In this document: positions 1 to 64,000 of the stretch, one piece after another
Position numbering within the stretch: the stretch's first letter is position 1
How the letters are laid out: each line of letters opens with the position of its first letter
IMG/VR virus record: IMGVR_UViG_3300012665_001507
Length of the DNA stretch: 64,000 bases
Strand: one strand, 5' to 3'
From: a virus
Translations under genes and position numbers: made by a program
Notes under the pieces: generated by a model
Database searches by the model: none
What the model was told of the DNA's origin: nothing
Seen by the model: the letters and a program-made list of their open reading frames with translations, nothing else

Positions 1-547
1 CTGCCGAACCCAAAGATTTACATAATTCATAACCACCATCTTTTTTAACTACTAATTTACTAGCACATAAAGCATCACAGATATCATCATACGTCAAATC
101 ATTTTCAGCCCAGAATGGAGAAAACTCATCTGATTTACGATAAAGGTATTTAATTAAATCAATGGTTTCTTTTTTTAATTGGTCTTCACCCTCTTTTAAA
201 GAATATTTTTTAAATTCTGTATCAACTCTTTTTAAACCACCTTTTACTTTAGGTTCTTGTTCTTCGTTGATATTGTGCATTTTTCTAAACACTTCGTAGT
301 CGTAAACTAAATCTTGACCGAAAGCATACACACCAATGTCTTTTTTACCACTAGGGTAAATAGCCCAAACATATTGGTATTTATTATTACCTAACATGAA
401 TGGTTCTTCACCAGACATATCTTTGTAGTATTCAACATAGGGTGCGTTATTTTCACCCACATTTTCTTTGATTAAACCAGAAGCAAAAATTCTATTATAT
501 TGTTCTTTGGTTATTTTCAACTTGCCTTTATTTGAATTATTATTCAT
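1..547 (-). CDS. Hypothetical protein, truncated by the left window edge; possible head-internal protein
   Basis: Not in the ORF track. Hand translation from the ATG at 547 gives an open frame to the edge: MNNNSNKGKLKITKEQYNRIFASGLIKENVGE...HNINEEQ...YSLKEGE. Starts 3 nt after the stop of 551..802. Confidence 0.8.
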   Translation of the reverse strand, partial: MNNNSNKGKLKITKEQYNRIFASGLIKENVGENNAPYVEYYKDMSGEEPFMLGNNKYQYVWAIYPSGKKDIGVYAFGQDLVYDYEVFRKMHNINEEQEPKVKGGLKRVDTEFKKYSLKEGEDQLKKETIDLIKYLYRKSDEFSPFWAENDLTYDDICDALCASKLVVKKDGGYELCKSLGSA

Positions 548-550
548 AGT

Positions 551-802
551 TTAGTTTGTTTTGTTACTTAAATTATCTCTCCAAAAACTCTTTTTGGTCC
601 AAAGAGCTTTAAATAATTGAGTCAACACATTTTTAGTGATTTCAACTACCTTATCTTCAAGTTCTTTTTCGTTTTTAAGCCTATCTTTAACTATCTTCTC
701 AACCTTTGTTTTAAAGGCATCACTATCCATATAGACTTTAATTTCTTTGGATACCTCAACCTTACTAAGGTTTTCGTTAATTTTTTTGTTGCTTTCGGCC
801 AT
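551..802 (-). CDS. Hypothetical helical protein
   Basis: 83-aa ORF, TATTTATA motif 14 nt upstream, in line with flanking genes. Confidence 0.75.
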   Translation of the reverse strand: MAESNKKINENLSKVEVSKEIKVYMDSDAFKTKVEKIVKDRLKNEKELEDKVVEITKNVLTQLFKALWTKKSFWRDNLSNKTN

Positions 803-816
803 TATGATGTTTTTAT

Positions 817-824
817 TATAAATA
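817..824 (-). promoter_or_regulatory. TATTTATA candidate late promoter
   Basis: Plus-strand TATAAATA; the same motif recurs just upstream of many structural genes. Confidence 0.6.
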
Positions 825-835
825 TTAAGAATAAC

Positions 836-860
836 AAAAAAAGCCCTATTACAGGCTTTT
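836..860 (-). terminator. Intrinsic terminator
   Basis: Minus-strand AAAAGCCTGTAATAGGGCTTTTTTT hairpin plus U-tract downstream of 881..1519. Confidence 0.7.
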
Positions 861-880
861 ATTTATTGTGTTATAAATAC

Positions 881-1519
881 TTATTTGATGTCAATGTCAT
901 ATGGGGTAATTATAACCCTATAATTATACATCTCGTTATCTGGATTACCATAACTCATAGTTTCACAGTCAATTCTTGTAATACAACAACTTTTTAACAC
1001 AAAACGTTTACACGAAATGTTTTTTGCATCTAATTGTTCAACTACCATGTCAAATTTACCATATTCTTTGAACATTGAATGAATCAAAGGTAATTTAGGG
1101 TTCTTCACAGAATCAACCATTTTTAGTTCTAAGTCACTAGTGTGGAATTCAATTCTACCCCATTTTTTTGTGACCGACATAATTGGTAATTTAATATCAG
1201 TAACTAGATATGGTTCAATTTTAAGTTCTTCTGGAAAAATAACCAAAAATCTATGTTTTAATATTGGTTCAAAGTTTTGAGGAACGTTATAAAAATCTTC
1301 TTTTTTCCATATACCCAATAATGGGTTTGGTTCACCCGTCAATTCTTCGTATAATGGATTTGGTTCACCCGTATTAGGGTCAAACAACGGAACATCTTTT
1401 TTAATTGCTGGGCGTGGTGGTGGTGGTGCTTGTCTACCTTTACCATCACTTTTCTTTACGTTGCTTTTTGTTTTACCTTCTTTTATTGGTGAAGGTTTAA
1501 TAGGAAACTCTTTTTTCAT
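881..1519 (-). CDS. Divergent tail-tube (T4 gp19-like) paralog with Pro/Lys-rich N-terminal extension
   Basis: C-terminal 135 aa (FEPILKHRFLVIFP...DMVVEQLD...RFVLKSCCIT...MSY) follow the pattern of myovirus tube proteins; the N-terminus is low complexity with a TGEPNPL duplication. Confidence 0.5.
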   Translation of the reverse strand: MKKEFPIKPSPIKEGKTKSNVKKSDGKGRQAPPPPRPAIKKDVPLFDPNTGEPNPLYEELTGEPNPLLGIWKKEDFYNVPQNFEPILKHRFLVIFPEELKIEPYLVTDIKLPIMSVTKKWGRIEFHTSDLELKMVDSVKNPKLPLIHSMFKEYGKFDMVVEQLDAKNISCKRFVLKSCCITRIDCETMSYGNPDNEMYNYRVIITPYDIDIK

Positions 1520-1521
1520 AA

Positions 1522-1980
1522 TTATAATAATAAAACTAATATTGGAAGAACAATAGCACCAACAAAACCTAATGTTTTAAGTCTTTTTTGTTTTCTAATT
1601 TCTTTCTTTTGGTCTTCAATTGTGTTATTTAAGATAGCAACTTCTTCATCTTTATTCGCTATCATTTTTTCTAAATTAATAACCTGTTGTGCTTGGTTAT
1701 CGCTTTTTTGTTGCATCGCTTTAATTTGTGATACTTGTAAGTCGATTGTATTTTGTTGTAATCCATCTCTTAACATGTAAACATTGACAAGGCTGTCAAC
1801 AATTTTTTTATCCAATACATCAGCCAATAATTTTTTAGCGTCTTTGATTTGGAATTGTACTAGTGTATCACCTTGTGCGGTAACCACTGTTGTAACTCTA
1901 GGTTTACTCTTCGAGATAGTCTGCGAAAGCGTTGGCAACACCGTTAGCAGACAAACCATTAACGTAAGTAGGTACTTCAT
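1522..1980 (-). CDS. Secreted coiled-coil protein with C-terminal membrane anchor (spanin-like candidate)
   Basis: Signal peptide MKYLLTLMVCLLTVLPTLS/Q, coiled coil, hydrophobic tail LGFVGAIVLPILVLLL; overlaps the upstream gene by 77 nt. Confidence 0.5.
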   Translation of the reverse strand: MKYLLTLMVCLLTVLPTLSQTISKSKPRVTTVVTAQGDTLVQFQIKDAKKLLADVLDKKIVDSLVNVYMLRDGLQQNTIDLQVSQIKAMQQKSDNQAQQVINLEKMIANKDEEVAILNNTIEDQKKEIRKQKRLKTLGFVGAIVLPILVLLL

Positions 1981-2263
1981 TTCTTTTCTTTTTTAAGTCG
2001 TTTAATTGTGATTGTGTTTGAGAAAGTTTTCTATTATTCTCAGTAATTTGTTTTTCTATACCGACAATAAAAGCATCTAATTTAATGTTTTCAGATTTTA
2101 AGCTGTCGTTCTTAGAAGCTAAAGCTTCGTTCTCTTTGTGTAACTCATCAATTTGTTTTTGATAGTCACTAGGGTCATTTTTTTGATATGCAAAAACAGC
2201 AATCACTAAAAGTATCCCTAAAATAATAATAAAAATTGACTTGATGTCTAATACTTTTTTCAT
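1904..2263 (-). CDS. N-terminal TM plus coiled-coil protein (i-spanin-like candidate)
   Basis: TM SIFIIILGILLVIAVFAY followed by about 70 aa of heptad coiled coil; overlapping-gene arrangement as in two-component spanins. Confidence 0.55.
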   Translation of the reverse strand: MKKVLDIKSIFIIILGILLVIAVFAYQKNDPSDYQKQIDELHKENEALASKNDSLKSENIKLDAFIVGIEKQITENNRKLSQTQSQLNDLKKKRNEVPTYVNGLSANGVANAFADYLEE

Positions 2264-2751
2264 TAGTTTTCTTTTGGTCTATATTCGTTAGGTAATTTTT
2301 TTGACCACTCAAGTCTAAAGTTTTCATAGTATCCTTTTAACTTTTGTAGCAAAACACTGATATTGTCATTCAGTTCAATATCGTTCATACTAGTTTCAAC
2401 ATCACCAGCAGCTAAAGACATTTTAAAGGTAATACCAGTACCTTCTGATTCTTTATACTCCATTACACCATCAATGATTACATTTTCATCTGTTGGGAAA
2501 ATCTTAAAGCTAGTTATTTTAATTCTAGGGCTAACGGTGTCTCTTAATTTTTGTAATTCATCATTGAATACCGCATCACCAGCAACTGGTGTAATAACGT
2601 CATTAGCCTCATTTGGGTCAACCATATCATCAGTAATTGGTTCTTTGGCTACTTCTTCTTCTTCATTTTCTTTTAAAAGTGGTTTAAAACCACCTCTCAT
2701 GATGTCCATCATTCTTTTGGTCATATCATGTTCGTTGATACTTTCTTTCAT
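2263..2751 (-). CDS. Hypothetical protein with INE/LKE-type N-terminal segment
   Basis: 162 aa, coupled to both neighbours by stop/start overlaps. Confidence 0.75.
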   Translation of the reverse strand: MKESINEHDMTKRMMDIMRGGFKPLLKENEEEEVAKEPITDDMVDPNEANDVITPVAGDAVFNDELQKLRDTVSPRIKITSFKIFPTDENVIIDGVMEYKESEGTGITFKMSLAAGDVETSMNDIELNDNISVLLQKLKGYYENFRLEWSKKLPNEYRPKEN

Positions 2752-3356
2752 ATTTCTTCTAGTTTATTTTTAAATTCACCACAGTCCCATGATGGGTTTA
2801 AATCTGTATAATGTTTTTCAATGTTACTCTTATAAATCACACCTTGAAAATTTGATAACGATTCGACTTTTGTATTGTGACCGATAGCTTCAAGCGGTAT
2901 GTAAAATTCATCACATAAATTTTTAACTAGCTCTAAGGCTGAATTAAATTGTGCTTGCGTATGCGGTGCCCAATAACGATAGTTTCTCCATCTTTTATCA
3001 AAAACTTCATTTGGTTTATTATAAATATCGCCAATCCATGTAATGAACTGATTTTTTTCCTCATCTTTTATTAACCACCCATCATTCTCTAAAAGTATAA
3101 CAATTGATTTGGTATCTTGCTCCAATCTACCGAAAAATTTAGAATGATGTTTAGGTTCAAAATGCTTATAAATAACACCAGCCGCATCTATAGTAAATGC
3201 AGCTGTTTTTTTATAATTGCCATTGTGCCTGTTTTGCCAACCAATGAAATGTTGCATGTCATGATTGAAGGTACTTGCTAAAACTATTTGAGTTTTGATA
3301 CACTCTATTGGCACATAATTGTTTTCATTTAAAACATAGTCTTCATTAATATTCAT
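2748..3356 (-). CDS. N-acetylmuramoyl-L-alanine amidase (Amidase_2)-like protein, catalytic residues degenerate
   Basis: KTQIVL..T, AFTID..G.I, SIVI, TQAQF.S..EL...L and terminal TD..P pattern of phage type-2 amidases. Confidence 0.6.
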   Translation of the reverse strand: MNINEDYVLNENNYVPIECIKTQIVLASTFNHDMQHFIGWQNRHNGNYKKTAAFTIDAAGVIYKHFEPKHHSKFFGRLEQDTKSIVILLENDGWLIKDEEKNQFITWIGDIYNKPNEVFDKRWRNYRYWAPHTQAQFNSALELVKNLCDEFYIPLEAIGHNTKVESLSNFQGVIYKSNIEKHYTDLNPSWDCGEFKNKLEEI

Positions 3357-4621
3357 TAATCACGTCTAAAAATAACTTTGTTATTGTCACCGTCTTTAAC
3401 AATTTTGTTTGAACCAATTCGTTCCACCATATTGTTAGATTTTGGTTCTGGCACTTTAACAGAAAAACCTCTGTTACCTTCTTTGATTTCTTTGATATCT
3501 TCTAACTCAATTTTACCCTTGGCGATAACTGGTTCTTTTTTAGGAGTGATTTTTTCTTGTTTTACTCCCTCATTTACTCCCTCATTTACTCCCTCATTTG
3601 CACCCTCATTTGCAGCATCACTTACAGCATCACTTACAACATCACTTACAGCATCATCTTTTAATTCTTCGACAATATTTTTTAATAGTTCTTTTGTCGT
3701 ATCTTTTTTAGAAGATAATTTAGATGCCGTTTCAGTTACCTTGTTTTTAAGATGACTCAACCATTTTTTATCTCTAACTCTTTTAGTTTTTGGTGTTTCA
3801 ACAATATGTACTTCTTCTTCCACGCTATTACCAGTTTCTAACATAAAAACCTTATTTGTTATAAGAATCAACGCAACAGCTAATGGGTCAAAGACAAAGA
3901 TTAATAACAATATCATATAATTAACCACATTGGCCATAGGAACACCTGTAAGCTCAGATATATACTTCAACGGACCAACTTCACCAGCAACATCACTACT
4001 AGCTTTCATTTCTAACCCTTTTACATTATATGCACTAATTGAATCGGACAACACAGAATTTTTAGCGTTTAATTCATCAATATCTAAAGTTAATTTTTGA
4101 ATCTCTGAGTTAGCACTAGCAATATCACCTCTCACGCTATTTCTAGCTCTATTAGATGTTGAGCCATCTAAACGTGATTCTTGATTTGTTCTAAGGTTAG
4201 ATAATTGGTCTAAACGTTTTGTTTTAGTATCTATGATTTTTTGATTATCAGCAACACTTTTTTCAAACACAGCTTTTTTACCATCCAAAACACCTAATTC
4301 TCCTTCGTGTATTTCTAACTTATTCGCTGTTTTTTGATATGCATTTGAAAGGAATCCGTAAATACCAGCTGATGTAATCAACATAAGGACACCAACACTA
4401 ACCGTTAAGTATATTCTAAGACCTTTGGCTAATTTATGCCAATATGTGTGTAACGCTGTTGTTGTAACAATCTTACCTAGTTCTAGAATAGATGCCATTA
4501 TGATAACAGCAGTACTAGCACCCGCAAATAACTGACTAAGACCCCACACTGAAAAGTATGCAGCACATCCAGCAACTGATAGGGCCAAAATTAACATTAT
4601 GTATCTAAGCTTAAATTTCAT
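3356..4621 (-). CDS. Multi-pass membrane protein with long coiled coil
   Basis: Three N-terminal hydrophobic helices, coiled coil, a fourth TM (YMILLLIFVFDPLAVALILI) and a charged tail. Confidence 0.75.
   Translation of the reverse strand: MKFKLRYIMLILALSVAGCAAYFSVWGLSQLFAGASTAVIIMASILELGKIVTTTALHTYWHKLAKGLRIYLTVSVGVLMLITSAGIYGFLSNAYQKTANKLEIHEGELGVLDGKKAVFEKSVADNQKIIDTKTKRLDQLSNLRTNQESRLDGSTSNRARNSVRGDIASANSEIQKLTLDIDELNAKNSVLSDSISAYNVKGLEMKASSDVAGEVGPLKYISELTGVPMANVVNYMILLLIFVFDPLAVALILITNKVFMLETGNSVEEEVHIVETPKTKRVRDKKWLSHLKNKVTETASKLSSKKDTTKELLKNIVEELKDDAVSDVVSDAVSDAANEGANEGVNEGVNEGVKQEKITPKKEPVIAKGKIELEDIKEIKEGNRGFSVKVPEPKSNNMVERIGSNKIVKDGDNNKVIFRRD
3561..3657. repeat. 12-bp in-frame tandem repeats (DAVS/DVVS grading into NEGA/NEGV)
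   Basis: tttactccctca x3 and (a)gcatcacttac-type units directly visible. Confidence 0.85.
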
Positions 4622-4637
4622 ATTTCTTTGTTTTTAC

Positions 4638-4645
4638 TATAAATA
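4638..4645 (-). promoter_or_regulatory. TATTTATA candidate late promoter for the lysis-like cluster
   Basis: 16 nt upstream of the ATG at 4621, just after a terminator. Confidence 0.6.
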
Positions 4646-4655
4646 TCCTTATGAC

Positions 4656-4680
4656 AAAAAAAGGGTCCTAAAACCCTTTT
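4656..4680 (-). terminator. Intrinsic terminator after the sigma gene
   Basis: AAAAGGGT-N6-ACCCTTTTTTT on the minus strand. Confidence 0.75.
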
Positions 4681-4682
4681 CT

Positions 4683-5513
4683 TTATTCATTCATTAACAT
4701 TTGTAAACCTTGTGCGTTATGTCTTAACTTACGGATAGCCTTTTCTTTGATTTGACGGATTCTTTCTTTTGTTAACCCATACTTCTCACCAATTGCCTCC
4801 AACGTCATTGACTCACATTCTGTATCAATCCCGAAATAACTTTCAATTATCATTCGCTCCCTATTATCCAAGATTGCTAATGTTTTAGTTAATTCGTCTT
4901 TTATTTTTTCCGTTATTTCTAGTTCATCAACATCGATTGTTTCTCCTGGAATTAATTCGATTAATTCATCACCATCTTCATTGATTAACTGATTTAAAGA
5001 AATTGCTTTAGGAAAACTTAAAGTTGCAGCGATTTGAGTTTCACCTCTTAAAATCTCACCAAAAACTGGCTCTCTTTCATTATCGTTTTCGAATCTAGAA
5101 ATCTCTTTATTCATTTTTGTTATCTTGTTGATAACGTTGGCTGGTAATCTAACAACCCTAGCGTTATCATTTAGACCTTGTATAATGGATTGTTTAATCC
5201 ACCAAACAGCATATGAGATAAACCTAAAACCTCTGTTGTGGTCAAATCTACTCGCTGCTTTAATTAAACCATAATTACCCTCACTAATCAAGTCGCATAA
5301 CGGTAAACCTTGGTTTTGATATTCTTTTGCAATTGAAACGACAAACTTTAAATTTGCGTTTACTAATTCTTCGGTGGCTTTAGAGTCACCCTCTTTGATT
5401 CTTTTTGCTAAATTAACTTCCTCTTCTGGAGTTAATAATACTGATTTTCTTACTTCCTTAAAATATTTTGCGATGCTATCATCTGTTTCAAAATTTGTAA
5501 ATTTTTTGTTCAT
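4683..5513 (-). CDS. RpoD-family sigma70 factor lacking region 1.1 (Bacteroidota primary-sigma-like)
   Basis: ANLKFVVSIAKEYQNQGL, DLISEGNYGLIKAA, FDHNRGFRFISYAVWWIKQSI, RVVRLP, TLEAIG...LTKERIRQIKEKAIRKLR: regions 1.2, 2, 3 and 4. Confidence 0.95.
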   Translation of the reverse strand: MNKKFTNFETDDSIAKYFKEVRKSVLLTPEEEVNLAKRIKEGDSKATEELVNANLKFVVSIAKEYQNQGLPLCDLISEGNYGLIKAASRFDHNRGFRFISYAVWWIKQSIIQGLNDNARVVRLPANVINKITKMNKEISRFENDNEREPVFGEILRGETQIAATLSFPKAISLNQLINEDGDELIELIPGETIDVDELEITEKIKDELTKTLAILDNRERMIIESYFGIDTECESMTLEAIGEKYGLTKERIRQIKEKAIRKLRHNAQGLQMLMNE

Positions 5514-5557
5514 TAAACTGTTTCATTTTACTCTTCTTTTGTTATGTTTCAACAATA

Positions 5558-5588
5558 CAAATATACGACAAAAAGCCAATAAAGTCAA
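5558..5588 (-). promoter_or_regulatory. Bacteroidota-type -33/-7 promoter upstream of the sigma gene
   Basis: TTG-N20-TATATTTG. Confidence 0.75.
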
Positions 5589-5601
5589 GACTTTTCGGCA
5601 T

Positions 5602-6135
5602 TTATTTTGCCAATAAAGGCAATATTTTTTTGTCGTAATCAGTCATATTTTCTAAACCATTATCCATAATTTGGTTTATCAAATCTTCCTTTTCTTTTTT
5701 AGTCATTGTCTCAATTTCAGACTCGCTGATTACCACTTCCTCTTTTTTAATTTCATTTTCAATAACAGCGTCTTCAATTTCTGCTGTGTTATGAGGATGT
5801 GGTTGAGAAACCAATGCTTTTAAAAACTCAATTGTTTTTGTGTCAAGTTCATTATCGGTAGTTTGTTTAACAAACCCGAACAAACCTTCATGAACCTCTT
5901 TTTTGGTAATTAAATAACCAGAGCTCTTTGGGTCCAAATCGAACACCATGAAGCTTCTATTGTTTAATGTAAACCATGCTGATATTTCTTTAATATCAAC
6001 AAAAGAAGTAAACGTACCAATGATTATCCCTTTAGCATCCAATATGTTAGGTTTAGAATCGCTAATTTTTTCGATTTCTTTAACCGCACCATTGGTGTCT
6101 CCCATAATAATCACACAATAATTCTTAAATTTCAT
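5602..6135 (-). CDS. Hypothetical protein with short C-terminal helical motif (DUF6576-like)
   Basis: 177 aa; ends LINQIMDNGLENMTDYDKKIL, resembling the ILDKIxxxGxxSLTxxEKxxL motif. Confidence 0.65.
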   Translation of the reverse strand: MKFKNYCVIIMGDTNGAVKEIEKISDSKPNILDAKGIIIGTFTSFVDIKEISAWFTLNNRSFMVFDLDPKSSGYLITKKEVHEGLFGFVKQTTDNELDTKTIEFLKALVSQPHPHNTAEIEDAVIENEIKKEEVVISESEIETMTKKEKEDLINQIMDNGLENMTDYDKKILPLLAK

Positions 6136-6151
6136 ATATTGTTATTTTACA

Positions 6152-6182
6152 CAAAGATACGAATTTTATCTTGTAGTTGCAA
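6152..6182 (-). promoter_or_regulatory. Bacteroidota-type -33/-7 promoter
   Basis: TTG-N20-TATCTTTG. Confidence 0.75.
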
Positions 6183-8552
6183 CTATTTGATAGTTATTTT
6201 AGACATATTGTCTTTTTTCACAACAGTAATCATGTTATCACCCCAATCTTTTACCAAGTCGTTATGGGTAATAAAGAAAACAATTTCGTACATATCTTTT
6301 ATCTTATCAAAGAGTGTTTTCAGTTTTTCTAAGTTTTCTGGTGCTACTTTACCTAGAACTTCGTCAAATGTGATAAAGTTTGGCATCGGTAACGTAGATA
6401 ATTTACCTAACACCGCTCTAAGTGCAAGACTGGCAGCTGTCTTTTCAAAACCAGACCCAGACTTTAACAATTTAGAAACCTCATCTTTTACAATCAAAAA
6501 CTGAACATCATTCTTATCATTCATAAATATCTCGATATCGAAATCTACAACGTCTTCTAACAATCTTTGTGCTTCAGAATTGATAATTGGTAGCACTGAA
6601 CGCAAAACAAGTTTACTAATACCTTTCTTCCCAACCAATTCAATATAGATTTTAAAGATTTTATCAATCTCTTCTTCTTTCTTGATGGTCTCAATTAATT
6701 TAGTCTTAGTAACAATACTTGTTCTATGTGATTGAATATCTGTCTGTACTCTTTGTGTATGTGTAAGAGTTTGTTCTTTTGTATGCTCACAAACAGCCAA
6801 TTTTGTTTTTATGTTGATGACTTCAATCTCAACTTTTTTGTTAAATTCGATGGCATCCAGATTAAGCTGGTATTTTTTAAGGTCGTTTTTCTTAGCTATT
6901 ACGTCATTTCGTAATGAACCCATTTCAACATCCATTCTATCAACACTTAACTCTAATTTGTTTTTGTTATCTACTTGTGTTTTGTTTTCGTTTAAAACTG
7001 TCAATTCAGCAGACAACGATTTCAACACCTTATCAATACCCAATACTTCTTGTCTTAATTTTTCAATATCCAACTCATGTTTAGCAATATGTGCTGAGTT
7101 ATCAACATCGTCTAATTTTCTATTACACGATTGACAAATACCACCAGCAATCAAACCAGAGACAACTTTTTCAAGTCTAGTAACTTCTGCTTCTTTTAAC
7201 GCTTTGTTTGTTGTGTTTGTATTAAACTCTTTGGTCAAGGCCAAGTGTTTATCTTCATCAAAATCGGTTTCACCGATTGCAACTATTTTAACTTTTAACC
7301 CAGCAACATTCTCTTTAAGTTCAACACCTTTCTCAATTAGTTTAGCAACCTCACCTTCCAATTTTTCTGGGTTTAACTCAGAAATAGTCACATCAATCTT
7401 TTCCTTGCTGTTGATATAAGCATCTTTGCTATCAGTAAGTGTTTGGATTTCAGTCTTAGTATCTTCTAACTTTTGTTTTAATTCAACCTCCAACTCTTCA
7501 CTTAAAATAATTTTATCGTTGTGGTCGTCAATTTCTTCACTTAAAGTAATAACATCGTACTCATTAGATTTTTTCTTTCTAGCGAATTCATTATACATTT
7601 CCCTAGCAGCTTTTTCTTTAAGTTCTAGAATTTCTAGACCAATAAGTCTTGTAAGTACTTTTCCAGATTCAGTAGTTGTCAAACCGATAAGGTCATCCAA
7701 GTTTTTCTCTGTTGCAAGCACCAACATCTCAAAATCCTTCTCACTGCCTATGGTTTCTTTAAGTTTTTTTGTTGTTTGGGTAGCGTCTTCTTCGTTTAGT
7801 TCTTCTTCTTCACCATCTGGAAGTATTCGATAATAATTAACCTTGTTGGTAACTGTCCAACCACCATCTTTTTTTGCCGAACGTCTCATTTTACGCTCAA
7901 TAATAGTTTCTTCACCTTCAATATCAATCATACCACGTACTACCAACTCGTTTTTATCACTATATGTGTTAAAAATTTGTTCATTGGTATCTGTTTTGGT
8001 TGTATTACCATGTAGTAAAAACTTAATAGCATCAATTGTAAGTGTAGTTTTACCACCTTGATTAGCTGGAATAGAGTTTACAACTGTTAAACCTTTCATT
8101 TTACTGAAAGGAACATAATTACTCTCCCCAAATGATAAGAAATTATCAATCATAATCCATTTGATGGACCAACTTCTATGAGCAGCTTGTGTTAAATCAA
8201 CATTTAATTCACCGTTTACCTTATCATCTAACGCAACGATACGATTAAAGTCAACATTCTTACTCTCTCTAGTAATTAGTTCCTTCATAAGGGCTCTTTG
8301 ATAGTTAACATCCATGATGTTTTCTATACCAGCACCTGTAATCTCAATTGCATCACCACTAGCATTAAATCTAACAGGTCTATAAACAATGGTGATGTTA
8401 TTTTTTTGAACACCATACTTGCTAGCAATTTGATTCCTAATCTTATTCTTAGCTTCTTTGCTGTAGTTATGTGGTTGGTCATCCCAATATACCTTAACTT
8501 TAGAGTATGGGGATATTAATGTACTATTTGCGGTATCTGTATTATTCGCCAT
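6183..8552 (-). CDS. Rad50/SbcC (T4 gp46-like) ATPase with about 125-aa N-terminal extension
   Basis: NFLSFG, Walker A NQGGKTT, zinc hook CQSC, signature SGFE, Walker B ITFDEV, ITHN, long coiled coils. Confidence 0.92.
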   Translation of the reverse strand: MANNTDTANSTLISPYSKVKVYWDDQPHNYSKEAKNKIRNQIASKYGVQKNNITIVYRPVRFNASGDAIEITGAGIENIMDVNYQRALMKELITRESKNVDFNRIVALDDKVNGELNVDLTQAAHRSWSIKWIMIDNFLSFGESNYVPFSKMKGLTVVNSIPANQGGKTTLTIDAIKFLLHGNTTKTDTNEQIFNTYSDKNELVVRGMIDIEGEETIIERKMRRSAKKDGGWTVTNKVNYYRILPDGEEEELNEEDATQTTKKLKETIGSEKDFEMLVLATEKNLDDLIGLTTTESGKVLTRLIGLEILELKEKAAREMYNEFARKKKSNEYDVITLSEEIDDHNDKIILSEELEVELKQKLEDTKTEIQTLTDSKDAYINSKEKIDVTISELNPEKLEGEVAKLIEKGVELKENVAGLKVKIVAIGETDFDEDKHLALTKEFNTNTTNKALKEAEVTRLEKVVSGLIAGGICQSCNRKLDDVDNSAHIAKHELDIEKLRQEVLGIDKVLKSLSAELTVLNENKTQVDNKNKLELSVDRMDVEMGSLRNDVIAKKNDLKKYQLNLDAIEFNKKVEIEVINIKTKLAVCEHTKEQTLTHTQRVQTDIQSHRTSIVTKTKLIETIKKEEEIDKIFKIYIELVGKKGISKLVLRSVLPIINSEAQRLLEDVVDFDIEIFMNDKNDVQFLIVKDEVSKLLKSGSGFEKTAASLALRAVLGKLSTLPMPNFITFDEVLGKVAPENLEKLKTLFDKIKDMYEIVFFITHNDLVKDWGDNMITVVKKDNMSKITIK

Positions 8553-8979
8553 AAATGTCGGTTTTCTTTTTCTTTTTTTCTTCTTCTAATTCTTTTTGGA
8601 CAGCTTTTAACTGGTCACCAAATTTTGCTAATTCTTTTGATGAAGTTATATGACGTTCTTCGTGAGTTTTATTTAACCCTTCCAATCTTTCAATCTCATC
8701 AGTTAATTTCTTCGTGTGTGAATCGTCAGTGATATAAACTTCTTTTTCAATTGTTACCTCAACAATTTTTTCAACAACCTTTTCCACCTCAACTGGTACT
8801 TCGACTACTTTTTCAACAATCTTTTCCACAATCTTCTCAGCAATAGCTGGTGTTGACCCAAATTTTTCAACGGTAAAACCTTGCTTAACTAGTTTTACTG
8901 TAAACTCATCAATATTAGTTATATTGTTAAGCCTACAGTAATCCCAGATTTCGTTTTTAAGTTGTTGGGGTAGCTCCAT
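8542..8979 (-). CDS. Hypothetical protein with VEKIVE repeats and coiled coil
   Basis: EKIVEKIVEKVVEVPVEVEKVVEKIVEV; overlaps both neighbours. Confidence 0.75.
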   Translation of the reverse strand: MELPQQLKNEIWDYCRLNNITNIDEFTVKLVKQGFTVEKFGSTPAIAEKIVEKIVEKVVEVPVEVEKVVEKIVEVTIEKEVYITDDSHTKKLTDEIERLEGLNKTHEERHITSSKELAKFGDQLKAVQKELEEEKKKKKTDIYGE

Positions 8980-9196
8980 CTAATTTGTCGTTTACGTCTT
9001 CTTGTGTTTGGTGGAAGAAACATACTTCTCTACCGTGTTCGTCCACATACAATGCTATTATTGGTTTATCTAAGCGATAAACTAAACTGTTCTCATCTTC
9101 TGGGTCCAAAAGACCCACTTCACCGTTTACAATGCTATATCCATCCATAGAATCTGGGATATTAGCAATAAATTCTTTTAATTCTCCTAATGTCAT
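8957..9196 (-). CDS. Hypothetical protein
   Basis: 79 aa, MTLGELKEFIANIPD start typical of small phage proteins; ATGA overlap with the Mre11 gene absent but 4-nt coupling present. Confidence 0.7.
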   Translation of the reverse strand: MTLGELKEFIANIPDSMDGYSIVNGEVGLLDPEDENSLVYRLDKPIIALYVDEHGREVCFFHQTQEDVNDKLDGATPTT

Positions 9197-10005
9197 AAGT
9201 TTGTTATTTGTTCTGTTCCGTTTTCAATATCTTCAATCGATTTGATTTTGAATTGATAATACGGAAACTTATTGTCAACATCGTGTTCAGTATATGTTTT
9301 GGTTGGTATATCCCATAATAAGAACCCATGTTTTGTTATGTTTTCACCAAAGTTTTGTTGAATCAATGATGATGGATAGGCAATCAAAATACCCTTGTGG
9401 TTGAATACTTGTCTTTTGTGGATATCACCTAACATCACAATATCACATCCTTCGAATATCTCTAATCCAGCACCGTGGTCAATCTCATAACCAATATCTG
9501 TTTTAGCGTTAACTACTGGAGCGTGGAATAAACCAATATAAGTTTTATCATCACCGAATTGTAATCTAGCCGATTCAATATCTGGTCTCTCGTTTTCTTC
9601 AAAAATTGAATAAACACACCAGACAACATCACCATCCAAGTAACATTTAGATTCTTTGAAGTAATTGATTTCTTGGTCTGGCAAGAACTGAACCATCGGA
9701 CTAATACTATCCATACGGTCTTTATTGTTTTCTAACAAATCGTGATTACCAGCAATCATGATGACTGGTGCGATTTTTTCTAGTTCTCTTAAGAACCAAG
9801 TACCAAGCATCAACTGCTCGTTAGAGATAACAATCTTTTGATGAACAAGGTCACCAGCAATCACTATTCTAATTTCTTCTCGTTTGTATTCAGTTAACAA
9901 TTCAGTCAAATCACTTATTAGCGTTTTGAACACATCTCTGTATTCATCATGCATCCTAAACGTTCTAATGTGAATGTCAGCTAAATGGACTATTTTCTTT
10001 ACCAT
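9193..10005 (-). CDS. Mre11/SbcD (T4 gp47-like) metallophosphoesterase nuclease
   Basis: ADIH, GDLVH, GNHD, FH and GDIH motifs; upstream of the Rad50-like gene. Confidence 0.92.
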   Translation of the reverse strand: MVKKIVHLADIHIRTFRMHDEYRDVFKTLISDLTELLTEYKREEIRIVIAGDLVHQKIVISNEQLMLGTWFLRELEKIAPVIMIAGNHDLLENNKDRMDSISPMVQFLPDQEINYFKESKCYLDGDVVWCVYSIFEENERPDIESARLQFGDDKTYIGLFHAPVVNAKTDIGYEIDHGAGLEIFEGCDIVMLGDIHKRQVFNHKGILIAYPSSLIQQNFGENITKHGFLLWDIPTKTYTEHDVDNKFPYYQFKIKSIEDIENGTEQITNL

Positions 10006-10008
10006 TGA

Positions 10009-10791
10009 TTATGCGTTTTTCATTAAGTTATAGTGGTGCATCTCAATAAGCTTTTTAGCTTCATGTTTAAGATACATTATTTGAATCTTTTCAAAAGTCT
10101 TTTTCTCTTTATCCCAATATCCAATACAGATTTGTCTACACTTGCGACCAGGAAACTCCAACTCGTACATATACGCATACACACTTAACTGAAGAGTATA
10201 GATTGACCATTGACATGATTGTAGATGGTCAAATGGTTTAAATAACGTTTCATAACCATATGGGTTAAAAAAATTAAACTCTCTATTTGTTTTCCAATCC
10301 CATACATCAAAATAAACATCGTCTATATCAATGATAAGGTCGGACATACCAGCCAATTCGTATTGCTCAGCGAACAATATACGTTCTGGCCACATTGCCA
10401 TACCCTCATCAATTTTTAGTGCGTTAAATCCATCGATTACGCATTGTTCAAATTCACCTTCTTCATTGTCTTCTGGGTAATACCATTTGTTTGCCAATAA
10501 ATAACGTTCAACAATATCGTGTACCTTGGTACCGTAGATATTTGCTTCATCATTTAGCATTTGCCAAAAATCAAGTATTTGTTGCTGTGTTAAACCGATA
10601 TAACGTTCTTGTTTAACATTGTCCAGTTGTTTTGTTATCGCCAAAGAAACAGCTTCAGAATCAAAGTGGGGTTCAATAGAACTAAGGGTCGTAGTAACCG
10701 ACTTGTATGTTTTACCAGTAACCCTATGATGATACTTATGTTCAATGGGTTCTAAGAAAACTGGGCCTTCCCATAATTTTGCTTTGCTCAT
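10009..10791 (-). CDS. PD-(D/E)XK exonuclease (RecB/Cas4-like family)
   Basis: SVTT, GTKVH..E, E...LAGMSDL...DWKT, YTLQLSVY. Start moved to the ATG at 10791 because the track's TTG at 10836 is the -33 box of a promoter. Confidence 0.85.
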   Translation of the reverse strand: MSKAKLWEGPVFLEPIEHKYHHRVTGKTYKSVTTTLSSIEPHFDSEAVSLAITKQLDNVKQERYIGLTQQQILDFWQMLNDEANIYGTKVHDIVERYLLANKWYYPEDNEEGEFEQCVIDGFNALKIDEGMAMWPERILFAEQYELAGMSDLIIDIDDVYFDVWDWKTNREFNFFNPYGYETLFKPFDHLQSCQWSIYTLQLSVYAYMYELEFPGRKCRQICIGYWDKEKKTFEKIQIMYLKHEAKKLIEMHHYNLMKNA

Positions 10792-10805
10792 ATTTCTTTT
10801 TCTTA

Positions 10806-10836
10806 CAAAGATACGAAATTTTATTCTATGTTGCAA
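10806..10836 (-). promoter_or_regulatory. Bacteroidota-type -33/-7 promoter for the nuclease operon
   Basis: TTG-N20-TATCTTTG. Confidence 0.75.
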
Positions 10837-10837
10837 G

Positions 10838-10845
10838 TATTTATA
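10838..10845 (+). promoter_or_regulatory. TATTTATA candidate late promoter, plus orientation
   Basis: 13 nt upstream of the only plus-strand gene. Confidence 0.65.
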
Positions 10846-10858
10846 TTAAAAGAATATA

Positions 10859-11245
10859 ATGAAAGAGTTTATCCAAAAACAGTTTAGAAAATTAATACTG
10901 GAATCCGAAAACGAAAAGATTGATACCTCTAAAATCAAAATTAAAAAACAAGTGGTAAATAACTTGTTAGTTTTTACACCTTTTTATGATGGTGAAAGAA
11001 TGGGTGCGTTTAGACTTAGACCATTTGGTAACGACTATAAAATTTTTGGTGTTGTTCTTAATGATAGATTCAAAGGACAAGGTATTGGTAAAGGAATGTA
11101 TCGATACATTATCAAAACAATAGGTAAAGAAGGTAAAAAATTATATTCTGATGATAAACAATCACAAGACGCACAAAATGTGTGGAATAGTTTAGTTAGA
11201 AACGGCTTCGCAACACCTACTGATACTGGATACGTATCAATTTAG
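10859..11245 (+). CDS. GNAT-family acetyltransferase
   Basis: Acetyl-CoA motif A VVLNDRFKGQGIGKGMY and QSQDAQNVWNSL; fills the gap between two minus-strand genes. Confidence 0.8.
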   Translation: MKEFIQKQFRKLILESENEKIDTSKIKIKKQVVNNLLVFTPFYDGERMGAFRLRPFGNDYKIFGVVLNDRFKGQGIGKGMYRYIIKTIGKEGKKLYSDDKQSQDAQNVWNSLVRNGFATPTDTGYVSI

Positions 11246-12198
11246 TAGATATCCTTATCTTCTGGTTTAAAAGCACCCATAAGAAGCTTTGTAATACCTT
11301 TGTTACCTAATTTTTCATATATTTTAGACGGGTCATACCCCTCTGGTGGTCTCACTAATTTGATTCTACCTCTCAGATTACCAAAATTCAATTGTTTGTA
11401 AAGACTTTTAGCATCTTCCCACGCATCATCATCCAAAACAATCACAATAAAGCCAGCAGCTTTGTCATGTAATAATTCTAAAAGGTTATTTGAAAGGATT
11501 TTACCTAACAATGGGATAGAATTTGGTGTTACTATATGGTCAGTTGCACCTTCCACTAAATAAACCGTTGCATCTAAGTTTAACCTACCCTCATTAAATA
11601 TAATTTCTTGTTTCTCAGCATCTGGGTTTAGATATTTTAGCTTCGTGTATTCTTTATCGAACCACCTAGCAATAAAATAATTCAATTCACCTTCCGAATC
11701 ATAGGATGGGATAATTATTCTATTAAAAAATTTACCTTTATATGTGTAACCAATATCAAATTCATCTATAATACCATCAGTGATACCTCTAGTTTTTAAA
11801 TAATTTAACGCTAAATTTGCTTTGTAGTCTTTTTCAGTGCAATCTGAAAGTCTTTTATACCCTTCTGGTAAAGTTAATATTACTCGCTCACGTTCTCTAT
11901 CAGTAATAAACTCAGCATCTGGTTTTACCAATAAGTAATCTCGTATATTTTTAGGGGTTGCGTATTTTTTAAGGAGTTTCATGACTGGCCCATGCATGCG
12001 ATTTGTTTCATGGCATGACCAACATTTATACTTATTCATTTGGTAGTTAATCTCTAAGTTACCCTTACCATCACCATCTACCAAACCTTTTTCAGCAGAG
12101 CATGCTGGACAATCAAATGCGATTTGCCCAGTATCCTCATTATGTTTTCTAGCATCACCCAAAAAACTTTCCAATATGTTAACTAATAACATTGCCAT
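11242..12198 (-). CDS. DNA primase (Zn-finger plus TOPRIM)
   Basis: CPAC...CWSC, YLKTRGI, RIIIP, KYLNP, LVEGATD, LDDDA. Confidence 0.9.
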   Translation of the reverse strand: MAMLLVNILESFLGDARKHNEDTGQIAFDCPACSAEKGLVDGDGKGNLEINYQMNKYKCWSCHETNRMHGPVMKLLKKYATPKNIRDYLLVKPDAEFITDRERERVILTLPEGYKRLSDCTEKDYKANLALNYLKTRGITDGIIDEFDIGYTYKGKFFNRIIIPSYDSEGELNYFIARWFDKEYTKLKYLNPDAEKQEIIFNEGRLNLDATVYLVEGATDHIVTPNSIPLLGKILSNNLLELLHDKAAGFIVIVLDDDAWEDAKSLYKQLNFGNLRGRIKLVRPPEGYDPSKIYEKLGNKGITKLLMGAFKPEDKDIY

Positions 12199-12202
12199 TC
12201 GA

Positions 12203-12234
12203 CAAAGGTACGAAATTAATTCTGATTTTCCAAA
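12203..12234 (-). promoter_or_regulatory. Bacteroidota-type promoter 4 nt from the primase ATG
   Basis: TTTG-N20-TACCTTTG-N4-ATG. Confidence 0.7.
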
Positions 12235-12479
12235 TAAATTTTAGAAATATAGTTTTCAATGATTAATTTGGTAATCCTTTCTTTTTTGAGATGGAATTTG
12301 GTGTCGTTGAGATATTTCTTACGAATGGTCTTATAAGTATGAAGAATAGCTGTATCACGTAGATTGTAAGTCATATCAACACCATACTCTAAATTGTATT
12401 CTGACAATTTAATTTCTACGTAGTATTTGATGTAGTTTAATAACTCATCATTGGTGTTGTCGATATCTATGCTTTCCAT
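12216..12479 (-). CDS. Hypothetical protein
   Basis: 87-aa ORF filling the gap between the resolvase and primase genes. Confidence 0.6.
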   Translation of the reverse strand: MESIDIDNTNDELLNYIKYYVEIKLSEYNLEYGVDMTYNLRDTAILHTYKTIRKKYLNDTKFHLKKERITKLIIENYISKIYLENQN

Positions 12480-13114
12480 GCTTCAATCTTGTTCATATAA
12501 CCACGTGCAGCGGTATAAGCATCAGATGTGTCAAAAGTTTCTTTCTTTAATTTGTTGTTTTTGTCATAGAACCAACTAACTTGTGGTTCTAACTCAGCAA
12601 CTTTTTCCCAAAGAACATATTTCTTATCAACATCAAAAGGAAAATCACCAAACAACACAGGAACGTTCTTAGCGATTTGTTTTTCTAATAGAGGTGTTCC
12701 ATCCTTTTTTGTTTTTCTAATAGCCATAAGCTCTGGAAATGCATATTTACGTGCATCGTAAGATGAGATGAATTCTGGTACAATCCCCAAAGTATCATAA
12801 ACAGATTTTGAAATCATTCCATTGAATCTTAATAACGTTGCGATTGTATAAACGTTGTTTGATTGAAGAAGTGGTTCTTCAATTACAACTCTGGTAATAC
12901 CAAAATCACTATAGTGTGAAAGGAATTCGTTTTCAAAGATTTCAACTTTTTTAAACAATTCTTCCATTTTATTATCTGGTTTTGGTTTTACTTTAGGTGA
13001 TACGTGGTGCAACAATTTAAGCTCACCTTTATGTCCTAAGTCTTCAAATAATGCAATACCTATAGTAGATGTTGATACATCTAACGCCAATAAAAATTCT
13101 GGTTCTTTTGTCAT
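12467..13114 (-). CDS. RuvC-like Holliday junction resolvase
   Basis: LLALDVSTSTIG, VVIEEP and terminal DTSDAY acidic motifs of the RNase H fold. Confidence 0.8.
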   Translation of the reverse strand: MTKEPEFLLALDVSTSTIGIALFEDLGHKGELKLLHHVSPKVKPKPDNKMEELFKKVEIFENEFLSHYSDFGITRVVIEEPLLQSNNVYTIATLLRFNGMISKSVYDTLGIVPEFISSYDARKYAFPELMAIRKTKKDGTPLLEKQIAKNVPVLFGDFPFDVDKKYVLWEKVAELEPQVSWFYDKNNKLKKETFDTSDAYTAARGYMNKIEAWKA

Positions 13115-13162
13115 AATACTTTTTTTATTATTAATTTAAGTTATTACTTAAAAAAATAAAGC

Positions 13163-14365
13163 TTAAAGTGTGATTTTTATTCCTAACGCCAAAAATTCAT
13201 TAACATTTTTAGTAATGTGTCTATCAGTTTTAGCAACAGCAATAAGGTTACCACTATCATCAAATAACCCAACTTCACTGATTCTAGGTATATCACCAAT
13301 ATCAAATGTTGGGTTTGTTGTTGAACCGAATTCACCTCTATCAGCAATACATGTAACGCTTTGGTAAACGTTTGTTGAAACACTGTTAAACATTACAGTT
13401 GTAGCTGTTGATGCTGATTGAACAAAATTATTAACGATTGTTGGGTCGGTAATTACGGCAAACCCTTTATCTAAATAAACCATACCAACTAGTGTATCAG
13501 CAGTAACAGCTAAGTTAGAATTTGTTTGAAAATTATATGTTTGTTTATGATTTAACGAGAATGGTTTTTCAGTATTATAACCAGTAGCCCAACTCAAAGA
13601 TGCGTCACCACCATTTGGTCTCATAATATCATCAGAAACCAAAGCAGCAATATTCTCACCAAATTGATTTGTTTGAAGTGCATTATCAGCAATCAAAGTA
13701 TCTAATGTCATTAATGTATTATTACCACCCAAATATGTTGAATACATAGTGTACGTACCAGCAGATGTAGGTAATTCAAGTTTAAATGTTTTACCATCAA
13801 TACACTCACCATAGTTAGCGTTATTGATTGCAATCACAAGAATTTTTGTTGCACTAAGTGCACTCAAAGCAGTGTCAGAGTAACCACCGTTTGTGTATGT
13901 AACACCAGTATATCTTGTGTCGTCATTTGTGTTTAAAGGTAAACCAAAAGAATAATACAAATTAACCAAATTGTCAGTTGTTACGTCATTTCTATTAATC
14001 AATGATTTTGTCAAACTAGCTCCACTAACTGTAACCATACCATTAGGGATAATTTCAGATAAAATATTAATTGATTGTGAAGAAACAGGTTTTGTCAACA
14101 CACCGCTAGAATTTACAATAAGCATAGTTTTCATACCAACAGATTGTGTTGTACTGTTACTAATTGTAGAATTAGGACCAATATCACCACCAACCCCAGG
14201 AATCTCTCCCGTAGCTAGTGTTAGGTTGGTATAGTAATTAGCATCAGAATCACCAAGACTAAAAGTTTTGATTAATGCGTTATTGGTAGACACCATTTTT
14301 TGTCTACCTAGTGGAGTTAACTTAGCCGTTAACGTAAGTGTCGTTGCAGTGTTATTGTATCCCAT
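13163..14365 (-). CDS. Virion structural protein, tail-collar-fibre (DUF3751-like) type
   Basis: AKLTPLGRQKM...FSLGDSD at the N-terminus and ISEVGLFDDSGNLIAVAK at the C-terminus. Confidence 0.6.
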   Translation of the reverse strand: MGYNNTATTLTLTAKLTPLGRQKMVSTNNALIKTFSLGDSDANYYTNLTLATGEIPGVGGDIGPNSTISNSTTQSVGMKTMLIVNSSGVLTKPVSSQSINILSEIIPNGMVTVSGASLTKSLINRNDVTTDNLVNLYYSFGLPLNTNDDTRYTGVTYTNGGYSDTALSALSATKILVIAINNANYGECIDGKTFKLELPTSAGTYTMYSTYLGGNNTLMTLDTLIADNALQTNQFGENIAALVSDDIMRPNGGDASLSWATGYNTEKPFSLNHKQTYNFQTNSNLAVTADTLVGMVYLDKGFAVITDPTIVNNFVQSASTATTVMFNSVSTNVYQSVTCIADRGEFGSTTNPTFDIGDIPRISEVGLFDDSGNLIAVAKTDRHITKNVNEFLALGIKITL

Positions 14366-16500
14366 TAGAAGTCCATTGATAATTCAAGCATTATTGTGTT
14401 TCCACCAGCTAAAGGAACTGGGTTAGATAATTTACCAATACATACTAGGTTTCTATCTGTATCGTAAATACCTACCTCAGTAATTTTGATATTTGGTGGG
14501 TTTGTTGACATATCTTTGCTTCTAGTCGGGTTAGTAGTTGCATTGAACTGACTAGCGTTAACTCTAATATCAAAGATTGTTTTGTATATTGTCGCACCGA
14601 TGAATGTTGTTAAATTCCCGTAGAAGAATCTTTCATCACCGAATTGTAATTGTTCTGGTTGTGTGTTGGCTGGTAAATTCAACGCTGCAATAATACTAAA
14701 TGTAGTTGCTGAATTATCTTTTAATTTATCAATGATAAAACCAGTCGTTGTTGGTGTTTGACCTTCTAATAATTTAGGGTCAATTGTTTCACCAGCACCA
14801 CCAGTAATCGCTGTGGTTGTAAAGTCAAAAGCTTTCCATGCTCCTGGGTCTGGGCGGTCAGTTGGGTCTTGCACCATTTGATAAACCAATTTGAATTTAT
14901 CGGCATAGAAACCATAACCATCATAACCAGATTCTAATTTACGCATGTAAGGTAATAAATCTGTTTCGTTGATTCTAAACGCAACATCTTTTGCAGCCGA
15001 TGTATTGTTTGTTATTTTGATATATTCTTGACAAGACATAGATGTCGTTAAACCAGTACCTGTTGTGTTTTCTAAAATGTATGTTAAATACATTGTATCA
15101 TTAATAGCCAACACCCCAGTAGACGTACCACCAGTTGGTGCTTGTAATGTTGCACCCAATTCTGGAAGTGTCCAGTTTCTATTTGATTTGTAAGACGTTG
15201 CCGCAACAATTTCGTCATCATGAATAACACACGTTTTTAATTGTGGGTAAATTCTACCAACAACTTTAGGTGTTGATGCCGCAGCAATCAAAGTTGGGTC
15301 CTCAATTAAATCAATATATTCAATATCACTGTTGGTTATTACTTGTGTTGCACCTGTAGCTATGAATGTCATACCCATAGATGTTCCACTACCCGTAGTA
15401 CCAGAGTATCTATGGTACATTAAATCTGGCATATATAAACTTAAATATTTACCAGATGCTGAATCAGTGTAGAAAAACTCACCATATAAGTTAGAAATAG
15501 TATTATTTGTGTAGTGAATAATAGAAATAGATTTAACTACTTCGTCTGGATAGCTCATACCTGGCCCGTTACAATTAAATGTAAGTGTTTCACCAGTTGA
15601 TTGACAAAGATATTCTAAGTAAGGATTTTTAGTACCTAAGTATCTATAAGAACCAAACTTGGTATAATTTTCATATAAGTTAGTAGTTGATAACCCAGTG
15701 ATACCAGCAATGTCTTCACACCACACATTGTTCATGTTCCAAACTGGAACATCATGACATGTAATGTTTACATTCGAGTCAAAAGATAAAGTACCAGAAT
15801 CCCAATAAGCAGTGGTTGTTCCAGTAGAGATTGTTTCATAAACCTCACCACCTCTGTAAACAATAACTTGGGTTGATGCAGTTTGAGAATGCAAGTTAGG
15901 TAAATTTCTATCAACCGTTACGTAACCAGCACCAGTTGCTTGAACCTTAAACCAAAGATTTGGAAGTGCTCTACTGTTTTCATTATTTACAATATTACCA
16001 ACAGTGTCGTTTGCTAATTTAATTAACATAACATCACCAACATGAATATCGGTAGTTGTAATAGCAAAGCTAGTCCCACCAGTAAATACTGAATTTGATA
16101 CGTTAGTAAAATATGGTGTATACGTTGACCCCGTAAGTGTTGTGAACGTTGAACCAGAACGTTGAAAGAAACCTCTTTCGTCAGCTTCATTATTTACAAT
16201 AGCTTTAACAACGTTTAACACTGAACCATTTACCGCTTGAAATGGGTCACTAGCACCGTTAGGTGTTATGAATGTTTTGATGTTTGGTTGTCTATCGAAT
16301 GGTCTAAACACAGCACTAGTTGCTGATAATGTTACGTCAGTAGGGTTTGCGTCCACAATAGCTTCTCTATTGTAGTTAATTTCAGAATCACCAATCGCCC
16401 AATAGTTAAAATTTAATTTACCTTGTGCTAATTGTTCTCTACCTTTTTGTGTTAACTTTATGCTAACAAACGGACTTGTGCTTTTAATTATGTAACTCAT
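14365..16500 (-). CDS. Virion structural protein, paralog of 13163..14365
   Basis: IKLTQKGREQLA...WAIGDSE and ITEVGIYDTDRNLVCIGKL. Confidence 0.6.
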   Translation of the reverse strand: MSYIIKSTSPFVSIKLTQKGREQLAQGKLNFNYWAIGDSEINYNREAIVDANPTDVTLSATSAVFRPFDRQPNIKTFITPNGASDPFQAVNGSVLNVVKAIVNNEADERGFFQRSGSTFTTLTGSTYTPYFTNVSNSVFTGGTSFAITTTDIHVGDVMLIKLANDTVGNIVNNENSRALPNLWFKVQATGAGYVTVDRNLPNLHSQTASTQVIVYRGGEVYETISTGTTTAYWDSGTLSFDSNVNITCHDVPVWNMNNVWCEDIAGITGLSTTNLYENYTKFGSYRYLGTKNPYLEYLCQSTGETLTFNCNGPGMSYPDEVVKSISIIHYTNNTISNLYGEFFYTDSASGKYLSLYMPDLMYHRYSGTTGSGTSMGMTFIATGATQVITNSDIEYIDLIEDPTLIAAASTPKVVGRIYPQLKTCVIHDDEIVAATSYKSNRNWTLPELGATLQAPTGGTSTGVLAINDTMYLTYILENTTGTGLTTSMSCQEYIKITNNTSAAKDVAFRINETDLLPYMRKLESGYDGYGFYADKFKLVYQMVQDPTDRPDPGAWKAFDFTTTAITGGAGETIDPKLLEGQTPTTTGFIIDKLKDNSATTFSIIAALNLPANTQPEQLQFGDERFFYGNLTTFIGATIYKTIFDIRVNASQFNATTNPTRSKDMSTNPPNIKITEVGIYDTDRNLVCIGKLSNPVPLAGGNTIMLELSMDF

Positions 16501-16504
16501 ATTT

Positions 16505-16539
16505 TATAAATATCTTTTTCTTTATTTTAGTTATAAATA
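16505..16539 (-). promoter_or_regulatory. Two tandem TATTTATA motifs (16505-16512, 16532-16539)
   Basis: Both lie in the 56-nt gap upstream of the ATG at 16500. Confidence 0.6.
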
Positions 16540-16556
16540 TCTAATAGTAAATAATA

Positions 16557-17987
16557 TTAATACGAATTTATCGAATTACTTTGGATTACTACTGGAATAA
16601 TTTCACTATATGATGTGCTGTTAAGGTTATCACCACAAATAGTTGTATAATTTTTTTCATTTCTCACTCTATAGTATAGTGTCGTACCAACTGTTCCGCT
16701 GGCAACAAAACCTAAATTATAAAAACTAACACCAACTTCATAATCAGTGGTACCACTAAAATATAATGAACTAAAGGTGTCACCAGTTGAAACTTCTAAC
16801 GCAAAATAACCATTTTTAGCGGTTGGTGTTTCAGCTATACTCCACGTCACTATTGGTGTGCTTGTGTTTAACCCCATTGCAGAACCAGTTCTAGGGAAAT
16901 AAACTATTGTAATAATATCACCAACCATCAACATACCTTCAAGAATAAGTCTTTTAGGGTTAGATATTGATTGGAAAAAATCGATATTATTTGCCAAAGT
17001 AGCACCATTCAACATTACAATAACACTAGCACCATCTTGTGGTGTAACTGAAGCATAAATCTCATACTTGTCAGTTGTTGTGTTATAATAAACTTCATTA
17101 GAGCCTTGGCCATCTGTAGCACCACTAACTATTGGCGAATTAACATTTAAGTTATCACTAACCATATTATAACCACCACCAGTTGAGTAGATAACAGTGA
17201 TAATATCATCTGAGAACGTTTCACCACTCAAGAATACTACGTTACCAACAAATGAATAATCTTGATTCAAAGCCAAAACCAAACCATTTAACGTAACAAC
17301 AAAATCACCAATAACACCATTTTGGATGTTGAAGGTGGTTTGACCATTTGTAGGTATTATTACTTGTTGTCTTAATTGACCTATTTGAGCTAAGTTGCTA
17401 TTATTTTGTGTTAACACAGGAATCTCAGCTTGTTTCATTGCAATGAAATAATAATCAAATTCTTTGTCGTAAATACCATATTCTGTACCAGAAATAAATG
17501 TTGATGTATCAACAGTTTTGTTTAATTTACCCAAGAAATCAGTACACACACCAAAAGAATAGTATGGTTTAATTATGTATTCACCATCAAGAGTTAATCC
17601 ACTAGATGGGACATATTGTGTTGTTATGTTGGTGGCACTAAATGTTGAATAATCCAACGTTTCTGATTTATATACAGGCGTTGAGCTAAAACCACTAAAT
17701 ATATCTGAATATTTATAAACCTCAAATTTAAACAGTGCACTGGTATCTATAAAAGACCTAGTGTTTGCTGTGAAATCAAAAGTTAACGGAATATTTTGTG
17801 TATTGGCAGAAATAATATAAGACGTACCGCTAGTTGAACCAGTGCAATCTATTTTAGACGCACCACTAAGTGAATATTGTGGACTTTCAAAAATACAAAT
17901 ATCTGAACTCATATTGACGTTCAGAATATCTTTGTTTCTTACAGCACCATTTTCATTTTGAATATATATTGGTTCTTGATATCTCAT
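16557..17987 (-). CDS. Beta-rich virion structural protein with internal repeat
   Basis: Two VxLNGxxLAxNxD[YF]...DIIT[VI][IV]Y units; S/T/G rich; tail gene context. Confidence 0.6.
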   Translation of the reverse strand: MRYQEPIYIQNENGAVRNKDILNVNMSSDICIFESPQYSLSGASKIDCTGSTSGTSYIISANTQNIPLTFDFTANTRSFIDTSALFKFEVYKYSDIFSGFSSTPVYKSETLDYSTFSATNITTQYVPSSGLTLDGEYIIKPYYSFGVCTDFLGKLNKTVDTSTFISGTEYGIYDKEFDYYFIAMKQAEIPVLTQNNSNLAQIGQLRQQVIIPTNGQTTFNIQNGVIGDFVVTLNGLVLALNQDYSFVGNVVFLSGETFSDDIITVIYSTGGGYNMVSDNLNVNSPIVSGATDGQGSNEVYYNTTTDKYEIYASVTPQDGASVIVMLNGATLANNIDFFQSISNPKRLILEGMLMVGDIITIVYFPRTGSAMGLNTSTPIVTWSIAETPTAKNGYFALEVSTGDTFSSLYFSGTTDYEVGVSFYNLGFVASGTVGTTLYYRVRNEKNYTTICGDNLNSTSYSEIIPVVIQSNSINSY

Positions 17988-18229
17988 TAGTAATTTATTT
18001 CTAGTGTAACCATTGTTTTATTATAACTATCCTTTAACCCAAAAGATTGTGGAATAATCAAAGCAGCGGTTTCTTCTGCTCTTGTTAAGTTTTGTAAATA
18101 CCCAACAAAACCATTCAAGTTAATGTAGTCTTCTCGTTGTATTTCACCCGTAATATTAGAAATGTAACGAATATCGTCTATGACATTCGTTAACACCTCA
18201 CCTTGTATATTTTTTATAAATTGTGTCAT
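17987..18229 (-). CDS. Hypothetical protein
   Basis: 80 aa, TAATG-coupled to the next gene. Confidence 0.7.
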   Translation of the reverse strand: MTQFIKNIQGEVLTNVIDDIRYISNITGEIQREDYINLNGFVGYLQNLTRAEETAALIIPQSFGLKDSYNKTMVTLEINY

Positions 18230-18233
18230 AACA

Positions 18234-21158
18234 TTATGGTTTTCTAAAGACTGCTCTACCAGCTTTTAATAAATAAAGACCACCAGATGGCATAGATGTA
18301 TCAGCATCAGCTTGAGCATCATTATCATATGGACCGTATGTTTTAATACTTAATCTGTCAACATATGTTGCGTTAGCTACAGTACTATTGATTGCAGCAC
18401 CCAACACTATTGAGTTTAAATGACCAGCTGTGGAACCAGAACCATGTACAAAACTTGCTTCCGCACCAGCTGTTGAACCAATACCACCAGCGTGTGAATA
18501 TCTACCTTCAGTTACTGTTTGTCTTCCCTCAGCATGTGATGCTGTACCACCAGCTAACGTACTTTGACCTTCAGCATGTGATGCTTCACCAGCAGCTTGT
18601 GTACCATAACCTTCAGCATGTGAATTATTACCAGATGCTAGCGTTTCAGAACCTTCAGCATGAGAGTATTGTCCACTAGCTATTGTAAGTTTACCTTCAG
18701 CGTGTGACATTATACCACTTGCTAATGTGTTTTGACCCTCAGAGTGACTATATGTTGTTGTTGCTGATGTAGCCCAACCTTCAGCGTGTGAATATTGTCC
18801 ACTAGCTACTGTACGATAACCTTCAGCATGACTACCAATACCAGAAGCAGTTGTACCAGAACCTTCAGCATGTGACATTATACCACTAGCGATTGTTTGA
18901 TAACCTTCAGCGTGACTAGCAATAGCACTAGCAGTTGTTCCAGAACCTTCAGCATGTGAAGCTTCGCCAGAAGCTATTGTTAAGATACCTTCAGCATGAG
19001 AACCGTCACCCGTTGCAGTACCACCAGATACCCAAATATCTGGTTCAAATGGGTTTAAAACGTCTATAAATTTACCACCTTCAGCGTGTGAACCATTACC
19101 TATTGCACGTGTATTTATACCTTCAGAGTGACTCGCATAAGCTCTAGATTGTGTTCCATATCCTTCGGCATGCGATGTTAAACCACTTGATATTGTTCCA
19201 GACCCTTCGGCATGAGACGAATGTCCAACGGCTATTGTGTTATTACCTTCAGCATGTGAATTAAACCCACTAGCTAATGTAAATGAACCTTCAGCGTGAG
19301 CATTTAATGTTGTTGCTGATGTTGAAAGACCTTCAGCGTGAGAGGCTTCACCAGTTGCATATGTTAATTTACCTTCAGCGTGTGATGCTAGTCCATTAGC
19401 TATTGAACCTTCACCTTCAGCATGTGAATAAGAAGAATTGGCCTGTGTTTGGAAACCTTCTGCGTGACTAGCAACATCAAATGCTATTGTTTCAACACCT
19501 TCTGCATGACTTCCTTGCCCTAAAGCTGTACCACCAGAAAAGTATGTACTTATTTTTGCATTATACATACCACCTTCAGCATGTGAGTAAGAACCAGACG
19601 CTAGTGTTTGCCAACCTTCAGCATGTGAACCACTTCCGCTGGCTATTGTTCCTTCACCTTCAGTGTGAGAAAATTCTCCACTAGCTAGTGTGTTATGACC
19701 TTCAGAGTGAGCCCCATTACCAGAAGCAATTGTAACATCACCTTCAGCATGAGATACATCACCAGATGCTAAGGTATCTTTTCCTTCAGCATGACTGACA
19801 TAACCACTGGCTCTTGAATAATAACCTTCAGCATGACTTGCCAATCCAGATGCCAGTGTTTTTTGACCTTCAGCATGACTTGCGTCAGTTGTTGCTGATG
19901 TAGCCATTGGTGAACCATATATATCGTCACCACCACCTTCAGCGTGTGAATACGCACCTAAAGCATAGTTATATTTTCCTTCAGCATGACTTGCTTGACC
20001 TTCAGCTATTGTTTCATGCCCTTCAGCGTGACTTACTTCACCACTAGCTAGTGTTTGATAACCTTCAGCATGACTAGCAATAGCACTAGCAGTTGTTCCA
20101 GAACCTTCAGCATGAGTTGCCTCACCACTAGATTGTGTCCCATTACCTTCAGAGTGAGAAAAATCACCAATCGCTGATGTTCCAATACCTTCAGCGTGAG
20201 CTGCTTGACCACTTGCTAGTGTGCTTGAACCTTCAGAGTGAGCTGCCTCACCAATTGCTTGTGTTGTGTTACCTTCAGCATGAGAATAATCACCACTAGC
20301 TATTGTATTAGGACCTTCAGCGTGAGCCACTATACCGCTAGCTACTGAATAAAACCCTTCAGCGTGTGAATATTCACCACCAGCTATTGTGTTAAAACCT
20401 TCAGCGTGTGATGTTACACCTGTTGCTATTGTTTCTTGACCTTCAGCGTGTGAGTAAGCACCACTAGCAAGTGTTTGGTATCCTTCAGAGTGAGATATCA
20501 CACCAGATGCAATGTTTTGTCTACCTTCAGCGTGACTATAATTACCACTAGCTACGTTAGATGTACCCTCAGCATGGCTTGAATCACCGTTCGCAATATT
20601 AAACGACCCTTCAGCATGGGCATACTGTGTTGTTGCTGATGTTCTATAACCTTGGGCATGACTAGCAGCACCAGAGGCCAATGTATTGTTACCATAAGCG
20701 ACAGCATAGTTACCTGTTGCATTTAATCCAGTGCTATTTATTGCCTTTATTGAACTAGTCCCAGTTGTACCAGAAACCCAATATTGTGTTGGAGTTGTTG
20801 AGCCCGTGTTAAATCCACTAACCGTAAATGTACCACCTGTGTTATTGGTAAAAGTTGCTATACCAGAGTTATAAGTACCACCTGTTACTCTAATATCAGT
20901 TGGTGCTGTATATCCTGTATAGTATCCATTTACAGTAAATGTACCACCAGTGTTGTTGGTAAAAGTTGTGACACCGTTTGAATAGGTACCACCAGTAACT
21001 GTTACATCAGTAGGAAAACTTATATTGTTCAAAACTTGTTGAATCGTAGTTTTATAAGAACTACCATTGGGGTCTTGTGATTGGTCGTTTACTAATACAA
21101 TGTGTATTAAATCATTCAACCCAACTGATGGGGCTATAGTTCTACTAGTTAATTTCAT
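18234..21158 (-). CDS. Tail fibre/adhesin with YadA-head-like 14-aa SHAEG repeats
   Basis: About 50 xxTxASGxxSHAEG units preceded by two TGGTY..G..TFTNNTGGTFTV units. Confidence 0.8.
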   Translation of the reverse strand: MKLTSRTIAPSVGLNDLIHIVLVNDQSQDPNGSSYKTTIQQVLNNISFPTDVTVTGGTYSNGVTTFTNNTGGTFTVNGYYTGYTAPTDIRVTGGTYNSGIATFTNNTGGTFTVSGFNTGSTTPTQYWVSGTTGTSSIKAINSTGLNATGNYAVAYGNNTLASGAASHAQGYRTSATTQYAHAEGSFNIANGDSSHAEGTSNVASGNYSHAEGRQNIASGVISHSEGYQTLASGAYSHAEGQETIATGVTSHAEGFNTIAGGEYSHAEGFYSVASGIVAHAEGPNTIASGDYSHAEGNTTQAIGEAAHSEGSSTLASGQAAHAEGIGTSAIGDFSHSEGNGTQSSGEATHAEGSGTTASAIASHAEGYQTLASGEVSHAEGHETIAEGQASHAEGKYNYALGAYSHAEGGGDDIYGSPMATSATTDASHAEGQKTLASGLASHAEGYYSRASGYVSHAEGKDTLASGDVSHAEGDVTIASGNGAHSEGHNTLASGEFSHTEGEGTIASGSGSHAEGWQTLASGSYSHAEGGMYNAKISTYFSGGTALGQGSHAEGVETIAFDVASHAEGFQTQANSSYSHAEGEGSIANGLASHAEGKLTYATGEASHAEGLSTSATTLNAHAEGSFTLASGFNSHAEGNNTIAVGHSSHAEGSGTISSGLTSHAEGYGTQSRAYASHSEGINTRAIGNGSHAEGGKFIDVLNPFEPDIWVSGGTATGDGSHAEGILTIASGEASHAEGSGTTASAIASHAEGYQTIASGIMSHAEGSGTTASGIGSHAEGYRTVASGQYSHAEGWATSATTTYSHSEGQNTLASGIMSHAEGKLTIASGQYSHAEGSETLASGNNSHAEGYGTQAAGEASHAEGQSTLAGGTASHAEGRQTVTEGRYSHAGGIGSTAGAEASFVHGSGSTAGHLNSIVLGAAINSTVANATYVDRLSIKTYGPYDNDAQADADTSMPSGGLYLLKAGRAVFRKP
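18484..20680 (-). repeat. Coding 42-bp-period repeat array (SHAEG)
   Basis: ccttcagc(a/g)tg recurs every 42 bp, with three longer units. Confidence 0.9.
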
Positions 21159-21174
21159 TTCTTTTTCTTTTATC

Positions 21175-21182
21175 TATAAATA
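21175..21182 (-). promoter_or_regulatory. TATTTATA candidate late promoter of the fibre gene
   Basis: 16 nt upstream of the ATG at 21158. Confidence 0.6.
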
Positions 21183-21184
21183 TA

Positions 21185-21499
21185 TTATGCTATTAAAATA
21201 AGACCCGTTTCTTCGTTTAAATAAAACACATTTGTCTTTAAATTTGTTCTTTCACCAATCATCGATTCAATATTAGGTTTTTCATTACTTAAAACAATAA
21301 CATCATAATCTGAAAATTCATCCCAAAACCCATGATAGTGACTACCAAAAACAAAAACGGGTACATCACCCAATACCTCAAAAACCACTTGTTTTATCAG
21401 TCTAAAATTTTCTTGTCTTTCCAACGGTAAATCCTCAAAGTTTTTTAATTGACCTCTGAATTCTCTTTCACGCCCTTTATGATGAACTATTCTTATCAT
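21185..21499 (-). CDS. Minimal nucleotidyltransferase (Pol-beta superfamily, MNT-like)
   Basis: VFVFGSHYHG....SDYDVIV matches hGS-x9-10-DxD. Confidence 0.75.
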   Translation of the reverse strand: MIRIVHHKGREREFRGQLKNFEDLPLERQENFRLIKQVVFEVLGDVPVFVFGSHYHGFWDEFSDYDVIVLSNEKPNIESMIGERTNLKTNVFYLNEETGLILIA

Positions 21500-22575
21500 T
21501 CTATAACGATGTTATTTAAACAATCGTAATCAAAACCACTAGGTGTCATACCGTAATACAGGAGACCAGCTGAATTATTAACAACATTAGTTCTGGTATA
21601 TGTTATGTCAGCACCACTACTAATACTACTTGTAACATTAATTTCATAATCATCAGAAATTGGTGCTATTAGATAAAAACCACATTTACTCTCGCCAGTA
21701 ACAAATGTGTTGGTGTTTAACGCTATTTGTGCGGTGTATTCAATTAACCCTAATGTTGTAAACATATCATTCATCATATCAACCATGTTGGTGTACGTAA
21801 TACCAGTCACTGAACCAGATGTGCACCCAGAAACAATGTTGTTGTTTGCTGGTATCCAATTCACAGTATTAGGGTCTATTGTTGTTGTAAAAGGTGTAGT
21901 CAATTGTTCAACACCATTTATCAAAAAACTATTTACCGATATTGTCGTTGCGTTTACAGATGGATAAAAACCACATTCTGTCAAAGTATTTATAAACTCT
22001 GGACTTTCTACCATATTGTAAAAACCACATGTCTTATTAAGAAAAGGAAACGTAATTGTATCTAAAGTCCCACAAATAACTTGACCATCTTTACAGATTA
22101 CTGCCATACCAATATCCAAAATAGTACTTAAATAACTTGCAGCAGTTGTTCGGCTATATTGTGATAAAACATCAGCTACAATACAAAGACTACCTTCACC
22201 ATCAAATGTTGAGTATTCAAAAACATCAATTTCATCACACCCAATCACCGAATTTAAACTATCAGTAACACACGAATTAAAATTGGTACAACATGTACCA
22301 GTTGTTGGTACATCATTTGTTATCATATCAAAATATGTTTGTAGTGATGATTTATAGTTAAAGCAACAAGACTTATCAAACCCACACATAGATGCGTAGT
22401 ATCTAAAAAATTGTCCAGGTGTTGTCAAAATATAAACACCATCACAATCTGGGCAACAATATACTGATGTACTACCAGTAAATCCACTAACCATAGCGTC
22501 ATTAAATAACGCACCGTTATTAACAGCATTGGTTATTTTTATCATGTAAGCTTCTATTGGGTTAATACACGCCAT
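21496..22575 (-). CDS. Cys-rich virion protein
   Basis: YCCPDC...CCFNY...CCTNF domain shared with the upstream gene. Confidence 0.65.
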   Translation of the reverse strand: MACINPIEAYMIKITNAVNNGALFNDAMVSGFTGSTSVYCCPDCDGVYILTTPGQFFRYYASMCGFDKSCCFNYKSSLQTYFDMITNDVPTTGTCCTNFNSCVTDSLNSVIGCDEIDVFEYSTFDGEGSLCIVADVLSQYSRTTAASYLSTILDIGMAVICKDGQVICGTLDTITFPFLNKTCGFYNMVESPEFINTLTECGFYPSVNATTISVNSFLINGVEQLTTPFTTTIDPNTVNWIPANNNIVSGCTSGSVTGITYTNMVDMMNDMFTTLGLIEYTAQIALNTNTFVTGESKCGFYLIAPISDDYEINVTSSISSGADITYTRTNVVNNSAGLLYYGMTPSGFDYDCLNNIVIE

Positions 22576-22586
22576 TTTTTTAATTA

Positions 22587-25500
22587 TTATAAACCACCAT
22601 TTAATATGATGTAATTTGTTATACTCATAAATCTAATAGTACCATCTTTACATGTTATTACTAAACCATTATCTAATAAAGTTGACATAAAATCGTAGAC
22701 TTGATTAGAATCTAAACCAGATAATTCGTTAACGATTGTTGATAAACCGCTAGAACCATTTATTGTTGATTGTTCCATGATACCTAGATTTAATATTTCA
22801 GAATAATCACTAGTTTTTGTTTCTAATAAGTCTAAACCAGTAACAAACGTTGTTCCAGTACAACCAGTACCAACATTGTAACCATTATGAATTTCATTTG
22901 TTGGTAATATTGAAGGGACATATAATTCTAAATCTTCTAATCTATTATCATCTACGCCATAATTAAAACAACATGGGTTATCACCTCCAAAAATGCCCAA
23001 ATATTCTAGATATTTATCTGTTGAACCGATAACATAATCATTACAGTCTGGACAACAATAGTCGCAATTTGGTAAGAATAATCCTTCATTTAATAAATCA
23101 AATAAATTATCACATTCTACAACTCTTTCAATAAAATATTTTAATGGGTCAATACCACACTCAACTGGTGGTGGTGGCACTGTAGGGTCACATAAATTCG
23201 CATATGGTTGTTGAATACCCGTACCATCATCTATACTAACTGTACCAATAAATTCAGAACCCCAGTTCATTTGTGCAATACAAATTTTATCTGAATGGTT
23301 ATAAATTGGTTTTAGTTTTAATTCACCTTCTTTCGGTACTGAAATAACGGTTGTCATCACATCAACTGTTTGACATTGACCAGAAATACCATTTATTGGG
23401 CTTAATACATTTAAGCATTGGAATGGATTACCACCAAATAACGAAGAATATTCTTTGTATTTGAACTTTTGTTGGTCAAATATCGTGTTAGTATAAATCT
23501 TAACACTACCCCAAATTGTTGTAGCTGGAATTACTTGTTCAATAATATCCACCCAATAATCACCAATAAGATTAGCAAACTCATCCATTGTATAGTAATT
23601 AAACGCAGAACTTTTTGTTCCACAATAATTTAAACTATTTAGATATCTTTCATACAACGCTTTAAGTGTTGGATATCCAGATATTGTTTTTCTGTTTTTA
23701 ACATTGATAAGTTCTGAAACCAACAAGTTTTTAAAATTATCAATCGTTTTAATAGTTGATAAATCAGTCGTAAACAAACTATTAAAATCTATTTTGTTAT
23801 CACCACAACAATATGACTGAGAAAATAACTGTACATTATTTGAAGCGTTATCCATGAAATCATAAACGTTTAAATCTTGAAAAACAAAACATTCATCATC
23901 TTGATAGTTTTTATCACCACATGCAATGCATGGGTCACAATATGTTACTCCAGTTAATAAACATGGGTTATCTAATAAATAACACCAAACGTCATATTCC
24001 ACCGCAGAAGCGATATTGATATCTAAATCAATTTCTTTGGTATTGATTACCAATCTTTCATCAAATACATCGTAATCAGTTTGTCTAATAGCATTAAAAC
24101 CGTTAACGTGTTTAATATCAAATTCTCTATTTACTAATGAGGTGTTGTTCAACCATGATTTTTTATTATCGACAATTCTTGTTAGATTAAATCCTGGTGA
24201 TTGGCTTACAAATAAACTAGTACTATCAACATCAACACATTGTTTTGTTAATGCAATACTATCAATCAATACACAAAAATCACCACAACTATTTTTAATA
24301 TTAAGACTTAATTTAATCTTTTTATTAGCAATCATATTGATAACATCAACATCATCAATCAATGTTGTATAATGTGACCACGCAGACGACAATATTGTTG
24401 GTGCTAGTGAGTTATTAAAAGTTGTTTGACCATTGGTTTGACTTGCCAAATCTGATTGGTTAAATAATGTTTGTAAAATATAATCTCTAATCTTTAAACA
24501 CGCAGAAACATTCATTTCATCAACATTATTGGTTTCTGTTTGTGTTTGAGGAGATAACTCTGGATAACTTAATGGTGTACAACCACTTGCCCAAGATTCA
24601 TTTGCACTAGGTTCACCACAAACAAAGAATCCACTGTTAGTTGGGTGAGAGACTAAATAATTATATAAATTGCCAGTACCGATAGATGGGAAAAAATTAT
24701 ATTCATAAGCCGTTGTTAAATCACCATTAGCTTCAACAACATCAATACTCATAGATACACTTAAATTTTCTAACACAGCAATTGGTGAATCACAGCCACT
24801 AAGTAAAGCTTGTTGTTGTGATAATAGACTATCCAATTCTGATTTTAAACCTGTTAATATTTTTTCACAATTAGCTTGTTCGATGATAACTGTATCTATT
24901 TCGTTTTTAATTCCTGTTTTGGTACCAAATGGTGTTTTACAATCCACAATAAGTGGTTCAACTTTCTTAGCAATAGATAACAGTTCTTGGTTTTGGTTAT
25001 AAATGTTAATAACCTCAGCACACGTATATGATAACGGGTCACCATTCAAAAATGCTTGGTATCTATTAGTGCCTAAAATATTTTGCCAAACGGTAATACC
25101 ATCAGTTGTTAAACAAAAATTAACACTAATATATTTTATTTTAGGAAACGAAAATGGGGCTAAACCTCCATTAAAACCAGTTCTGGTGAAAGGTTCTTTT
25201 TGTGTTTGTGTTGGTTTTATTGTATCAGTTGGTAATGGTTCACGTGGTTCAACAGCTGCATCTTGACCGATAACTACTACTGGTGGTGTTGCTGGAAAAT
25301 TATCACATGTTATCGAATAACTAGTCTTGTTGTATTGGTCTAATAAATAGTTCAAGTGTGTTGTTATTTCTTCACACTTTACCGTTTGTTCAGCAATCTG
25401 TTCTTCTAACTTAATAATTTGACTATGCAACGCTGGGTCAGCAAAACTAGTTTGTGACAAAGTTTCACTAAGTTTTTCACAATCTAATTTGAACAAATAG

Positions 25501-25856
25501 TCGAAGTCAACAACCAAAGAACATTTTTCGTTGTCTTGAAAATAAAAAATAGTTCCATCATTACCTTTAGGGTTCAACACAATTTTAAATGGTTGATTAT
25601 CTGCACAATCTATGCTAGATTTGTCAGACCATCTACATTTTTGAGCGTCTAAATCATAATAGTATGGTTCGCCTGTGATTTCAGCCAAAACATTACAACA
25701 TTGTTGTGAAACTTGTGCTGGTGATGAAATACCGTTACTATTAGAGATGTACACAGATATTGTACCGTCTGGATTTTTAACCAAACCGTTTTGTGCTGTT
25801 ACTTCACTCCAAAATTTCCTACACCCTTTGATTATGTCTGCTAGGTTTATTCCCAT
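22587..25856 (-). CDS. Large Cys-rich baseplate/tail protein
   Basis: 1089 aa with coiled-coil segments, YWVDIIEQVIPATTIW motif and C-terminal YCCPDC domain; tail context. Confidence 0.6.
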   Translation of the reverse strand: MGINLADIIKGCRKFWSEVTAQNGLVKNPDGTISVYISNSNGISSPAQVSQQCCNVLAEITGEPYYYDLDAQKCRWSDKSSIDCADNQPFKIVLNPKGNDGTIFYFQDNEKCSLVVDFDYLFKLDCEKLSETLSQTSFADPALHSQIIKLEEQIAEQTVKCEEITTHLNYLLDQYNKTSYSITCDNFPATPPVVVIGQDAAVEPREPLPTDTIKPTQTQKEPFTRTGFNGGLAPFSFPKIKYISVNFCLTTDGITVWQNILGTNRYQAFLNGDPLSYTCAEVINIYNQNQELLSIAKKVEPLIVDCKTPFGTKTGIKNEIDTVIIEQANCEKILTGLKSELDSLLSQQQALLSGCDSPIAVLENLSVSMSIDVVEANGDLTTAYEYNFFPSIGTGNLYNYLVSHPTNSGFFVCGEPSANESWASGCTPLSYPELSPQTQTETNNVDEMNVSACLKIRDYILQTLFNQSDLASQTNGQTTFNNSLAPTILSSAWSHYTTLIDDVDVINMIANKKIKLSLNIKNSCGDFCVLIDSIALTKQCVDVDSTSLFVSQSPGFNLTRIVDNKKSWLNNTSLVNREFDIKHVNGFNAIRQTDYDVFDERLVINTKEIDLDINIASAVEYDVWCYLLDNPCLLTGVTYCDPCIACGDKNYQDDECFVFQDLNVYDFMDNASNNVQLFSQSYCCGDNKIDFNSLFTTDLSTIKTIDNFKNLLVSELINVKNRKTISGYPTLKALYERYLNSLNYCGTKSSAFNYYTMDEFANLIGDYWVDIIEQVIPATTIWGSVKIYTNTIFDQQKFKYKEYSSLFGGNPFQCLNVLSPINGISGQCQTVDVMTTVISVPKEGELKLKPIYNHSDKICIAQMNWGSEFIGTVSIDDGTGIQQPYANLCDPTVPPPPVECGIDPLKYFIERVVECDNLFDLLNEGLFLPNCDYCCPDCNDYVIGSTDKYLEYLGIFGGDNPCCFNYGVDDNRLEDLELYVPSILPTNEIHNGYNVGTGCTGTTFVTGLDLLETKTSDYSEILNLGIMEQSTINGSSGLSTIVNELSGLDSNQVYDFMSTLLDNGLVITCKDGTIRFMSITNYIILNGGL

Positions 25857-25869
25857 TTTTATATTTTAT

Positions 25870-25877
25870 TATAAGTA
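25870..25877 (-). promoter_or_regulatory. TACTTATA variant of the late motif
   Basis: 13 nt upstream of the ATG at 25856; one mismatch. Confidence 0.4.
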
Positions 25878-25893
25878 TCCTTTTAATTGTTTA

Positions 25894-28800
25894 TTAACAC
25901 TCTGGTAGTGTATTAAAATTAATAATATTTGTAACCACACCGTTATTAACTTGGATTACATATTTTTGGTTTAATTGTAAACCAGTATTTGTTGTGCTAT
26001 TAACGATAGTTACATCAATTGAATAATTACCGTTAAGTGTATCATATGGTGCAGCACCTAAAACATTTGACGTATATAATTGAGTACCCACGACTATCGG
26101 TGTGAAACTCCACGGCAATGGTGTAGGCGAACCTAAACTTACTGGTAAGTTATACAACGGAGATGTAGGGAAAAGTGTTTTACATTTCACAGCTGATGGT
26201 GATTCCAAATTAAATGGAAAATCATATGTGTCAGTACCTTTAGTTGCAACAACTTTACTTAAAATTCTATATTGAATCGTTGGACTAGTTTTTGTTGGCC
26301 AATTAAAATTACAACAATCACCTTTATTAGCTCTGTTTTCAAACAAAGTTACTAACGTTTGATAGTTTTGTAAACCATATGTCGTTAATTTACAACCAAC
26401 ACCAACTTCGTTGGTAAATGGGTCCACAATATTTGTTACAGGTGTTGTCCAACCAATTGGACATACTGACGCATCTGGTAAAGCTACTTTTTTAATTCCG
26501 ACACCATAAAGAGTGGTAAACGATAAAAATGTACCGTTATCTAAATAAGCTGGTTCTTTATTCAAAAACCAATTACATGATGCACTACAACCACAATCAT
26601 TTCTAAAACAACAAGCATAACCACTTTCAACATTACCTGTTACTGGGTCAACAACATCGGTGTAAACTGATGTTCCGTTTAACGCTTTACAACACTCTCT
26701 ATCAGTAAAAATAGATTGTCTAATAACATTTTGACCATTTAAAACATAATTACTACCATCTTTATTATATTGATAATACTCGAACACATAATAACAGTAT
26801 CTAAATCTTGTTTTGGTGCAAATCCTAAGGTTACTACAAGGTTTTGCTTGTGGTTTTTCTATTTTTTCAACACAAATACTTAAAGCATCATCACCAAAAC
26901 CACACGGACAACCACATGCGTTTAAAACTTCTTGGGGTAATGGGTCGTTTACTATTTCAGCTGTATAAACAATACAATCACTTAAGTTTGTACCATCAGA
27001 ATTAACAACATCAACATATGTATCACCAGTATAATCAGTGATTTGACCTAAGTCATAGTTTATAAATAAATTTGTTGACCCACTAGCCACTGTTTCACCT
27101 GTAATTGTTACAGCTGAGAAACTAGGGATAAGTGTTCTTAATTGGTTAATGTATTTATTACCACCATCATATGGTCCAACATGCGGGTTGTTACCTGTTA
27201 AAATATCTATTGTTGCACCACTACCACCAGTTTCTCTGTACCAAAGACCATCAGCTTGAAAATACATATCTGGATTGTCTTCAAAGAATCTAGGGTAACC
27301 ATCACTATCGATTGGATATAAATTCAAGTTAGTGTCTAAATCGTTTAAACTTAACAATGTTTGAAATAATTCAAGGTCAATAGGTCCATCAGCCAAATAA
27401 ATATACTCATTAAATTCGATAAGACCTTTTGGTGTACCAATAAAATTAAGTAAAAATTCAATTGATTTTCTAGCACCTTTAGATTTCCATATCCATGGTG
27501 AGTTTAAAATTATTCTTCGCCACATTTCAACATCTGCCTCGACAGGTGTTAAGCCAACTTCTTGACCAGCATATGTTGATTTTGAAGTATTAACGTAGTT
27601 TTTTAAAAGGTTATTTTCTAAAATAGATGAGACCAAATCCCAACCCAAAACACCAGCTAAATCTTTTAAGAATTTATCTGGCATGTTATCTTGTTTGTTA
27701 TATGTAACAACGTTTGCAAATGAAATACTAGTAATAAATGTGTTTATTTCATCGTAAGAAATACCATAAATATTTAATACTTTGTTAACTTTTTGACCAG
27801 AAGTGTCCATGTGTTCTTCAGCCAAATGAACAGGTGTCGTATCAAAATCAGAAATTGATTCTGAGACTAAAAATCTGTTCATTAAATTACTGTTGGTTAA
27901 ATCACTGTTATTGGCTATGTTTAGTAATCCAGTAGCATAAGTAATATACTCACCGCTATCAAAATCAATATTATAACCGTCAGAAACTGGCCATGTTATA
28001 TTTTTGTCAACGTATAAAATAATACCATCATCTGAAATTATTGGTGAATTAAAAGTAGCTCTATATTTTGGAAAAGTTTGTCTATTTAATAAATAACTTT
28101 CAAAATTATTTAACCCATTGAAAAATAAATTTTCATTTATTTTATTAGGTTTAATATGGTAATTAATTGTTGTTGGTTGACCAGAAAATACTGGACCTTT
28201 AACTTCAAAATAGATATAATCATTTGTTAAATCAGTTGAACCAGTAAAACCTATAACACTATATTCTGTGTTGTCTCTTAAAATGACATATGATTTATAA
28301 TTAACCGTTAAGTTTCTCATATCATTTCCTTCATTAAAAGTGTCAGCAATTGTACCGTTTTTTAAATAATTTATATTAAATTTGTTATCTATTAACGTTG
28401 TGTTAACACTAAATGTTGAAGTGTCAGAAATTATATCATAACTATAATTAGTGTAAGTATCCTCAATAATAGATACACCTATGTTGTTAGTGGTAAATGG
28501 AGATAAAAATAATGACGCTGGCCATTTAGTGATTATGTCTTCTAAATTAACACGAACAAATTCGGTTAAAGAACCAAACATAGCGTAATACTTTAATTTA
28601 CTTTTGTCTAAATTAAGTATCACACCAGCATTATCTTTTAAAAGAGCTTGTGTTTCTTCAACAGTTAAAACTAAAGTATCAAGTGAATAATATTCAGAAA
28701 ATTTACCAGAATTGTAAGACTTATCTTTTTTGGGGTCCATGTTGGTGGTGATGGAAAAATTACCCATAGTAAATAAAGGCGTACCACCTTCACTTGTCAG

Positions 28801-28899
28801 TTGGACACCAACTAAATCTGGGCTAAAATTTCTATACTCTATGTTACCATTGTAGATTTCTTTTTTTACATAGCCAGCTACTTTAATGTTATCACTCAT
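25894..28899 (-). CDS. Baseplate wedge protein with P2 gpI/T4 gp7-like domain and Cys-rich C-terminus
   Basis: MPDKFLKDLAGVLGW...WRRIILNSPWIWKSKGARKSIEFLLNFIG fits the gpI-like PxxxLxxLAxxxG...KGTxxxI pattern. Confidence 0.6.
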   Translation of the reverse strand: MSDNIKVAGYVKKEIYNGNIEYRNFSPDLVGVQLTSEGGTPLFTMGNFSITTNMDPKKDKSYNSGKFSEYYSLDTLVLTVEETQALLKDNAGVILNLDKSKLKYYAMFGSLTEFVRVNLEDIITKWPASLFLSPFTTNNIGVSIIEDTYTNYSYDIISDTSTFSVNTTLIDNKFNINYLKNGTIADTFNEGNDMRNLTVNYKSYVILRDNTEYSVIGFTGSTDLTNDYIYFEVKGPVFSGQPTTINYHIKPNKINENLFFNGLNNFESYLLNRQTFPKYRATFNSPIISDDGIILYVDKNITWPVSDGYNIDFDSGEYITYATGLLNIANNSDLTNSNLMNRFLVSESISDFDTTPVHLAEEHMDTSGQKVNKVLNIYGISYDEINTFITSISFANVVTYNKQDNMPDKFLKDLAGVLGWDLVSSILENNLLKNYVNTSKSTYAGQEVGLTPVEADVEMWRRIILNSPWIWKSKGARKSIEFLLNFIGTPKGLIEFNEYIYLADGPIDLELFQTLLSLNDLDTNLNLYPIDSDGYPRFFEDNPDMYFQADGLWYRETGGSGATIDILTGNNPHVGPYDGGNKYINQLRTLIPSFSAVTITGETVASGSTNLFINYDLGQITDYTGDTYVDVVNSDGTNLSDCIVYTAEIVNDPLPQEVLNACGCPCGFGDDALSICVEKIEKPQAKPCSNLRICTKTRFRYCYYVFEYYQYNKDGSNYVLNGQNVIRQSIFTDRECCKALNGTSVYTDVVDPVTGNVESGYACCFRNDCGCSASCNWFLNKEPAYLDNGTFLSFTTLYGVGIKKVALPDASVCPIGWTTPVTNIVDPFTNEVGVGCKLTTYGLQNYQTLVTLFENRANKGDCCNFNWPTKTSPTIQYRILSKVVATKGTDTYDFPFNLESPSAVKCKTLFPTSPLYNLPVSLGSPTPLPWSFTPIVVGTQLYTSNVLGAAPYDTLNGNYSIDVTIVNSTTNTGLQLNQKYVIQVNNGVVTNIINFNTLPEC

Positions 28900-28907
28900 T
28901 TTTTATC

Positions 28908-29831
28908 TTAGATTGTTGTTATATTATTGAATGTTTTGTTGAAATCGATACTAGCTCTTTCTTCTCTAACCTCGAACAATGGTTTACCTGTAAATTTATC
29001 TTTAATTTCATACAAGTTGTATTGTTTGTAAATGTCATTGTTAAAGTTGTAGATAGTGTAAATACCGTCTTCAAGACTTTTTGTTTGATTACCAAACAAC
29101 GCAAATGCAAGTGTTTCAACATCATGTTGAACCATTTCAACCTCAATCATGATTGGATTGAAGTACGTGTTTGTGATTATCACCTGTTGGTTTGGTTGAC
29201 CAATAAATGGCAACGCATTAGGTTTAACATTTGATGCAGAAGCTGGTGACACAGTACAAAATGTAAGTGTTGAGTTATCGTTAAACCTGTAACGAATAGC
29301 TTTTTGATTTGAGTTAGTAAGGTTTTGATTTACTGGTTCAGCTCTATTATTAGATGTAATAACTCTAAAAAAATTATTTAACTTTGCATCAGCGGCTGTT
29401 GTGTTAGTGTTTAAGTATTCAACTCTGTAACCAACTAAACCATCATTTTCAAATCTATTTAAAAATTGTGCTGGGATGTTTGACATATCAAAAACTAACC
29501 CTTTAATATCTGGGTATGCTGATAAAACACCAACATCAACAATACTTGTTCTAATTTCAATCGGTTTGATTATTATAGTGTAAAAACCTTTCGCACCAAA
29601 TGTTGCCACTGGTAATTTAAGAGTGTACATACCACCAAAAACTTCAAAACCAGTCACGTTTGATTGGCTTTTATTTGGGTTATCTATTTTAATTAAAACC
29701 TGTGTTGGGTCTAATTTAGTTAATGTTGTATCACCAATAGTATCTCTAGATGGGGTAAAATGATAAAAAATCTCTACATCATCTGGTGAAATATCTGCTG
29801 GTCTTACTATTCCGTATGTTCCTGTTGCCAT
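28908..29831 (-). CDS. Putative virion structural protein
   Basis: 307 aa, beta-rich, inside the baseplate cluster. Confidence 0.6.
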   Translation of the reverse strand: MATGTYGIVRPADISPDDVEIFYHFTPSRDTIGDTTLTKLDPTQVLIKIDNPNKSQSNVTGFEVFGGMYTLKLPVATFGAKGFYTIIIKPIEIRTSIVDVGVLSAYPDIKGLVFDMSNIPAQFLNRFENDGLVGYRVEYLNTNTTAADAKLNNFFRVITSNNRAEPVNQNLTNSNQKAIRYRFNDNSTLTFCTVSPASASNVKPNALPFIGQPNQQVIITNTYFNPIMIEVEMVQHDVETLAFALFGNQTKSLEDGIYTIYNFNNDIYKQYNLYEIKDKFTGKPLFEVREERASIDFNKTFNNITTI

Positions 29832-29880
29832 TCTTTTTGTTTTTATTTAATATAATCTTTTTTTTAAAAAAGTATAATTT

Positions 29881-30753
29881 TTATTGTTTATTTATTTTAT
29901 AAAATCCGTTTCCATATCTTGTTAATTCAGAAATATTACCAATTTCTGAAAGTCTTAGATGCATATCTAGCACACTAGTAGCACCTCTATCTATAAATAC
30001 ATCGCTTTGTACTTCTGGTGGAGAAATTATACCAAATAAATATTCTTCTTTGGTTAAAGCCGATAACGATACATTTGTTTCGTTCCAACCCTCACCAATA
30101 AATCTAAATGAAGTTATTGGTATTATCGTGTCAACACCGTTAATCATTAAGGTTGTTGTGCCACTGTAATCTTTATATTGGATACCAGTTGTTTGTGTGT
30201 TTGTACCTAAATTAACGTTATTTTCCGTATCAAAAACATAAATCTTAGGTTCACCCATTGATTTAATTCTATCAACACCCATTACGGTTAAATTATTATA
30301 ATTCACATACGTTTCTGTTGCCGTATTAAAGTTTATTCTAAATTGGTCGGTTGATTTATATGATTTAACATCTTCAATCTTACTATCAGTGTTACCAGTA
30401 ATTGGTAAATTACCAAAAACATAATAATCAGATTCTGTTGAATTTGGTAATCTAAGTGTTATCTTATCCGTACCACCAACATTCGTTAATGTTTGAGGCA
30501 TTGCACCAGTCATAAACGGGAAAGTATAACCTAACGTATTTAGTTTAGAAACCAAAACACCATAATCAACAACGCTATGTGCTTTGTCATTTTTGATAAA
30601 TTCCGAATCGATAAATAACCCCATATCATCAACATTTTGGGTTAATAAAACATTCAAATAAAAAGTAGAAGCAGTAATAGTTCCCCATTTGGCACTACCA
30701 TTACTTCTATCTATACTATCTTCTAGTAATATTTTTCTTTTAATTATCTCCAT
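29881..30753 (-). CDS. Putative virion structural protein
   Basis: Start moved to MEIIKRK at 30753 (TAATG coupling with the upstream stop); C-terminal PEVQSDVFIDRG. Confidence 0.6.
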   Translation of the reverse strand: MEIIKRKILLEDSIDRSNGSAKWGTITASTFYLNVLLTQNVDDMGLFIDSEFIKNDKAHSVVDYGVLVSKLNTLGYTFPFMTGAMPQTLTNVGGTDKITLRLPNSTESDYYVFGNLPITGNTDSKIEDVKSYKSTDQFRINFNTATETYVNYNNLTVMGVDRIKSMGEPKIYVFDTENNVNLGTNTQTTGIQYKDYSGTTTLMINGVDTIIPITSFRFIGEGWNETNVSLSALTKEEYLFGIISPPEVQSDVFIDRGATSVLDMHLRLSEIGNISELTRYGNGFYKINKQ

Positions 30754-31607
30754 TAGGTTGCTTTTATTTGATACAATGTAACCTTGCATGTGTTACTATT
30801 GTAAATAACGTTATTAGGGCCACTAATACCTGTGTTACCATGGTATGTGTTATCTATTTCATAATAATACCCTGTAAGTGTTCTAGTCATCTTATATCTT
30901 GTATATAGTTCGTGAACCAACTTATCGATTGGTTGAGCAATATTTTTAACCATAAGATTTACCGATTTACCAGTTTTAGCGTTTTTAAAAGTAGCCCTCA
31001 TGTAGATATATTTTGATTCACCAATATCTAAACTATCTTTGTAATCATATAAATGGAAACCTTCAGCAAAACCTCTAGGGTTAAGCAAAGGATTTTCCAC
31101 AACAAAATTTACTGGAATTTGAGAAACATCTACTGGTTGGCCAGGTATTCCATTTGTTGCTGAAATTGGTAAATAATCGGTTGAGTTTAAATTAGCGTAA
31201 AGCGTTAAAAACGTAACTAGTTTTTGTGTCAAAGGATTATCACTATCGTAAAAAGATAGGTTCAAAAATGTTTGCTTAAAACTATTTTTTCTAAATTTTA
31301 TATCATCGTTATCAAACCCAATAAGACCATAATAATCAACATAATTATTTGACGCATTAAATAATTTAATATCATAAATTATCTTATCAACATGATTATT
31401 TTGTAAATCCAAAGGTAAAAACCTAACCCTATCATAATCCAATATTGGGTTAATTGCGTTTTCTATTTCAGTTTGAACAAAAACTCGTTCAATAAGTTCA
31501 GCATTGTCTACAGTTTGAAAATCCATGTCAATAGGAAAACTAATAGTAGTAGCAGTTGCACCACTAGGTAGTGTTGATAGGTTTATTTGGAATTTATTAA
31601 CAAACAT
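30753..31607 (-). CDS. Putative virion structural protein
   Basis: 284 aa in a coupled operon of baseplate genes. Confidence 0.6.
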   Translation of the reverse strand: MFVNKFQINLSTLPSGATATTISFPIDMDFQTVDNAELIERVFVQTEIENAINPILDYDRVRFLPLDLQNNHVDKIIYDIKLFNASNNYVDYYGLIGFDNDDIKFRKNSFKQTFLNLSFYDSDNPLTQKLVTFLTLYANLNSTDYLPISATNGIPGQPVDVSQIPVNFVVENPLLNPRGFAEGFHLYDYKDSLDIGESKYIYMRATFKNAKTGKSVNLMVKNIAQPIDKLVHELYTRYKMTRTLTGYYYEIDNTYHGNTGISGPNNVIYNSNTCKVTLYQIKAT

Positions 31608-33408
31608 CTGGATTGGCTGTATTAACTGTAAATTTATCTGTTATTCTTTCACCAACTGGGTCAGCTGGAAATTTACCATAGTAAAGATTCCATAACGCAA
31701 ATTGGTCTTGTCTTCTCAAATGAAAACAATGGTTTTGATACATATAGTGGCTACCATTCAAGAATGGATAATCCAAAGGTTTTTCATCCGTTTGATTAAA
31801 GCCGATATCTAATAAGTCTCTCCATAAATATCTACCATCACCCATATTTACAGCATAATCTGGTATACCTTCAGTAAATTCATCACCTTCTTCAATGTAA
31901 TTAGAAAACTCCCTAATTTTAATTTGATGATGTGCTTGGTAGTGGTAACCTTCTTGTCTAGGACCCAAATTTGTTTGAGCATATGTTGGTTGTCCATTAA
32001 CATCTGTTGGTGTGGTTAAAACATAATTTATACTAGCTGGTGTTTCTCTACTTACAGTATTAAATCTGTGAGAAACCGTAGCTAAAATTACTTCGTTTAA
32101 TGTTGTTATATTATATTCAACCAAATCACCATAATAATCTATGTTATTTGGTAAATTGTTGTTATTGGTTATATTAACATTATCTTCTAAAGCTTTATGT
32201 GTTGGAAAAGGCAAAGCACCCCCATTGTGAATTTTATTAATCGCTGGAATATCTTGTAAATAAGTGTTTATATTGCTGCTATTTAAACGATTCATAAAAG
32301 GTGTTTCAATACCAGAACTTACTTTAGTAAATAATTGATTGCTGTCGGTTTTAATCATCGTCAAATAAATTTCACTAAGAGGTCTACCCAAATTATCCGT
32401 TAAATCACTAACATCAATATCTTCGTTAAAAACATATTGAATGATTTGGTCGTTAAAGAAATTTTCACTAAAACCAACTTGGTAAGTTTCATAATCATCT
32501 GTTTCAATAACAGCTGTAGCTCTTGTTTTAATCTTTCTGAATTTTCTAAAATAATATTCTGATTCAACACCATTTACTATTTTTTTTATTCTAGAAAGGT
32601 TATTTATTGTTCCAGTATTTGGAACATCAATAACAAAATAATAATCTTTGTAATCACCGTTGCTTAAACCTAATGTCACAACTTCATGGTCACCATTGTA
32701 ACCATTGGTACCTGTAATTCTAACCGTATCTCCAATAGATAAATTATGGTGACATGGCATACCAATAGCCGTCATGTTTTTGGTTGAAACTTCCGTTGTT
32801 TGAGTTTCTACTATTAACAAACCACCATTAACCATTTTGTGTGTTTTATCACTAAGTTTTGGGTATGTCACCACCAACTCCCAATTTTTAACTGGTTGTA
32901 TTGTAGGTGCATGATATGGTGATACATCTGGTAAAAAAGAAAAACGTTCTCTTTTTGGTTCCATATCATAATAAATACATAAAGCAGCTTTTGTAACATC
33001 TGGGTCAAAATGACCAAACCAACCGTCTCTTTCTTTTAAATAATATTTAATTGCTTTGGCATAAGTGAAATCACCATCATCGTTTACGTCACCATCGTGT
33101 GGGTATGACCAATCCAAAAAATCTAATTTGTTGTACCCAGCCCATGTATATTTATCCAATAACAATGGGTCAGTTAAATTAAATAATGGGTTACTAATTA
33201 AAGGGTTTATAGTACCGATTAAACGATAATATTTGCTTCTTTGTCTTTCAGTATTAAACCTATCCGCAACGTTAACAATTCTATCAATTTCATTGGTTGG
33301 TAATAATCGTTCACTGCCCTCAATATTTATCTTTAAAAAAGTGTCTGTATTGGTAGCTAATTGGGATTTTTCACTATTAAGTCTTTGTTTTGTTCTATCT
33401 GTATTCAT
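31597..33408 (-). CDS. Putative baseplate/tail structural protein
   Basis: Likely start MNTDRTK at 33408, 2 nt after the upstream stop; long ORF in the baseplate cluster. Confidence 0.6.
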   Translation of the reverse strand: MNTDRTKQRLNSEKSQLATNTDTFLKINIEGSERLLPTNEIDRIVNVADRFNTERQRSKYYRLIGTINPLISNPLFNLTDPLLLDKYTWAGYNKLDFLDWSYPHDGDVNDDGDFTYAKAIKYYLKERDGWFGHFDPDVTKAALCIYYDMEPKRERFSFLPDVSPYHAPTIQPVKNWELVVTYPKLSDKTHKMVNGGLLIVETQTTEVSTKNMTAIGMPCHHNLSIGDTVRITGTNGYNGDHEVVTLGLSNGDYKDYYFVIDVPNTGTINNLSRIKKIVNGVESEYYFRKFRKIKTRATAVIETDDYETYQVGFSENFFNDQIIQYVFNEDIDVSDLTDNLGRPLSEIYLTMIKTDSNQLFTKVSSGIETPFMNRLNSSNINTYLQDIPAINKIHNGGALPFPTHKALEDNVNITNNNNLPNNIDYYGDLVEYNITTLNEVILATVSHRFNTVSRETPASINYVLTTPTDVNGQPTYAQTNLGPRQEGYHYQAHHQIKIREFSNYIEEGDEFTEGIPDYAVNMGDGRYLWRDLLDIGFNQTDEKPLDYPFLNGSHYMYQNHCFHLRRQDQFALWNLYYGKFPADPVGERITDKFTVNTANPDVC

Positions 33409-33410
33409 TC

Positions 33411-36400
33411 TTATCCGTTTACTACTATTGTACAACCAACACTATCGGTTATTGTCGATGACAATATTACTGATTGTGGGAAGTTATAAACATTATTAGG
33501 GTTACCATTGTAAATTTGGTAAGGTGCTGCTGTATATGATGTACCAACACCGCCAGACGCATTTAGTATCTTTTTAATATATGTTTGTCCATTGAATTGA
33601 TAAGGCACACCTTGAATAGCCCACGCACCTTGTAATTGAGCTGTTGGAAGTGCAATATTAATATTGAGTGTATTTGATGTACATAAAACATTATCACTAA
33701 CTGTTACAGTAACAATACATGAGGATGCTGGTAAACCACCTGGTTGAGGGACGTTACCAATTATTTCTTGTTGGTTACCGTTTATTACCGTGTATTGTGG
33801 ATTACTAGTCACTTGACCCAACGCATTTATACCTTTAACAGTATAAGTTACAGCATAAGGTGCTCTAGCAGTAGACCCCACCACCAAATGACTAATATTA
33901 AATTTAAACTTAACTTGGTTTGGTACACATTGTTTAGTATTATCAACACCTGTTGCATTTATAGCCAATGCGGTTATTGGTAACCTAATTTCATCAGCAC
34001 TTATATAAACTTCTTCACTAAAACATGTTTTAGCTGCGTTAGTCATTCTGAAAATTATTTCTTCTACGAATGCTGTTGCTGGGAATGTCATAGCCAATGG
34101 TGTTGTTGCATTTACATAACCATTTGCTGTTGTTGGTTGCCATAATGGTGAACCATCAGCCGCTTGTTGTTGGTCGACAGCATAATCTAAATAAACCGTT
34201 GAACCAGCTGTATAAGGGCTAGTAACAAATAAATTAATATGATAATTGTTAGGGTCACATTGTTTTAATAATACTTGTGGTTGGTCTTTATCAATTTCCA
34301 TAAATGGACTCATATAAGACAATACACTAGTTGAGAAAACGTGCGTACCCATAGCATCAACTACTTCTGTTGTATACGTACCAGCTGATAAACCATTCAT
34401 ATTTAAAGCACTACCAACATAACCATTAGGTGATGTAGTATTGGCTGAATATGGTTGTGTTCCACCAGAAACTGCGATATTAATAACGCCAGTAGTTTGA
34501 CCGTAACATAAAATTTGTGTAACTGTAGGTGTTAGAGTAATTGGTGATGCACCATTTACCACTAAATTAAGTAAATAAACTGTTTCAATACCGTCAGTTA
34601 CTTTCATGGTATAACCATGTCCAGTAAATAATGGAGCGAAGGTTGTATTCACACCAGTATCAACAGCTAAACCTTGAATCACGTAAGGCACTGAAGTTAT
34701 TTGGGTTGGGCCACTAGCGACAGCACCATTACTGTTGTAAAGTGTAGCTGTATAAGTTGAGCCAGCCCCACTAAGAATATATGAAATAGTTATCTCACCA
34801 TTTGCTGCTGCTGCTGTTGTACAATCTTGACTAACATAAGCATCAGCTGATAATGGTGGTGGACCAGTTATAGTAAAAGTTTGTGTTATTGGTGAACCAA
34901 AAACATCATTACCAGTTATTGTATAAACACCAACAGCTAAGTTAGTTAATGTTCCAGTTGGTTGTGTATTGTTTTGACCAACACTAGTTACGTTTGTATA
35001 ACCATTAGGACCGCTAGTTGTGGCTGTAAATGGTGCATCACCTCCAATAAATGTAAATGTTGCACTACCATTTGTCGAACCAGTAGTTGTAGTTGGTGTA
35101 GTAAATACTTGAAGAATAAATTCTAAATCAGTTTTTGGGAAACATGGTGTAAAGAACCTTTGATTCATAACCTCTAACCCAGTTTTACCAGGAAGTATTC
35201 CAAAATAAAAATAATATGAGTGTTTTGGTTGACCGAAACTATTCTGTCCAACCGCACCGTTACCCATAGAATAATCTCTAAATTTAATATAATCTTGTCC
35301 GTTTTGAGTAGGACTGGTAAAATCATAATTACCTAAATTATTTAAGTTAAAATTACTAGTATATGGTAAAGTTAAGTTCCACGAGTTTGTTGTTGAATTA
35401 AGACCTAAGAAAACATCCCTAAATAATTTTGGTCTATCCGCATCGTCTGTATCTAAATCCTTTAAACCAATCGCACCATCAGTTTCTTCACCAACACCAC
35501 GATACTCATCGATTTCAACACCAAATTCACATAAATGTCTAAGGTTCATACATTGTCTTGAATTTACATGTAAACCTAAACAATTTATACTAAAGAATAA
35601 ACCAACAGTATTACCGTCAACATCACATTGACCAGTTGTTAATACTGTTGCGTTATCTGGTGCAACTTCTTGATTTGCTGGCGGTATTTTATATGTTGTA
35701 GGTATCAAGTATTCTTGCACTTTTGGCACACCTTGCCAATCACAACTAAATACAGCACCTAGGTTTATTATATCAGTCGCAAATATTTTAAAACCAGCGT
35801 TGTGTGTTGATGCAGCATAAAAGAATTCATTGTTTTTCTTTTTAATAAGACCTTCTCTAAGTGAAACGCTTTCGTTTGAATATTGTTGGTCTTTACCACT
35901 CCCTTGGAAACATGTATCTAACAAATGACTAGTTCTACAATCATTATCTGGTATACCATTTTTGTTACCATCAACAGTCGTACTATCGGTTGCATCTTGG
36001 AAACTGTTACAATCATATTCACAAAATCTTTCTGATTTTTTACGCTTAACTTTATATTTTAACAAGAAAGCATATAATGAACCATTTATCCAATCGTTGT
36101 AAAAATCAAATTCAAACAAATTCATTCTTTGTGCCATCTGGAAAGCAATACAGTCATCCAGTCCACATAAGTCACCAAAACCACCATGCCCAAAATTATC
36201 ACCATCATAATATGTTGGTTCATTACCTTGGTCAACCAAAGAGTCAAAAGATGCACCACCATCTAAACCACCTCGTTTACAACCAGGAGCATAAACTGCT
36301 GGGTTTTCATCAGCTGGACATTTAACAAAAACACATGGTATATATTTTATCTCGTCTAGAATTAGGGCACATGTAAAACCTAAGAAGCCAAAAATCCTAA

Positions 36401-37961
36401 CACCTAATATTCTTCTACCACTAGCCCTACATAAAGGTCTCATTAACGAGTTCCATGCTCTAATTAAAATATTCACAATCCTTAAAACTAAGTTAATTAA
36501 AGGAATCAACATTACATTCATTATGTAAATTAAAAAACCAATAATTTTAATAATTAAACAAATAATAAAGAAAATAGGTGATGTTTGCGTTGCTACCCTA
36601 TTAAATGGGAACGGTGTTTTATCACCAGCACATGCGTCAACATCTTTAACACCCATCATATTTCTAGTGTGTGAACCACCACCGTTTAATGGCGTAATTT
36701 GTTGAAATCTGGAAATGAAATTACTTACAGAATATATCTTATTCCAATAAAGATTCCTAAAACTAGTTTTTTTGGTTTTTTCACCAAACTCATAATCAAT
36801 TTCATTTTGGTTATTTGGGTTATGTGGAACTAAATATTTAGCTCTAGTTCTAAGCCTACCTTCATTACCTGTTTGGTCCATTCCAATTTTGAAACGAACA
36901 CTTGCTCTAGTAGGAACCCCTTTATTTGGGTCATCAGAAAGCACTAGGTTACCAAATTCATCGGTAACCATATAATCTAAGTTCATAGGTATTTGATAAG
37001 CCCATGCACCGTTTTCGTCAATAACTCTACCACCTTCAACGTCAAATTTTTCGATAGTACCATCTAGTGTTTCTCTAATCATTTCAATAGTGCCTTCGTT
37101 AGCTACTTGGTCGCAAAGATTACCCATATCTCTTCTAGGCATACATCTTTTATTGACACTGTTCTTGTCTTGGTCACCGAATATACTACCCATAAAGATA
37201 GCTGCTGGTCTAATTACATAATTCAAATCAACATCAACTCTAGTAATACCAATCTCACAGGTATCAACATCACCCCAAAATGGTTGGACATTAACACCAG
37301 CGTTTGATGACTTTACTTGAATTAATTTATCTAAATTGGTATCACCCTTGAATTTTGTTGGTGATTCAAAGAATTTCAATGGTGTTCCTTGACTGATACT
37401 ATCATAAGGTCTTTGAGAAGCAATACCGATATCTGAAATATCTGCATCAACGTGCAAAGTATATGTACCAACTGGTACACCAAAAATCATAAAGTCACCA
37501 GCATAATTGGTTGTAGTTGTAAATTTATAATATTTACAATATATTTCCAACATTTCTGGGTTATCCAATATTTCTCTTTTATTTGGGAAAGTACCAACTG
37601 GTGTAAAACAAGTATTATCGGTTTCAGAAGTTTTAGGCAGTAAATTGTATCTGATACCATCACTATCTTTATCTGTAATAATTTCATAAGGGTATAACCC
37701 CTTAATTTGTGGGTCGTTTATGTCTACATCGTCAATAGGTATGAAAATACTAACTCTAGCATTTGGTACACCAAAGCCACTGTTAATTATTACTCTACCA
37801 GTAACCACACCATAATCAGAACAAAAATTTCTGTACGCATCTTCTTGAGAAATCTTTAAGGAAAGAACCTCAATAAAATCAAAATCTTGTTCTAGTTTTA
37901 CTTTTAAATATTTGTCGGTACCATTAGGTGTAGTCCTAATTCTAACAGTGTTGTTAGGCAT
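33411..37961 (-). CDS. Large structural protein with internal hydrophobic segment, Cys-rich core and SprB-like repeats
   Basis: IFFIICLIIKIIGFLIYIMNVMLIPLINLVLRIVNILI; ILCYGQTTGVINIAVSGGTQPY...LSAGTYTTEVVDAMG matches the SprB repeat pattern. Confidence 0.65.
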   Translation of the reverse strand: MPNNTVRIRTTPNGTDKYLKVKLEQDFDFIEVLSLKISQEDAYRNFCSDYGVVTGRVIINSGFGVPNARVSIFIPIDDVDINDPQIKGLYPYEIITDKDSDGIRYNLLPKTSETDNTCFTPVGTFPNKREILDNPEMLEIYCKYYKFTTTTNYAGDFMIFGVPVGTYTLHVDADISDIGIASQRPYDSISQGTPLKFFESPTKFKGDTNLDKLIQVKSSNAGVNVQPFWGDVDTCEIGITRVDVDLNYVIRPAAIFMGSIFGDQDKNSVNKRCMPRRDMGNLCDQVANEGTIEMIRETLDGTIEKFDVEGGRVIDENGAWAYQIPMNLDYMVTDEFGNLVLSDDPNKGVPTRASVRFKIGMDQTGNEGRLRTRAKYLVPHNPNNQNEIDYEFGEKTKKTSFRNLYWNKIYSVSNFISRFQQITPLNGGGSHTRNMMGVKDVDACAGDKTPFPFNRVATQTSPIFFIICLIIKIIGFLIYIMNVMLIPLINLVLRIVNILIRAWNSLMRPLCRASGRRILGVRIFGFLGFTCALILDEIKYIPCVFVKCPADENPAVYAPGCKRGGLDGGASFDSLVDQGNEPTYYDGDNFGHGGFGDLCGLDDCIAFQMAQRMNLFEFDFYNDWINGSLYAFLLKYKVKRKKSERFCEYDCNSFQDATDSTTVDGNKNGIPDNDCRTSHLLDTCFQGSGKDQQYSNESVSLREGLIKKKNNEFFYAASTHNAGFKIFATDIINLGAVFSCDWQGVPKVQEYLIPTTYKIPPANQEVAPDNATVLTTGQCDVDGNTVGLFFSINCLGLHVNSRQCMNLRHLCEFGVEIDEYRGVGEETDGAIGLKDLDTDDADRPKLFRDVFLGLNSTTNSWNLTLPYTSNFNLNNLGNYDFTSPTQNGQDYIKFRDYSMGNGAVGQNSFGQPKHSYYFYFGILPGKTGLEVMNQRFFTPCFPKTDLEFILQVFTTPTTTTGSTNGSATFTFIGGDAPFTATTSGPNGYTNVTSVGQNNTQPTGTLTNLAVGVYTITGNDVFGSPITQTFTITGPPPLSADAYVSQDCTTAAAANGEITISYILSGAGSTYTATLYNSNGAVASGPTQITSVPYVIQGLAVDTGVNTTFAPLFTGHGYTMKVTDGIETVYLLNLVVNGASPITLTPTVTQILCYGQTTGVINIAVSGGTQPYSANTTSPNGYVGSALNMNGLSAGTYTTEVVDAMGTHVFSTSVLSYMSPFMEIDKDQPQVLLKQCDPNNYHINLFVTSPYTAGSTVYLDYAVDQQQAADGSPLWQPTTANGYVNATTPLAMTFPATAFVEEIIFRMTNAAKTCFSEEVYISADEIRLPITALAINATGVDNTKQCVPNQVKFKFNISHLVVGSTARAPYAVTYTVKGINALGQVTSNPQYTVINGNQQEIIGNVPQPGGLPASSCIVTVTVSDNVLCTSNTLNINIALPTAQLQGAWAIQGVPYQFNGQTYIKKILNASGGVGTSYTAAPYQIYNGNPNNVYNFPQSVILSSTITDSVGCTIVVNG

Positions 37962-37968
37962 ATTTTAA

Positions 37969-38319
37969 TTATTTGCTTTTATTCGTTATATCTTCTACGT
38001 TAAGCATGATTACATCATCTTCAGTTAACTCATCATCGTCATCATCGTCATCATCTTCTTCTTCATCGTCTTTTGTAAAAAATTTATTTGCTTTTACAAA
38101 CTTATTAATTACAAGTCTTAAATCAATATCTTTATTTAATACTATAGTATCAAACATAAACCATACTATCACCAACATAATAATCGGTAACAATAGCATT
38201 CCAACCAAAAAACCTAGGGTTTTTGCTAGATATTTAATTATTGTGGCGGTTAGTCCTTCATTTTGTGTTAAAACGTTATACTGTTGAGGTCCATCAGTAT
38301 TCTTACAATTACATCCCAT
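37969..38319 (-). CDS. Small membrane protein (MGCNCK start, one TM, acidic tail)
   Basis: TM LGFLVGMLLLPIIMLVIVWFMF; DDEEEDDDDDDDD tract. Confidence 0.75.
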   Translation of the reverse strand: MGCNCKNTDGPQQYNVLTQNEGLTATIIKYLAKTLGFLVGMLLLPIIMLVIVWFMFDTIVLNKDIDLRLVINKFVKANKFFTKDDEEEDDDDDDDDELTEDDVIMLNVEDITNKSK

Positions 38320-38382
38320 TTTTATATTTTTTTATTTTGTTATCATCAAATATAGTGATTCCATAGATATAAGGAAACCCTA

Positions 38383-40200
38383 TTATTTAACTCTGACAAC
38401 AATATCTGTTGTTGGGAACTTAACCTCAAACATACTATTTGAATCACCAAATAATGTATAATCATCAGTCAAAAATATCTGTCTGGTTGTATTATCAAAA
38501 TATTCTTGCGAAATTTCGTTAATACTATATTTACCGTTAACTTTATTGAAAACCCTAACATCCAAAACATTCATAACACCACCTACTTGGTTGATTACTT
38601 CTACCAATGGTGACATATATATGTTGTCGCCCATTTGATATTTACTAATATCCATATAGTTTTTAACTTCGGTAATTACTTGGCTAATGATTTGTGATTG
38701 CGGTTGTTTTTTATCGATATACAAATCAATTTCAAAAGATAAATTAATTATACGACCATTTGTAACTTGCACATAGTCATTCATCATTCGATAATCAGCC
38801 AAATAAGTAGAAATATTATCCCTTAACGCACTAGTCGAGTTATTTGTTAATTTACCAGCTGAATCTAAACCTAAAACATATATTTTAACTTTATTTTGTT
38901 CTTCCATAACACCACATCTAAATGGGATACCAAATTTTCCAGGCATCTGTGCTATTCTAGTTTGGTAATCTTTTATCGTTACAGCTCTATTTTGTGACGC
39001 AAAATTGTACCTAACCATGTTTCTTATTTCATCAACACTAGGTACGTCTTTACCGCCCAATGCTGGGAATAAATTATTTACTTTTAATGAGTTTTTAACA
39101 GATTGATTGATATTTGAATTAGGTCCATTAACGGTCATGTTTAAAAGACCTAAAGAAGTTAAAACATTTGGCCCTATGTTGCTGTCAGCACCACCACCTA
39201 ACCTATATTTTACAAACATAGTTGTATTAGCTGTTGGAACAGTACCTAATGACATGTTATTAATAAAATCACCAATTTGGTTAACCAACTCTTTATTTGT
39301 ATCAAAATCACAAAGACTAGTAGTATCTTGACTACCAGCACCAAAAATCATTTTTGTAAAACCTAAATCTGTGTATTCACTAATAAACTTTTTATTGGTT
39401 GAGACAAACTTTCCTGGTCTAACACCAGCATTATCAGTTACTTTAGAATTATCTTCTATAAAAACTTTATCCTCAGCCAACGCATCCATCTCAAACCATC
39501 TATTGTTTAAATTTGTAAAATCCGAAATACTCGGAGTACCAATGAAGTTTGTGCCTGGTAAAGTTATCACAGAATCAATAGATAAAACATTATCTTCTGG
39601 TAATATTACTTCTAAAAAAGGTCTTACATCAGCTTGTGTTATGATTCTTTTATGGATTTTAGTATAACCATTCATAACTATTTCTCTTTTTATAATAGAA
39701 TAATTAAGTAATGTTCCATTTGAATTAAAATTTGGAATGATTAATCTATTTGGTACACCCCCAATAGTGAATGGACTTGAGAAATCAATATCGTTTGTCG
39801 TTTCAAAAATCTTACCACCACCAGATACTTGAGACCCAGCAAAAATTACTGGTGCATACGATATATCAAATGTGTCACCCAATACAGGTAACGTAACGTT
39901 AAAATCGACAATAGTAACACTAGGGCGTTTTCCTGGTATTTTTAAACCAAATGTTCTAGCCATAGATAAAACTGATTTTCTTTCTTTTGCGTAGTCTATT
40001 TGTGTTTCTTGAAACATTCTATCAGTGTTAACTGAAAGCATGTCACCCACGGCTGCATTTAATTCTAAAAGCATCATACCAACACTCGCATCGTTAAAAT
40101 CATTAAAGATGTCTGGATAGTATTGTTTTACCATGTCAACTAATTCTGCACGTATATCAGCGAAGTTCCTTGCTGTATAGTTTATACCTTGATTTGCCAT
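38383..40200 (-). CDS. Baseplate wedge subunit (T4 gp6/P2 gpJ-like)
   Basis: YTARNFADIRAEL, GMMLLELNAAVGD, AKERKSVLSMARTFG, GGKD..SVDEIR, QNRAVTIKDY. Confidence 0.88.
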   Translation of the reverse strand: MANQGINYTARNFADIRAELVDMVKQYYPDIFNDFNDASVGMMLLELNAAVGDMLSVNTDRMFQETQIDYAKERKSVLSMARTFGLKIPGKRPSVTIVDFNVTLPVLGDTFDISYAPVIFAGSQVSGGGKIFETTNDIDFSSPFTIGGVPNRLIIPNFNSNGTLLNYSIIKREIVMNGYTKIHKRIITQADVRPFLEVILPEDNVLSIDSVITLPGTNFIGTPSISDFTNLNNRWFEMDALAEDKVFIEDNSKVTDNAGVRPGKFVSTNKKFISEYTDLGFTKMIFGAGSQDTTSLCDFDTNKELVNQIGDFINNMSLGTVPTANTTMFVKYRLGGGADSNIGPNVLTSLGLLNMTVNGPNSNINQSVKNSLKVNNLFPALGGKDVPSVDEIRNMVRYNFASQNRAVTIKDYQTRIAQMPGKFGIPFRCGVMEEQNKVKIYVLGLDSAGKLTNNSTSALRDNISTYLADYRMMNDYVQVTNGRIINLSFEIDLYIDKKQPQSQIISQVITEVKNYMDISKYQMGDNIYMSPLVEVINQVGGVMNVLDVRVFNKVNGKYSINEISQEYFDNTTRQIFLTDDYTLFGDSNSMFEVKFPTTDIVVRVK

Positions 40201-40207
40201 ATTTTAA

Positions 40208-40594
40208 TTATAGTTTTACCACTATTATGTCTGATGTTGTAAAAACAGCATCGGTTATTGTATATTTTAATGTAAATACAGCAGCGTATTCACTTTCTAA
40301 TGATTCTTCAACTAAAATCTCGTCTAATTGTAAGTTTGGGATATAAAGTTTAACAACAGATTTTATTTCTTCTTTAATACCGTTTAAAGTCATACCATCT
40401 TCTGGTTCAAAGATAAACTTTAGTAAATCAGTACCAAAATCTGGTTTGTAAAGTCTTTGTCCTTTTCTAGTTAAGATAATATGAAGAAGGTCAGCTTTTA
40501 CTGCTTGACTATCTTCATCGTTCAAATCTAAGAAAAAACCTTTATCACTATTCTTAAATGGATAGTTAATATTTATGTATTTACCGTTTGCCAT
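40208..40594 (-). CDS. Baseplate wedge subunit (T4 gp25/GPW-like)
   Basis: VKADLLHIILTRKGQRLYKPDFGTDL; adjacent to the gp6-like gene. Confidence 0.88.
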   Translation of the reverse strand: MANGKYININYPFKNSDKGFFLDLNDEDSQAVKADLLHIILTRKGQRLYKPDFGTDLLKFIFEPEDGMTLNGIKEEIKSVVKLYIPNLQLDEILVEESLESEYAAVFTLKYTITDAVFTTSDIIVVKL

Positions 40595-40608
40595 AATTGC
40601 CTTTATTT

Positions 40609-40616
40609 CATAAATA
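40609..40616 (-). promoter_or_regulatory. TATTTATG variant late motif at the head of the baseplate operon
   Basis: 14 nt upstream of the ATG at 40594, after the nrdA terminator. Confidence 0.5.
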
Positions 40617-40653
40617 TAATACTAAACAATTTTTGTAAGTAAATATGGGAAAT

Positions 40654-40679
40654 AAAAAAAGGGTCCAATTGGACCCTTT
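40654..40679 (-). terminator. Intrinsic terminator after nrdA (22-bp perfect palindrome)
   Basis: AAAGGGTCCAATTGGACCCTTT plus U-tract on the minus strand. Confidence 0.8.
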
Positions 40680-40696
40680 AATTTGTTTATGTTTTA

Positions 40697-43051
40697 TTAG
40701 CTTGAGCAACCTACACACTCAAATTGACTCTCAGTTGGTTTTTCAACCTGTTTCTGTTTTGTCATATCGATTGCCAAGTGTTTTGCTTTGTTGTCAACAG
40801 ATTCACTTCTTAAGTAGTATTGCCCAGTTTTCAACCCTAATTTCCATGCAAGTGTATGTGATGTTGTTAGTTTACCAACTGTAGGTGTACTAAAGAAAAT
40901 ATTAAGACTTTGTGACTGGTCAATAAATGGTGCTCTATCAGCAGACATTTCAATAAGTGCTTTTTGAGATATTTCCCAAACAGTTTTATATCGGTCTTTC
41001 ATTTCTTGACTAATAATTGGAATATTTTGTACACTTCCATTATTTTTTATCAGTTCACTAAGTGTTTCTCTATTCCATAACCCTTCAGATTCTAAATCCC
41101 TAACCAAGTGTTTGTTTACCATGGCAAATTCACCACCTGTTACTCTACGAACATATAAGTTTGATGTAAATGGTTCAAATGCTTCGTTTGAACCGATAAC
41201 ACGAGCCGAACTAGCTGTTGGTGGACATGTTGTCACCAAAGAGTTTCTAACCCCGTATCTTTTAATATCTTTTCTTAATTGTTTCCAATCGTGCATACCA
41301 GATAAATCTTCTTCTTTTCTTTTTCTAGTTATAACGTTACCTAGTTCGTCACTTTCAGTGATATCCCACATTTCCCATTGAAACACACCTTGTGAGATTG
41401 GAGAACCTTCATAACCATCGTAAGTTAAACCAGTTTCTTTAGCTAAATCACAGGATTCCCTTAACGCATTAAAATAAATTGTTTCAAAGATATCTTTATT
41501 TAATTTTCTAGCTTCTTCAGATGTAAAAACTAATTTCATCATTGCAAACACATCAGCCAATCCTTGAATACCGATACCTAAAGCTCTTTGCTCTAAACCA
41601 CCCTTTCTACCTTCTTTGGTTGAGTAATCGTTAACTTCAAGTGCAATATTTAATGATTTAGTTATTGAGCGTGTAACTCTTCCTAAACCTTCAAAATCAT
41701 ATTCATTACCATTTACAAATTTTTGAATTGGAATAGATGTCAAAGTACAAATTGCTGTGGTTTCAGAGTCTGTAACTTCCATAATCTCAGAACACAAATT
41801 GCTAGAGTGAATAACACCCATATTTTTTTGGTTTGACTTGTTATTTGCATGGTCTTTAAAACACATGTAAGGCATTCCAGTTTCAATTTGCGATTCTAAA
41901 ATCTTAAGCCATAAATCATGTGCTTTTATTTTAACCCCTATACCCATCTCTACGGCTTTATTATACTCATCTTCGTATTCTTTACCATAAATCTCATAAA
42001 AAGGCTTTAAACCAGCTTTCTCGATGTCGTGAGGGCAAAATAGATGCCAATAACCATTTGATTCTACAGCTTTCATAAAATTATCTGGAATCCAAAGGGC
42101 AGAAAATAAATCACGAGCCCTTAATTCTTCAGCACCAACTTTTTTTCTAATATCTAATACATCAAAAATATCTTTATGCCATGGTTCAATATAAACAGCA
42201 CATGAACCAGGTCTCTTACCTCTTTGGTTCCAAAATCTAAGTGTTTCATTAACAACTTTAAGGTATTTTAATATACCACCAGCTTTACCATTAGAATTAC
42301 CAACGTTGCTTTCTTTAGAACGAATATTGGATATTGCTAATCCAATACCTTCAGCTTTTGAAGATGAAATCGCTATCCTACCCAATATATTCAACAATCC
42401 TTCTGTTGAATCATCTGGAACAATTGATAGGTTGCATGACGCTATTTGACCTATAGTTGTTCCAATGTTCATTTTTAATGGCGTAGCTGGACTTTCTTTT
42501 TGAAAACTTAAATCGTTATATTTTTCAATAAAGTCTTCTGGTGTATTGGTTGTCATAAGGGCAACTCTAACATACATTTGTTGTGGTCTTTCTAAAATCA
42601 CACCTTCTGAAGATTTCAAAAGATAAATATCTTTAAGTGAACACCAACCAAAATAATCAAAATGAAAATCTCTTTTATAATCAACAGTCGATTCGATTAA
42701 TTCTATATTTTCTTTTATTTTTTGATAGTAAGCGTCATTTAATAACCCAGCGTTATACATTTTCTTAGCACCTTTCATAAACGAATCTTCAGTTTCTTTA
42801 TGAAGCTTTGTTATTGAAATATTTGCCGCTAATTTTGAATAGTCTGGGTGATTCATCGCTAACGATTCAGCTACAACCGAAATCAAATCATCTAATTCGT
42901 TTGTAGTCATATTATCAGCGATACCTTGTGTTACTTTAATGAAAACCTCATCAGCATTAATTTTTAATGTTTCTGATTGTTTTTTAATTCTCATTAAAAT
43001 TTTATTTGGATTGAAGTCAATTTTACTTCCGTTTCTTTTTATTACTTGCAT
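40697..43051 (-). CDS. nrdA: Ribonucleoside-diphosphate reductase class Ia alpha subunit
   Basis: ATP cone (VIKRNG), ASC, QRGKRPG, SNLCSEI, PTASSA, YYLR, C-terminal CVGCSS. Confidence 0.96.
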   Translation of the reverse strand: MQVIKRNGSKIDFNPNKILMRIKKQSETLKINADEVFIKVTQGIADNMTTNELDDLISVVAESLAMNHPDYSKLAANISITKLHKETEDSFMKGAKKMYNAGLLNDAYYQKIKENIELIESTVDYKRDFHFDYFGWCSLKDIYLLKSSEGVILERPQQMYVRVALMTTNTPEDFIEKYNDLSFQKESPATPLKMNIGTTIGQIASCNLSIVPDDSTEGLLNILGRIAISSSKAEGIGLAISNIRSKESNVGNSNGKAGGILKYLKVVNETLRFWNQRGKRPGSCAVYIEPWHKDIFDVLDIRKKVGAEELRARDLFSALWIPDNFMKAVESNGYWHLFCPHDIEKAGLKPFYEIYGKEYEDEYNKAVEMGIGVKIKAHDLWLKILESQIETGMPYMCFKDHANNKSNQKNMGVIHSSNLCSEIMEVTDSETTAICTLTSIPIQKFVNGNEYDFEGLGRVTRSITKSLNIALEVNDYSTKEGRKGGLEQRALGIGIQGLADVFAMMKLVFTSEEARKLNKDIFETIYFNALRESCDLAKETGLTYDGYEGSPISQGVFQWEMWDITESDELGNVITRKRKEEDLSGMHDWKQLRKDIKRYGVRNSLVTTCPPTASSARVIGSNEAFEPFTSNLYVRRVTGGEFAMVNKHLVRDLESEGLWNRETLSELIKNNGSVQNIPIISQEMKDRYKTVWEISQKALIEMSADRAPFIDQSQSLNIFFSTPTVGKLTTSHTLAWKLGLKTGQYYLRSESVDNKAKHLAIDMTKQKQVEKPTESQFECVGCSS

Positions 43052-43061
43052 ATCTTATTTT

Positions 43062-44015
43062 TTAAATTTCCTCATCAAATGATATCGGCCCACTTAAGTC
43101 AGCTGATTTATATTCTGTTGAACGACCTTCGAAGAAGTTCTGTTTTGTTTTCAATGCAATTTGGTTCATGAACTCAAAAGGATTCTTTGCGTTAAATTCT
43201 TTTTCACAACCTAATTGAGAAAGTAGACCGTCAACAACAAACTCTAAGTATTGTTTCATTAAATCAGCATTCATCCCAATAAGTGATACTGGTAAAGATT
43301 CAGTAATGAATTCTTTTTCAATCTCTAATGCTGATAAGAAAATTTCACGGATTCTTGATTTTGATGGTTTTTCAACTATATGATTATTTAATAAATGTAT
43401 GGCAAAATCAGCATGCATAGCTTCATCTCTAGAAATAAAAGCATTTGAATCACACAACCCAGGCATTAACCCTCTAGATTTTAAATAAAAAATACTACAG
43501 AATGAACCAGAGAAAAATATACCTTCAACAGCCACAAAAGCAATCAAACGTTCAACAAAAGAGTCCGAATCAATCCATCTTAACGCCCATTCAGCTTTCT
43601 TTTTTACTGGTGGCATATATTCAATAGCGTTAAAACATTCTTGTCTTTCTTTGGTGTCTTTTATGTACGTATCGATAAGTAGCGAGTACATTTGACTGTG
43701 AATGTTTTCCATCATAATTTGAAAACCATAGAAAAATTTAGCTTCAGTATATTGCACTTCATTTAAAAAGTTAATAGCTAAATTCTCATTCACAATACCA
43801 TCAGAAGCGGCAAAGAATGCTAACACGTTTTTAATGAAATATCTTTCATTATCATTTAATTTGGTTTCCCAATGAGCAATGTCTTTGGATAAATCAAGTT
43901 CTTCCACAGTCCACATAGCTGCTTTTTGGTCTAGGTAGTACTCCCAAAGGTCTTGATGTTCTATTGGAAATAAAACGAATCTGTTTGGATTACTAATTAA
44001 TATTGGTTCTGTCAT
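43062..44015 (-). CDS. nrdB: Ribonucleoside-diphosphate reductase class Ia beta subunit
   Basis: [42 protein letters not shown]. Confidence 0.96.
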
Positions 44016-44060
44016 TTTGTTTTTTTTGTTAAATTTTTATTTTATTTTTTCACACTATTG

Positions 44061-45458
44061 TTAAGTTGCACCGTTTAGCGTAGTATTTCTATTTTGAGCT
44101 GCCGCTAATACTGTGTTAACTCTTTTTTGACTCACTTCTTCTTTATCACTTTTGTGTTCCGTTTGAGTTCTTGCACCTTTACTTTCACCCATATCAATTT
44201 GAATTCTTGAGTTATCAAATCTAATATCTTGGAAAATAAGACCATCCTTACCAAAACGAGATTTAAGTATCGCCATTGTAGCAGTACCCGCTTCTTTTTG
44301 GTCTAAGTTTTTTGCTATCGATACGATAAAGTGACCAATTTGACCTTTTTTAATTGAACCACCCATTTGGTTGGCTTCAACTACGTCAGCAGAAATAGAA
44401 CTTCTGTTACCTTGAACCGCTGTCCATCCAGCTATATCTAATTCCGATAAAAGCGTTTCAAATTGTCTCATCACACTACCCTCACCAGCGTTAACATCAT
44501 CAAACTTTCTAGATGGTTCAACGCAGTCAATGTAATCTAATAATACGATATCTGGTCTAAACCCTTGGGCAATCAACCTTCTAATGTGTTGTCTAATTAC
44601 TGGAATTGTAGTACCATCACTAGAAAACTTTTTAAGTTTAAGGTTTTCATGTGGTAAAGTAGAAACGATTTCATATATTTCTTCTTTATGTAAACTTAAA
44701 CTGTTTAATTCATAACCAGAAGAACAAGCCAAGTGTTTTCTTTGGATAACTTTTGGGTTATCCTCGAAAAATATTTGTAAAACGTTATAACCATCTGCCA
44801 TTGCAGTATTGGCTAATTTTGTCATCATGGTAGTTTTACCCACACCAAATGGTGCTAAGATTACCCCTAACTCACCTTTGGATAAACCACCATCCATAAC
44901 TTCATCTAAACCTTTAATACCAGTAGCGATTGGTTTTCTAAAATCATCAACCAAAACATGCTCAATACCATCAAAAACGTTAATACCGTCATCTTTGCTA
45001 TCACCGTGTTCTAGTGCTTTTCTAATAATCGCTTCAACTTGCTCGTAATCCTCAAGATTACCTCTTTCGATAATCTTATTAACTTGCATCATCGATTTTT
45101 TCATCTCTTGTTGCTTGCAAAATCTCATAGCCATATCTTGAACCTTTAAGGTATCATTCAAATCAGCTTCTTGGATTTTACGAAGTTGTTGGATAACATA
45201 CTTTCTTTGGTAGTCATCCTTAACATCTTCTAATAATCTGAATTCAAGACTACCAACATCTGGAACGATGTCATCGGTAGTCTTTGCATCTTTTATTGTT
45301 GCAGCAATTACTCGCAAATACTGGTCTTCAAAGTAGTTTGGGTCAACGATATCTAATATGGAATTTGCGAACTTTCTATCCGTTAAAAATTGTGCTATAA
45401 GTCTAATTTGGTAGTCGTGTCCTAAATAACCGAAAGTATTTTTATCTATTTTTGCCAT
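44061..45458 (-). CDS. Replicative helicase (DnaB/T4 gp41-like)
   Basis: TGIKGLDEVMDGGL, APFGVGKT, LLDYID, QGNR, LKSRFG. Confidence 0.92.
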   Translation of the reverse strand: MAKIDKNTFGYLGHDYQIRLIAQFLTDRKFANSILDIVDPNYFEDQYLRVIAATIKDAKTTDDIVPDVGSLEFRLLEDVKDDYQRKYVIQQLRKIQEADLNDTLKVQDMAMRFCKQQEMKKSMMQVNKIIERGNLEDYEQVEAIIRKALEHGDSKDDGINVFDGIEHVLVDDFRKPIATGIKGLDEVMDGGLSKGELGVILAPFGVGKTTMMTKLANTAMADGYNVLQIFFEDNPKVIQRKHLACSSGYELNSLSLHKEEIYEIVSTLPHENLKLKKFSSDGTTIPVIRQHIRRLIAQGFRPDIVLLDYIDCVEPSRKFDDVNAGEGSVMRQFETLLSELDIAGWTAVQGNRSSISADVVEANQMGGSIKKGQIGHFIVSIAKNLDQKEAGTATMAILKSRFGKDGLIFQDIRFDNSRIQIDMGESKGARTQTEHKSDKEEVSQKRVNTVLAAAQNRNTTLNGAT

Positions 45459-45514
45459 TCTATTTTTTCTCTTTTTTAAAAACCTGTGTTATAATAAATA
45501 TTTAATGATTACCA

Positions 45515-46012
45515 TTAAAGTGCAACAATTGAATAATTTTTTCTACTCATTGTTTGTCTAATCTCAGTCATCACTGCTGGGATAATTTCTCTAATATCAA
45601 CACTAACCTTTGGGTTTAAAGTGAAGAATTCGTTTGAGAATTGTGCTGAAGCAACTACTCTTTTATCAACCTTAAACTCAAATTGAAACATATCGCCCTT
45701 TTTAGCTGGTGCTTTGTATGATTCATCTGTTTGATTGAAGTACGGGTTATAACTATCCCAAAGGTACTGCATAGATTTTTGTTTTAGGTAGTTAGGAATA
45801 ATCCCTAGAGTACCAAATTCACCGTTATTCATTCCAGCGATTTCATCCATCATTTCTTTAATCTCTAAAGAGTTAATTGATTCTTCATTGAAATCAAAGA
45901 TGTGGAAATATCTTTGACAGATGATGTTGTTGTTAATGTAAAGTACGAATTCAAATCTTTGTTCTTCGATTTTTTTCGTAATTGGCGTTGTTGATTTTTC
46001 TTTAGTGTTCAT
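45515..46012 (-). CDS. Hypothetical protein in the replication cluster
   Basis: 165-aa ORF between exonuclease and helicase. Confidence 0.75.
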   Translation of the reverse strand: MNTKEKSTTPITKKIEEQRFEFVLYINNNIICQRYFHIFDFNEESINSLEIKEMMDEIAGMNNGEFGTLGIIPNYLKQKSMQYLWDSYNPYFNQTDESYKAPAKKGDMFQFEFKVDKRVVASAQFSNEFFTLNPKVSVDIREIIPAVMTEIRQTMSRKNYSIVAL

Positions 46013-46027
46013 ATTGTTTGTTTTTAT

Positions 46028-47080
46028 TTAAAATATTAGTTTTTCTCTTGCTATTAGAGTCTTAAAAGGCATTAGATATTCTGGGTATCTATGTTCACCT
46101 ATTGTCTTATCAATCCCATCTCTTTTCATGTATAGTAGAACGTTTTTTAAGTCTCTCCCCGATGAGTCTAGGGTTCCATCAATTAACTGTTCTAAATCCG
46201 AAATACCATCTTCAGTCATCATAGGTTTTCTTAGGTTTACCAGTTGTTCGTTAATTTCGTAAACTCTTTCACCTTGAACACCTTCTGTTACAGCATTGAC
46301 TATATTGTCCAATACCTTAAGTGGTTTTTTCTTGTCGATTAATCTTTGTTCTTGTTGTTTTTTTGCATTCTCTAAAATTTCGGTTAAACTTACTTTTCTT
46401 TCTACCAATTCTGGAAATAATGATACGAGTGTTGTTTCACCCAATCCTTTGATACCTTTGATACTATCACTTGAATCACCTGTCATTGTTTTAACCAATG
46501 CCGCATTCTCATAATGATAACAAAAATACGAAGAAAAATTGACATTATCAACATATTTCTTCAAATCTAGGAAATAAACTCTAACATTATCTTGGATAAG
46601 TTGGGCCATGTCCCTATCATTACTCACAATAGTGATTTTTTCGTTTTCTTTTTTTGTTAGACAATAGTATGCTATAAAATCATCACCTTCGATGACTTCA
46701 TGTTTTAATTGTCGCACATACATTTCATTTAGATATTCCCAGACTATTTCTCTTTGCATCAATTCTGATTCATCGATGGGTTGGGTCCCGTTTTTGTAAT
46801 CCTTACCTCTACCGCTTTTATACGGTTCATAAATTTCATATCTTAATTTACCGCTAAAGTTACCGTCCCAAAATACATAGACTCTATGATATAAATCATC
46901 GTCTAATACCATTCTAAGCGTAGTAAGGAATTGATAGATACCACCCACATGATTTCCATGTTGGTTATACTGACCTTTGGCTCCGAAAAACCCTGTCTTA
47001 AACAGGGCGTTTCCGTCTACCAATAATGTATTTTGTATCTTTAAAGTAATTTCACCATTACGTGGTGGTCTTTTGTTCAT
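46028..47080 (-). CDS. 5'-3' exonuclease/flap endonuclease (T4 RNase H or PolA N-terminal-like)
   Basis: LLVDGN, FWDG, YKSGR, EGDD, SNDRD, GDSSDSIKGIKGLGE. Confidence 0.92.
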   Translation of the reverse strand: MNKRPPRNGEITLKIQNTLLVDGNALFKTGFFGAKGQYNQHGNHVGGIYQFLTTLRMVLDDDLYHRVYVFWDGNFSGKLRYEIYEPYKSGRGKDYKNGTQPIDESELMQREIVWEYLNEMYVRQLKHEVIEGDDFIAYYCLTKKENEKITIVSNDRDMAQLIQDNVRVYFLDLKKYVDNVNFSSYFCYHYENAALVKTMTGDSSDSIKGIKGLGETTLVSLFPELVERKVSLTEILENAKKQQEQRLIDKKKPLKVLDNIVNAVTEGVQGERVYEINEQLVNLRKPMMTEDGISDLEQLIDGTLDSSGRDLKNVLLYMKRDGIDKTIGEHRYPEYLMPFKTLIAREKLIF

Positions 47081-47111
47081 GTAAGAACATTTAAAAGGTT
47101 AATAAATAGTT

Positions 47112-48224
47112 TTAGTCTTTTTCGTAAGCATCAGCATCAAAATCATGCTCTTTAACTTCAAAGTCTGAAAATGATGTACCTAACTTTGCGTTAATGAAAT
47201 CTTTTTGTTCTTTAACGTAGTCATTTTTTTCTGTTGGGTTTACGAACCCGTGTGGTGTCGAGCAAATGTTACCCATTCTTTCAATACCGTTAACGTGGTT
47301 CTTAACACATTTGATATCTGTCATTACACCGAATTGGTAAGATTTACCACCCATTACAGCATCTAATTTCTTAGCAGATGATGTCGACATACCACCCATG
47401 TGGAAAATAAGTCTAACACCGTATTTGAATCCTTCACCACCATTATGCATAACGGTTGGTTGTCCAACTGCGTTTGGTCTTAACCAAATTTTTTGTACAG
47501 CAACAAACGTGTTAATGAATGGAGCTTTCTCTCTTCTAGAAGCTGGAATTCTAAAGTTTAGAATTGACTCAAAAGACCTTTTTAAAGCACCAGCAGTCCA
47601 TTGGTTATTGTTTGTGTTTGACACAGCACCTTCGTAACATCCGATTGAACCAATAGAGTCCCAAACAAAAGTAACGTTTCTATCAAAATCACCTTTATCT
47701 TGTTTATCCATTATCTCATTCATAGCACGTGCTATATCTTCAACAACTGGGATAAATCTTTGTGGTGATTGAGTCATCTTACCAGATTTGTAATCAAAAT
47801 TTTGGTATAATTGAACCAAGTCACTACCACCAAAGTACATAAAGTCATCACCATCATAATCAATGATTTCACCAGTGTCTTCATCAGCAATTTCATTAAA
47901 TTTGAAACCAACTAGTTTAGCGTGTTCCCAGTTAAAACTACCTTCAGTATCAAAAATAACAACATAATCACCCAATTTTTGAGCACCAGCAATTGTTTCG
48001 TAGATACCTGTTGATTTACCAACATCGGAAAATCCACGGAACTGAGTAGTGTAACCACGTGGAACACCTGGAAGACCTACTGCATCATGGAAAGCTTTTT
48101 TAAACGGAATCCACGCTAATTCTTTTTCTTTAACTGTTTGTTCACCTAGACCTAGGCTTGTTTTGAAACTTTTATTATCGAAAGCTTTTTTTTCGATTGG
48201 TTTCTTTTCTGGTTTTTTAGCCAT
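47112..48224 (-). CDS. uvsX: UvsX/RecA-like recombinase
   Basis: GVPRG, Walker A GFSDVGKST, FDTE, VWDSIG, GG.G..Y, KNH. Confidence 0.85.
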   Translation of the reverse strand: MAKKPEKKPIEKKAFDNKSFKTSLGLGEQTVKEKELAWIPFKKAFHDAVGLPGVPRGYTTQFRGFSDVGKSTGIYETIAGAQKLGDYVVIFDTEGSFNWEHAKLVGFKFNEIADEDTGEIIDYDGDDFMYFGGSDLVQLYQNFDYKSGKMTQSPQRFIPVVEDIARAMNEIMDKQDKGDFDRNVTFVWDSIGSIGCYEGAVSNTNNNQWTAGALKRSFESILNFRIPASRREKAPFINTFVAVQKIWLRPNAVGQPTVMHNGGEGFKYGVRLIFHMGGMSTSSAKKLDAVMGGKSYQFGVMTDIKCVKNHVNGIERMGNICSTPHGFVNPTEKNDYVKEQKDFINAKLGTSFSDFEVKEHDFDADAYEKD

Positions 48225-48255
48225 TTGTTATAAAATTTATTGTTTGTTATCTTAG

Positions 48256-48290
48256 AACAAAAAAGAGGCAATTCCTCACCTCTTTTTGTT
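48256..48290. terminator. Hairpin/terminator between the SSB and recombinase genes
   Basis: AAAAAGAGG-N10-CCTCTTTTT with A/T tracts on both sides. Confidence 0.65.
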
Positions 48291-48305
48291 TTGTTTAATC
48301 CTAAA

Positions 48306-49202
48306 TTAGAATGGTAAATCGTCTTCTTCTGCATCAGTAGAAGCAGTAGTCGTTTCAACAGTTTCAGCAACTTGTAAACTAGCTTTGATGTTTTCAACAC
48401 CCATAGTTAATTCAGCCTCCAAAGTAGCATCAGCATTTTCAGAAGTTAAAGCTTCTTTATCAACGAATTTTTTCTCTTCTTTATCCCACACTGGAATTCC
48501 ACCTCTAACAATGATTTCTAAGTAATCATATGTTCTTACTGAATAAACATCTTCCCATGTTCTAGCATCAGACATCCATAAATCTTTTTGTTCTTGGTCT
48601 TCTGACAATGCAGAAGGGTCAAGTGAAGCAACAGCTGATACAACTGGAATGTTGTTCATGTTTCTGTTAATAGTCAATAACAAGTCACGACCATTTTCTG
48701 CGTTTGTAACGTCTTTTTTGATTGCGTTAAGAACACCGATGATTTTATCATAGATACCCTCTTTACGGTAATCGTGGTTGAATCTCCAGAATTTAACACC
48801 TTCATCTTCGTGCTCTCTGTCGATTACTTTAACAACATACATCTTACGTGCGTTGTATTTTTTTGCTAACTCTTTGTCAGATTCTTTTCCAGTTGCTAAT
48901 AAAGCTTCACGAGCTTCACAGAAAGGACAAGCCTCACCTTTTTCATGTTTCAAACATGCGAATGTTTTCCATTCACCGTCCACTTGAACTTTGTGAGTGT
49001 GTACTTCTACGAATGGTGTAGAACCATCAGCTGTAGGAAGAATTCTGATTTGTTTTGTTGCAGACTTAATACCTTCTTTAATGTAGGTATTAAAATAGTT
49101 TTTAAGGTCATAAACCTTAGCTTCAGTTTTCACTGGTCTTGGTGCATTGTTTTTTTCATACTGTGCAAGCATAGCATCCAATGCGTTTTTTTCATTACTC
49201 AT
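48306..49202 (-). CDS. Single-stranded DNA-binding protein (T4 gp32-like)
   Basis: IRILP, H...C......CPFCE zinc motif, GVKFWRF, GRDL, acidic tail ending EEDDLPF. Confidence 0.85.
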   Translation of the reverse strand: MSNEKNALDAMLAQYEKNNAPRPVKTEAKVYDLKNYFNTYIKEGIKSATKQIRILPTADGSTPFVEVHTHKVQVDGEWKTFACLKHEKGEACPFCEAREALLATGKESDKELAKKYNARKMYVVKVIDREHEDEGVKFWRFNHDYRKEGIYDKIIGVLNAIKKDVTNAENGRDLLLTINRNMNNIPVVSAVASLDPSALSEDQEQKDLWMSDARTWEDVYSVRTYDYLEIIVRGGIPVWDKEEKKFVDKEALTSENADATLEAELTMGVENIKASLQVAETVETTTASTDAEEDDLPF

Positions 49203-49253
49203 TTTTGTTTGTTTTATATATTTACGTTATTTATTCTCTTCTAAATTGTTATA

Positions 49254-49284
49254 CAAATATACGAACTTTTAGTCCAAAAGTCAA
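49254..49284 (-). promoter_or_regulatory. Bacteroidota-type promoter, SSB-proximal
   Basis: TTG-N20-TATATTTG. Confidence 0.75.
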
Positions 49285-49361
49285 TAGGTTTTAGGTTAAA
49301 AACACACCTTATTACTAAATTATTTTCTTATCTGCAATAGGTAATTATACCCGATTTTATA

Positions 49362-49392
49362 CAAAGGTACGAACATTTTACTGTATATGCAA
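49362..49392 (-). promoter_or_regulatory. Bacteroidota-type promoter, SSB-distal
   Basis: TTG-N20-TACCTTTG. Confidence 0.75.
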
Positions 49393-49444
49393 CTAAAATT
49401 TAGTATTTGTACTAAAAAAAACTAGAATGTATTCTATAACAAAC

Positions 49445-49471
49445 AAAAAAGGCCCTAAAATAGGGCCTTTT
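49445..49471. terminator. Intrinsic terminator
   Basis: AAAAGGCCCTA-AAA-TAGGGCCTTTT perfect 11-bp stem. Confidence 0.85.
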
Positions 49472-49490
49472 GATACTTTTTATATTTTTA

Positions 49491-50255
49491 TTAGATATCT
49501 TCTTCTTCGAATTCATCAGTATTAACTGTAAAGCTTTTTTTGATGTCTGGTTCACTATAATCATAGTCAACATCATCTTGTTTTAAAGTATATTCTTCTT
49601 TTTTGTCGTTACCCATAACATCATACGCTCCTTCTTTGTCGGCCCAATAATCAGTTAATTTTTGACTGTAAGGAAAAGAACTTAATGAACGCATTTCTAA
49701 TTTTTCAACTGGAGTTGGATTTCTTTTAACGATTTCTTTTTCTAAATCTTCAATTTTAGCAGAAACTGAATCCATTCTAGCGATACGTGCTTCTAAGTCG
49801 GATAACTTGCTCATTAACATTTCAGAGTTTTGACTAGCTTGTTCAGCAGCAGCTTTAGCGTCTTCCGAACCTTGTACCAATGAAGTAACATCTACTTCAA
49901 CTGAATCATCGACTGGTTCTTCAATTGCTGGTTCTTCAATTGCTGGTTCCGCTTCTGGTTCTGGCATGTCACCTACAGGTGCATCATCAACTGGTTCAGC
50001 GTCAACACCTAATTCACCAGCAACAGCGTCAGCAGCATTTGCATCTACTTCACCGTTACCTTCAGCATCTGCTGGTTGTAAATCATCTGGTGCTTCGTCA
50101 CCTTCAGCTTCTTCTAATTCAGTACCTAATAAAAGTGCTTCATCTTTATATTCTACTTCAGATTTTTCACCAGTATAAAAATCGTAATTTTCAAGCATTT
50201 TGAATCTTTTCAATTCTTCTTTAAGTAATTCTGGGTTAAATTTGTTTTTGCTCAT
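49491..50255 (-). CDS. Highly acidic protein with coiled coil (scaffold or head-internal candidate)
   Basis: N-terminal LLKEELKRFKMLE, E/D/P/A-rich linker with EPAIE duplication, coiled coil. Confidence 0.7.
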   Translation of the reverse strand: MSKNKFNPELLKEELKRFKMLENYDFYTGEKSEVEYKDEALLLGTELEEAEGDEAPDDLQPADAEGNGEVDANAADAVAGELGVDAEPVDDAPVGDMPEPEAEPAIEEPAIEEPVDDSVEVDVTSLVQGSEDAKAAAEQASQNSEMLMSKLSDLEARIARMDSVSAKIEDLEKEIVKRNPTPVEKLEMRSLSSFPYSQKLTDYWADKEGAYDVMGNDKKEEYTLKQDDVDYDYSEPDIKKSFTVNTDEFEEEDI

Positions 50256-50446
50256 TAGAATAATAATTGTCTTCCGTCTTCTGTTATTATTTTTTTGTTG
50301 ATTCTTTCTACAAGGCTTTTATCCCCTTTAATAACACAAACACCAGAACTACAATCCAAATTCGGGTCTTGATTTTCAGTATTTAAAAAACCTTCTAGGG
50401 CTTTGTCTAAATTACTAACTTGTTTTTTATTTTCTTTATTTTCCAT
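50255..50446 (-). CDS. Small hypothetical protein (CSSGVC motif)
   Basis: Start moved to MENKENK at 50446; the track's longer start spans a TATTTATA motif. Confidence 0.7.
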   Translation of the reverse strand: MENKENKKQVSNLDKALEGFLNTENQDPNLDCSSGVCVIKGDKSLVERINKKIITEDGRQLLF

Positions 50447-50479
50447 GATGTATATTTTTTTGCAAATATTATCTTTTAA

Positions 50480-50487
50480 TATAAATA
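50480..50487 (-). promoter_or_regulatory. TATTTATA candidate late promoter
   Basis: 33 nt upstream of the ATG at 50446. Confidence 0.55.
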
Positions 50488-50498
50488 TCACAAAATCA

Positions 50499-50900
50499 TT
50501 AAAAAACCCTACTTATATTGAAAATAGTGAGTTCATCATTGTTAATCAGAATCATTTTGTTTTGATATTCTTCCCAATCTATTTTAACCGACTTATTATC
50601 CATGTTACCAATTGATTCTGGATACTTTTCTTGGATTAGTTTGTTTAGTGCGTTTATAGTGTATAAAGCATTACCTTTTTTGTGGATAGGTACAGCACTA
50701 GGGAATAAATTTTTAAGATTTAATGGTTTATCTTCTGGAATTGAGATTTTAAATGTCATAATAACTTTAGACTCATCATCCAAATTTTTGTAACAAAACA
50801 CTTTGTCTTTGCCAAGCTTAAATTTTGAATCTAAGTAGCTAAGAAACCATTCCACTCTCTCTGGGAATATGAATGACGCTAGAAGTATTGTTTTGTTCAT
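50499..50900 (-). CDS. Hypothetical protein
   Basis: 133 aa; IHKKGNALYTINALN motif. Confidence 0.75.
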   Translation of the reverse strand: MNKTILLASFIFPERVEWFLSYLDSKFKLGKDKVFCYKNLDDESKVIMTFKISIPEDKPLNLKNLFPSAVPIHKKGNALYTINALNKLIQEKYPESIGNMDNKSVKIDWEEYQNKMILINNDELTIFNISRVF

Positions 50901-51489
50901 TGGTTATAGAAAATAAATATGGTATATATCGAACTTGATTGTCAAGTTCTTCAACAGTTTTTTTATATTCTATAAGTATCTTATCGTTAGTCAAAAAGAC
51001 TGAACTTTTATTGATTAATTTTTGTTTTATTTTATTATAATCTAAACCAATATATTTTAATAGTTTTAAATCAACCCCAAAGATTATTTTTTCAGCATAA
51101 ATGTATAACATCTGACCATTTTGGTAAGTAATTTTATTTTCCATAGAATGAAATTTTCTTATTACTTTTCTAATTGTTCTAGAATTGTATTGAATCGGGT
51201 CAACAAAAACGTAGCTTATTTCAGAAATCAAATCAGTAAGAACCTTGGTGATAAACCATGATAAATCTTCTTCGTATTTATCTCTTTTTTCTGTTCTTTT
51301 AACTGTCCAATATAAGTTTTCACCTAATTTTCGGTCCATAACATCAAACTCTGGATAATGCTTATTCACATAATCAAACCCAAGTATTAGTGTAGGTAAA
51401 CCATGGATAATACTATCCATGGATTCCACTACATTAAATTCTTGTGAAACATTTACCTTTTGGGTTGAAACTATATTTGCAATCTTCAT
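50839..51489 (-). CDS. Hypothetical protein
   Basis: 216 aa; own promoter 4 nt before the ATG; 62-nt overlap with the next gene. Confidence 0.75.
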   Translation of the reverse strand: MKIANIVSTQKVNVSQEFNVVESMDSIIHGLPTLILGFDYVNKHYPEFDVMDRKLGENLYWTVKRTEKRDKYEEDLSWFITKVLTDLISEISYVFVDPIQYNSRTIRKVIRKFHSMENKITYQNGQMLYIYAEKIIFGVDLKLLKYIGLDYNKIKQKLINKSSVFLTNDKILIEYKKTVEELDNQVRYIPYLFSITNEQNNTSSVIHIPRESGMVS

Positions 51490-51493
51490 ACTG

Positions 51494-51525
51494 CAAAGGT
51501 ACTACTTTTTTTATAATAAAGCAAA
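51494..51525 (-). promoter_or_regulatory. Bacteroidota-type promoter 4 nt from the ATG at 51489
   Basis: TTTG-N20-TACCTTTG-N4-ATG. Confidence 0.7.
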
Positions 51526-51528
51526 TTT

Positions 51529-54500
51529 TTATAACCAAGTATCCATTTTATCGTCAACATTAATATCATAACCGTAATCTTTTAATGTAATAGCAATAGC
51601 AGCACAATAATTTGTTGGGTTGTTATTATCACCCCATGGAGCATATACGTTGGTGTATTGTCTTAAAGTCATCGATTGACCTTGTGTGTAGTTATATTCG
51701 ATATTTTCTTTATATTTAACACCTGTTTTTTTGAAGATTTCATTCGATTCACCATCATAACACTTAACATAACTAGCAGATTTTGTGGCAACTGGATTTC
51801 CATCTGCCCATCTGATTAATTTATCATCTAAGTATCTTGTCCAACCTTCTTTCCATGTACCATAAACAGCAAAACCTCCATCACCTCTTAAATTACCTGG
51901 ATTTCTTCTATTTGGTGCCGTACCAAACCCTTCAAGTAAAGCTTGGGTTAACCCAATAACACCTTTTTTATTTAATGCACCATTTGTAAAGAACCCAGTA
52001 ACTTTTTTAAACCCTTCAATCGATGCATCACAATCTCTATTAGCACCACATTTATATGTACCGTTTAACAATTTAACTATCGAAGATTTATATGATTGTT
52101 GAACACTCATCGCTTTTTCAATACTAGGACAACCAACTTCAGTTTTTAGAGCATTTTCACCACCGTCACCTTTTTCTATTGTTCTATAAGCACAACCAGT
52201 ATACACCGATTCTTTACCATCTGGTGTTTTAGGGTTTATAACTATAGCATCATAAGGCTTAGTAAGGTCTATTTTTTGGTTGAAAATTGTTTCACTACCT
52301 TCCATTAAACATTTAGCCGTTTTACCATGGTATTCCCAGTGCCAAACTTCATCGTAATTACCACCATTTCTAGCCCATTTTGGGTTTATAAAACCAAATC
52401 TATATGAATTATTATATAACCATTCTAATATTGGGTCATTTTTAAAATCAAAATCACTAGCTGGGCTACCACCTTTACCTCTATAATTTCTTACAAATAA
52501 TTTACCGTTTTTGTCAACCCAAGTCCAATCCACAGCAATACCCCATCCGTGATACGATGTACCAGCTTTAGCTGTATTTCTACTTCCTTCAATAGATTTT
52601 TGCACACTATATGGGCGATAGAAGGAACTAGCTTGACCGTAAATAATTTTATCTCCTTGTTTTTTACCTTTTAAAACACCACTACTAACTTTACCATCAA
52701 TCCAAGTTGTTAATTCAGTTAACATTTTCTTAAACGCATTAGCACCTTCTGTTATCATGAAACCATTCTCACCAGCTACATTTGTAAATTTAGTACCACT
52801 CAAATCAACTGTTTTATTTGTTATTGAACCAATTGTTTTACCTAATTCCATATAACCATTTGTTACCCCATTGTCAATCAAAGTCGCAACTATTGGTTGG
52901 AAACTTCCACTAATTGAACCACCACCAGCACCGTTACCCTCAGATAATCCTAAGTCATCTACAAATGACATATACAAATCCATTGCAGTAACCAAAGGTG
53001 TTTCTGCATATCTAATTCTAACACCTGTAAAATTTGTAGACATATGATTAGGTTTTATAGAGTGTTTAACTCTAGTAATCATATATGCACCATGAAACAT
53101 TGGTATGTTGTCTAGTTGAAAATACATCATTGGTTGAATCATGGCATTACCCATCATTTCAACTTCAGCAGTATAACTTCTAACAGCATAAACATTGTAA
53201 AGATTTTGACCAGCAATTGTTCTATTGGTATTACTACCCTTTTGTGATATATCATCTTGTATTTGTAATGATTCATCAGTTTCTGTGAATTCACTTTGGT
53301 CTAAGTTGATATCTTTAAATATATTTTGATTTTGTTGACTGTATCTAACAACAAAGGCACCAACTGGGTCTTCGTGTGCTTCACTATCTGTTTTAAAGTC
53401 ATCTGGAATACTAGGGTCAAGGTTTACACCATTTTCGTTATGTATACATCTAAGGTCAAAACCATCATTTGGGTAATCAGAATTAGCATACGCTAAATGC
53501 TGAGATTTTTGACCAACATATGCACAAACAAATGAAGGACCACACGTACCACTTAGCATCGCTTGCTCGTGGTTACCAAATGGTGTAAAGATTGCTTCAA
53601 CTTCAGCAGCATCTCTAAAATTAATAAAAGTAGGTAATGCGATAAAATCAAAATTATTGTCGTTTAATAACTGACTTATCGAATCATATGCTGATGTATT
53701 TGGATTTTCTAATAAATATTTATTTACAGGTAATGGGTTTATATATAACAAATCACCAATATCTCTAAACGACCTACTAATAAATCTAAAGCTATCAATT
53801 AGTCTAGGTGTTGCCGAACTACCAAACTTAATAGCTGCCGCACTATCAACTCTGCTTCTATTAACACCGCATTGAAAGATTATATTTTTTGGGTCTGTTG
53901 TGCCAGCTAACCATTTATCATGTATATTTTTACATGTTCTATATAATTGAAATTTAATAACATCTTCATTTGTACTACCAAATATTTGTTGCTCCAATTC
54001 TTTTTTATCATTTGTTGGTGATAAAGCAGAGTTATCGGTTAAATGTTTGATTATAGTATTAAAATAAACATCGAAAACACTGTTTTCATCAGCATATATT
54101 CCATCACGAAGATTTCCCTTCCAGTCTCCTTTAACACCATAAGATTCATCTAATGGCCCTCTCCAAATGTTAAAATTGTTATTTACAATAACAACCTGTT
54201 GGACTAATGAATCAATAATTCTTTTAACTGACTCATTACTATCATAACCACCTTTTAATTCTAATCTAAAACCACTTCCTTCACCATAAATAAATTGTGG
54301 TATTATGACATCATACTTATCTTTATTTTTTAAATTGTTAATTTGAGAAAGGTCGCTGTATGAACTATTTAATAAAGTTTCAAAACTAGAACCATTACCA
54401 TTCCAAATTTCTAGCCCATCTTTAATCGAATCCCAAGTTATAAAATCACCGTTTCCATTTACAAACTCAAAAAAGATTTTTTTAAATTCATTTCTAACTT

Positions 54501-57500
54501 GTAATGGTAAAGTACGTAGCAAATCCCCTTTACTTATATCCACATTTCTAACGTTAACACCACCACCACCAGCACCATTAATCATACCCGTAATATGTTG
54601 ATATTTAGTTGGTATATTCTCAAAATATAAAATTTTATTAGTGTTCTTTTCAACATTTTTTCTCCATTTTATAGGGTCATTAACACCAGAACCACCACCT
54701 ATTTGTTGACCATTAATTGTTTCTGGTTCTGCCGTTGACAGTCTCCAAAGAATACTTCCCACATAAGCACACCAAAGTCTTGGTGCTTGTACAAATCCAC
54801 CACGAATATCAAATAAATGTCTAATATAATAAATAGTACTATTCCAACCTTCTTTAAATTCTCCAGGATTATATTCTGAATTTTGGTCAACACCCATAGT
54901 AACAAAAGGTAAAGTATGTAAAAACAACATTGCTTTAGCATATTCACTAGTTTGATTATAATATAAAGGTGAACCAAATAAAATAATACCATCTTGGTCT
55001 GAATAACGCACATTATCTGGTTCATCTTTATCGCCTGGTACCCATCCATGTGATAACATAACAAATGGATAAGTTAATTTAGAAGTACTAGTCAACGATT
55101 CAATTAGTAATTCTCTATTGTTACCCCATTTTTTATGGAAAGGCGAATTAACATCATCATAGTTAATCGGTTGATTGTTTGCTGGTATTTTTTTGGGGTT
55201 ACTAGCTAAGTCAAATATTGATTTTTTACCACCAGAGGCAGCTCTGGTGTATGCTAATCCTGGTTTTTTGTTTCCATAAAAAATAAACATTAATGGTGAC
55301 TCAACACCATTAATATCAACAATTTTTGAAAATTCTTGTATACCATGCGGTCCAGCAAAAACATTGAACCCAGCTTCTTTTACTTGTGAAGGTAATAAAA
55401 TTTCACTATTTAAAATTGACTGTTTTAATGGAATAATATCATTTTTTAATCCTTCTATAGGGTATAATTGTCTTGTTGTATTGTATTCATCCACTGTTAA
55501 TATTTCAACATATGTACCACCATCTAAATATTTAGGATAATATGTAGTTGGTACGGCACCATTAACACTTGGACCAAAAGCAGAAGAGTAATTTGTTAAA
55601 AACAAATCCTCCGTTTCTTCTTTACGTTTTTGTAAAGTTGATAAATTTATAGATGATTCTGAATCTTGACCAACTTTACCCCATGACGCATTGTTAAAAT
55701 CTCCAGATATTGGTATTAATTTAAACGTTTCTGGATTTTCTCCCCCTTGAAATATGTAATTATAAAAATAATAAGTAGCGGGTTTAGCTTGGCCACTAAT
55801 AGTAGCCGTCTTTTTTTTAACTACATCTCTGGATACACCATTAATTACACCTTGTGTTTTCTTTATTTCTTTTATATCTAAATTACTTATCGCTAGTTTA
55901 ACAGTATCGTTAGTAACACCTCGTAATATAGCATTTGCTTCAGCTAATGCCATAGTTTCAATTTCAGCTTTATCTAAAGTTGCTGAATCATTGGTATACC
56001 CTAGAAAAGTCATACCCCTAATTAACATAAGTCTAACAACATCGTTTGATGTTAAAAGTTCTGCCCTAGAATAAGGTTCTGTTTCTAGATAGATACTTGT
56101 GTCTATTGGGTTTATAGGATACCAAGTGGTTTCCCCTTCTTCCATGTCTTGAACCACATCGTTAATAACTTCTTGAGCTCTTAAAAAAGCGTTTAATAAA
56201 TCCTCAATAAAAATTAATTCATCAACGTCTTGTGGTCTATCTAAAACACCAGGTTCACCTAAGTATTTATTTACATAAGTTTTTGTTGTTTCATCTCTTT
56301 CTCTATAATCTGGCCAAGCAAAAAAATCTAGTTTTTCTAAATTTGGTTTTTTAATGTCAGAGTTTACTATATCTGTACCAAATTTTGCTTGTAATTGTGC
56401 TGTTCTAGGTAAATTATCTGGTCTTTCAGCGGCTGTAGATACAGTATATATTGTTTCCATGAAAACTTCTATAGCTGTAGTAAAAACTTCAATTAATTTT
56501 CTAACAGTTGGTTCAAATCCTAATTTTTCAGCAACTGTTGCTTTTAATTTATTGGCCAATTCTTCTTTCTTTGATTTGGTTTGTTTATTTACCAAAGTTC
56601 TAGTAACATCAATTTTATTATATAACCCATTCATGTTATATATATTTAACAACTTTGTTCCACCTACAGTATAATCCTTTGACAATGTTGTAAAAACTTT
56701 ATTTTTAATCTCATTAAAATTACTTGGTGAACCTAGAGTTTCTTTAAGTTTGTTATCTATAATAACGTCATATTTTGCTGGGTCAAACATGTCTTTAGAT
56801 ACAGCAGAATACAAACCTTTGTCCGTGTTTATTGTGTCAAATAAAAGAAAATAAGATTCATCTAAACTAGCCCCAGCATTTTTTTCGTTAAAACTTTTTA
56901 TGTTATCACTAATCTGTGTTTTATACGTTTTTATTTCTTGGTTATCAGCATCGGTTAAATCTTTACTGTCTTTTACAATAAATGGATATTTGTTCTTTGT
57001 GTTATCTTTACCGTTTAAATCTAAATAACTACCCAAAGCTTTGATTGTTATTTCTATATTTGTTAAATCTTCCAAAGCAGCCACCCCATTACCGTAAGCA
57101 TCTGCCTCTGGTGATTCACCAGCGATTTTTTTAACCCCTTCGTTAATTTTTTGAATTCTTTGCATTAATTCGACCAACTTCAGTACTTTATAACCACGTT
57201 CTGTGTCGTATCTATCATGAATTTCACCACCAATTTTAGTAAAAGGGATTGCTTTAAGATATCCCATTAACATATCTGATAACATAGCATATGTGTAACC
57301 AATAAACTGACATGTAATCTCAAAATTACCCGTTTGGGAATTAAATTTTGAGTTAAACTTTAACATGTGTAAACAATATGTCACTGGTTTACCATAATAT
57401 CCTTTAATTTCTAACTCAAATTTTGGATAAGGTAATTGGAAAAAAGTAGAATATTTATTTGCTGTGTTATTACCAGAAATATTTTCTTCGTTTTGAAAAA

Positions 57501-57915
57501 TAGCACTACCTCTAACGTCAACAAAATTAATGTTAACCATTGGTGCCATTGATGAATTAAAATCTATATCAATACTAGTAATACCTAAAGCCTCATCATT
57601 ATTTGAATCAGAAGCTAAAACAGTTAAATCAGTATAATTTGTTGTTAAAACTTTTTTACCCGCAACAGTACTACCTTCAATAAAGTTGATAGTCATTGTT
57701 GTTGTGCTTTCTTTGGTACCAGTAGTTGCTTTATCACCACTACTAGTTAAAACAGTTCTACCCTTTCTTTCTGTTTTTAAAACAACAGAAATATTTAAGT
57801 CTTCCAAAGGTACCGATAAATTACTCTCTGAATTTTGACCATAGAAGTTATTTGGGTCAACAATTTTTGTTCTACCCGCTTGACATCCTATTTTATTATC
57901 TACTTTATTCGCCAT
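51529..57915 (-). CDS. Baseplate hub-like protein fused to M15 (VanY-like) peptidase and lysozyme-like domain
   Basis: Hub-type YTAEVEMMGN...GAYMITRVKHSI; M15 motifs SFYR, SYHGWGIAVD, EVWHWEY; C-terminal NPGNL...YAP..DNNNPTNY. Confidence 0.75.
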   Translation of the reverse strand: MANKVDNKIGCQAGRTKIVDPNNFYGQNSESNLSVPLEDLNISVVLKTERKGRTVLTSSGDKATTGTKESTTTMTINFIEGSTVAGKKVLTTNYTDLTVLASDSNNDEALGITSIDIDFNSSMAPMVNINFVDVRGSAIFQNEENISGNNTANKYSTFFQLPYPKFELEIKGYYGKPVTYCLHMLKFNSKFNSQTGNFEITCQFIGYTYAMLSDMLMGYLKAIPFTKIGGEIHDRYDTERGYKVLKLVELMQRIQKINEGVKKIAGESPEADAYGNGVAALEDLTNIEITIKALGSYLDLNGKDNTKNKYPFIVKDSKDLTDADNQEIKTYKTQISDNIKSFNEKNAGASLDESYFLLFDTINTDKGLYSAVSKDMFDPAKYDVIIDNKLKETLGSPSNFNEIKNKVFTTLSKDYTVGGTKLLNIYNMNGLYNKIDVTRTLVNKQTKSKKEELANKLKATVAEKLGFEPTVRKLIEVFTTAIEVFMETIYTVSTAAERPDNLPRTAQLQAKFGTDIVNSDIKKPNLEKLDFFAWPDYRERDETTKTYVNKYLGEPGVLDRPQDVDELIFIEDLLNAFLRAQEVINDVVQDMEEGETTWYPINPIDTSIYLETEPYSRAELLTSNDVVRLMLIRGMTFLGYTNDSATLDKAEIETMALAEANAILRGVTNDTVKLAISNLDIKEIKKTQGVINGVSRDVVKKKTATISGQAKPATYYFYNYIFQGGENPETFKLIPISGDFNNASWGKVGQDSESSINLSTLQKRKEETEDLFLTNYSSAFGPSVNGAVPTTYYPKYLDGGTYVEILTVDEYNTTRQLYPIEGLKNDIIPLKQSILNSEILLPSQVKEAGFNVFAGPHGIQEFSKIVDINGVESPLMFIFYGNKKPGLAYTRAASGGKKSIFDLASNPKKIPANNQPINYDDVNSPFHKKWGNNRELLIESLTSTSKLTYPFVMLSHGWVPGDKDEPDNVRYSDQDGIILFGSPLYYNQTSEYAKAMLFLHTLPFVTMGVDQNSEYNPGEFKEGWNSTIYYIRHLFDIRGGFVQAPRLWCAYVGSILWRLSTAEPETINGQQIGGGSGVNDPIKWRKNVEKNTNKILYFENIPTKYQHITGMINGAGGGGVNVRNVDISKGDLLRTLPLQVRNEFKKIFFEFVNGNGDFITWDSIKDGLEIWNGNGSSFETLLNSSYSDLSQINNLKNKDKYDVIIPQFIYGEGSGFRLELKGGYDSNESVKRIIDSLVQQVVIVNNNFNIWRGPLDESYGVKGDWKGNLRDGIYADENSVFDVYFNTIIKHLTDNSALSPTNDKKELEQQIFGSTNEDVIKFQLYRTCKNIHDKWLAGTTDPKNIIFQCGVNRSRVDSAAAIKFGSSATPRLIDSFRFISRSFRDIGDLLYINPLPVNKYLLENPNTSAYDSISQLLNDNNFDFIALPTFINFRDAAEVEAIFTPFGNHEQAMLSGTCGPSFVCAYVGQKSQHLAYANSDYPNDGFDLRCIHNENGVNLDPSIPDDFKTDSEAHEDPVGAFVVRYSQQNQNIFKDINLDQSEFTETDESLQIQDDISQKGSNTNRTIAGQNLYNVYAVRSYTAEVEMMGNAMIQPMMYFQLDNIPMFHGAYMITRVKHSIKPNHMSTNFTGVRIRYAETPLVTAMDLYMSFVDDLGLSEGNGAGGGSISGSFQPIVATLIDNGVTNGYMELGKTIGSITNKTVDLSGTKFTNVAGENGFMITEGANAFKKMLTELTTWIDGKVSSGVLKGKKQGDKIIYGQASSFYRPYSVQKSIEGSRNTAKAGTSYHGWGIAVDWTWVDKNGKLFVRNYRGKGGSPASDFDFKNDPILEWLYNNSYRFGFINPKWARNGGNYDEVWHWEYHGKTAKCLMEGSETIFNQKIDLTKPYDAIVINPKTPDGKESVYTGCAYRTIEKGDGGENALKTEVGCPSIEKAMSVQQSYKSSIVKLLNGTYKCGANRDCDASIEGFKKVTGFFTNGALNKKGVIGLTQALLEGFGTAPNRRNPGNLRGDGGFAVYGTWKEGWTRYLDDKLIRWADGNPVATKSASYVKCYDGESNEIFKKTGVKYKENIEYNYTQGQSMTLRQYTNVYAPWGDNNNPTNYCAAIAITLKDYGYDINVDDKMDTWL

Positions 57916-58225
57916 ATAATATTTTATGATTCAGTACTTGTTCGTTATACCTTCCTATAGCACTATCAAAAGGAAAAGGTATTCTAATGAGTGTCATATC
58001 TGGTATATTAAACTCTAATCCACCAAATTGTGGGTTAGCTAACATAATTACCCAACCACTATATGGGTTATTATAATACAACTGACTCAATTTGTCAAGT
58101 CTAGTTAGTCCATGTTTATAAACCATAGTTTTATCGCTACCAGCTTGTGGTATCGGAATACCAACAACTGGCTTCATATCAGCGTTAACTCTGAACGCAT
58201 TATATCTATCAACGTATTGTGCCAT
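57905..58225 (-). CDS. Baseplate LysM/gpX/gp53-like protein
   Basis: RLDKLSQLYYNNPYSGWVIMLANP...IRIP; position between tube initiator and hub. Confidence 0.75.
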   Translation of the reverse strand: MAQYVDRYNAFRVNADMKPVVGIPIPQAGSDKTMVYKHGLTRLDKLSQLYYNNPYSGWVIMLANPQFGGLEFNIPDMTLIRIPFPFDSAIGRYNEQVLNHKILYGE

Positions 58226-58247
58226 AACTTAATTTATTTATTTATAT

Positions 58248-61200
58248 TTAATCAATACCTAATGCGAGAAGTTGTGAAAATCCAGCATTAATAGTACCCC
58301 CACCTTCATCTTGCCATTTAATTCTGAGCATACTAGGAAAACCATTACTACTAGTGCTATTCCACGTATTTAAGACAAAATTAGCTTTTATTGCGTCATC
58401 TATATAAAAATCAACTTGGAACGGAATCTTTGTTTTATTTTGAGTACCCGCAAAACTAAGTATTTGGTCCCTAGCACCACCAGTTGGATTTCCATCTTTA
58501 TCATCGTAAGCTTCAAACACTAGATTACTAGGAGAATTTGGTCTAACTTTTATATGACCAACACATACTTGTTTTCTTTCCCCATTTTCCACATAAACAA
58601 ATGCTTTGTGTGACTCGTTTAATTCTGGGTTTGGTACATTTTTTTTAGCGTTCCAATATAATAACATAGTTAACTGAATATCTGTAGGGTCTGATTCATC
58701 AATCTTATAAGTACCTTCATAACCAAAACAACTAATAACTGCCTTATCATCAATTGTTGTTGCTGTACTAGCAGCTGGTTTATTTTCAACAGCTTGTGCT
58801 GTAAGAGCTTGTTCATTAGCTTTTACTTGGTCAATTTCTGGTGTGTTATCTTTAATAATTTCTTCTGTAATTGTTATATCTGGATTTGCTGTACCACTTA
58901 GACCATTAAATAATTTATATTTTGGTATTTCGTTGGTTTTTGCATCTTTACCATCAGAATCTTGTGCAAAATAATCAGCTCTAGGGTCATATACTTGTGC
59001 GTTAGCAAAGTAGTTAAACGATAAAGCGTTCTGCAATTTATTCAATGGACCCATAAGTGTTGAAGCACCGATGAATTTAAACGACAATGTTACGTTAGCA
59101 ATCATTGGTTGAACACCCACACCTTCTGGGTTAAGGTCCCAAACCAATGGTTCGTAATCAATACTAAGACTATCGATAACAATCTTGGTATTATAGAAGT
59201 CACCTATTCTAAGTATACAAATTGGAGCCCTACCAAACGCTAAGTTATTAGCACCTTGTTTTTCCATAGTTGGTCCCTGTCTTGTACATTGCAATAAGAA
59301 TGTAAGTCTAGAGTTCAAACCTTCTGGTGTTGTTGAATGGAATGCTGGGTGAAAATATCTAATTTTCTCTCTGAAGCTATCAAAAACAAATGGGTCAATA
59401 TCGGTAAGTTGGTCAAAATAACCACATTCAGAATAAAATCTATTTTCAATTCTCGTAGTTATTCTTTTGTTTTGTTTTTTTATAATTGGTGGCGGTGTAG
59501 CAATATCTTCCGCAGCTAATTTAGGGTCAAATTCAAAAGAAATTGTTGCTCGCCTATCTTTTTTACATTGAAGTTTATCTGTTGGACATAATTGGTCTCT
59601 TGTTGCGTTGGTTACATTTGGAGGACATTTTGGACACCCAGTACCAGTTAATTGTTTTGTCTCACCAATTTTAAATCGTTTATCAAAATCAGCATCTGTT
59701 AGTTTAGGTAAAGCCGCTTTTATACTTGGCCACCATTTAGTTTTAACATCAGCTTTAATTTTTTCAGCTCTAGATTTAGCTAATCTATTGTTATACGTTA
59801 AACTACCTTGTTCACTAGCATAACCAGTTATTGTGGCCACACAATGTGGACATATTTCAGTTAAATGTTTGACTATGTAAGTATCGGTGTTAGGGTCAAA
59901 ATAACCACGTAATATATCATCATTAGCACCAACAACTGTCAATGGTGTTTGTGAGCTACCATTGGTTGCTTGTGAATAATTTAACCCATAGTTATTTCTA
60001 TCTGGCCAACCTTCAGCATCTGATTTTATACCGTTATTATGACTACCAGGTGTAAAATTAGCTTTATACGTACCTAACCCTTGACCAGCACCATCTAAAT
60101 TAGTCGAATAATCAATAGGTGCTTGTGTAGAAGCACTTAAACCGTTTTCATAAGGTGCGTATATTTCTGAATTATCATTAGGGAAATATACTGTTAAATC
60201 TCCTGGTGTACATTCTTCTGGAACAACTTTTTCAACTGGAATAGTTAAATCAGCATTAACAATTTCACTTCTTTCCGTAACAGTAAGTTTTTTACCCATT
60301 TCACTATTTGGGTCAATACATCCAGCCCAAAATGAATTAATATAATGGTCATCTGGACCATTAGGTCCTCTAAATGCATTAGCATAACTTGGATGGTCGA
60401 CTACAATTTTAAATGATAAACTACCACTTCTTTCAGTGTTGTTATAAGTGTAGACTGATTCACCTCTACCTATAAAATTATTAGACTCCCAATTCACACT
60501 ACTATTTTCACTAAATGAAATATCGTAAGGCGGGAACCACATTATCCTACCTTGCTTACCGCTTAATAAATCCCCTGGACCAATTTCACATTGTGGTAAT
60601 AATTCCAAGTCGTCTGACCAAGCTAAGTTTTCAATTGATAACATGAATTTTTTAGGGTCAGTTGGTGTATCTGTTGTATATGGTGCTATTTTAGGGAACC
60701 CGTATTCATCCAAAACTGAACCTTCAGTGTTAAACCTGTATGGTAATTTAGTTGAATCCCAAAGACCATGACTTCTAACCATTTTAGATACCGTATCATA
60801 TCTATCCAATGTTGTCCAACTTCTACAATATGTTTCTTCAGCTGTTTTATTTTCAGCACCCAAATACCTACCTGTGTTTTCATCAAACATAGCTTTAGTC
60901 ATTACAGCGTTACCTTTTGAAAAACCTTTACCGTTAGCTGTTTGTATCTGTGTTGATTTTTTATTCATATCCCCTTTTCTTGAGATAACGTTTTTCATAC
61001 CAACACTATTAAATAATTTTTGTGTTTTGACCAAAAGTGATTTTTTATCACCAATCATTTCATCATAATCAGCTCTAGTATTCACAAATTTACCACTAGG
61101 GTTACTAGTCCATGTAAAACCAACGTCACTTAATTTTCTTTCATCATATCCTGTATTACCACGTGGACCAGTGAAGTTTTCTTCTGGACTTTTAAACCCA

Positions 61201-62531
61201 TCATTAGACACTTTTTCTTCTCTCAAATAACTTAAATCAGCAATAACACCATCTTCTGCACTAAATAAATTTATCTTGGCACCTTGACTACTAAAAGCAT
61301 ATACCAATGCATCAGTTATTTGTATTTCACCTTTATTATTTGCAAATGCTGGTGCGTATCCGCTTCTAAATAACGATTTAGAAGGGTCATCTGAACCACC
61401 AGCGTTCGTTCCTATCTGATTTGCTCTAACGTTCGTTAAAAGGGCTTGTATTTGACCCTTACCTGTATTTAGAATCATAGCGTTTGCTCGCTCTATATTA
61501 CCAGAGTCATTGTTTTCTGTTTGAAAAATAGAACCAGCGTCATCTAAATAACTTCTAGGTATTGTAAACCCTAGGATTTTACCAGCAGTATCCAAAAGTC
61601 TACCACCACCAGTTTTTGGTATAGTAATTTTGTAGCTTGGTCTTAGACCAGCAAATCCATCACCTTTGATAAGACTAAGAATATTGTTTTGTATATTTAA
61701 TGAACCTAAAATTTCTTGTTGAACGTTGAATGCAGCATTATTAGCCAATGCCAACGCTAATTGTTGACCACCAATCATACCTAACTTGGTATCATTGATA
61801 AGACCTGTGGCACCTAATACTCTACCAGCCAAAGAACTTCTAATATCGAAGTTAGTTACAATACCACCTTTGGCTAAACCCAAACCTTGACCATTCAACA
61901 CACTACCAATAACATTAGCTGCTTGAATAGCACCACTACCACCTAAATTAAGACCACCATACGTGTCTAAATAACCAGAAACTTGTTGAGATATGTCTAA
62001 AGGTGTCAAAGTAATAAAATCAGCCATATCTATTTGTTTCGTTACATCTAGATATAAGTTTTTGATTACATTTTTCTTTCTGAATTGACCATCAATTGTT
62101 TTACCAACCAAACCATAATCATTAACATCTTGATTAGCTGTAGTTGGATAGTTTTGAATACCTTGTGGCCAGTTACTATTAGGGAAGTTAGCATTAGGTA
62201 TTGCACTTATATAATTGATATCTGTTAAAGCGTTTGCTGTTGAAGCTGCGTTTTGAAATGTATTTACAGCAATGTTTAAATCTTTGAATAAAATACCATT
62301 GGTTTCCAAAGGCAAATACAAAGGAATAACGTTACTACCGTTATTGACAAGTGTATCTAATACAGGTTCACCAATCTTTGGACTACCATTCAATGAAGTT
62401 GATATCTGAGGATAAGTAGGTAATAGATTTAAGTTCAATAAAAAGTCCCTAAGACCATAACTAGTTGCAACATCTGTGATATTGTTTTTGGTAGTTGGCG
62501 TAGGAGCACCTTGATTATAAAATATAGGCAT
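58248..62531 (-). CDS. Tail-tube initiator-like protein with inserted OmpA-like domain
   Basis: FPPYDISFSENSSVNWESNNFIGRGESVYTYNNTERSGSLSF...PICILRIGDF...MIANVTLSF brackets VYFPND...ITGYAS...NNRLAKSRA...DRRA. Confidence 0.65.
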   Translation of the reverse strand: MPIFYNQGAPTPTTKNNITDVATSYGLRDFLLNLNLLPTYPQISTSLNGSPKIGEPVLDTLVNNGSNVIPLYLPLETNGILFKDLNIAVNTFQNAASTANALTDINYISAIPNANFPNSNWPQGIQNYPTTANQDVNDYGLVGKTIDGQFRKKNVIKNLYLDVTKQIDMADFITLTPLDISQQVSGYLDTYGGLNLGGSGAIQAANVIGSVLNGQGLGLAKGGIVTNFDIRSSLAGRVLGATGLINDTKLGMIGGQQLALALANNAAFNVQQEILGSLNIQNNILSLIKGDGFAGLRPSYKITIPKTGGGRLLDTAGKILGFTIPRSYLDDAGSIFQTENNDSGNIERANAMILNTGKGQIQALLTNVRANQIGTNAGGSDDPSKSLFRSGYAPAFANNKGEIQITDALVYAFSSQGAKINLFSAEDGVIADLSYLREEKVSNDGFKSPEENFTGPRGNTGYDERKLSDVGFTWTSNPSGKFVNTRADYDEMIGDKKSLLVKTQKLFNSVGMKNVISRKGDMNKKSTQIQTANGKGFSKGNAVMTKAMFDENTGRYLGAENKTAEETYCRSWTTLDRYDTVSKMVRSHGLWDSTKLPYRFNTEGSVLDEYGFPKIAPYTTDTPTDPKKFMLSIENLAWSDDLELLPQCEIGPGDLLSGKQGRIMWFPPYDISFSENSSVNWESNNFIGRGESVYTYNNTERSGSLSFKIVVDHPSYANAFRGPNGPDDHYINSFWAGCIDPNSEMGKKLTVTERSEIVNADLTIPVEKVVPEECTPGDLTVYFPNDNSEIYAPYENGLSASTQAPIDYSTNLDGAGQGLGTYKANFTPGSHNNGIKSDAEGWPDRNNYGLNYSQATNGSSQTPLTVVGANDDILRGYFDPNTDTYIVKHLTEICPHCVATITGYASEQGSLTYNNRLAKSRAEKIKADVKTKWWPSIKAALPKLTDADFDKRFKIGETKQLTGTGCPKCPPNVTNATRDQLCPTDKLQCKKDRRATISFEFDPKLAAEDIATPPPIIKKQNKRITTRIENRFYSECGYFDQLTDIDPFVFDSFREKIRYFHPAFHSTTPEGLNSRLTFLLQCTRQGPTMEKQGANNLAFGRAPICILRIGDFYNTKIVIDSLSIDYEPLVWDLNPEGVGVQPMIANVTLSFKFIGASTLMGPLNKLQNALSFNYFANAQVYDPRADYFAQDSDGKDAKTNEIPKYKLFNGLSGTANPDITITEEIIKDNTPEIDQVKANEQALTAQAVENKPAASTATTIDDKAVISCFGYEGTYKIDESDPTDIQLTMLLYWNAKKNVPNPELNESHKAFVYVENGERKQVCVGHIKVRPNSPSNLVFEAYDDKDGNPTGGARDQILSFAGTQNKTKIPFQVDFYIDDAIKANFVLNTWNSTSSNGFPSMLRIKWQDEGGGTINAGFSQLLALGID

Positions 62532-62546
62532 AGTTATTTATTTATA

Positions 62547-62554
62547 TATAAATA
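62547..62554 (-). promoter_or_regulatory. TATTTATA candidate late promoter
   Basis: 15 nt upstream of the ATG at 62531. Confidence 0.6.
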
Positions 62555-62610
62555 CTATACTACTAAAAATTTTAAGAAAATAAATGCTTATTGATAAAAG
62601 AAGACCAAAT

Positions 62611-62635
62611 AAAAAAAGACACAATATGTGCCTTT
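62611..62635 (-). terminator. Intrinsic terminator
   Basis: AAAGGCACATATTGTGTCTTTTTTT on the minus strand. Confidence 0.7.
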
Positions 62636-62693
62636 AATTAATTTATATTATAATTAAATATTTAATTAATAATTTATAATATTATATATAATA
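62633..62693. other. 61-bp pure A/T tract (candidate DNA unwinding element)
   Basis: No G or C from 62633 to 62693; contains palindromes TAATTAAATATTTAATTA (62651-62668) and TATAATATTATA (62675-62686). Confidence 0.6.
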
Positions 62694-62706
62694 CTTTTTA
62701 TTTATA

Positions 62707-62737
62707 CAAAAATACGGTTTTTCAACCACAAAGTCAA
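62707..62737 (-). promoter_or_regulatory. Bacteroidota-type promoter firing into the A/T tract
   Basis: TTG-N20-TATTTTTG; no ATG before the downstream terminator. Confidence 0.65.
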
Positions 62738-62793
62738 GCTATTTGAAAACAATTATTAAATAAAATATCTAATACATTGATTATCAATTAGTT

Positions 62794-64000
62794 TTAACCT
62801 TTATTTTTACCACCATTTCTATTCTTCTCAAGTTCAGATTGAATAATCCTGGTTATATCACGTTTGAAACTAGCGTCTTTTAACAGGTCAACACCTTCTC
62901 CAGGATTTGAACCTTCACCACTAAGCATTATTTGACCAGAAATATTTAAGTCACCAAAACTATGTGATACGTTATTTGAACCACTATTTCCAACTACTTT
63001 ATCTATTGCACCTCCTGGTTTCATTGCGATTAAATCGTCTTTATTATCAATAGGTGTGATTTTTCCACCTTCAACTATCCCACGTTTTTTAGAAAAGTCT
63101 GGTCCTAATCTATCAACCATAGAAGGTCCAGACTTTATACCACTACCCAATCCACTTATTGCACCATCATGTATTGGGCTATTAAAAATCGCATCATGTA
63201 CACCAAAACTTCTTAACTCATCTCCGTAAATAGCATCACCACCAGCTTCACCTATCTTATCACCAGCTAAACCACCAAGAATACCACCAAGCAAACCACC
63301 AATAGCTGTACCAACACCAGGAAATATCATAGTACCAATCGCAGCACCACCAGCAGCACCACCCCATGCACCTAATCCAGAACTAGCAGCTCTTGTTGCT
63401 GTTCTACCCGCATTTTCACCACCACTCATACCAGCAGCAGCATTTTCAGAATATTCATCATATCCAGATATACCAGCTGAAAGTAAACCAGCACCGATAC
63501 CACCAAAACCTTTAGCAAATTTACCTATTTTTGAAGCACTTCTAAGCCTTCCAAATCTACCTTTACCTTTACCTTTACCACCTAGCATATCAGTTATATC
63601 GCTACCACTTCCACCGCCACCAGCAGATGCCACAGAATTAAAACCTAAACCTAATTCAATACCATTAGTGAACCATTTTGCTTTCTCCCAAAAGTAACCA
63701 ATTATTTTACCAACTGTAGGTGCTGCTTTGGCAAATAAATAAAGTCCAGCAGTTAATTTTGGCCACTCAATCATAAAACCACCAACACTAGATATCCATC
63801 CACCGACTACTTCTGCAAATTTTTCTATTTTTTCACCCCAACCACCTTTAGCTATAAATTTTTCACCCAAGCCTTGTAGTTTAGGTACCAACCTATCGTT
63901 TATTGTTTTTACTAATGGTAGTAAGCTAACTTTTAACTCGTTAATCAAGTAAGTTATTTGTTCATCAAAAGTAATTGATTGTTCAGCTCTTTCTTTCATT
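62794..64000 (-). CDS. Tape measure protein, C-terminal part (runs off the right edge)
   Basis: Helical region then Gly/Ala-rich GAWGGAAGGAAIG...GGLLGGILGG segments; directly upstream of tube-initiator, LysM and hub genes. Confidence 0.75.
   Translation of the reverse strand, partial: MKERAEQSITFDEQITYLINELKVSLLPLVKTINDRLVPKLQGLGEKFIAKGGWGEKIEKFAEVVGGWISSVGGFMIEWPKLTAGLYLFAKAAPTVGKIIGYFWEKAKWFTNGIELGLGFNSVASAGGGGSGSDITDMLGGKGKGKGRFGRLRSASKIGKFAKGFGGIGAGLLSAGISGYDEYSENAAAGMSGGENAGRTATRAASSGLGAWGGAAGGAAIGTMIFPGVGTAIGGLLGGILGGLAGDKIGEAGGDAIYGDELRSFGVHDAIFNSPIHDGAISGLGSGIKSGPSMVDRLGPDFSKKRGIVEGGKITPIDNKDDLIAMKPGGAIDKVVGNSGSNNVSHSFGDLNISGQIMLSGEGSNPGEGVDLLKDASFKRDITRIIQSELEKNRNGGKNKG

What the first reader, a model, noticed from the sequence alone, without database searches (positions are those of the whole stretch)
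13163..31607. A [ST]-[GA]-x-T motif pervades many unrelated tail proteins: candidate sequon for a virion modification system
Seen: by hand count, 16557..17987 has 8 exact matches in 476 aa (TGST, SANT, TANT, SGLT, SGET, SGAT, TGDT, SGTT), 14365..16500 has about 12 in 711 aa, 13163..14365 has 6, 25894..28899 has 6, and 21496..22575 and 29881..30753 have 4 each. In the SHAEG fibre, TSATT occurs four times, and all three loop insertions end in SATT or SGGT. I found only about 0-1 per protein in NrdA, Rad50 and the helicase. A rough composition-based expectation for the 476-aa protein is about 1. Inference: one short motif shared by non-homologous, surface-exposed proteins behaves like a recognition site for a phage-directed post-translational modification (O-glycosylation is the obvious candidate) or a decoration-protein docking site. 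It differs from the host D-[ST]-[AILVMT] O-glycosylation sequon.
Basis: partly seen in the sequence, partly recalled or inferred. Interest (0 to 1): 0.78.

Follow-up and report, generated by a model that had tools for sequence, protein, structure and literature searches.

The report
Sequon-like Ser/Thr-Gly/Ala-x-Thr tag on phage tails
The outer tail, spike, fibre and sheath proteins of this uncultured jumbo phage and its whole clade carry the four-residue pattern Ser/Thr-Gly/Ala-x-Thr about four times more often than chance; it behaves like an address read by something phage-specific, most plausibly a conserved pair of phage sugar-transferase genes, but no modification has been shown.

Summary
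Across nine mutually unrelated ORFs (13163-31607, repetitive fibre excluded), [ST][GA].T occurs 46 times against about 12 expected under local shuffles (z about 10). TGxT and SGxT rank first and second of 8,647 patterns in an unbiased scan. The signal needs the residue order and all three positions together. It is not explained at DNA level or by repeats.

All 80 related contigs are enriched (2.3-5.9x). In a complete 368-kb relative only tail, fibre and sheath ORFs are enriched; the other 361 ORFs are neutral. T4, Flavobacterium phage immuto, Mel-JY01, LR756508 and two further outgroups are negative.

Sites lie mostly in loops. They keep hydroxyl-small-x-hydroxyl chemistry (G exchanges with A, not N/D; T with S, not V/I) and exclude K/R nearby.

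A GT2 gene with an adjacent GT-B-like gene, plus a GT2_5 gene, occurs in every motif-positive record except one fragment, and in none of six motif-negative genomes. This amounts to roughly one evolutionary event. The GTs also neighbour nucleotide-metabolism genes, and no chemistry is known.

My best reading is an O-glycosylation sequon (about 0.45). The main rival is a structural turn.

The scan has already noted this motif on other jumbo-phage genomes.

The parts
13163..14365 (-). 400-aa spike/fibre-like protein with 6 motif sites (exp 1.8). It shares N- and C-terminal segments with the 711-aa protein.
14365..16500 (-). 711-aa spike-like protein with 12 motif sites (exp 2.6-4.1). Its N-terminal ~95 aa resemble a tailspike particle-binding domain. 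It has more than 1,800 homologues, which average 11.5 sites.
16557..17987 (-). 476-aa protein made of a string of Ig/FN3-like beta-sandwich domains, with 8 motif sites (exp 1.3-1.8).
18234..21158 (-). 974-aa SHAEG/YadA-head-like fibre with a 14-aa repeat. It has 20 motif sites (exp 7.7-8.4), TSATT four times, and three loop insertions that end in SATT or SGGT.
21496..22575 (-). 359-aa Cys-rich virion-operon protein with 4 sites (exp 1.1).
22587..25856 (-). 1089-aa structural protein with 4 sites (exp 1.3-1.5), borderline on its own.
25894..28899 (-). 1001-aa structural protein with 6 sites (exp 1.6), five of them clustered at residues 560-627.
29881..30789 (-). 302-aa structural protein with 4 sites (exp 0.6-0.9).
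30753..31607 (-). 284-aa structural protein with 2 sites (exp 0.3-0.5).
28908..29831 (-). 307-aa ORF inside the block with no motif site (exp 0.5), so not every block protein carries the tag.
38383..40200 (-). gp6/Baseplate-J-like wedge protein with 1 site (exp 0.7). It anchors the block as baseplate-distal genes of a T4-type myovirus.
21185..21499 (-). 104-aa NTP_transf_2 (minimal nucleotidyltransferase) gene inside the block. I considered it as a possible writer and rejected it, because it is present in only 14 of 80 related loci.

Best explanation
[ST]-[GA]-x-T is usually preceded by a hydrophobic residue or Ala, and K/R are excluded at -1, at x and two residues after the Thr. I read it as a short linear recognition tag on the outward-facing tail parts (spikes, fibres, baseplate rim, sheath) of a clade of uncultured jumbo myoviruses of 350-380 kb, whose hosts are probably Flavobacteriia/Bacteroidota. 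The most likely reader is a phage-encoded cytoplasmic O-glycosylation system. Its conserved core would be a small GT2 enzyme (~265 aa), the adjacent ~380-aa GT-B-like protein, and a GT2_5-domain enzyme. These would attach sugar to one or both hydroxyl residues of the tag in exposed loops, many of them just after beta-strands, while the virion parts are made late in infection. Shown here: the motif is real, order-specific, clade-specific, confined to outer tail proteins, and held at individual sites by purifying selection as a chemical class. The GT module co-occurs with it. Inferred: that the GTs act on protein, that the tag is their acceptor site, and that the purpose is to coat or stabilise the tail or tune adsorption.
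For: The enrichment is robust and order-specific. It is not at DNA level, because the ACT/AGT bias before GGT is a general codon-context effect. It is not driven by repeats or paralogy. It holds across the clade: 80 loci give 3,572 observed vs 1,031 expected, with every locus at 2.3-5.9x. In the complete relative G002 only 9 of 370 ORFs are enriched, eight of them tail, fibre or sheath and one a 1214-aa ORF of unknown function, and the rest total 105 vs 88. The motif is absent from T4 (19 vs 17.9), immuto, Mel-JY01, LR756508, G009 and G010, so it is not a generic fibre or Ig-fold feature. Host SprB adhesins show only 1.4x, from their own repeat signature. At 22 conserved sites, position 1 is S/T in 97%, position 2 is G 64%/A 32%/S 3% with N/D near 0, and position 4 is T 87%/S 11% with V/I below 1%. 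This is chemistry, not positive-phi turn geometry or beta-branching. K/R are excluded at -1, x and +5 only for the full motif. Of the motif residues, 81% lie in loops, and half of the sites start right after a strand. The related genome has six GT-like genes within 14 kb, conserved across the clade. The GT2(265)+386-aa pair and the GT2_5 gene are present in the motif-positive G002, G006 and G007. The 386-aa gene, with a Pfam GT2 hit beside it, is also present in G001 and G003-G005. None of these genes is found in six motif-negative genomes, even though those carry other GT2 or GT25 genes. The 386-aa protein resembles Glycos_transf_1 proteins by language-model features. In G002 the GT gene string has only the late-type promoter motif upstream, divergent from the first fibre gene.
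Against: There is no chemical evidence of any modification, and no cultured relative exists. The co-occurrence is confounded by phylogeny and amounts to about one gain. G008 is motif-positive but has no GT hit; it is only a 34%-complete fragment. The GT cluster is interleaved with dUTPase/dCTP-deaminase-like, GMP-reductase-like, HD and PhoH genes, which fits DNA glycosylation equally well. The major capsid protein is only about 2x enriched and not significant, unlike the mycobacteriophage precedent. The loop preference is no greater than for S/T/G-rich control patterns. The motif excess lies in conserved and subclade-level sites, with no excess of sporadic gains, which a structural element would also produce. 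Several motif Gly residues are invariant. The GT genes could not be verified in the window's own genome. Reading the promoter motif as 'late' is an inference.
Confidence: 0.45

Rival explanations
1. Intrinsic structural element: a strand-capping hydroxyl-small-x-hydroxyl turn that stabilises the beta-sandwich and beta-helical modules from which this clade's tail proteins are built. It would be inherited or convergently reused within the clade, with no trans-acting reader.
For: Sites sit in loops, often directly after beta-strands with a hydrophobic residue at -1. Several motif glycines are invariant. The excess is entirely in conserved or subclade-fixed positions. The motif occurs only in beta-rich proteins.
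Against: Homologous or analogous tail proteins of six other myoviruses, T4 Hoc and host Ig/SprB adhesins lack it. No extended sequence context or domain register is shared. G exchanges with A but not N/D, and T with S but not V/I. K/R exclusion at solvent-facing positions is specific to the full motif. The motif also appears in the sheath and in YadA-like fibres, which are different folds.
Confidence: 0.25
2. Docking or assembly motif: the tag is bound non-covalently by a clade-specific partner, such as a fibre or spike assembly chaperone, a cement or decoration protein, or a neighbouring tail subunit.
For: The same features that argue for a trans-acting reader apply here: clade specificity, occurrence in unrelated families, restriction to outer tail parts, and a local charge rule.
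Against: No candidate partner was identified. There are 4-20 scattered sites per protein at non-equivalent positions, which is many for a stoichiometric binding partner. The requirement for two hydroxyls points to chemistry. The only gene set found to co-vary with the motif is a GT module.
Confidence: 0.12
3. A sequon for a different covalent modification of Ser/Thr, such as phosphorylation, nucleotidylylation or acylation, by a phage or host enzyme other than the GT module.
For: The dual-hydroxyl requirement. A nucleotidyltransferase gene lies in the fibre operon and a GNAT gene is nearby.
Against: The nucleotidyltransferase is present in only 14 of 80 related loci. No kinase or other writer was found to track the motif. 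A host enzyme would not explain why Flavobacterium phage immuto is negative.
Confidence: 0.08
4. Statistical or compositional artefact of a motif chosen after looking at the data in S/T/G-rich, repeat-containing proteins.
For: The motif was chosen by eye. The proteins are rich in S, T and G, and one of them is highly repetitive.
Against: Local shuffles, ordering controls, half-motif controls, an unbiased scan of 8,647 patterns, exclusion of the repetitive fibre, independent replication in 80 relatives, and negative outgroups.
Confidence: 0.03

Closest known systems
Virion O-glycosylation of mycobacteriophages by phage-encoded glycosyltransferases (Freeman et al. 2023, Cell Host Microbe; known to me here only through its citation in PMC12619734)
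   Same: Phage-encoded GT genes in the structural part of the genome are proposed to decorate the phage's own virion proteins in the cytoplasm.
   Different: In mycobacteriophages the glycans are reported at the C-termini of the capsid and tail-tube subunits. Here the candidate sites are internal loops of spikes, fibres, baseplate-rim proteins and the sheath. The capsid is barely enriched, a defined four-residue tag is involved, the hosts are probably Bacteroidota, and nothing has been shown chemically.
Bacteroidota general O-glycosylation, sequon D-[ST]-[AILVMT]
   Same: A short Ser/Thr-centred sequon in the same probable host phylum.
   Different: The host sequon is not enriched in these proteins (21 vs 21.8). 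The host system acts in the periplasm, while these are cytoplasmically assembled virion parts. The motif itself is different.
'Moraphages', large aquatic phages of predicted Flavobacteriia hosts (PMC12619734)
   Same: A T4-like core (gp25, gp6, sheath, Gp23-type capsid), a sigma factor, PhoH and dUTPase, and four core orthogroups of putative glycosyltransferases with unknown target. The capsid tree neighbours Rhodothermus phage RM378, as here.
   Different: Moraphage genomes are reported at 200-307 kbp, whereas complete genomes of this clade are 353-380 kb. I did not test whether the lineages are the same. That paper reports no motif.
Cytoplasmic multi-site O-glycosylation of beta-rich surface proteins, such as autotransporter heptosylation by Aah/TibC or flagellin glycosylation (from my own knowledge, a lead only)
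   Same: Many Ser/Thr sites in exposed loops next to short beta-strands of a folded beta-rich protein are modified in the cytoplasm before export or assembly.
   Different: Those systems have no strict linear sequon, use unrelated GT families, and their targets are bacterial rather than viral.
ST-turn / beta-turn structural motifs
   Same: A hydroxyl residue followed by Gly at the end of a strand.
   Different: Turn motifs tolerate N/D in place of Gly and do not require a second hydroxyl at +3 or K/R exclusion. They are not clade-specific.

Membership tests
Phage virion O-glycosylation system (mycobacteriophage type) | Phage-encoded glycosyltransferase genes in or near the structural gene region | tested here: met
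   Met in relatives only. G002 has six GT-like genes at 102-116 kb, between the capsid gene (91 kb) and the tail genes (118 kb). The cluster is conserved across the clade. It could not be checked in the window's own genome.
Phage virion O-glycosylation system (mycobacteriophage type) | Glycans demonstrated on virion proteins by mass spectrometry or glycan staining | not testable with these tools
   There is no cultured relative; the best capsid identity in GenBank phages is 44%.
Phage virion O-glycosylation system (mycobacteriophage type) | Acceptor sites at the C-termini of capsid and tail-tube subunits | tested here: not met
   Sites are internal loops of spike, fibre, rim and sheath proteins. 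The capsid has 3-4 sites vs 1.6 expected, not significant.
Phage virion O-glycosylation system (mycobacteriophage type) | Presence of the candidate acceptor tag co-varies with the GT genes across genomes | tested here: inconclusive
   The match is perfect in 7 motif-positive and 6 motif-negative records, with one fragment uninformative. Phylogenetically this is about one event.
Bacteroidota general O-glycosylation (D-[ST]-[AILVMT]) | Enrichment of the host sequon in the target proteins | tested here: not met
   21 observed vs 21.8 expected, z = -0.2.
N-glycosylation (N-x-[ST]) | Enrichment of the sequon | tested here: not met
   78 vs 74.4, z = 0.5.
Generic beta-turn / ST-turn structural motif | Gly position interchangeable with Asn/Asp (positive-phi residues) | tested here: not met
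   At 22 conserved sites, G is 64%, A 32%, S 3% and N 0.3%.
Generic beta-turn / ST-turn structural motif | Comparable frequency in proteins of the same folds in other organisms | tested here: not met
   T4 baseplate and fibres give 1.06x and Hoc 1 vs 2.5. Immuto gives 1.4x, Mel-JY01 1.25x over all ORFs (0.86x in S/T/G-rich ORFs), LR756508 1.1x, G009 1.05x and G010 1.3x. Host SprB adhesins give 1.4x.
T4-type contractile-tail baseplate/fibre module | gp25 and gp6/Baseplate-J homologues immediately upstream, and fibre or spike folds downstream | tested here: met
   GPW_gp25 matches at E 4e-11. The wedge protein matches annotated baseplate wedge proteins. The 711-aa N-terminus matches the tailspike anchor domain. 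The 476-aa protein matches the phage KP1 baseplate cup and Ig/FN3 strings. The fibre has YadA-head repeats.

The most novel reading that the evidence does not exclude
A widespread clade of uncultured freshwater and environmental jumbo phages encodes a sequon-directed O-glycosylation system. Its core is a GT2 plus GT-B-like pair with a GT2_5 enzyme, which reads hydrophobic-[ST]-[GA]-x-T in exposed loops and sugar-coats the tail spikes, fibres, baseplate rim and sheath. This would be the first defined protein-glycosylation sequon of a bacteriophage, and glycosites would become predictable from sequence in hundreds of metagenomic phage genomes.
Probability: 0.4. Interest if true: 0.85.

Novelty: new variant of a known kind. 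Interest (0 to 1): 0.62.

Why it matters
Phage virion glycosylation is known from one group, the mycobacteriophages, and no linear sequon has been defined there. If this tag is a true acceptor site, phage tail glycosites could be predicted directly from sequence across a large, abundant and uncultured clade of environmental jumbo phages. That would give the unexplained core glycosyltransferases of such phages a target. It would also bear on how tail fibres resist proteases, avoid aggregation or tune host recognition. If the tag turns out to be structural, a clade-restricted four-residue signature under selection in unrelated proteins is still an unusual case of sequence 'dialect' that would need explaining. 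The hypothesis can be tested directly with three or four cloned genes.

Tried and rejected
1. Composition or low-complexity artefact: rejected by local shuffles of 10-50 aa and by ordering and half-motif controls.

2. Look-elsewhere effect: rejected, because TGxT and SGxT rank first and second of 8,647 patterns.

3. DNA-level signal: the ACT/AGT-GGT codon skew is a general wobble-T-before-GG context effect, seen in non-motif TG dipeptides and outside the block.

4. Internal repeats or periodic spacing: the enrichment holds without the SHAEG fibre, and there is no preferred spacing.

5. Deep paralogy: BLASTP finds only two weak local pairs, and hhalign gives probability 0.1%.

6. Generic property of tail, fibre or Ig folds: rejected by T4, immuto, Mel-JY01, LR756508, G009 and G010.

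7. Borrowed host SprB/T9SS adhesin 'dialect': only 1.4x, from the repeat's own signature, and the phage's SprB-bearing 1516-aa family gives 0.95x.

8. The nucleotidyltransferase in the fibre operon as writer: present in only 14 of 80 loci.

9. 'Any GT2' as correlate: the motif-negative immuto and Mel-JY01 have GT2 genes. GT25, the TOD1-like gene and the 440-aa GT2 are restricted to the core clade, or present in a motif-negative genome, so they are not the shared reader.

10. Selection for bulk site density (a glycan-shield model): sporadic sites are at control level.

11. Using the 10 kb downstream of the wedge gene as a motif readout: too weak even in the clade (1.5x), so I used whole records instead.

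12. Retrieving the window's own 141-kb contig to look for its GT genes: not possible.

13. Literature search for a precedent for this motif: none found. The Freeman et al. paper is not held.

Full report
CONTEXT. The window is part of a low-GC (30-37%) T4-type myovirus, with every long ORF on the minus strand. Transcription runs from replication genes (gp32-like, RecA/UvsX-like, DnaB-like helicase, NrdAB) into gp25 (40208-40594) and a gp6/Baseplate-J-like wedge (38383-40200). It then passes through a run of large ORFs down to 13163, and after that a primase and a PD-(D/E)XK nuclease. The first is position. The second is the YadA-head/SHAEG fibre. The third is two AlphaFold models: the 476-aa protein is a string of Ig/FN3-like beta-sandwiches whose top PDB match is a phage baseplate protein, and the first ~95 residues of the 711-aa protein match the particle-binding domain of tailspikes AP22 gp54, LKA1 gp49 and phi297 gp61.

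Against whole-protein shuffles, the ORFs from 13163 to 31607 are individually enriched, with one exception (28908-29831, 0 sites). ORFs outside the block are not: for example the 2128-aa VanY-domain protein has 0 vs 2.9 and the 1427-aa protein 2 vs 2.5.

I excluded the repetitive fibre and shuffled only within 10-50-residue windows, which preserves local composition. Nine ORFs then pool to 46 sites against 11.5-14.2 expected, z 8.8-11. Other orderings of the same residue classes give z of 3.2 or less, apart from T[GA].[ST], which overlaps TGxT. The signal is a true three-way dependency. [^ST]G.T (25 vs 31), [ST]G.[^ST] (49 vs 52) and [ST][^GA].T (74 vs 84.5) are all unenriched, and adding a preceding hydrophobic residue gives 17 vs 2.6.

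The motif was picked by eye, so I scanned all 8,647 observed single-residue patterns of the forms abc, ab.c and a.bc. TGxT and SGxT came first and second in the block (Poisson p 8e-7 and 9e-6), and neither is among the top 25 in the other ORFs. The ACT/AGT preference at motif position 1 is a general wobble-T-before-GG codon context, seen equally at non-motif TG dipeptides and outside the block, so I found no DNA-level cause. The proteins are unrelated by BLASTP, except for the termini of the 400-aa and 711-aa proteins and a 179-residue segment shared by the 359-aa and 1089-aa proteins. The 476-aa and 711-aa family profiles are unrelated.

IT IS A PROPERTY OF A WHOLE CLADE. The 711-aa protein has more than 1,800 homologues at about 53-96% identity, on contigs up to 380 kb. 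Four related IMG/VR records are complete genomes of 353-380 kb. Fifty homologues carry on average 11.5 sites against 2.6 expected. Over all same-strand ORFs of 80 related loci the total is 3,572 vs 1,031, and every locus lies between 2.3x and 5.9x. The variable fibre genes that differ between relatives are also enriched (18 vs 2.1, 17 vs 3.2).

Nine ORFs are enriched. Four are in the tail block. The others are a 526-aa protein next to the sheath (16 vs 3.5), the sheath itself (9 vs 3.4), a 1214-aa ORF, and two YadA-head fibres. The other 361 ORFs total 105 vs 88.4. The Gp23-type capsid protein is only about 2x enriched and not significant.

IT IS NOT GENERIC. T4 baseplate and fibre proteins give 19 vs 17.9. 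Flavobacterium phage immuto gives 32 vs 23 and Microcystis phage Mel-JY01 9 vs 7.2 in their tail modules. The 484-kb phage LR756508 gives 3 vs 2.6. Whole-genome scans of these four and of two further wedge-gene relatives (G009, complete; G010) find no tail or fibre ORFs enriched; each genome has at most one nominally significant ORF. Unbiased scans of their tail modules do not surface the motif. Host-type SprB/T9SS adhesins, 103 proteins in all, show 1.42x, due to the repeat's own VSGGTAPY and LSAGTYTV signatures. The host O-glycosylation sequon and N-x-S/T are at expectation in the block.

ANATOMY OF THE TAG. Across 2,347 distinct sites there is no extended conserved context and no preferred spacing. 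Position -1 favours F, L or A and excludes K, D and R. K/R are also excluded at x and two residues after the Thr. This exclusion (about 0.01) is specific to the full motif, since half-motif controls show 0.03-0.08.

At 22 sites conserved in at least 40% of homologues, position 1 is T 51%/S 46%. Position 2 is G 64%/A 32%/S 3%, with N and D essentially absent. Position 4 is T 87%/S 11%, with V and I below 1%. The requirement is therefore hydroxyl-small-x-hydroxyl. It is not the positive-phi glycine of a tight turn, and not beta-branching.

In the two models (mean pLDDT 76-77), 81% of motif residues lie outside regular secondary structure, and half of the 20 sites begin within two residues of a strand end. 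The loop preference is no higher than for other S/T/G-rich patterns, so this fails to refute exposure rather than proving it.

Motif sites are retained in homologues below 75% identity more often than control patterns (0.46 and 0.42, against control means of about 0.28 and 0.18). The whole excess over controls lies in conserved sites (10.3 vs 1.4) and subclade-level sites (10.1 vs 2.8). Sporadic sites are at control level (4.1 vs 3.8). So individual sites are kept by purifying selection. I found no sign of selection for bulk density.

CANDIDATE READER. The window has no glycosyltransferase. The nucleotidyltransferase at 21185-21499 is present in only 14 of 80 relatives. All five large related records carry three Pfam GT2 hits each.

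In G002 the region 102-116 kb holds a GT2 (265 aa), a GT25, a TOD1/MUCI70-like protein, a GT2 (440 aa), a GT2_5+GT4 fusion (558 aa) and a GT4-like protein. This region lies between the capsid gene (91 kb) and the first fibre gene (118.4 kb). The cluster is 10-20 kb from the capsid gene in all five genomes, and the fusion gene is conserved at 47-100% identity on 69 contigs.

Two promoter-like motifs emerge de novo in G002. ATATTTATA lies about 25 nt upstream of the fibre, sheath and gp25 genes. TACCTTTG fits the Bacteroidota TAnnTTTG -7 element. The GT string has only the first kind upstream, divergent from the first fibre gene, and none of the second. This hints at late expression, but it is inference.

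MY OWN CO-OCCURRENCE TEST. Earlier notes of this scan claimed such a link on other genomes. I treated that as a lead and tested it independently. I recovered a graded series of relatives with a wedge-protein alignment and fetched whole records.

- Motif-positive: the core clade, G006 and G007 (48% wedge identity), and G008 (34% identity; a 34%-complete fragment).
- Motif-negative: G009, G010, immuto, Mel-JY01, LR756508 and T4.
- The GT2(265), the adjacent 386-aa protein and the GT2_5 domain are present in G002, G006 and G007. The 386-aa gene lies directly beside a Pfam GT2 hit in G001 and G003-G005. By language-model features the 386-aa protein resembles Glycos_transf_1 proteins, which is a lead only.
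- None of these genes is detectable in the six negative genomes, although immuto and Mel-JY01 have other GT2 genes and LR756508 has two GT25 homologues.
- GT25, TOD1-like and GT2(440) are limited to the core clade, so they are not the shared reader.
- G008 is uninformative.

The association is perfect, but it probably reflects a single gain at the base of one lineage, so it is consistent with the hypothesis and does not prove it.

WEIGHING. I find a purely structural explanation hard to square with clade specificity across unrelated families and folds, the substitution chemistry, and the motif-specific charge rule. These features are typical of short linear motifs read by a trans-acting factor, and the only gene set found to track the motif is a glycosyltransferase module.

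Against this, the GT cluster is interleaved with dUTPase/dCTP-deaminase-like, GMP-reductase-like, HD and PhoH genes, so DNA glycosylation is a live alternative use. The thymidylate-synthase-family gene in the clade does not settle that question. In addition, the capsid is not clearly tagged, no relative is cultured, and nothing chemical is known.

I therefore put the O-glycosylation sequon at about 0.45, an intrinsic structural element at about 0.25, a non-covalent docking motif at about 0.12, another modification at about 0.08, and artefact at about 0.03.

RELATION TO WHAT IS KNOWN. The closest known system is mycobacteriophage virion glycosylation. It is cited in PMC12619734 as glycans at the C-termini of capsid and tail-tube subunits, and I could not read the original. 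This case differs in targets, in site type and in having a linear tag. The clade resembles the 'moraphages' (PMC12619734: predicted Flavobacteriia hosts, four core GT orthogroups of unknown target), but those are reported at 200-307 kbp, and I did not test whether the two lineages are the same.

The same motif has already been noted by this scan on several other jumbo-phage genomes. This window is therefore a further, independently verified instance, not a first sighting.

Noticed in passing
13163-14365 and 14365-16500: The 400-aa and 711-aa proteins share an N-terminal ~45-residue signature (KLT..GR..L ... GDS..NY) and a C-terminal ~57 residues (32% identity). The 711-aa N-terminus matches tailspike particle-binding domains. 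This suggests two different spikes docking through one adaptor type.
   Followed up: partly
21496-22575 and 22587-25856: The N-terminal 166 residues of the Cys-rich 359-aa protein are homologous to the C-terminal 902-1074 of the adjacent 1089-aa protein (27% identity, E 2e-11). This looks like a local duplication or module exchange.
   Followed up: no
window, upstream of 40594, 21158, 16500, 62531; relative G002 genome-wide: There are two nearly exclusive promoter-like motif classes. ATATTTATA lies about 25 nt upstream of the gp25, fibre, spike and sheath genes (late-like). TACCTTTG matches the Bacteroidota TAnnTTTG -7 box (early-like). In G002, 49 and 43 ORFs carry them, and only 3 carry both.
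   Followed up: partly
21185-21499: The minimal nucleotidyltransferase (NTP_transf_2) gene inside the fibre operon is accessory: a homologue is present in only 14 of 80 related loci.
   Followed up: partly
51529-57915: The 2128-aa protein has a VanY D-Ala-D-Ala carboxypeptidase domain at residues 1771-1865 and no motif site (2.9 expected). It may be an internal or ejected cell-wall-degrading virion protein.
   Followed up: no
L093 (relative G002, 96-116 kb): Six GT-like genes are interleaved with dUTPase/dCTP-deaminase-like, GMP-reductase-like, HD-phosphohydrolase, PhoH and sigma-factor genes in one tightly packed same-strand string. DNA hypermodification by glycosylation is a possible alternative role.
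   Followed up: partly
L099-L103 (sheath genes of relatives): The sheath proteins carry three motif sites spaced 13-14 residues apart in one segment (for example TGLT, SAVT, TGGT at 217-247), conserved across genomes. This is possibly an exposed insertion domain.
   Followed up: no
L083 (Flavobacterium phage immuto tail module): The tail module of this distantly related cultured Flavobacterium phage also contains H.EG/HAE (SHAEG-type) fibre repeats and shows a mild TGxT excess (12 vs 5.6), although overall it is motif-negative.
   Followed up: no
33411-37961: The SprB-like repeats of the 1516-aa baseplate-region protein have hundreds of homologues in Bacteroidota T9SS/gliding adhesins (25-33% identity). 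This supports a Bacteroidota host and exchange of adhesin modules.
   Followed up: partly
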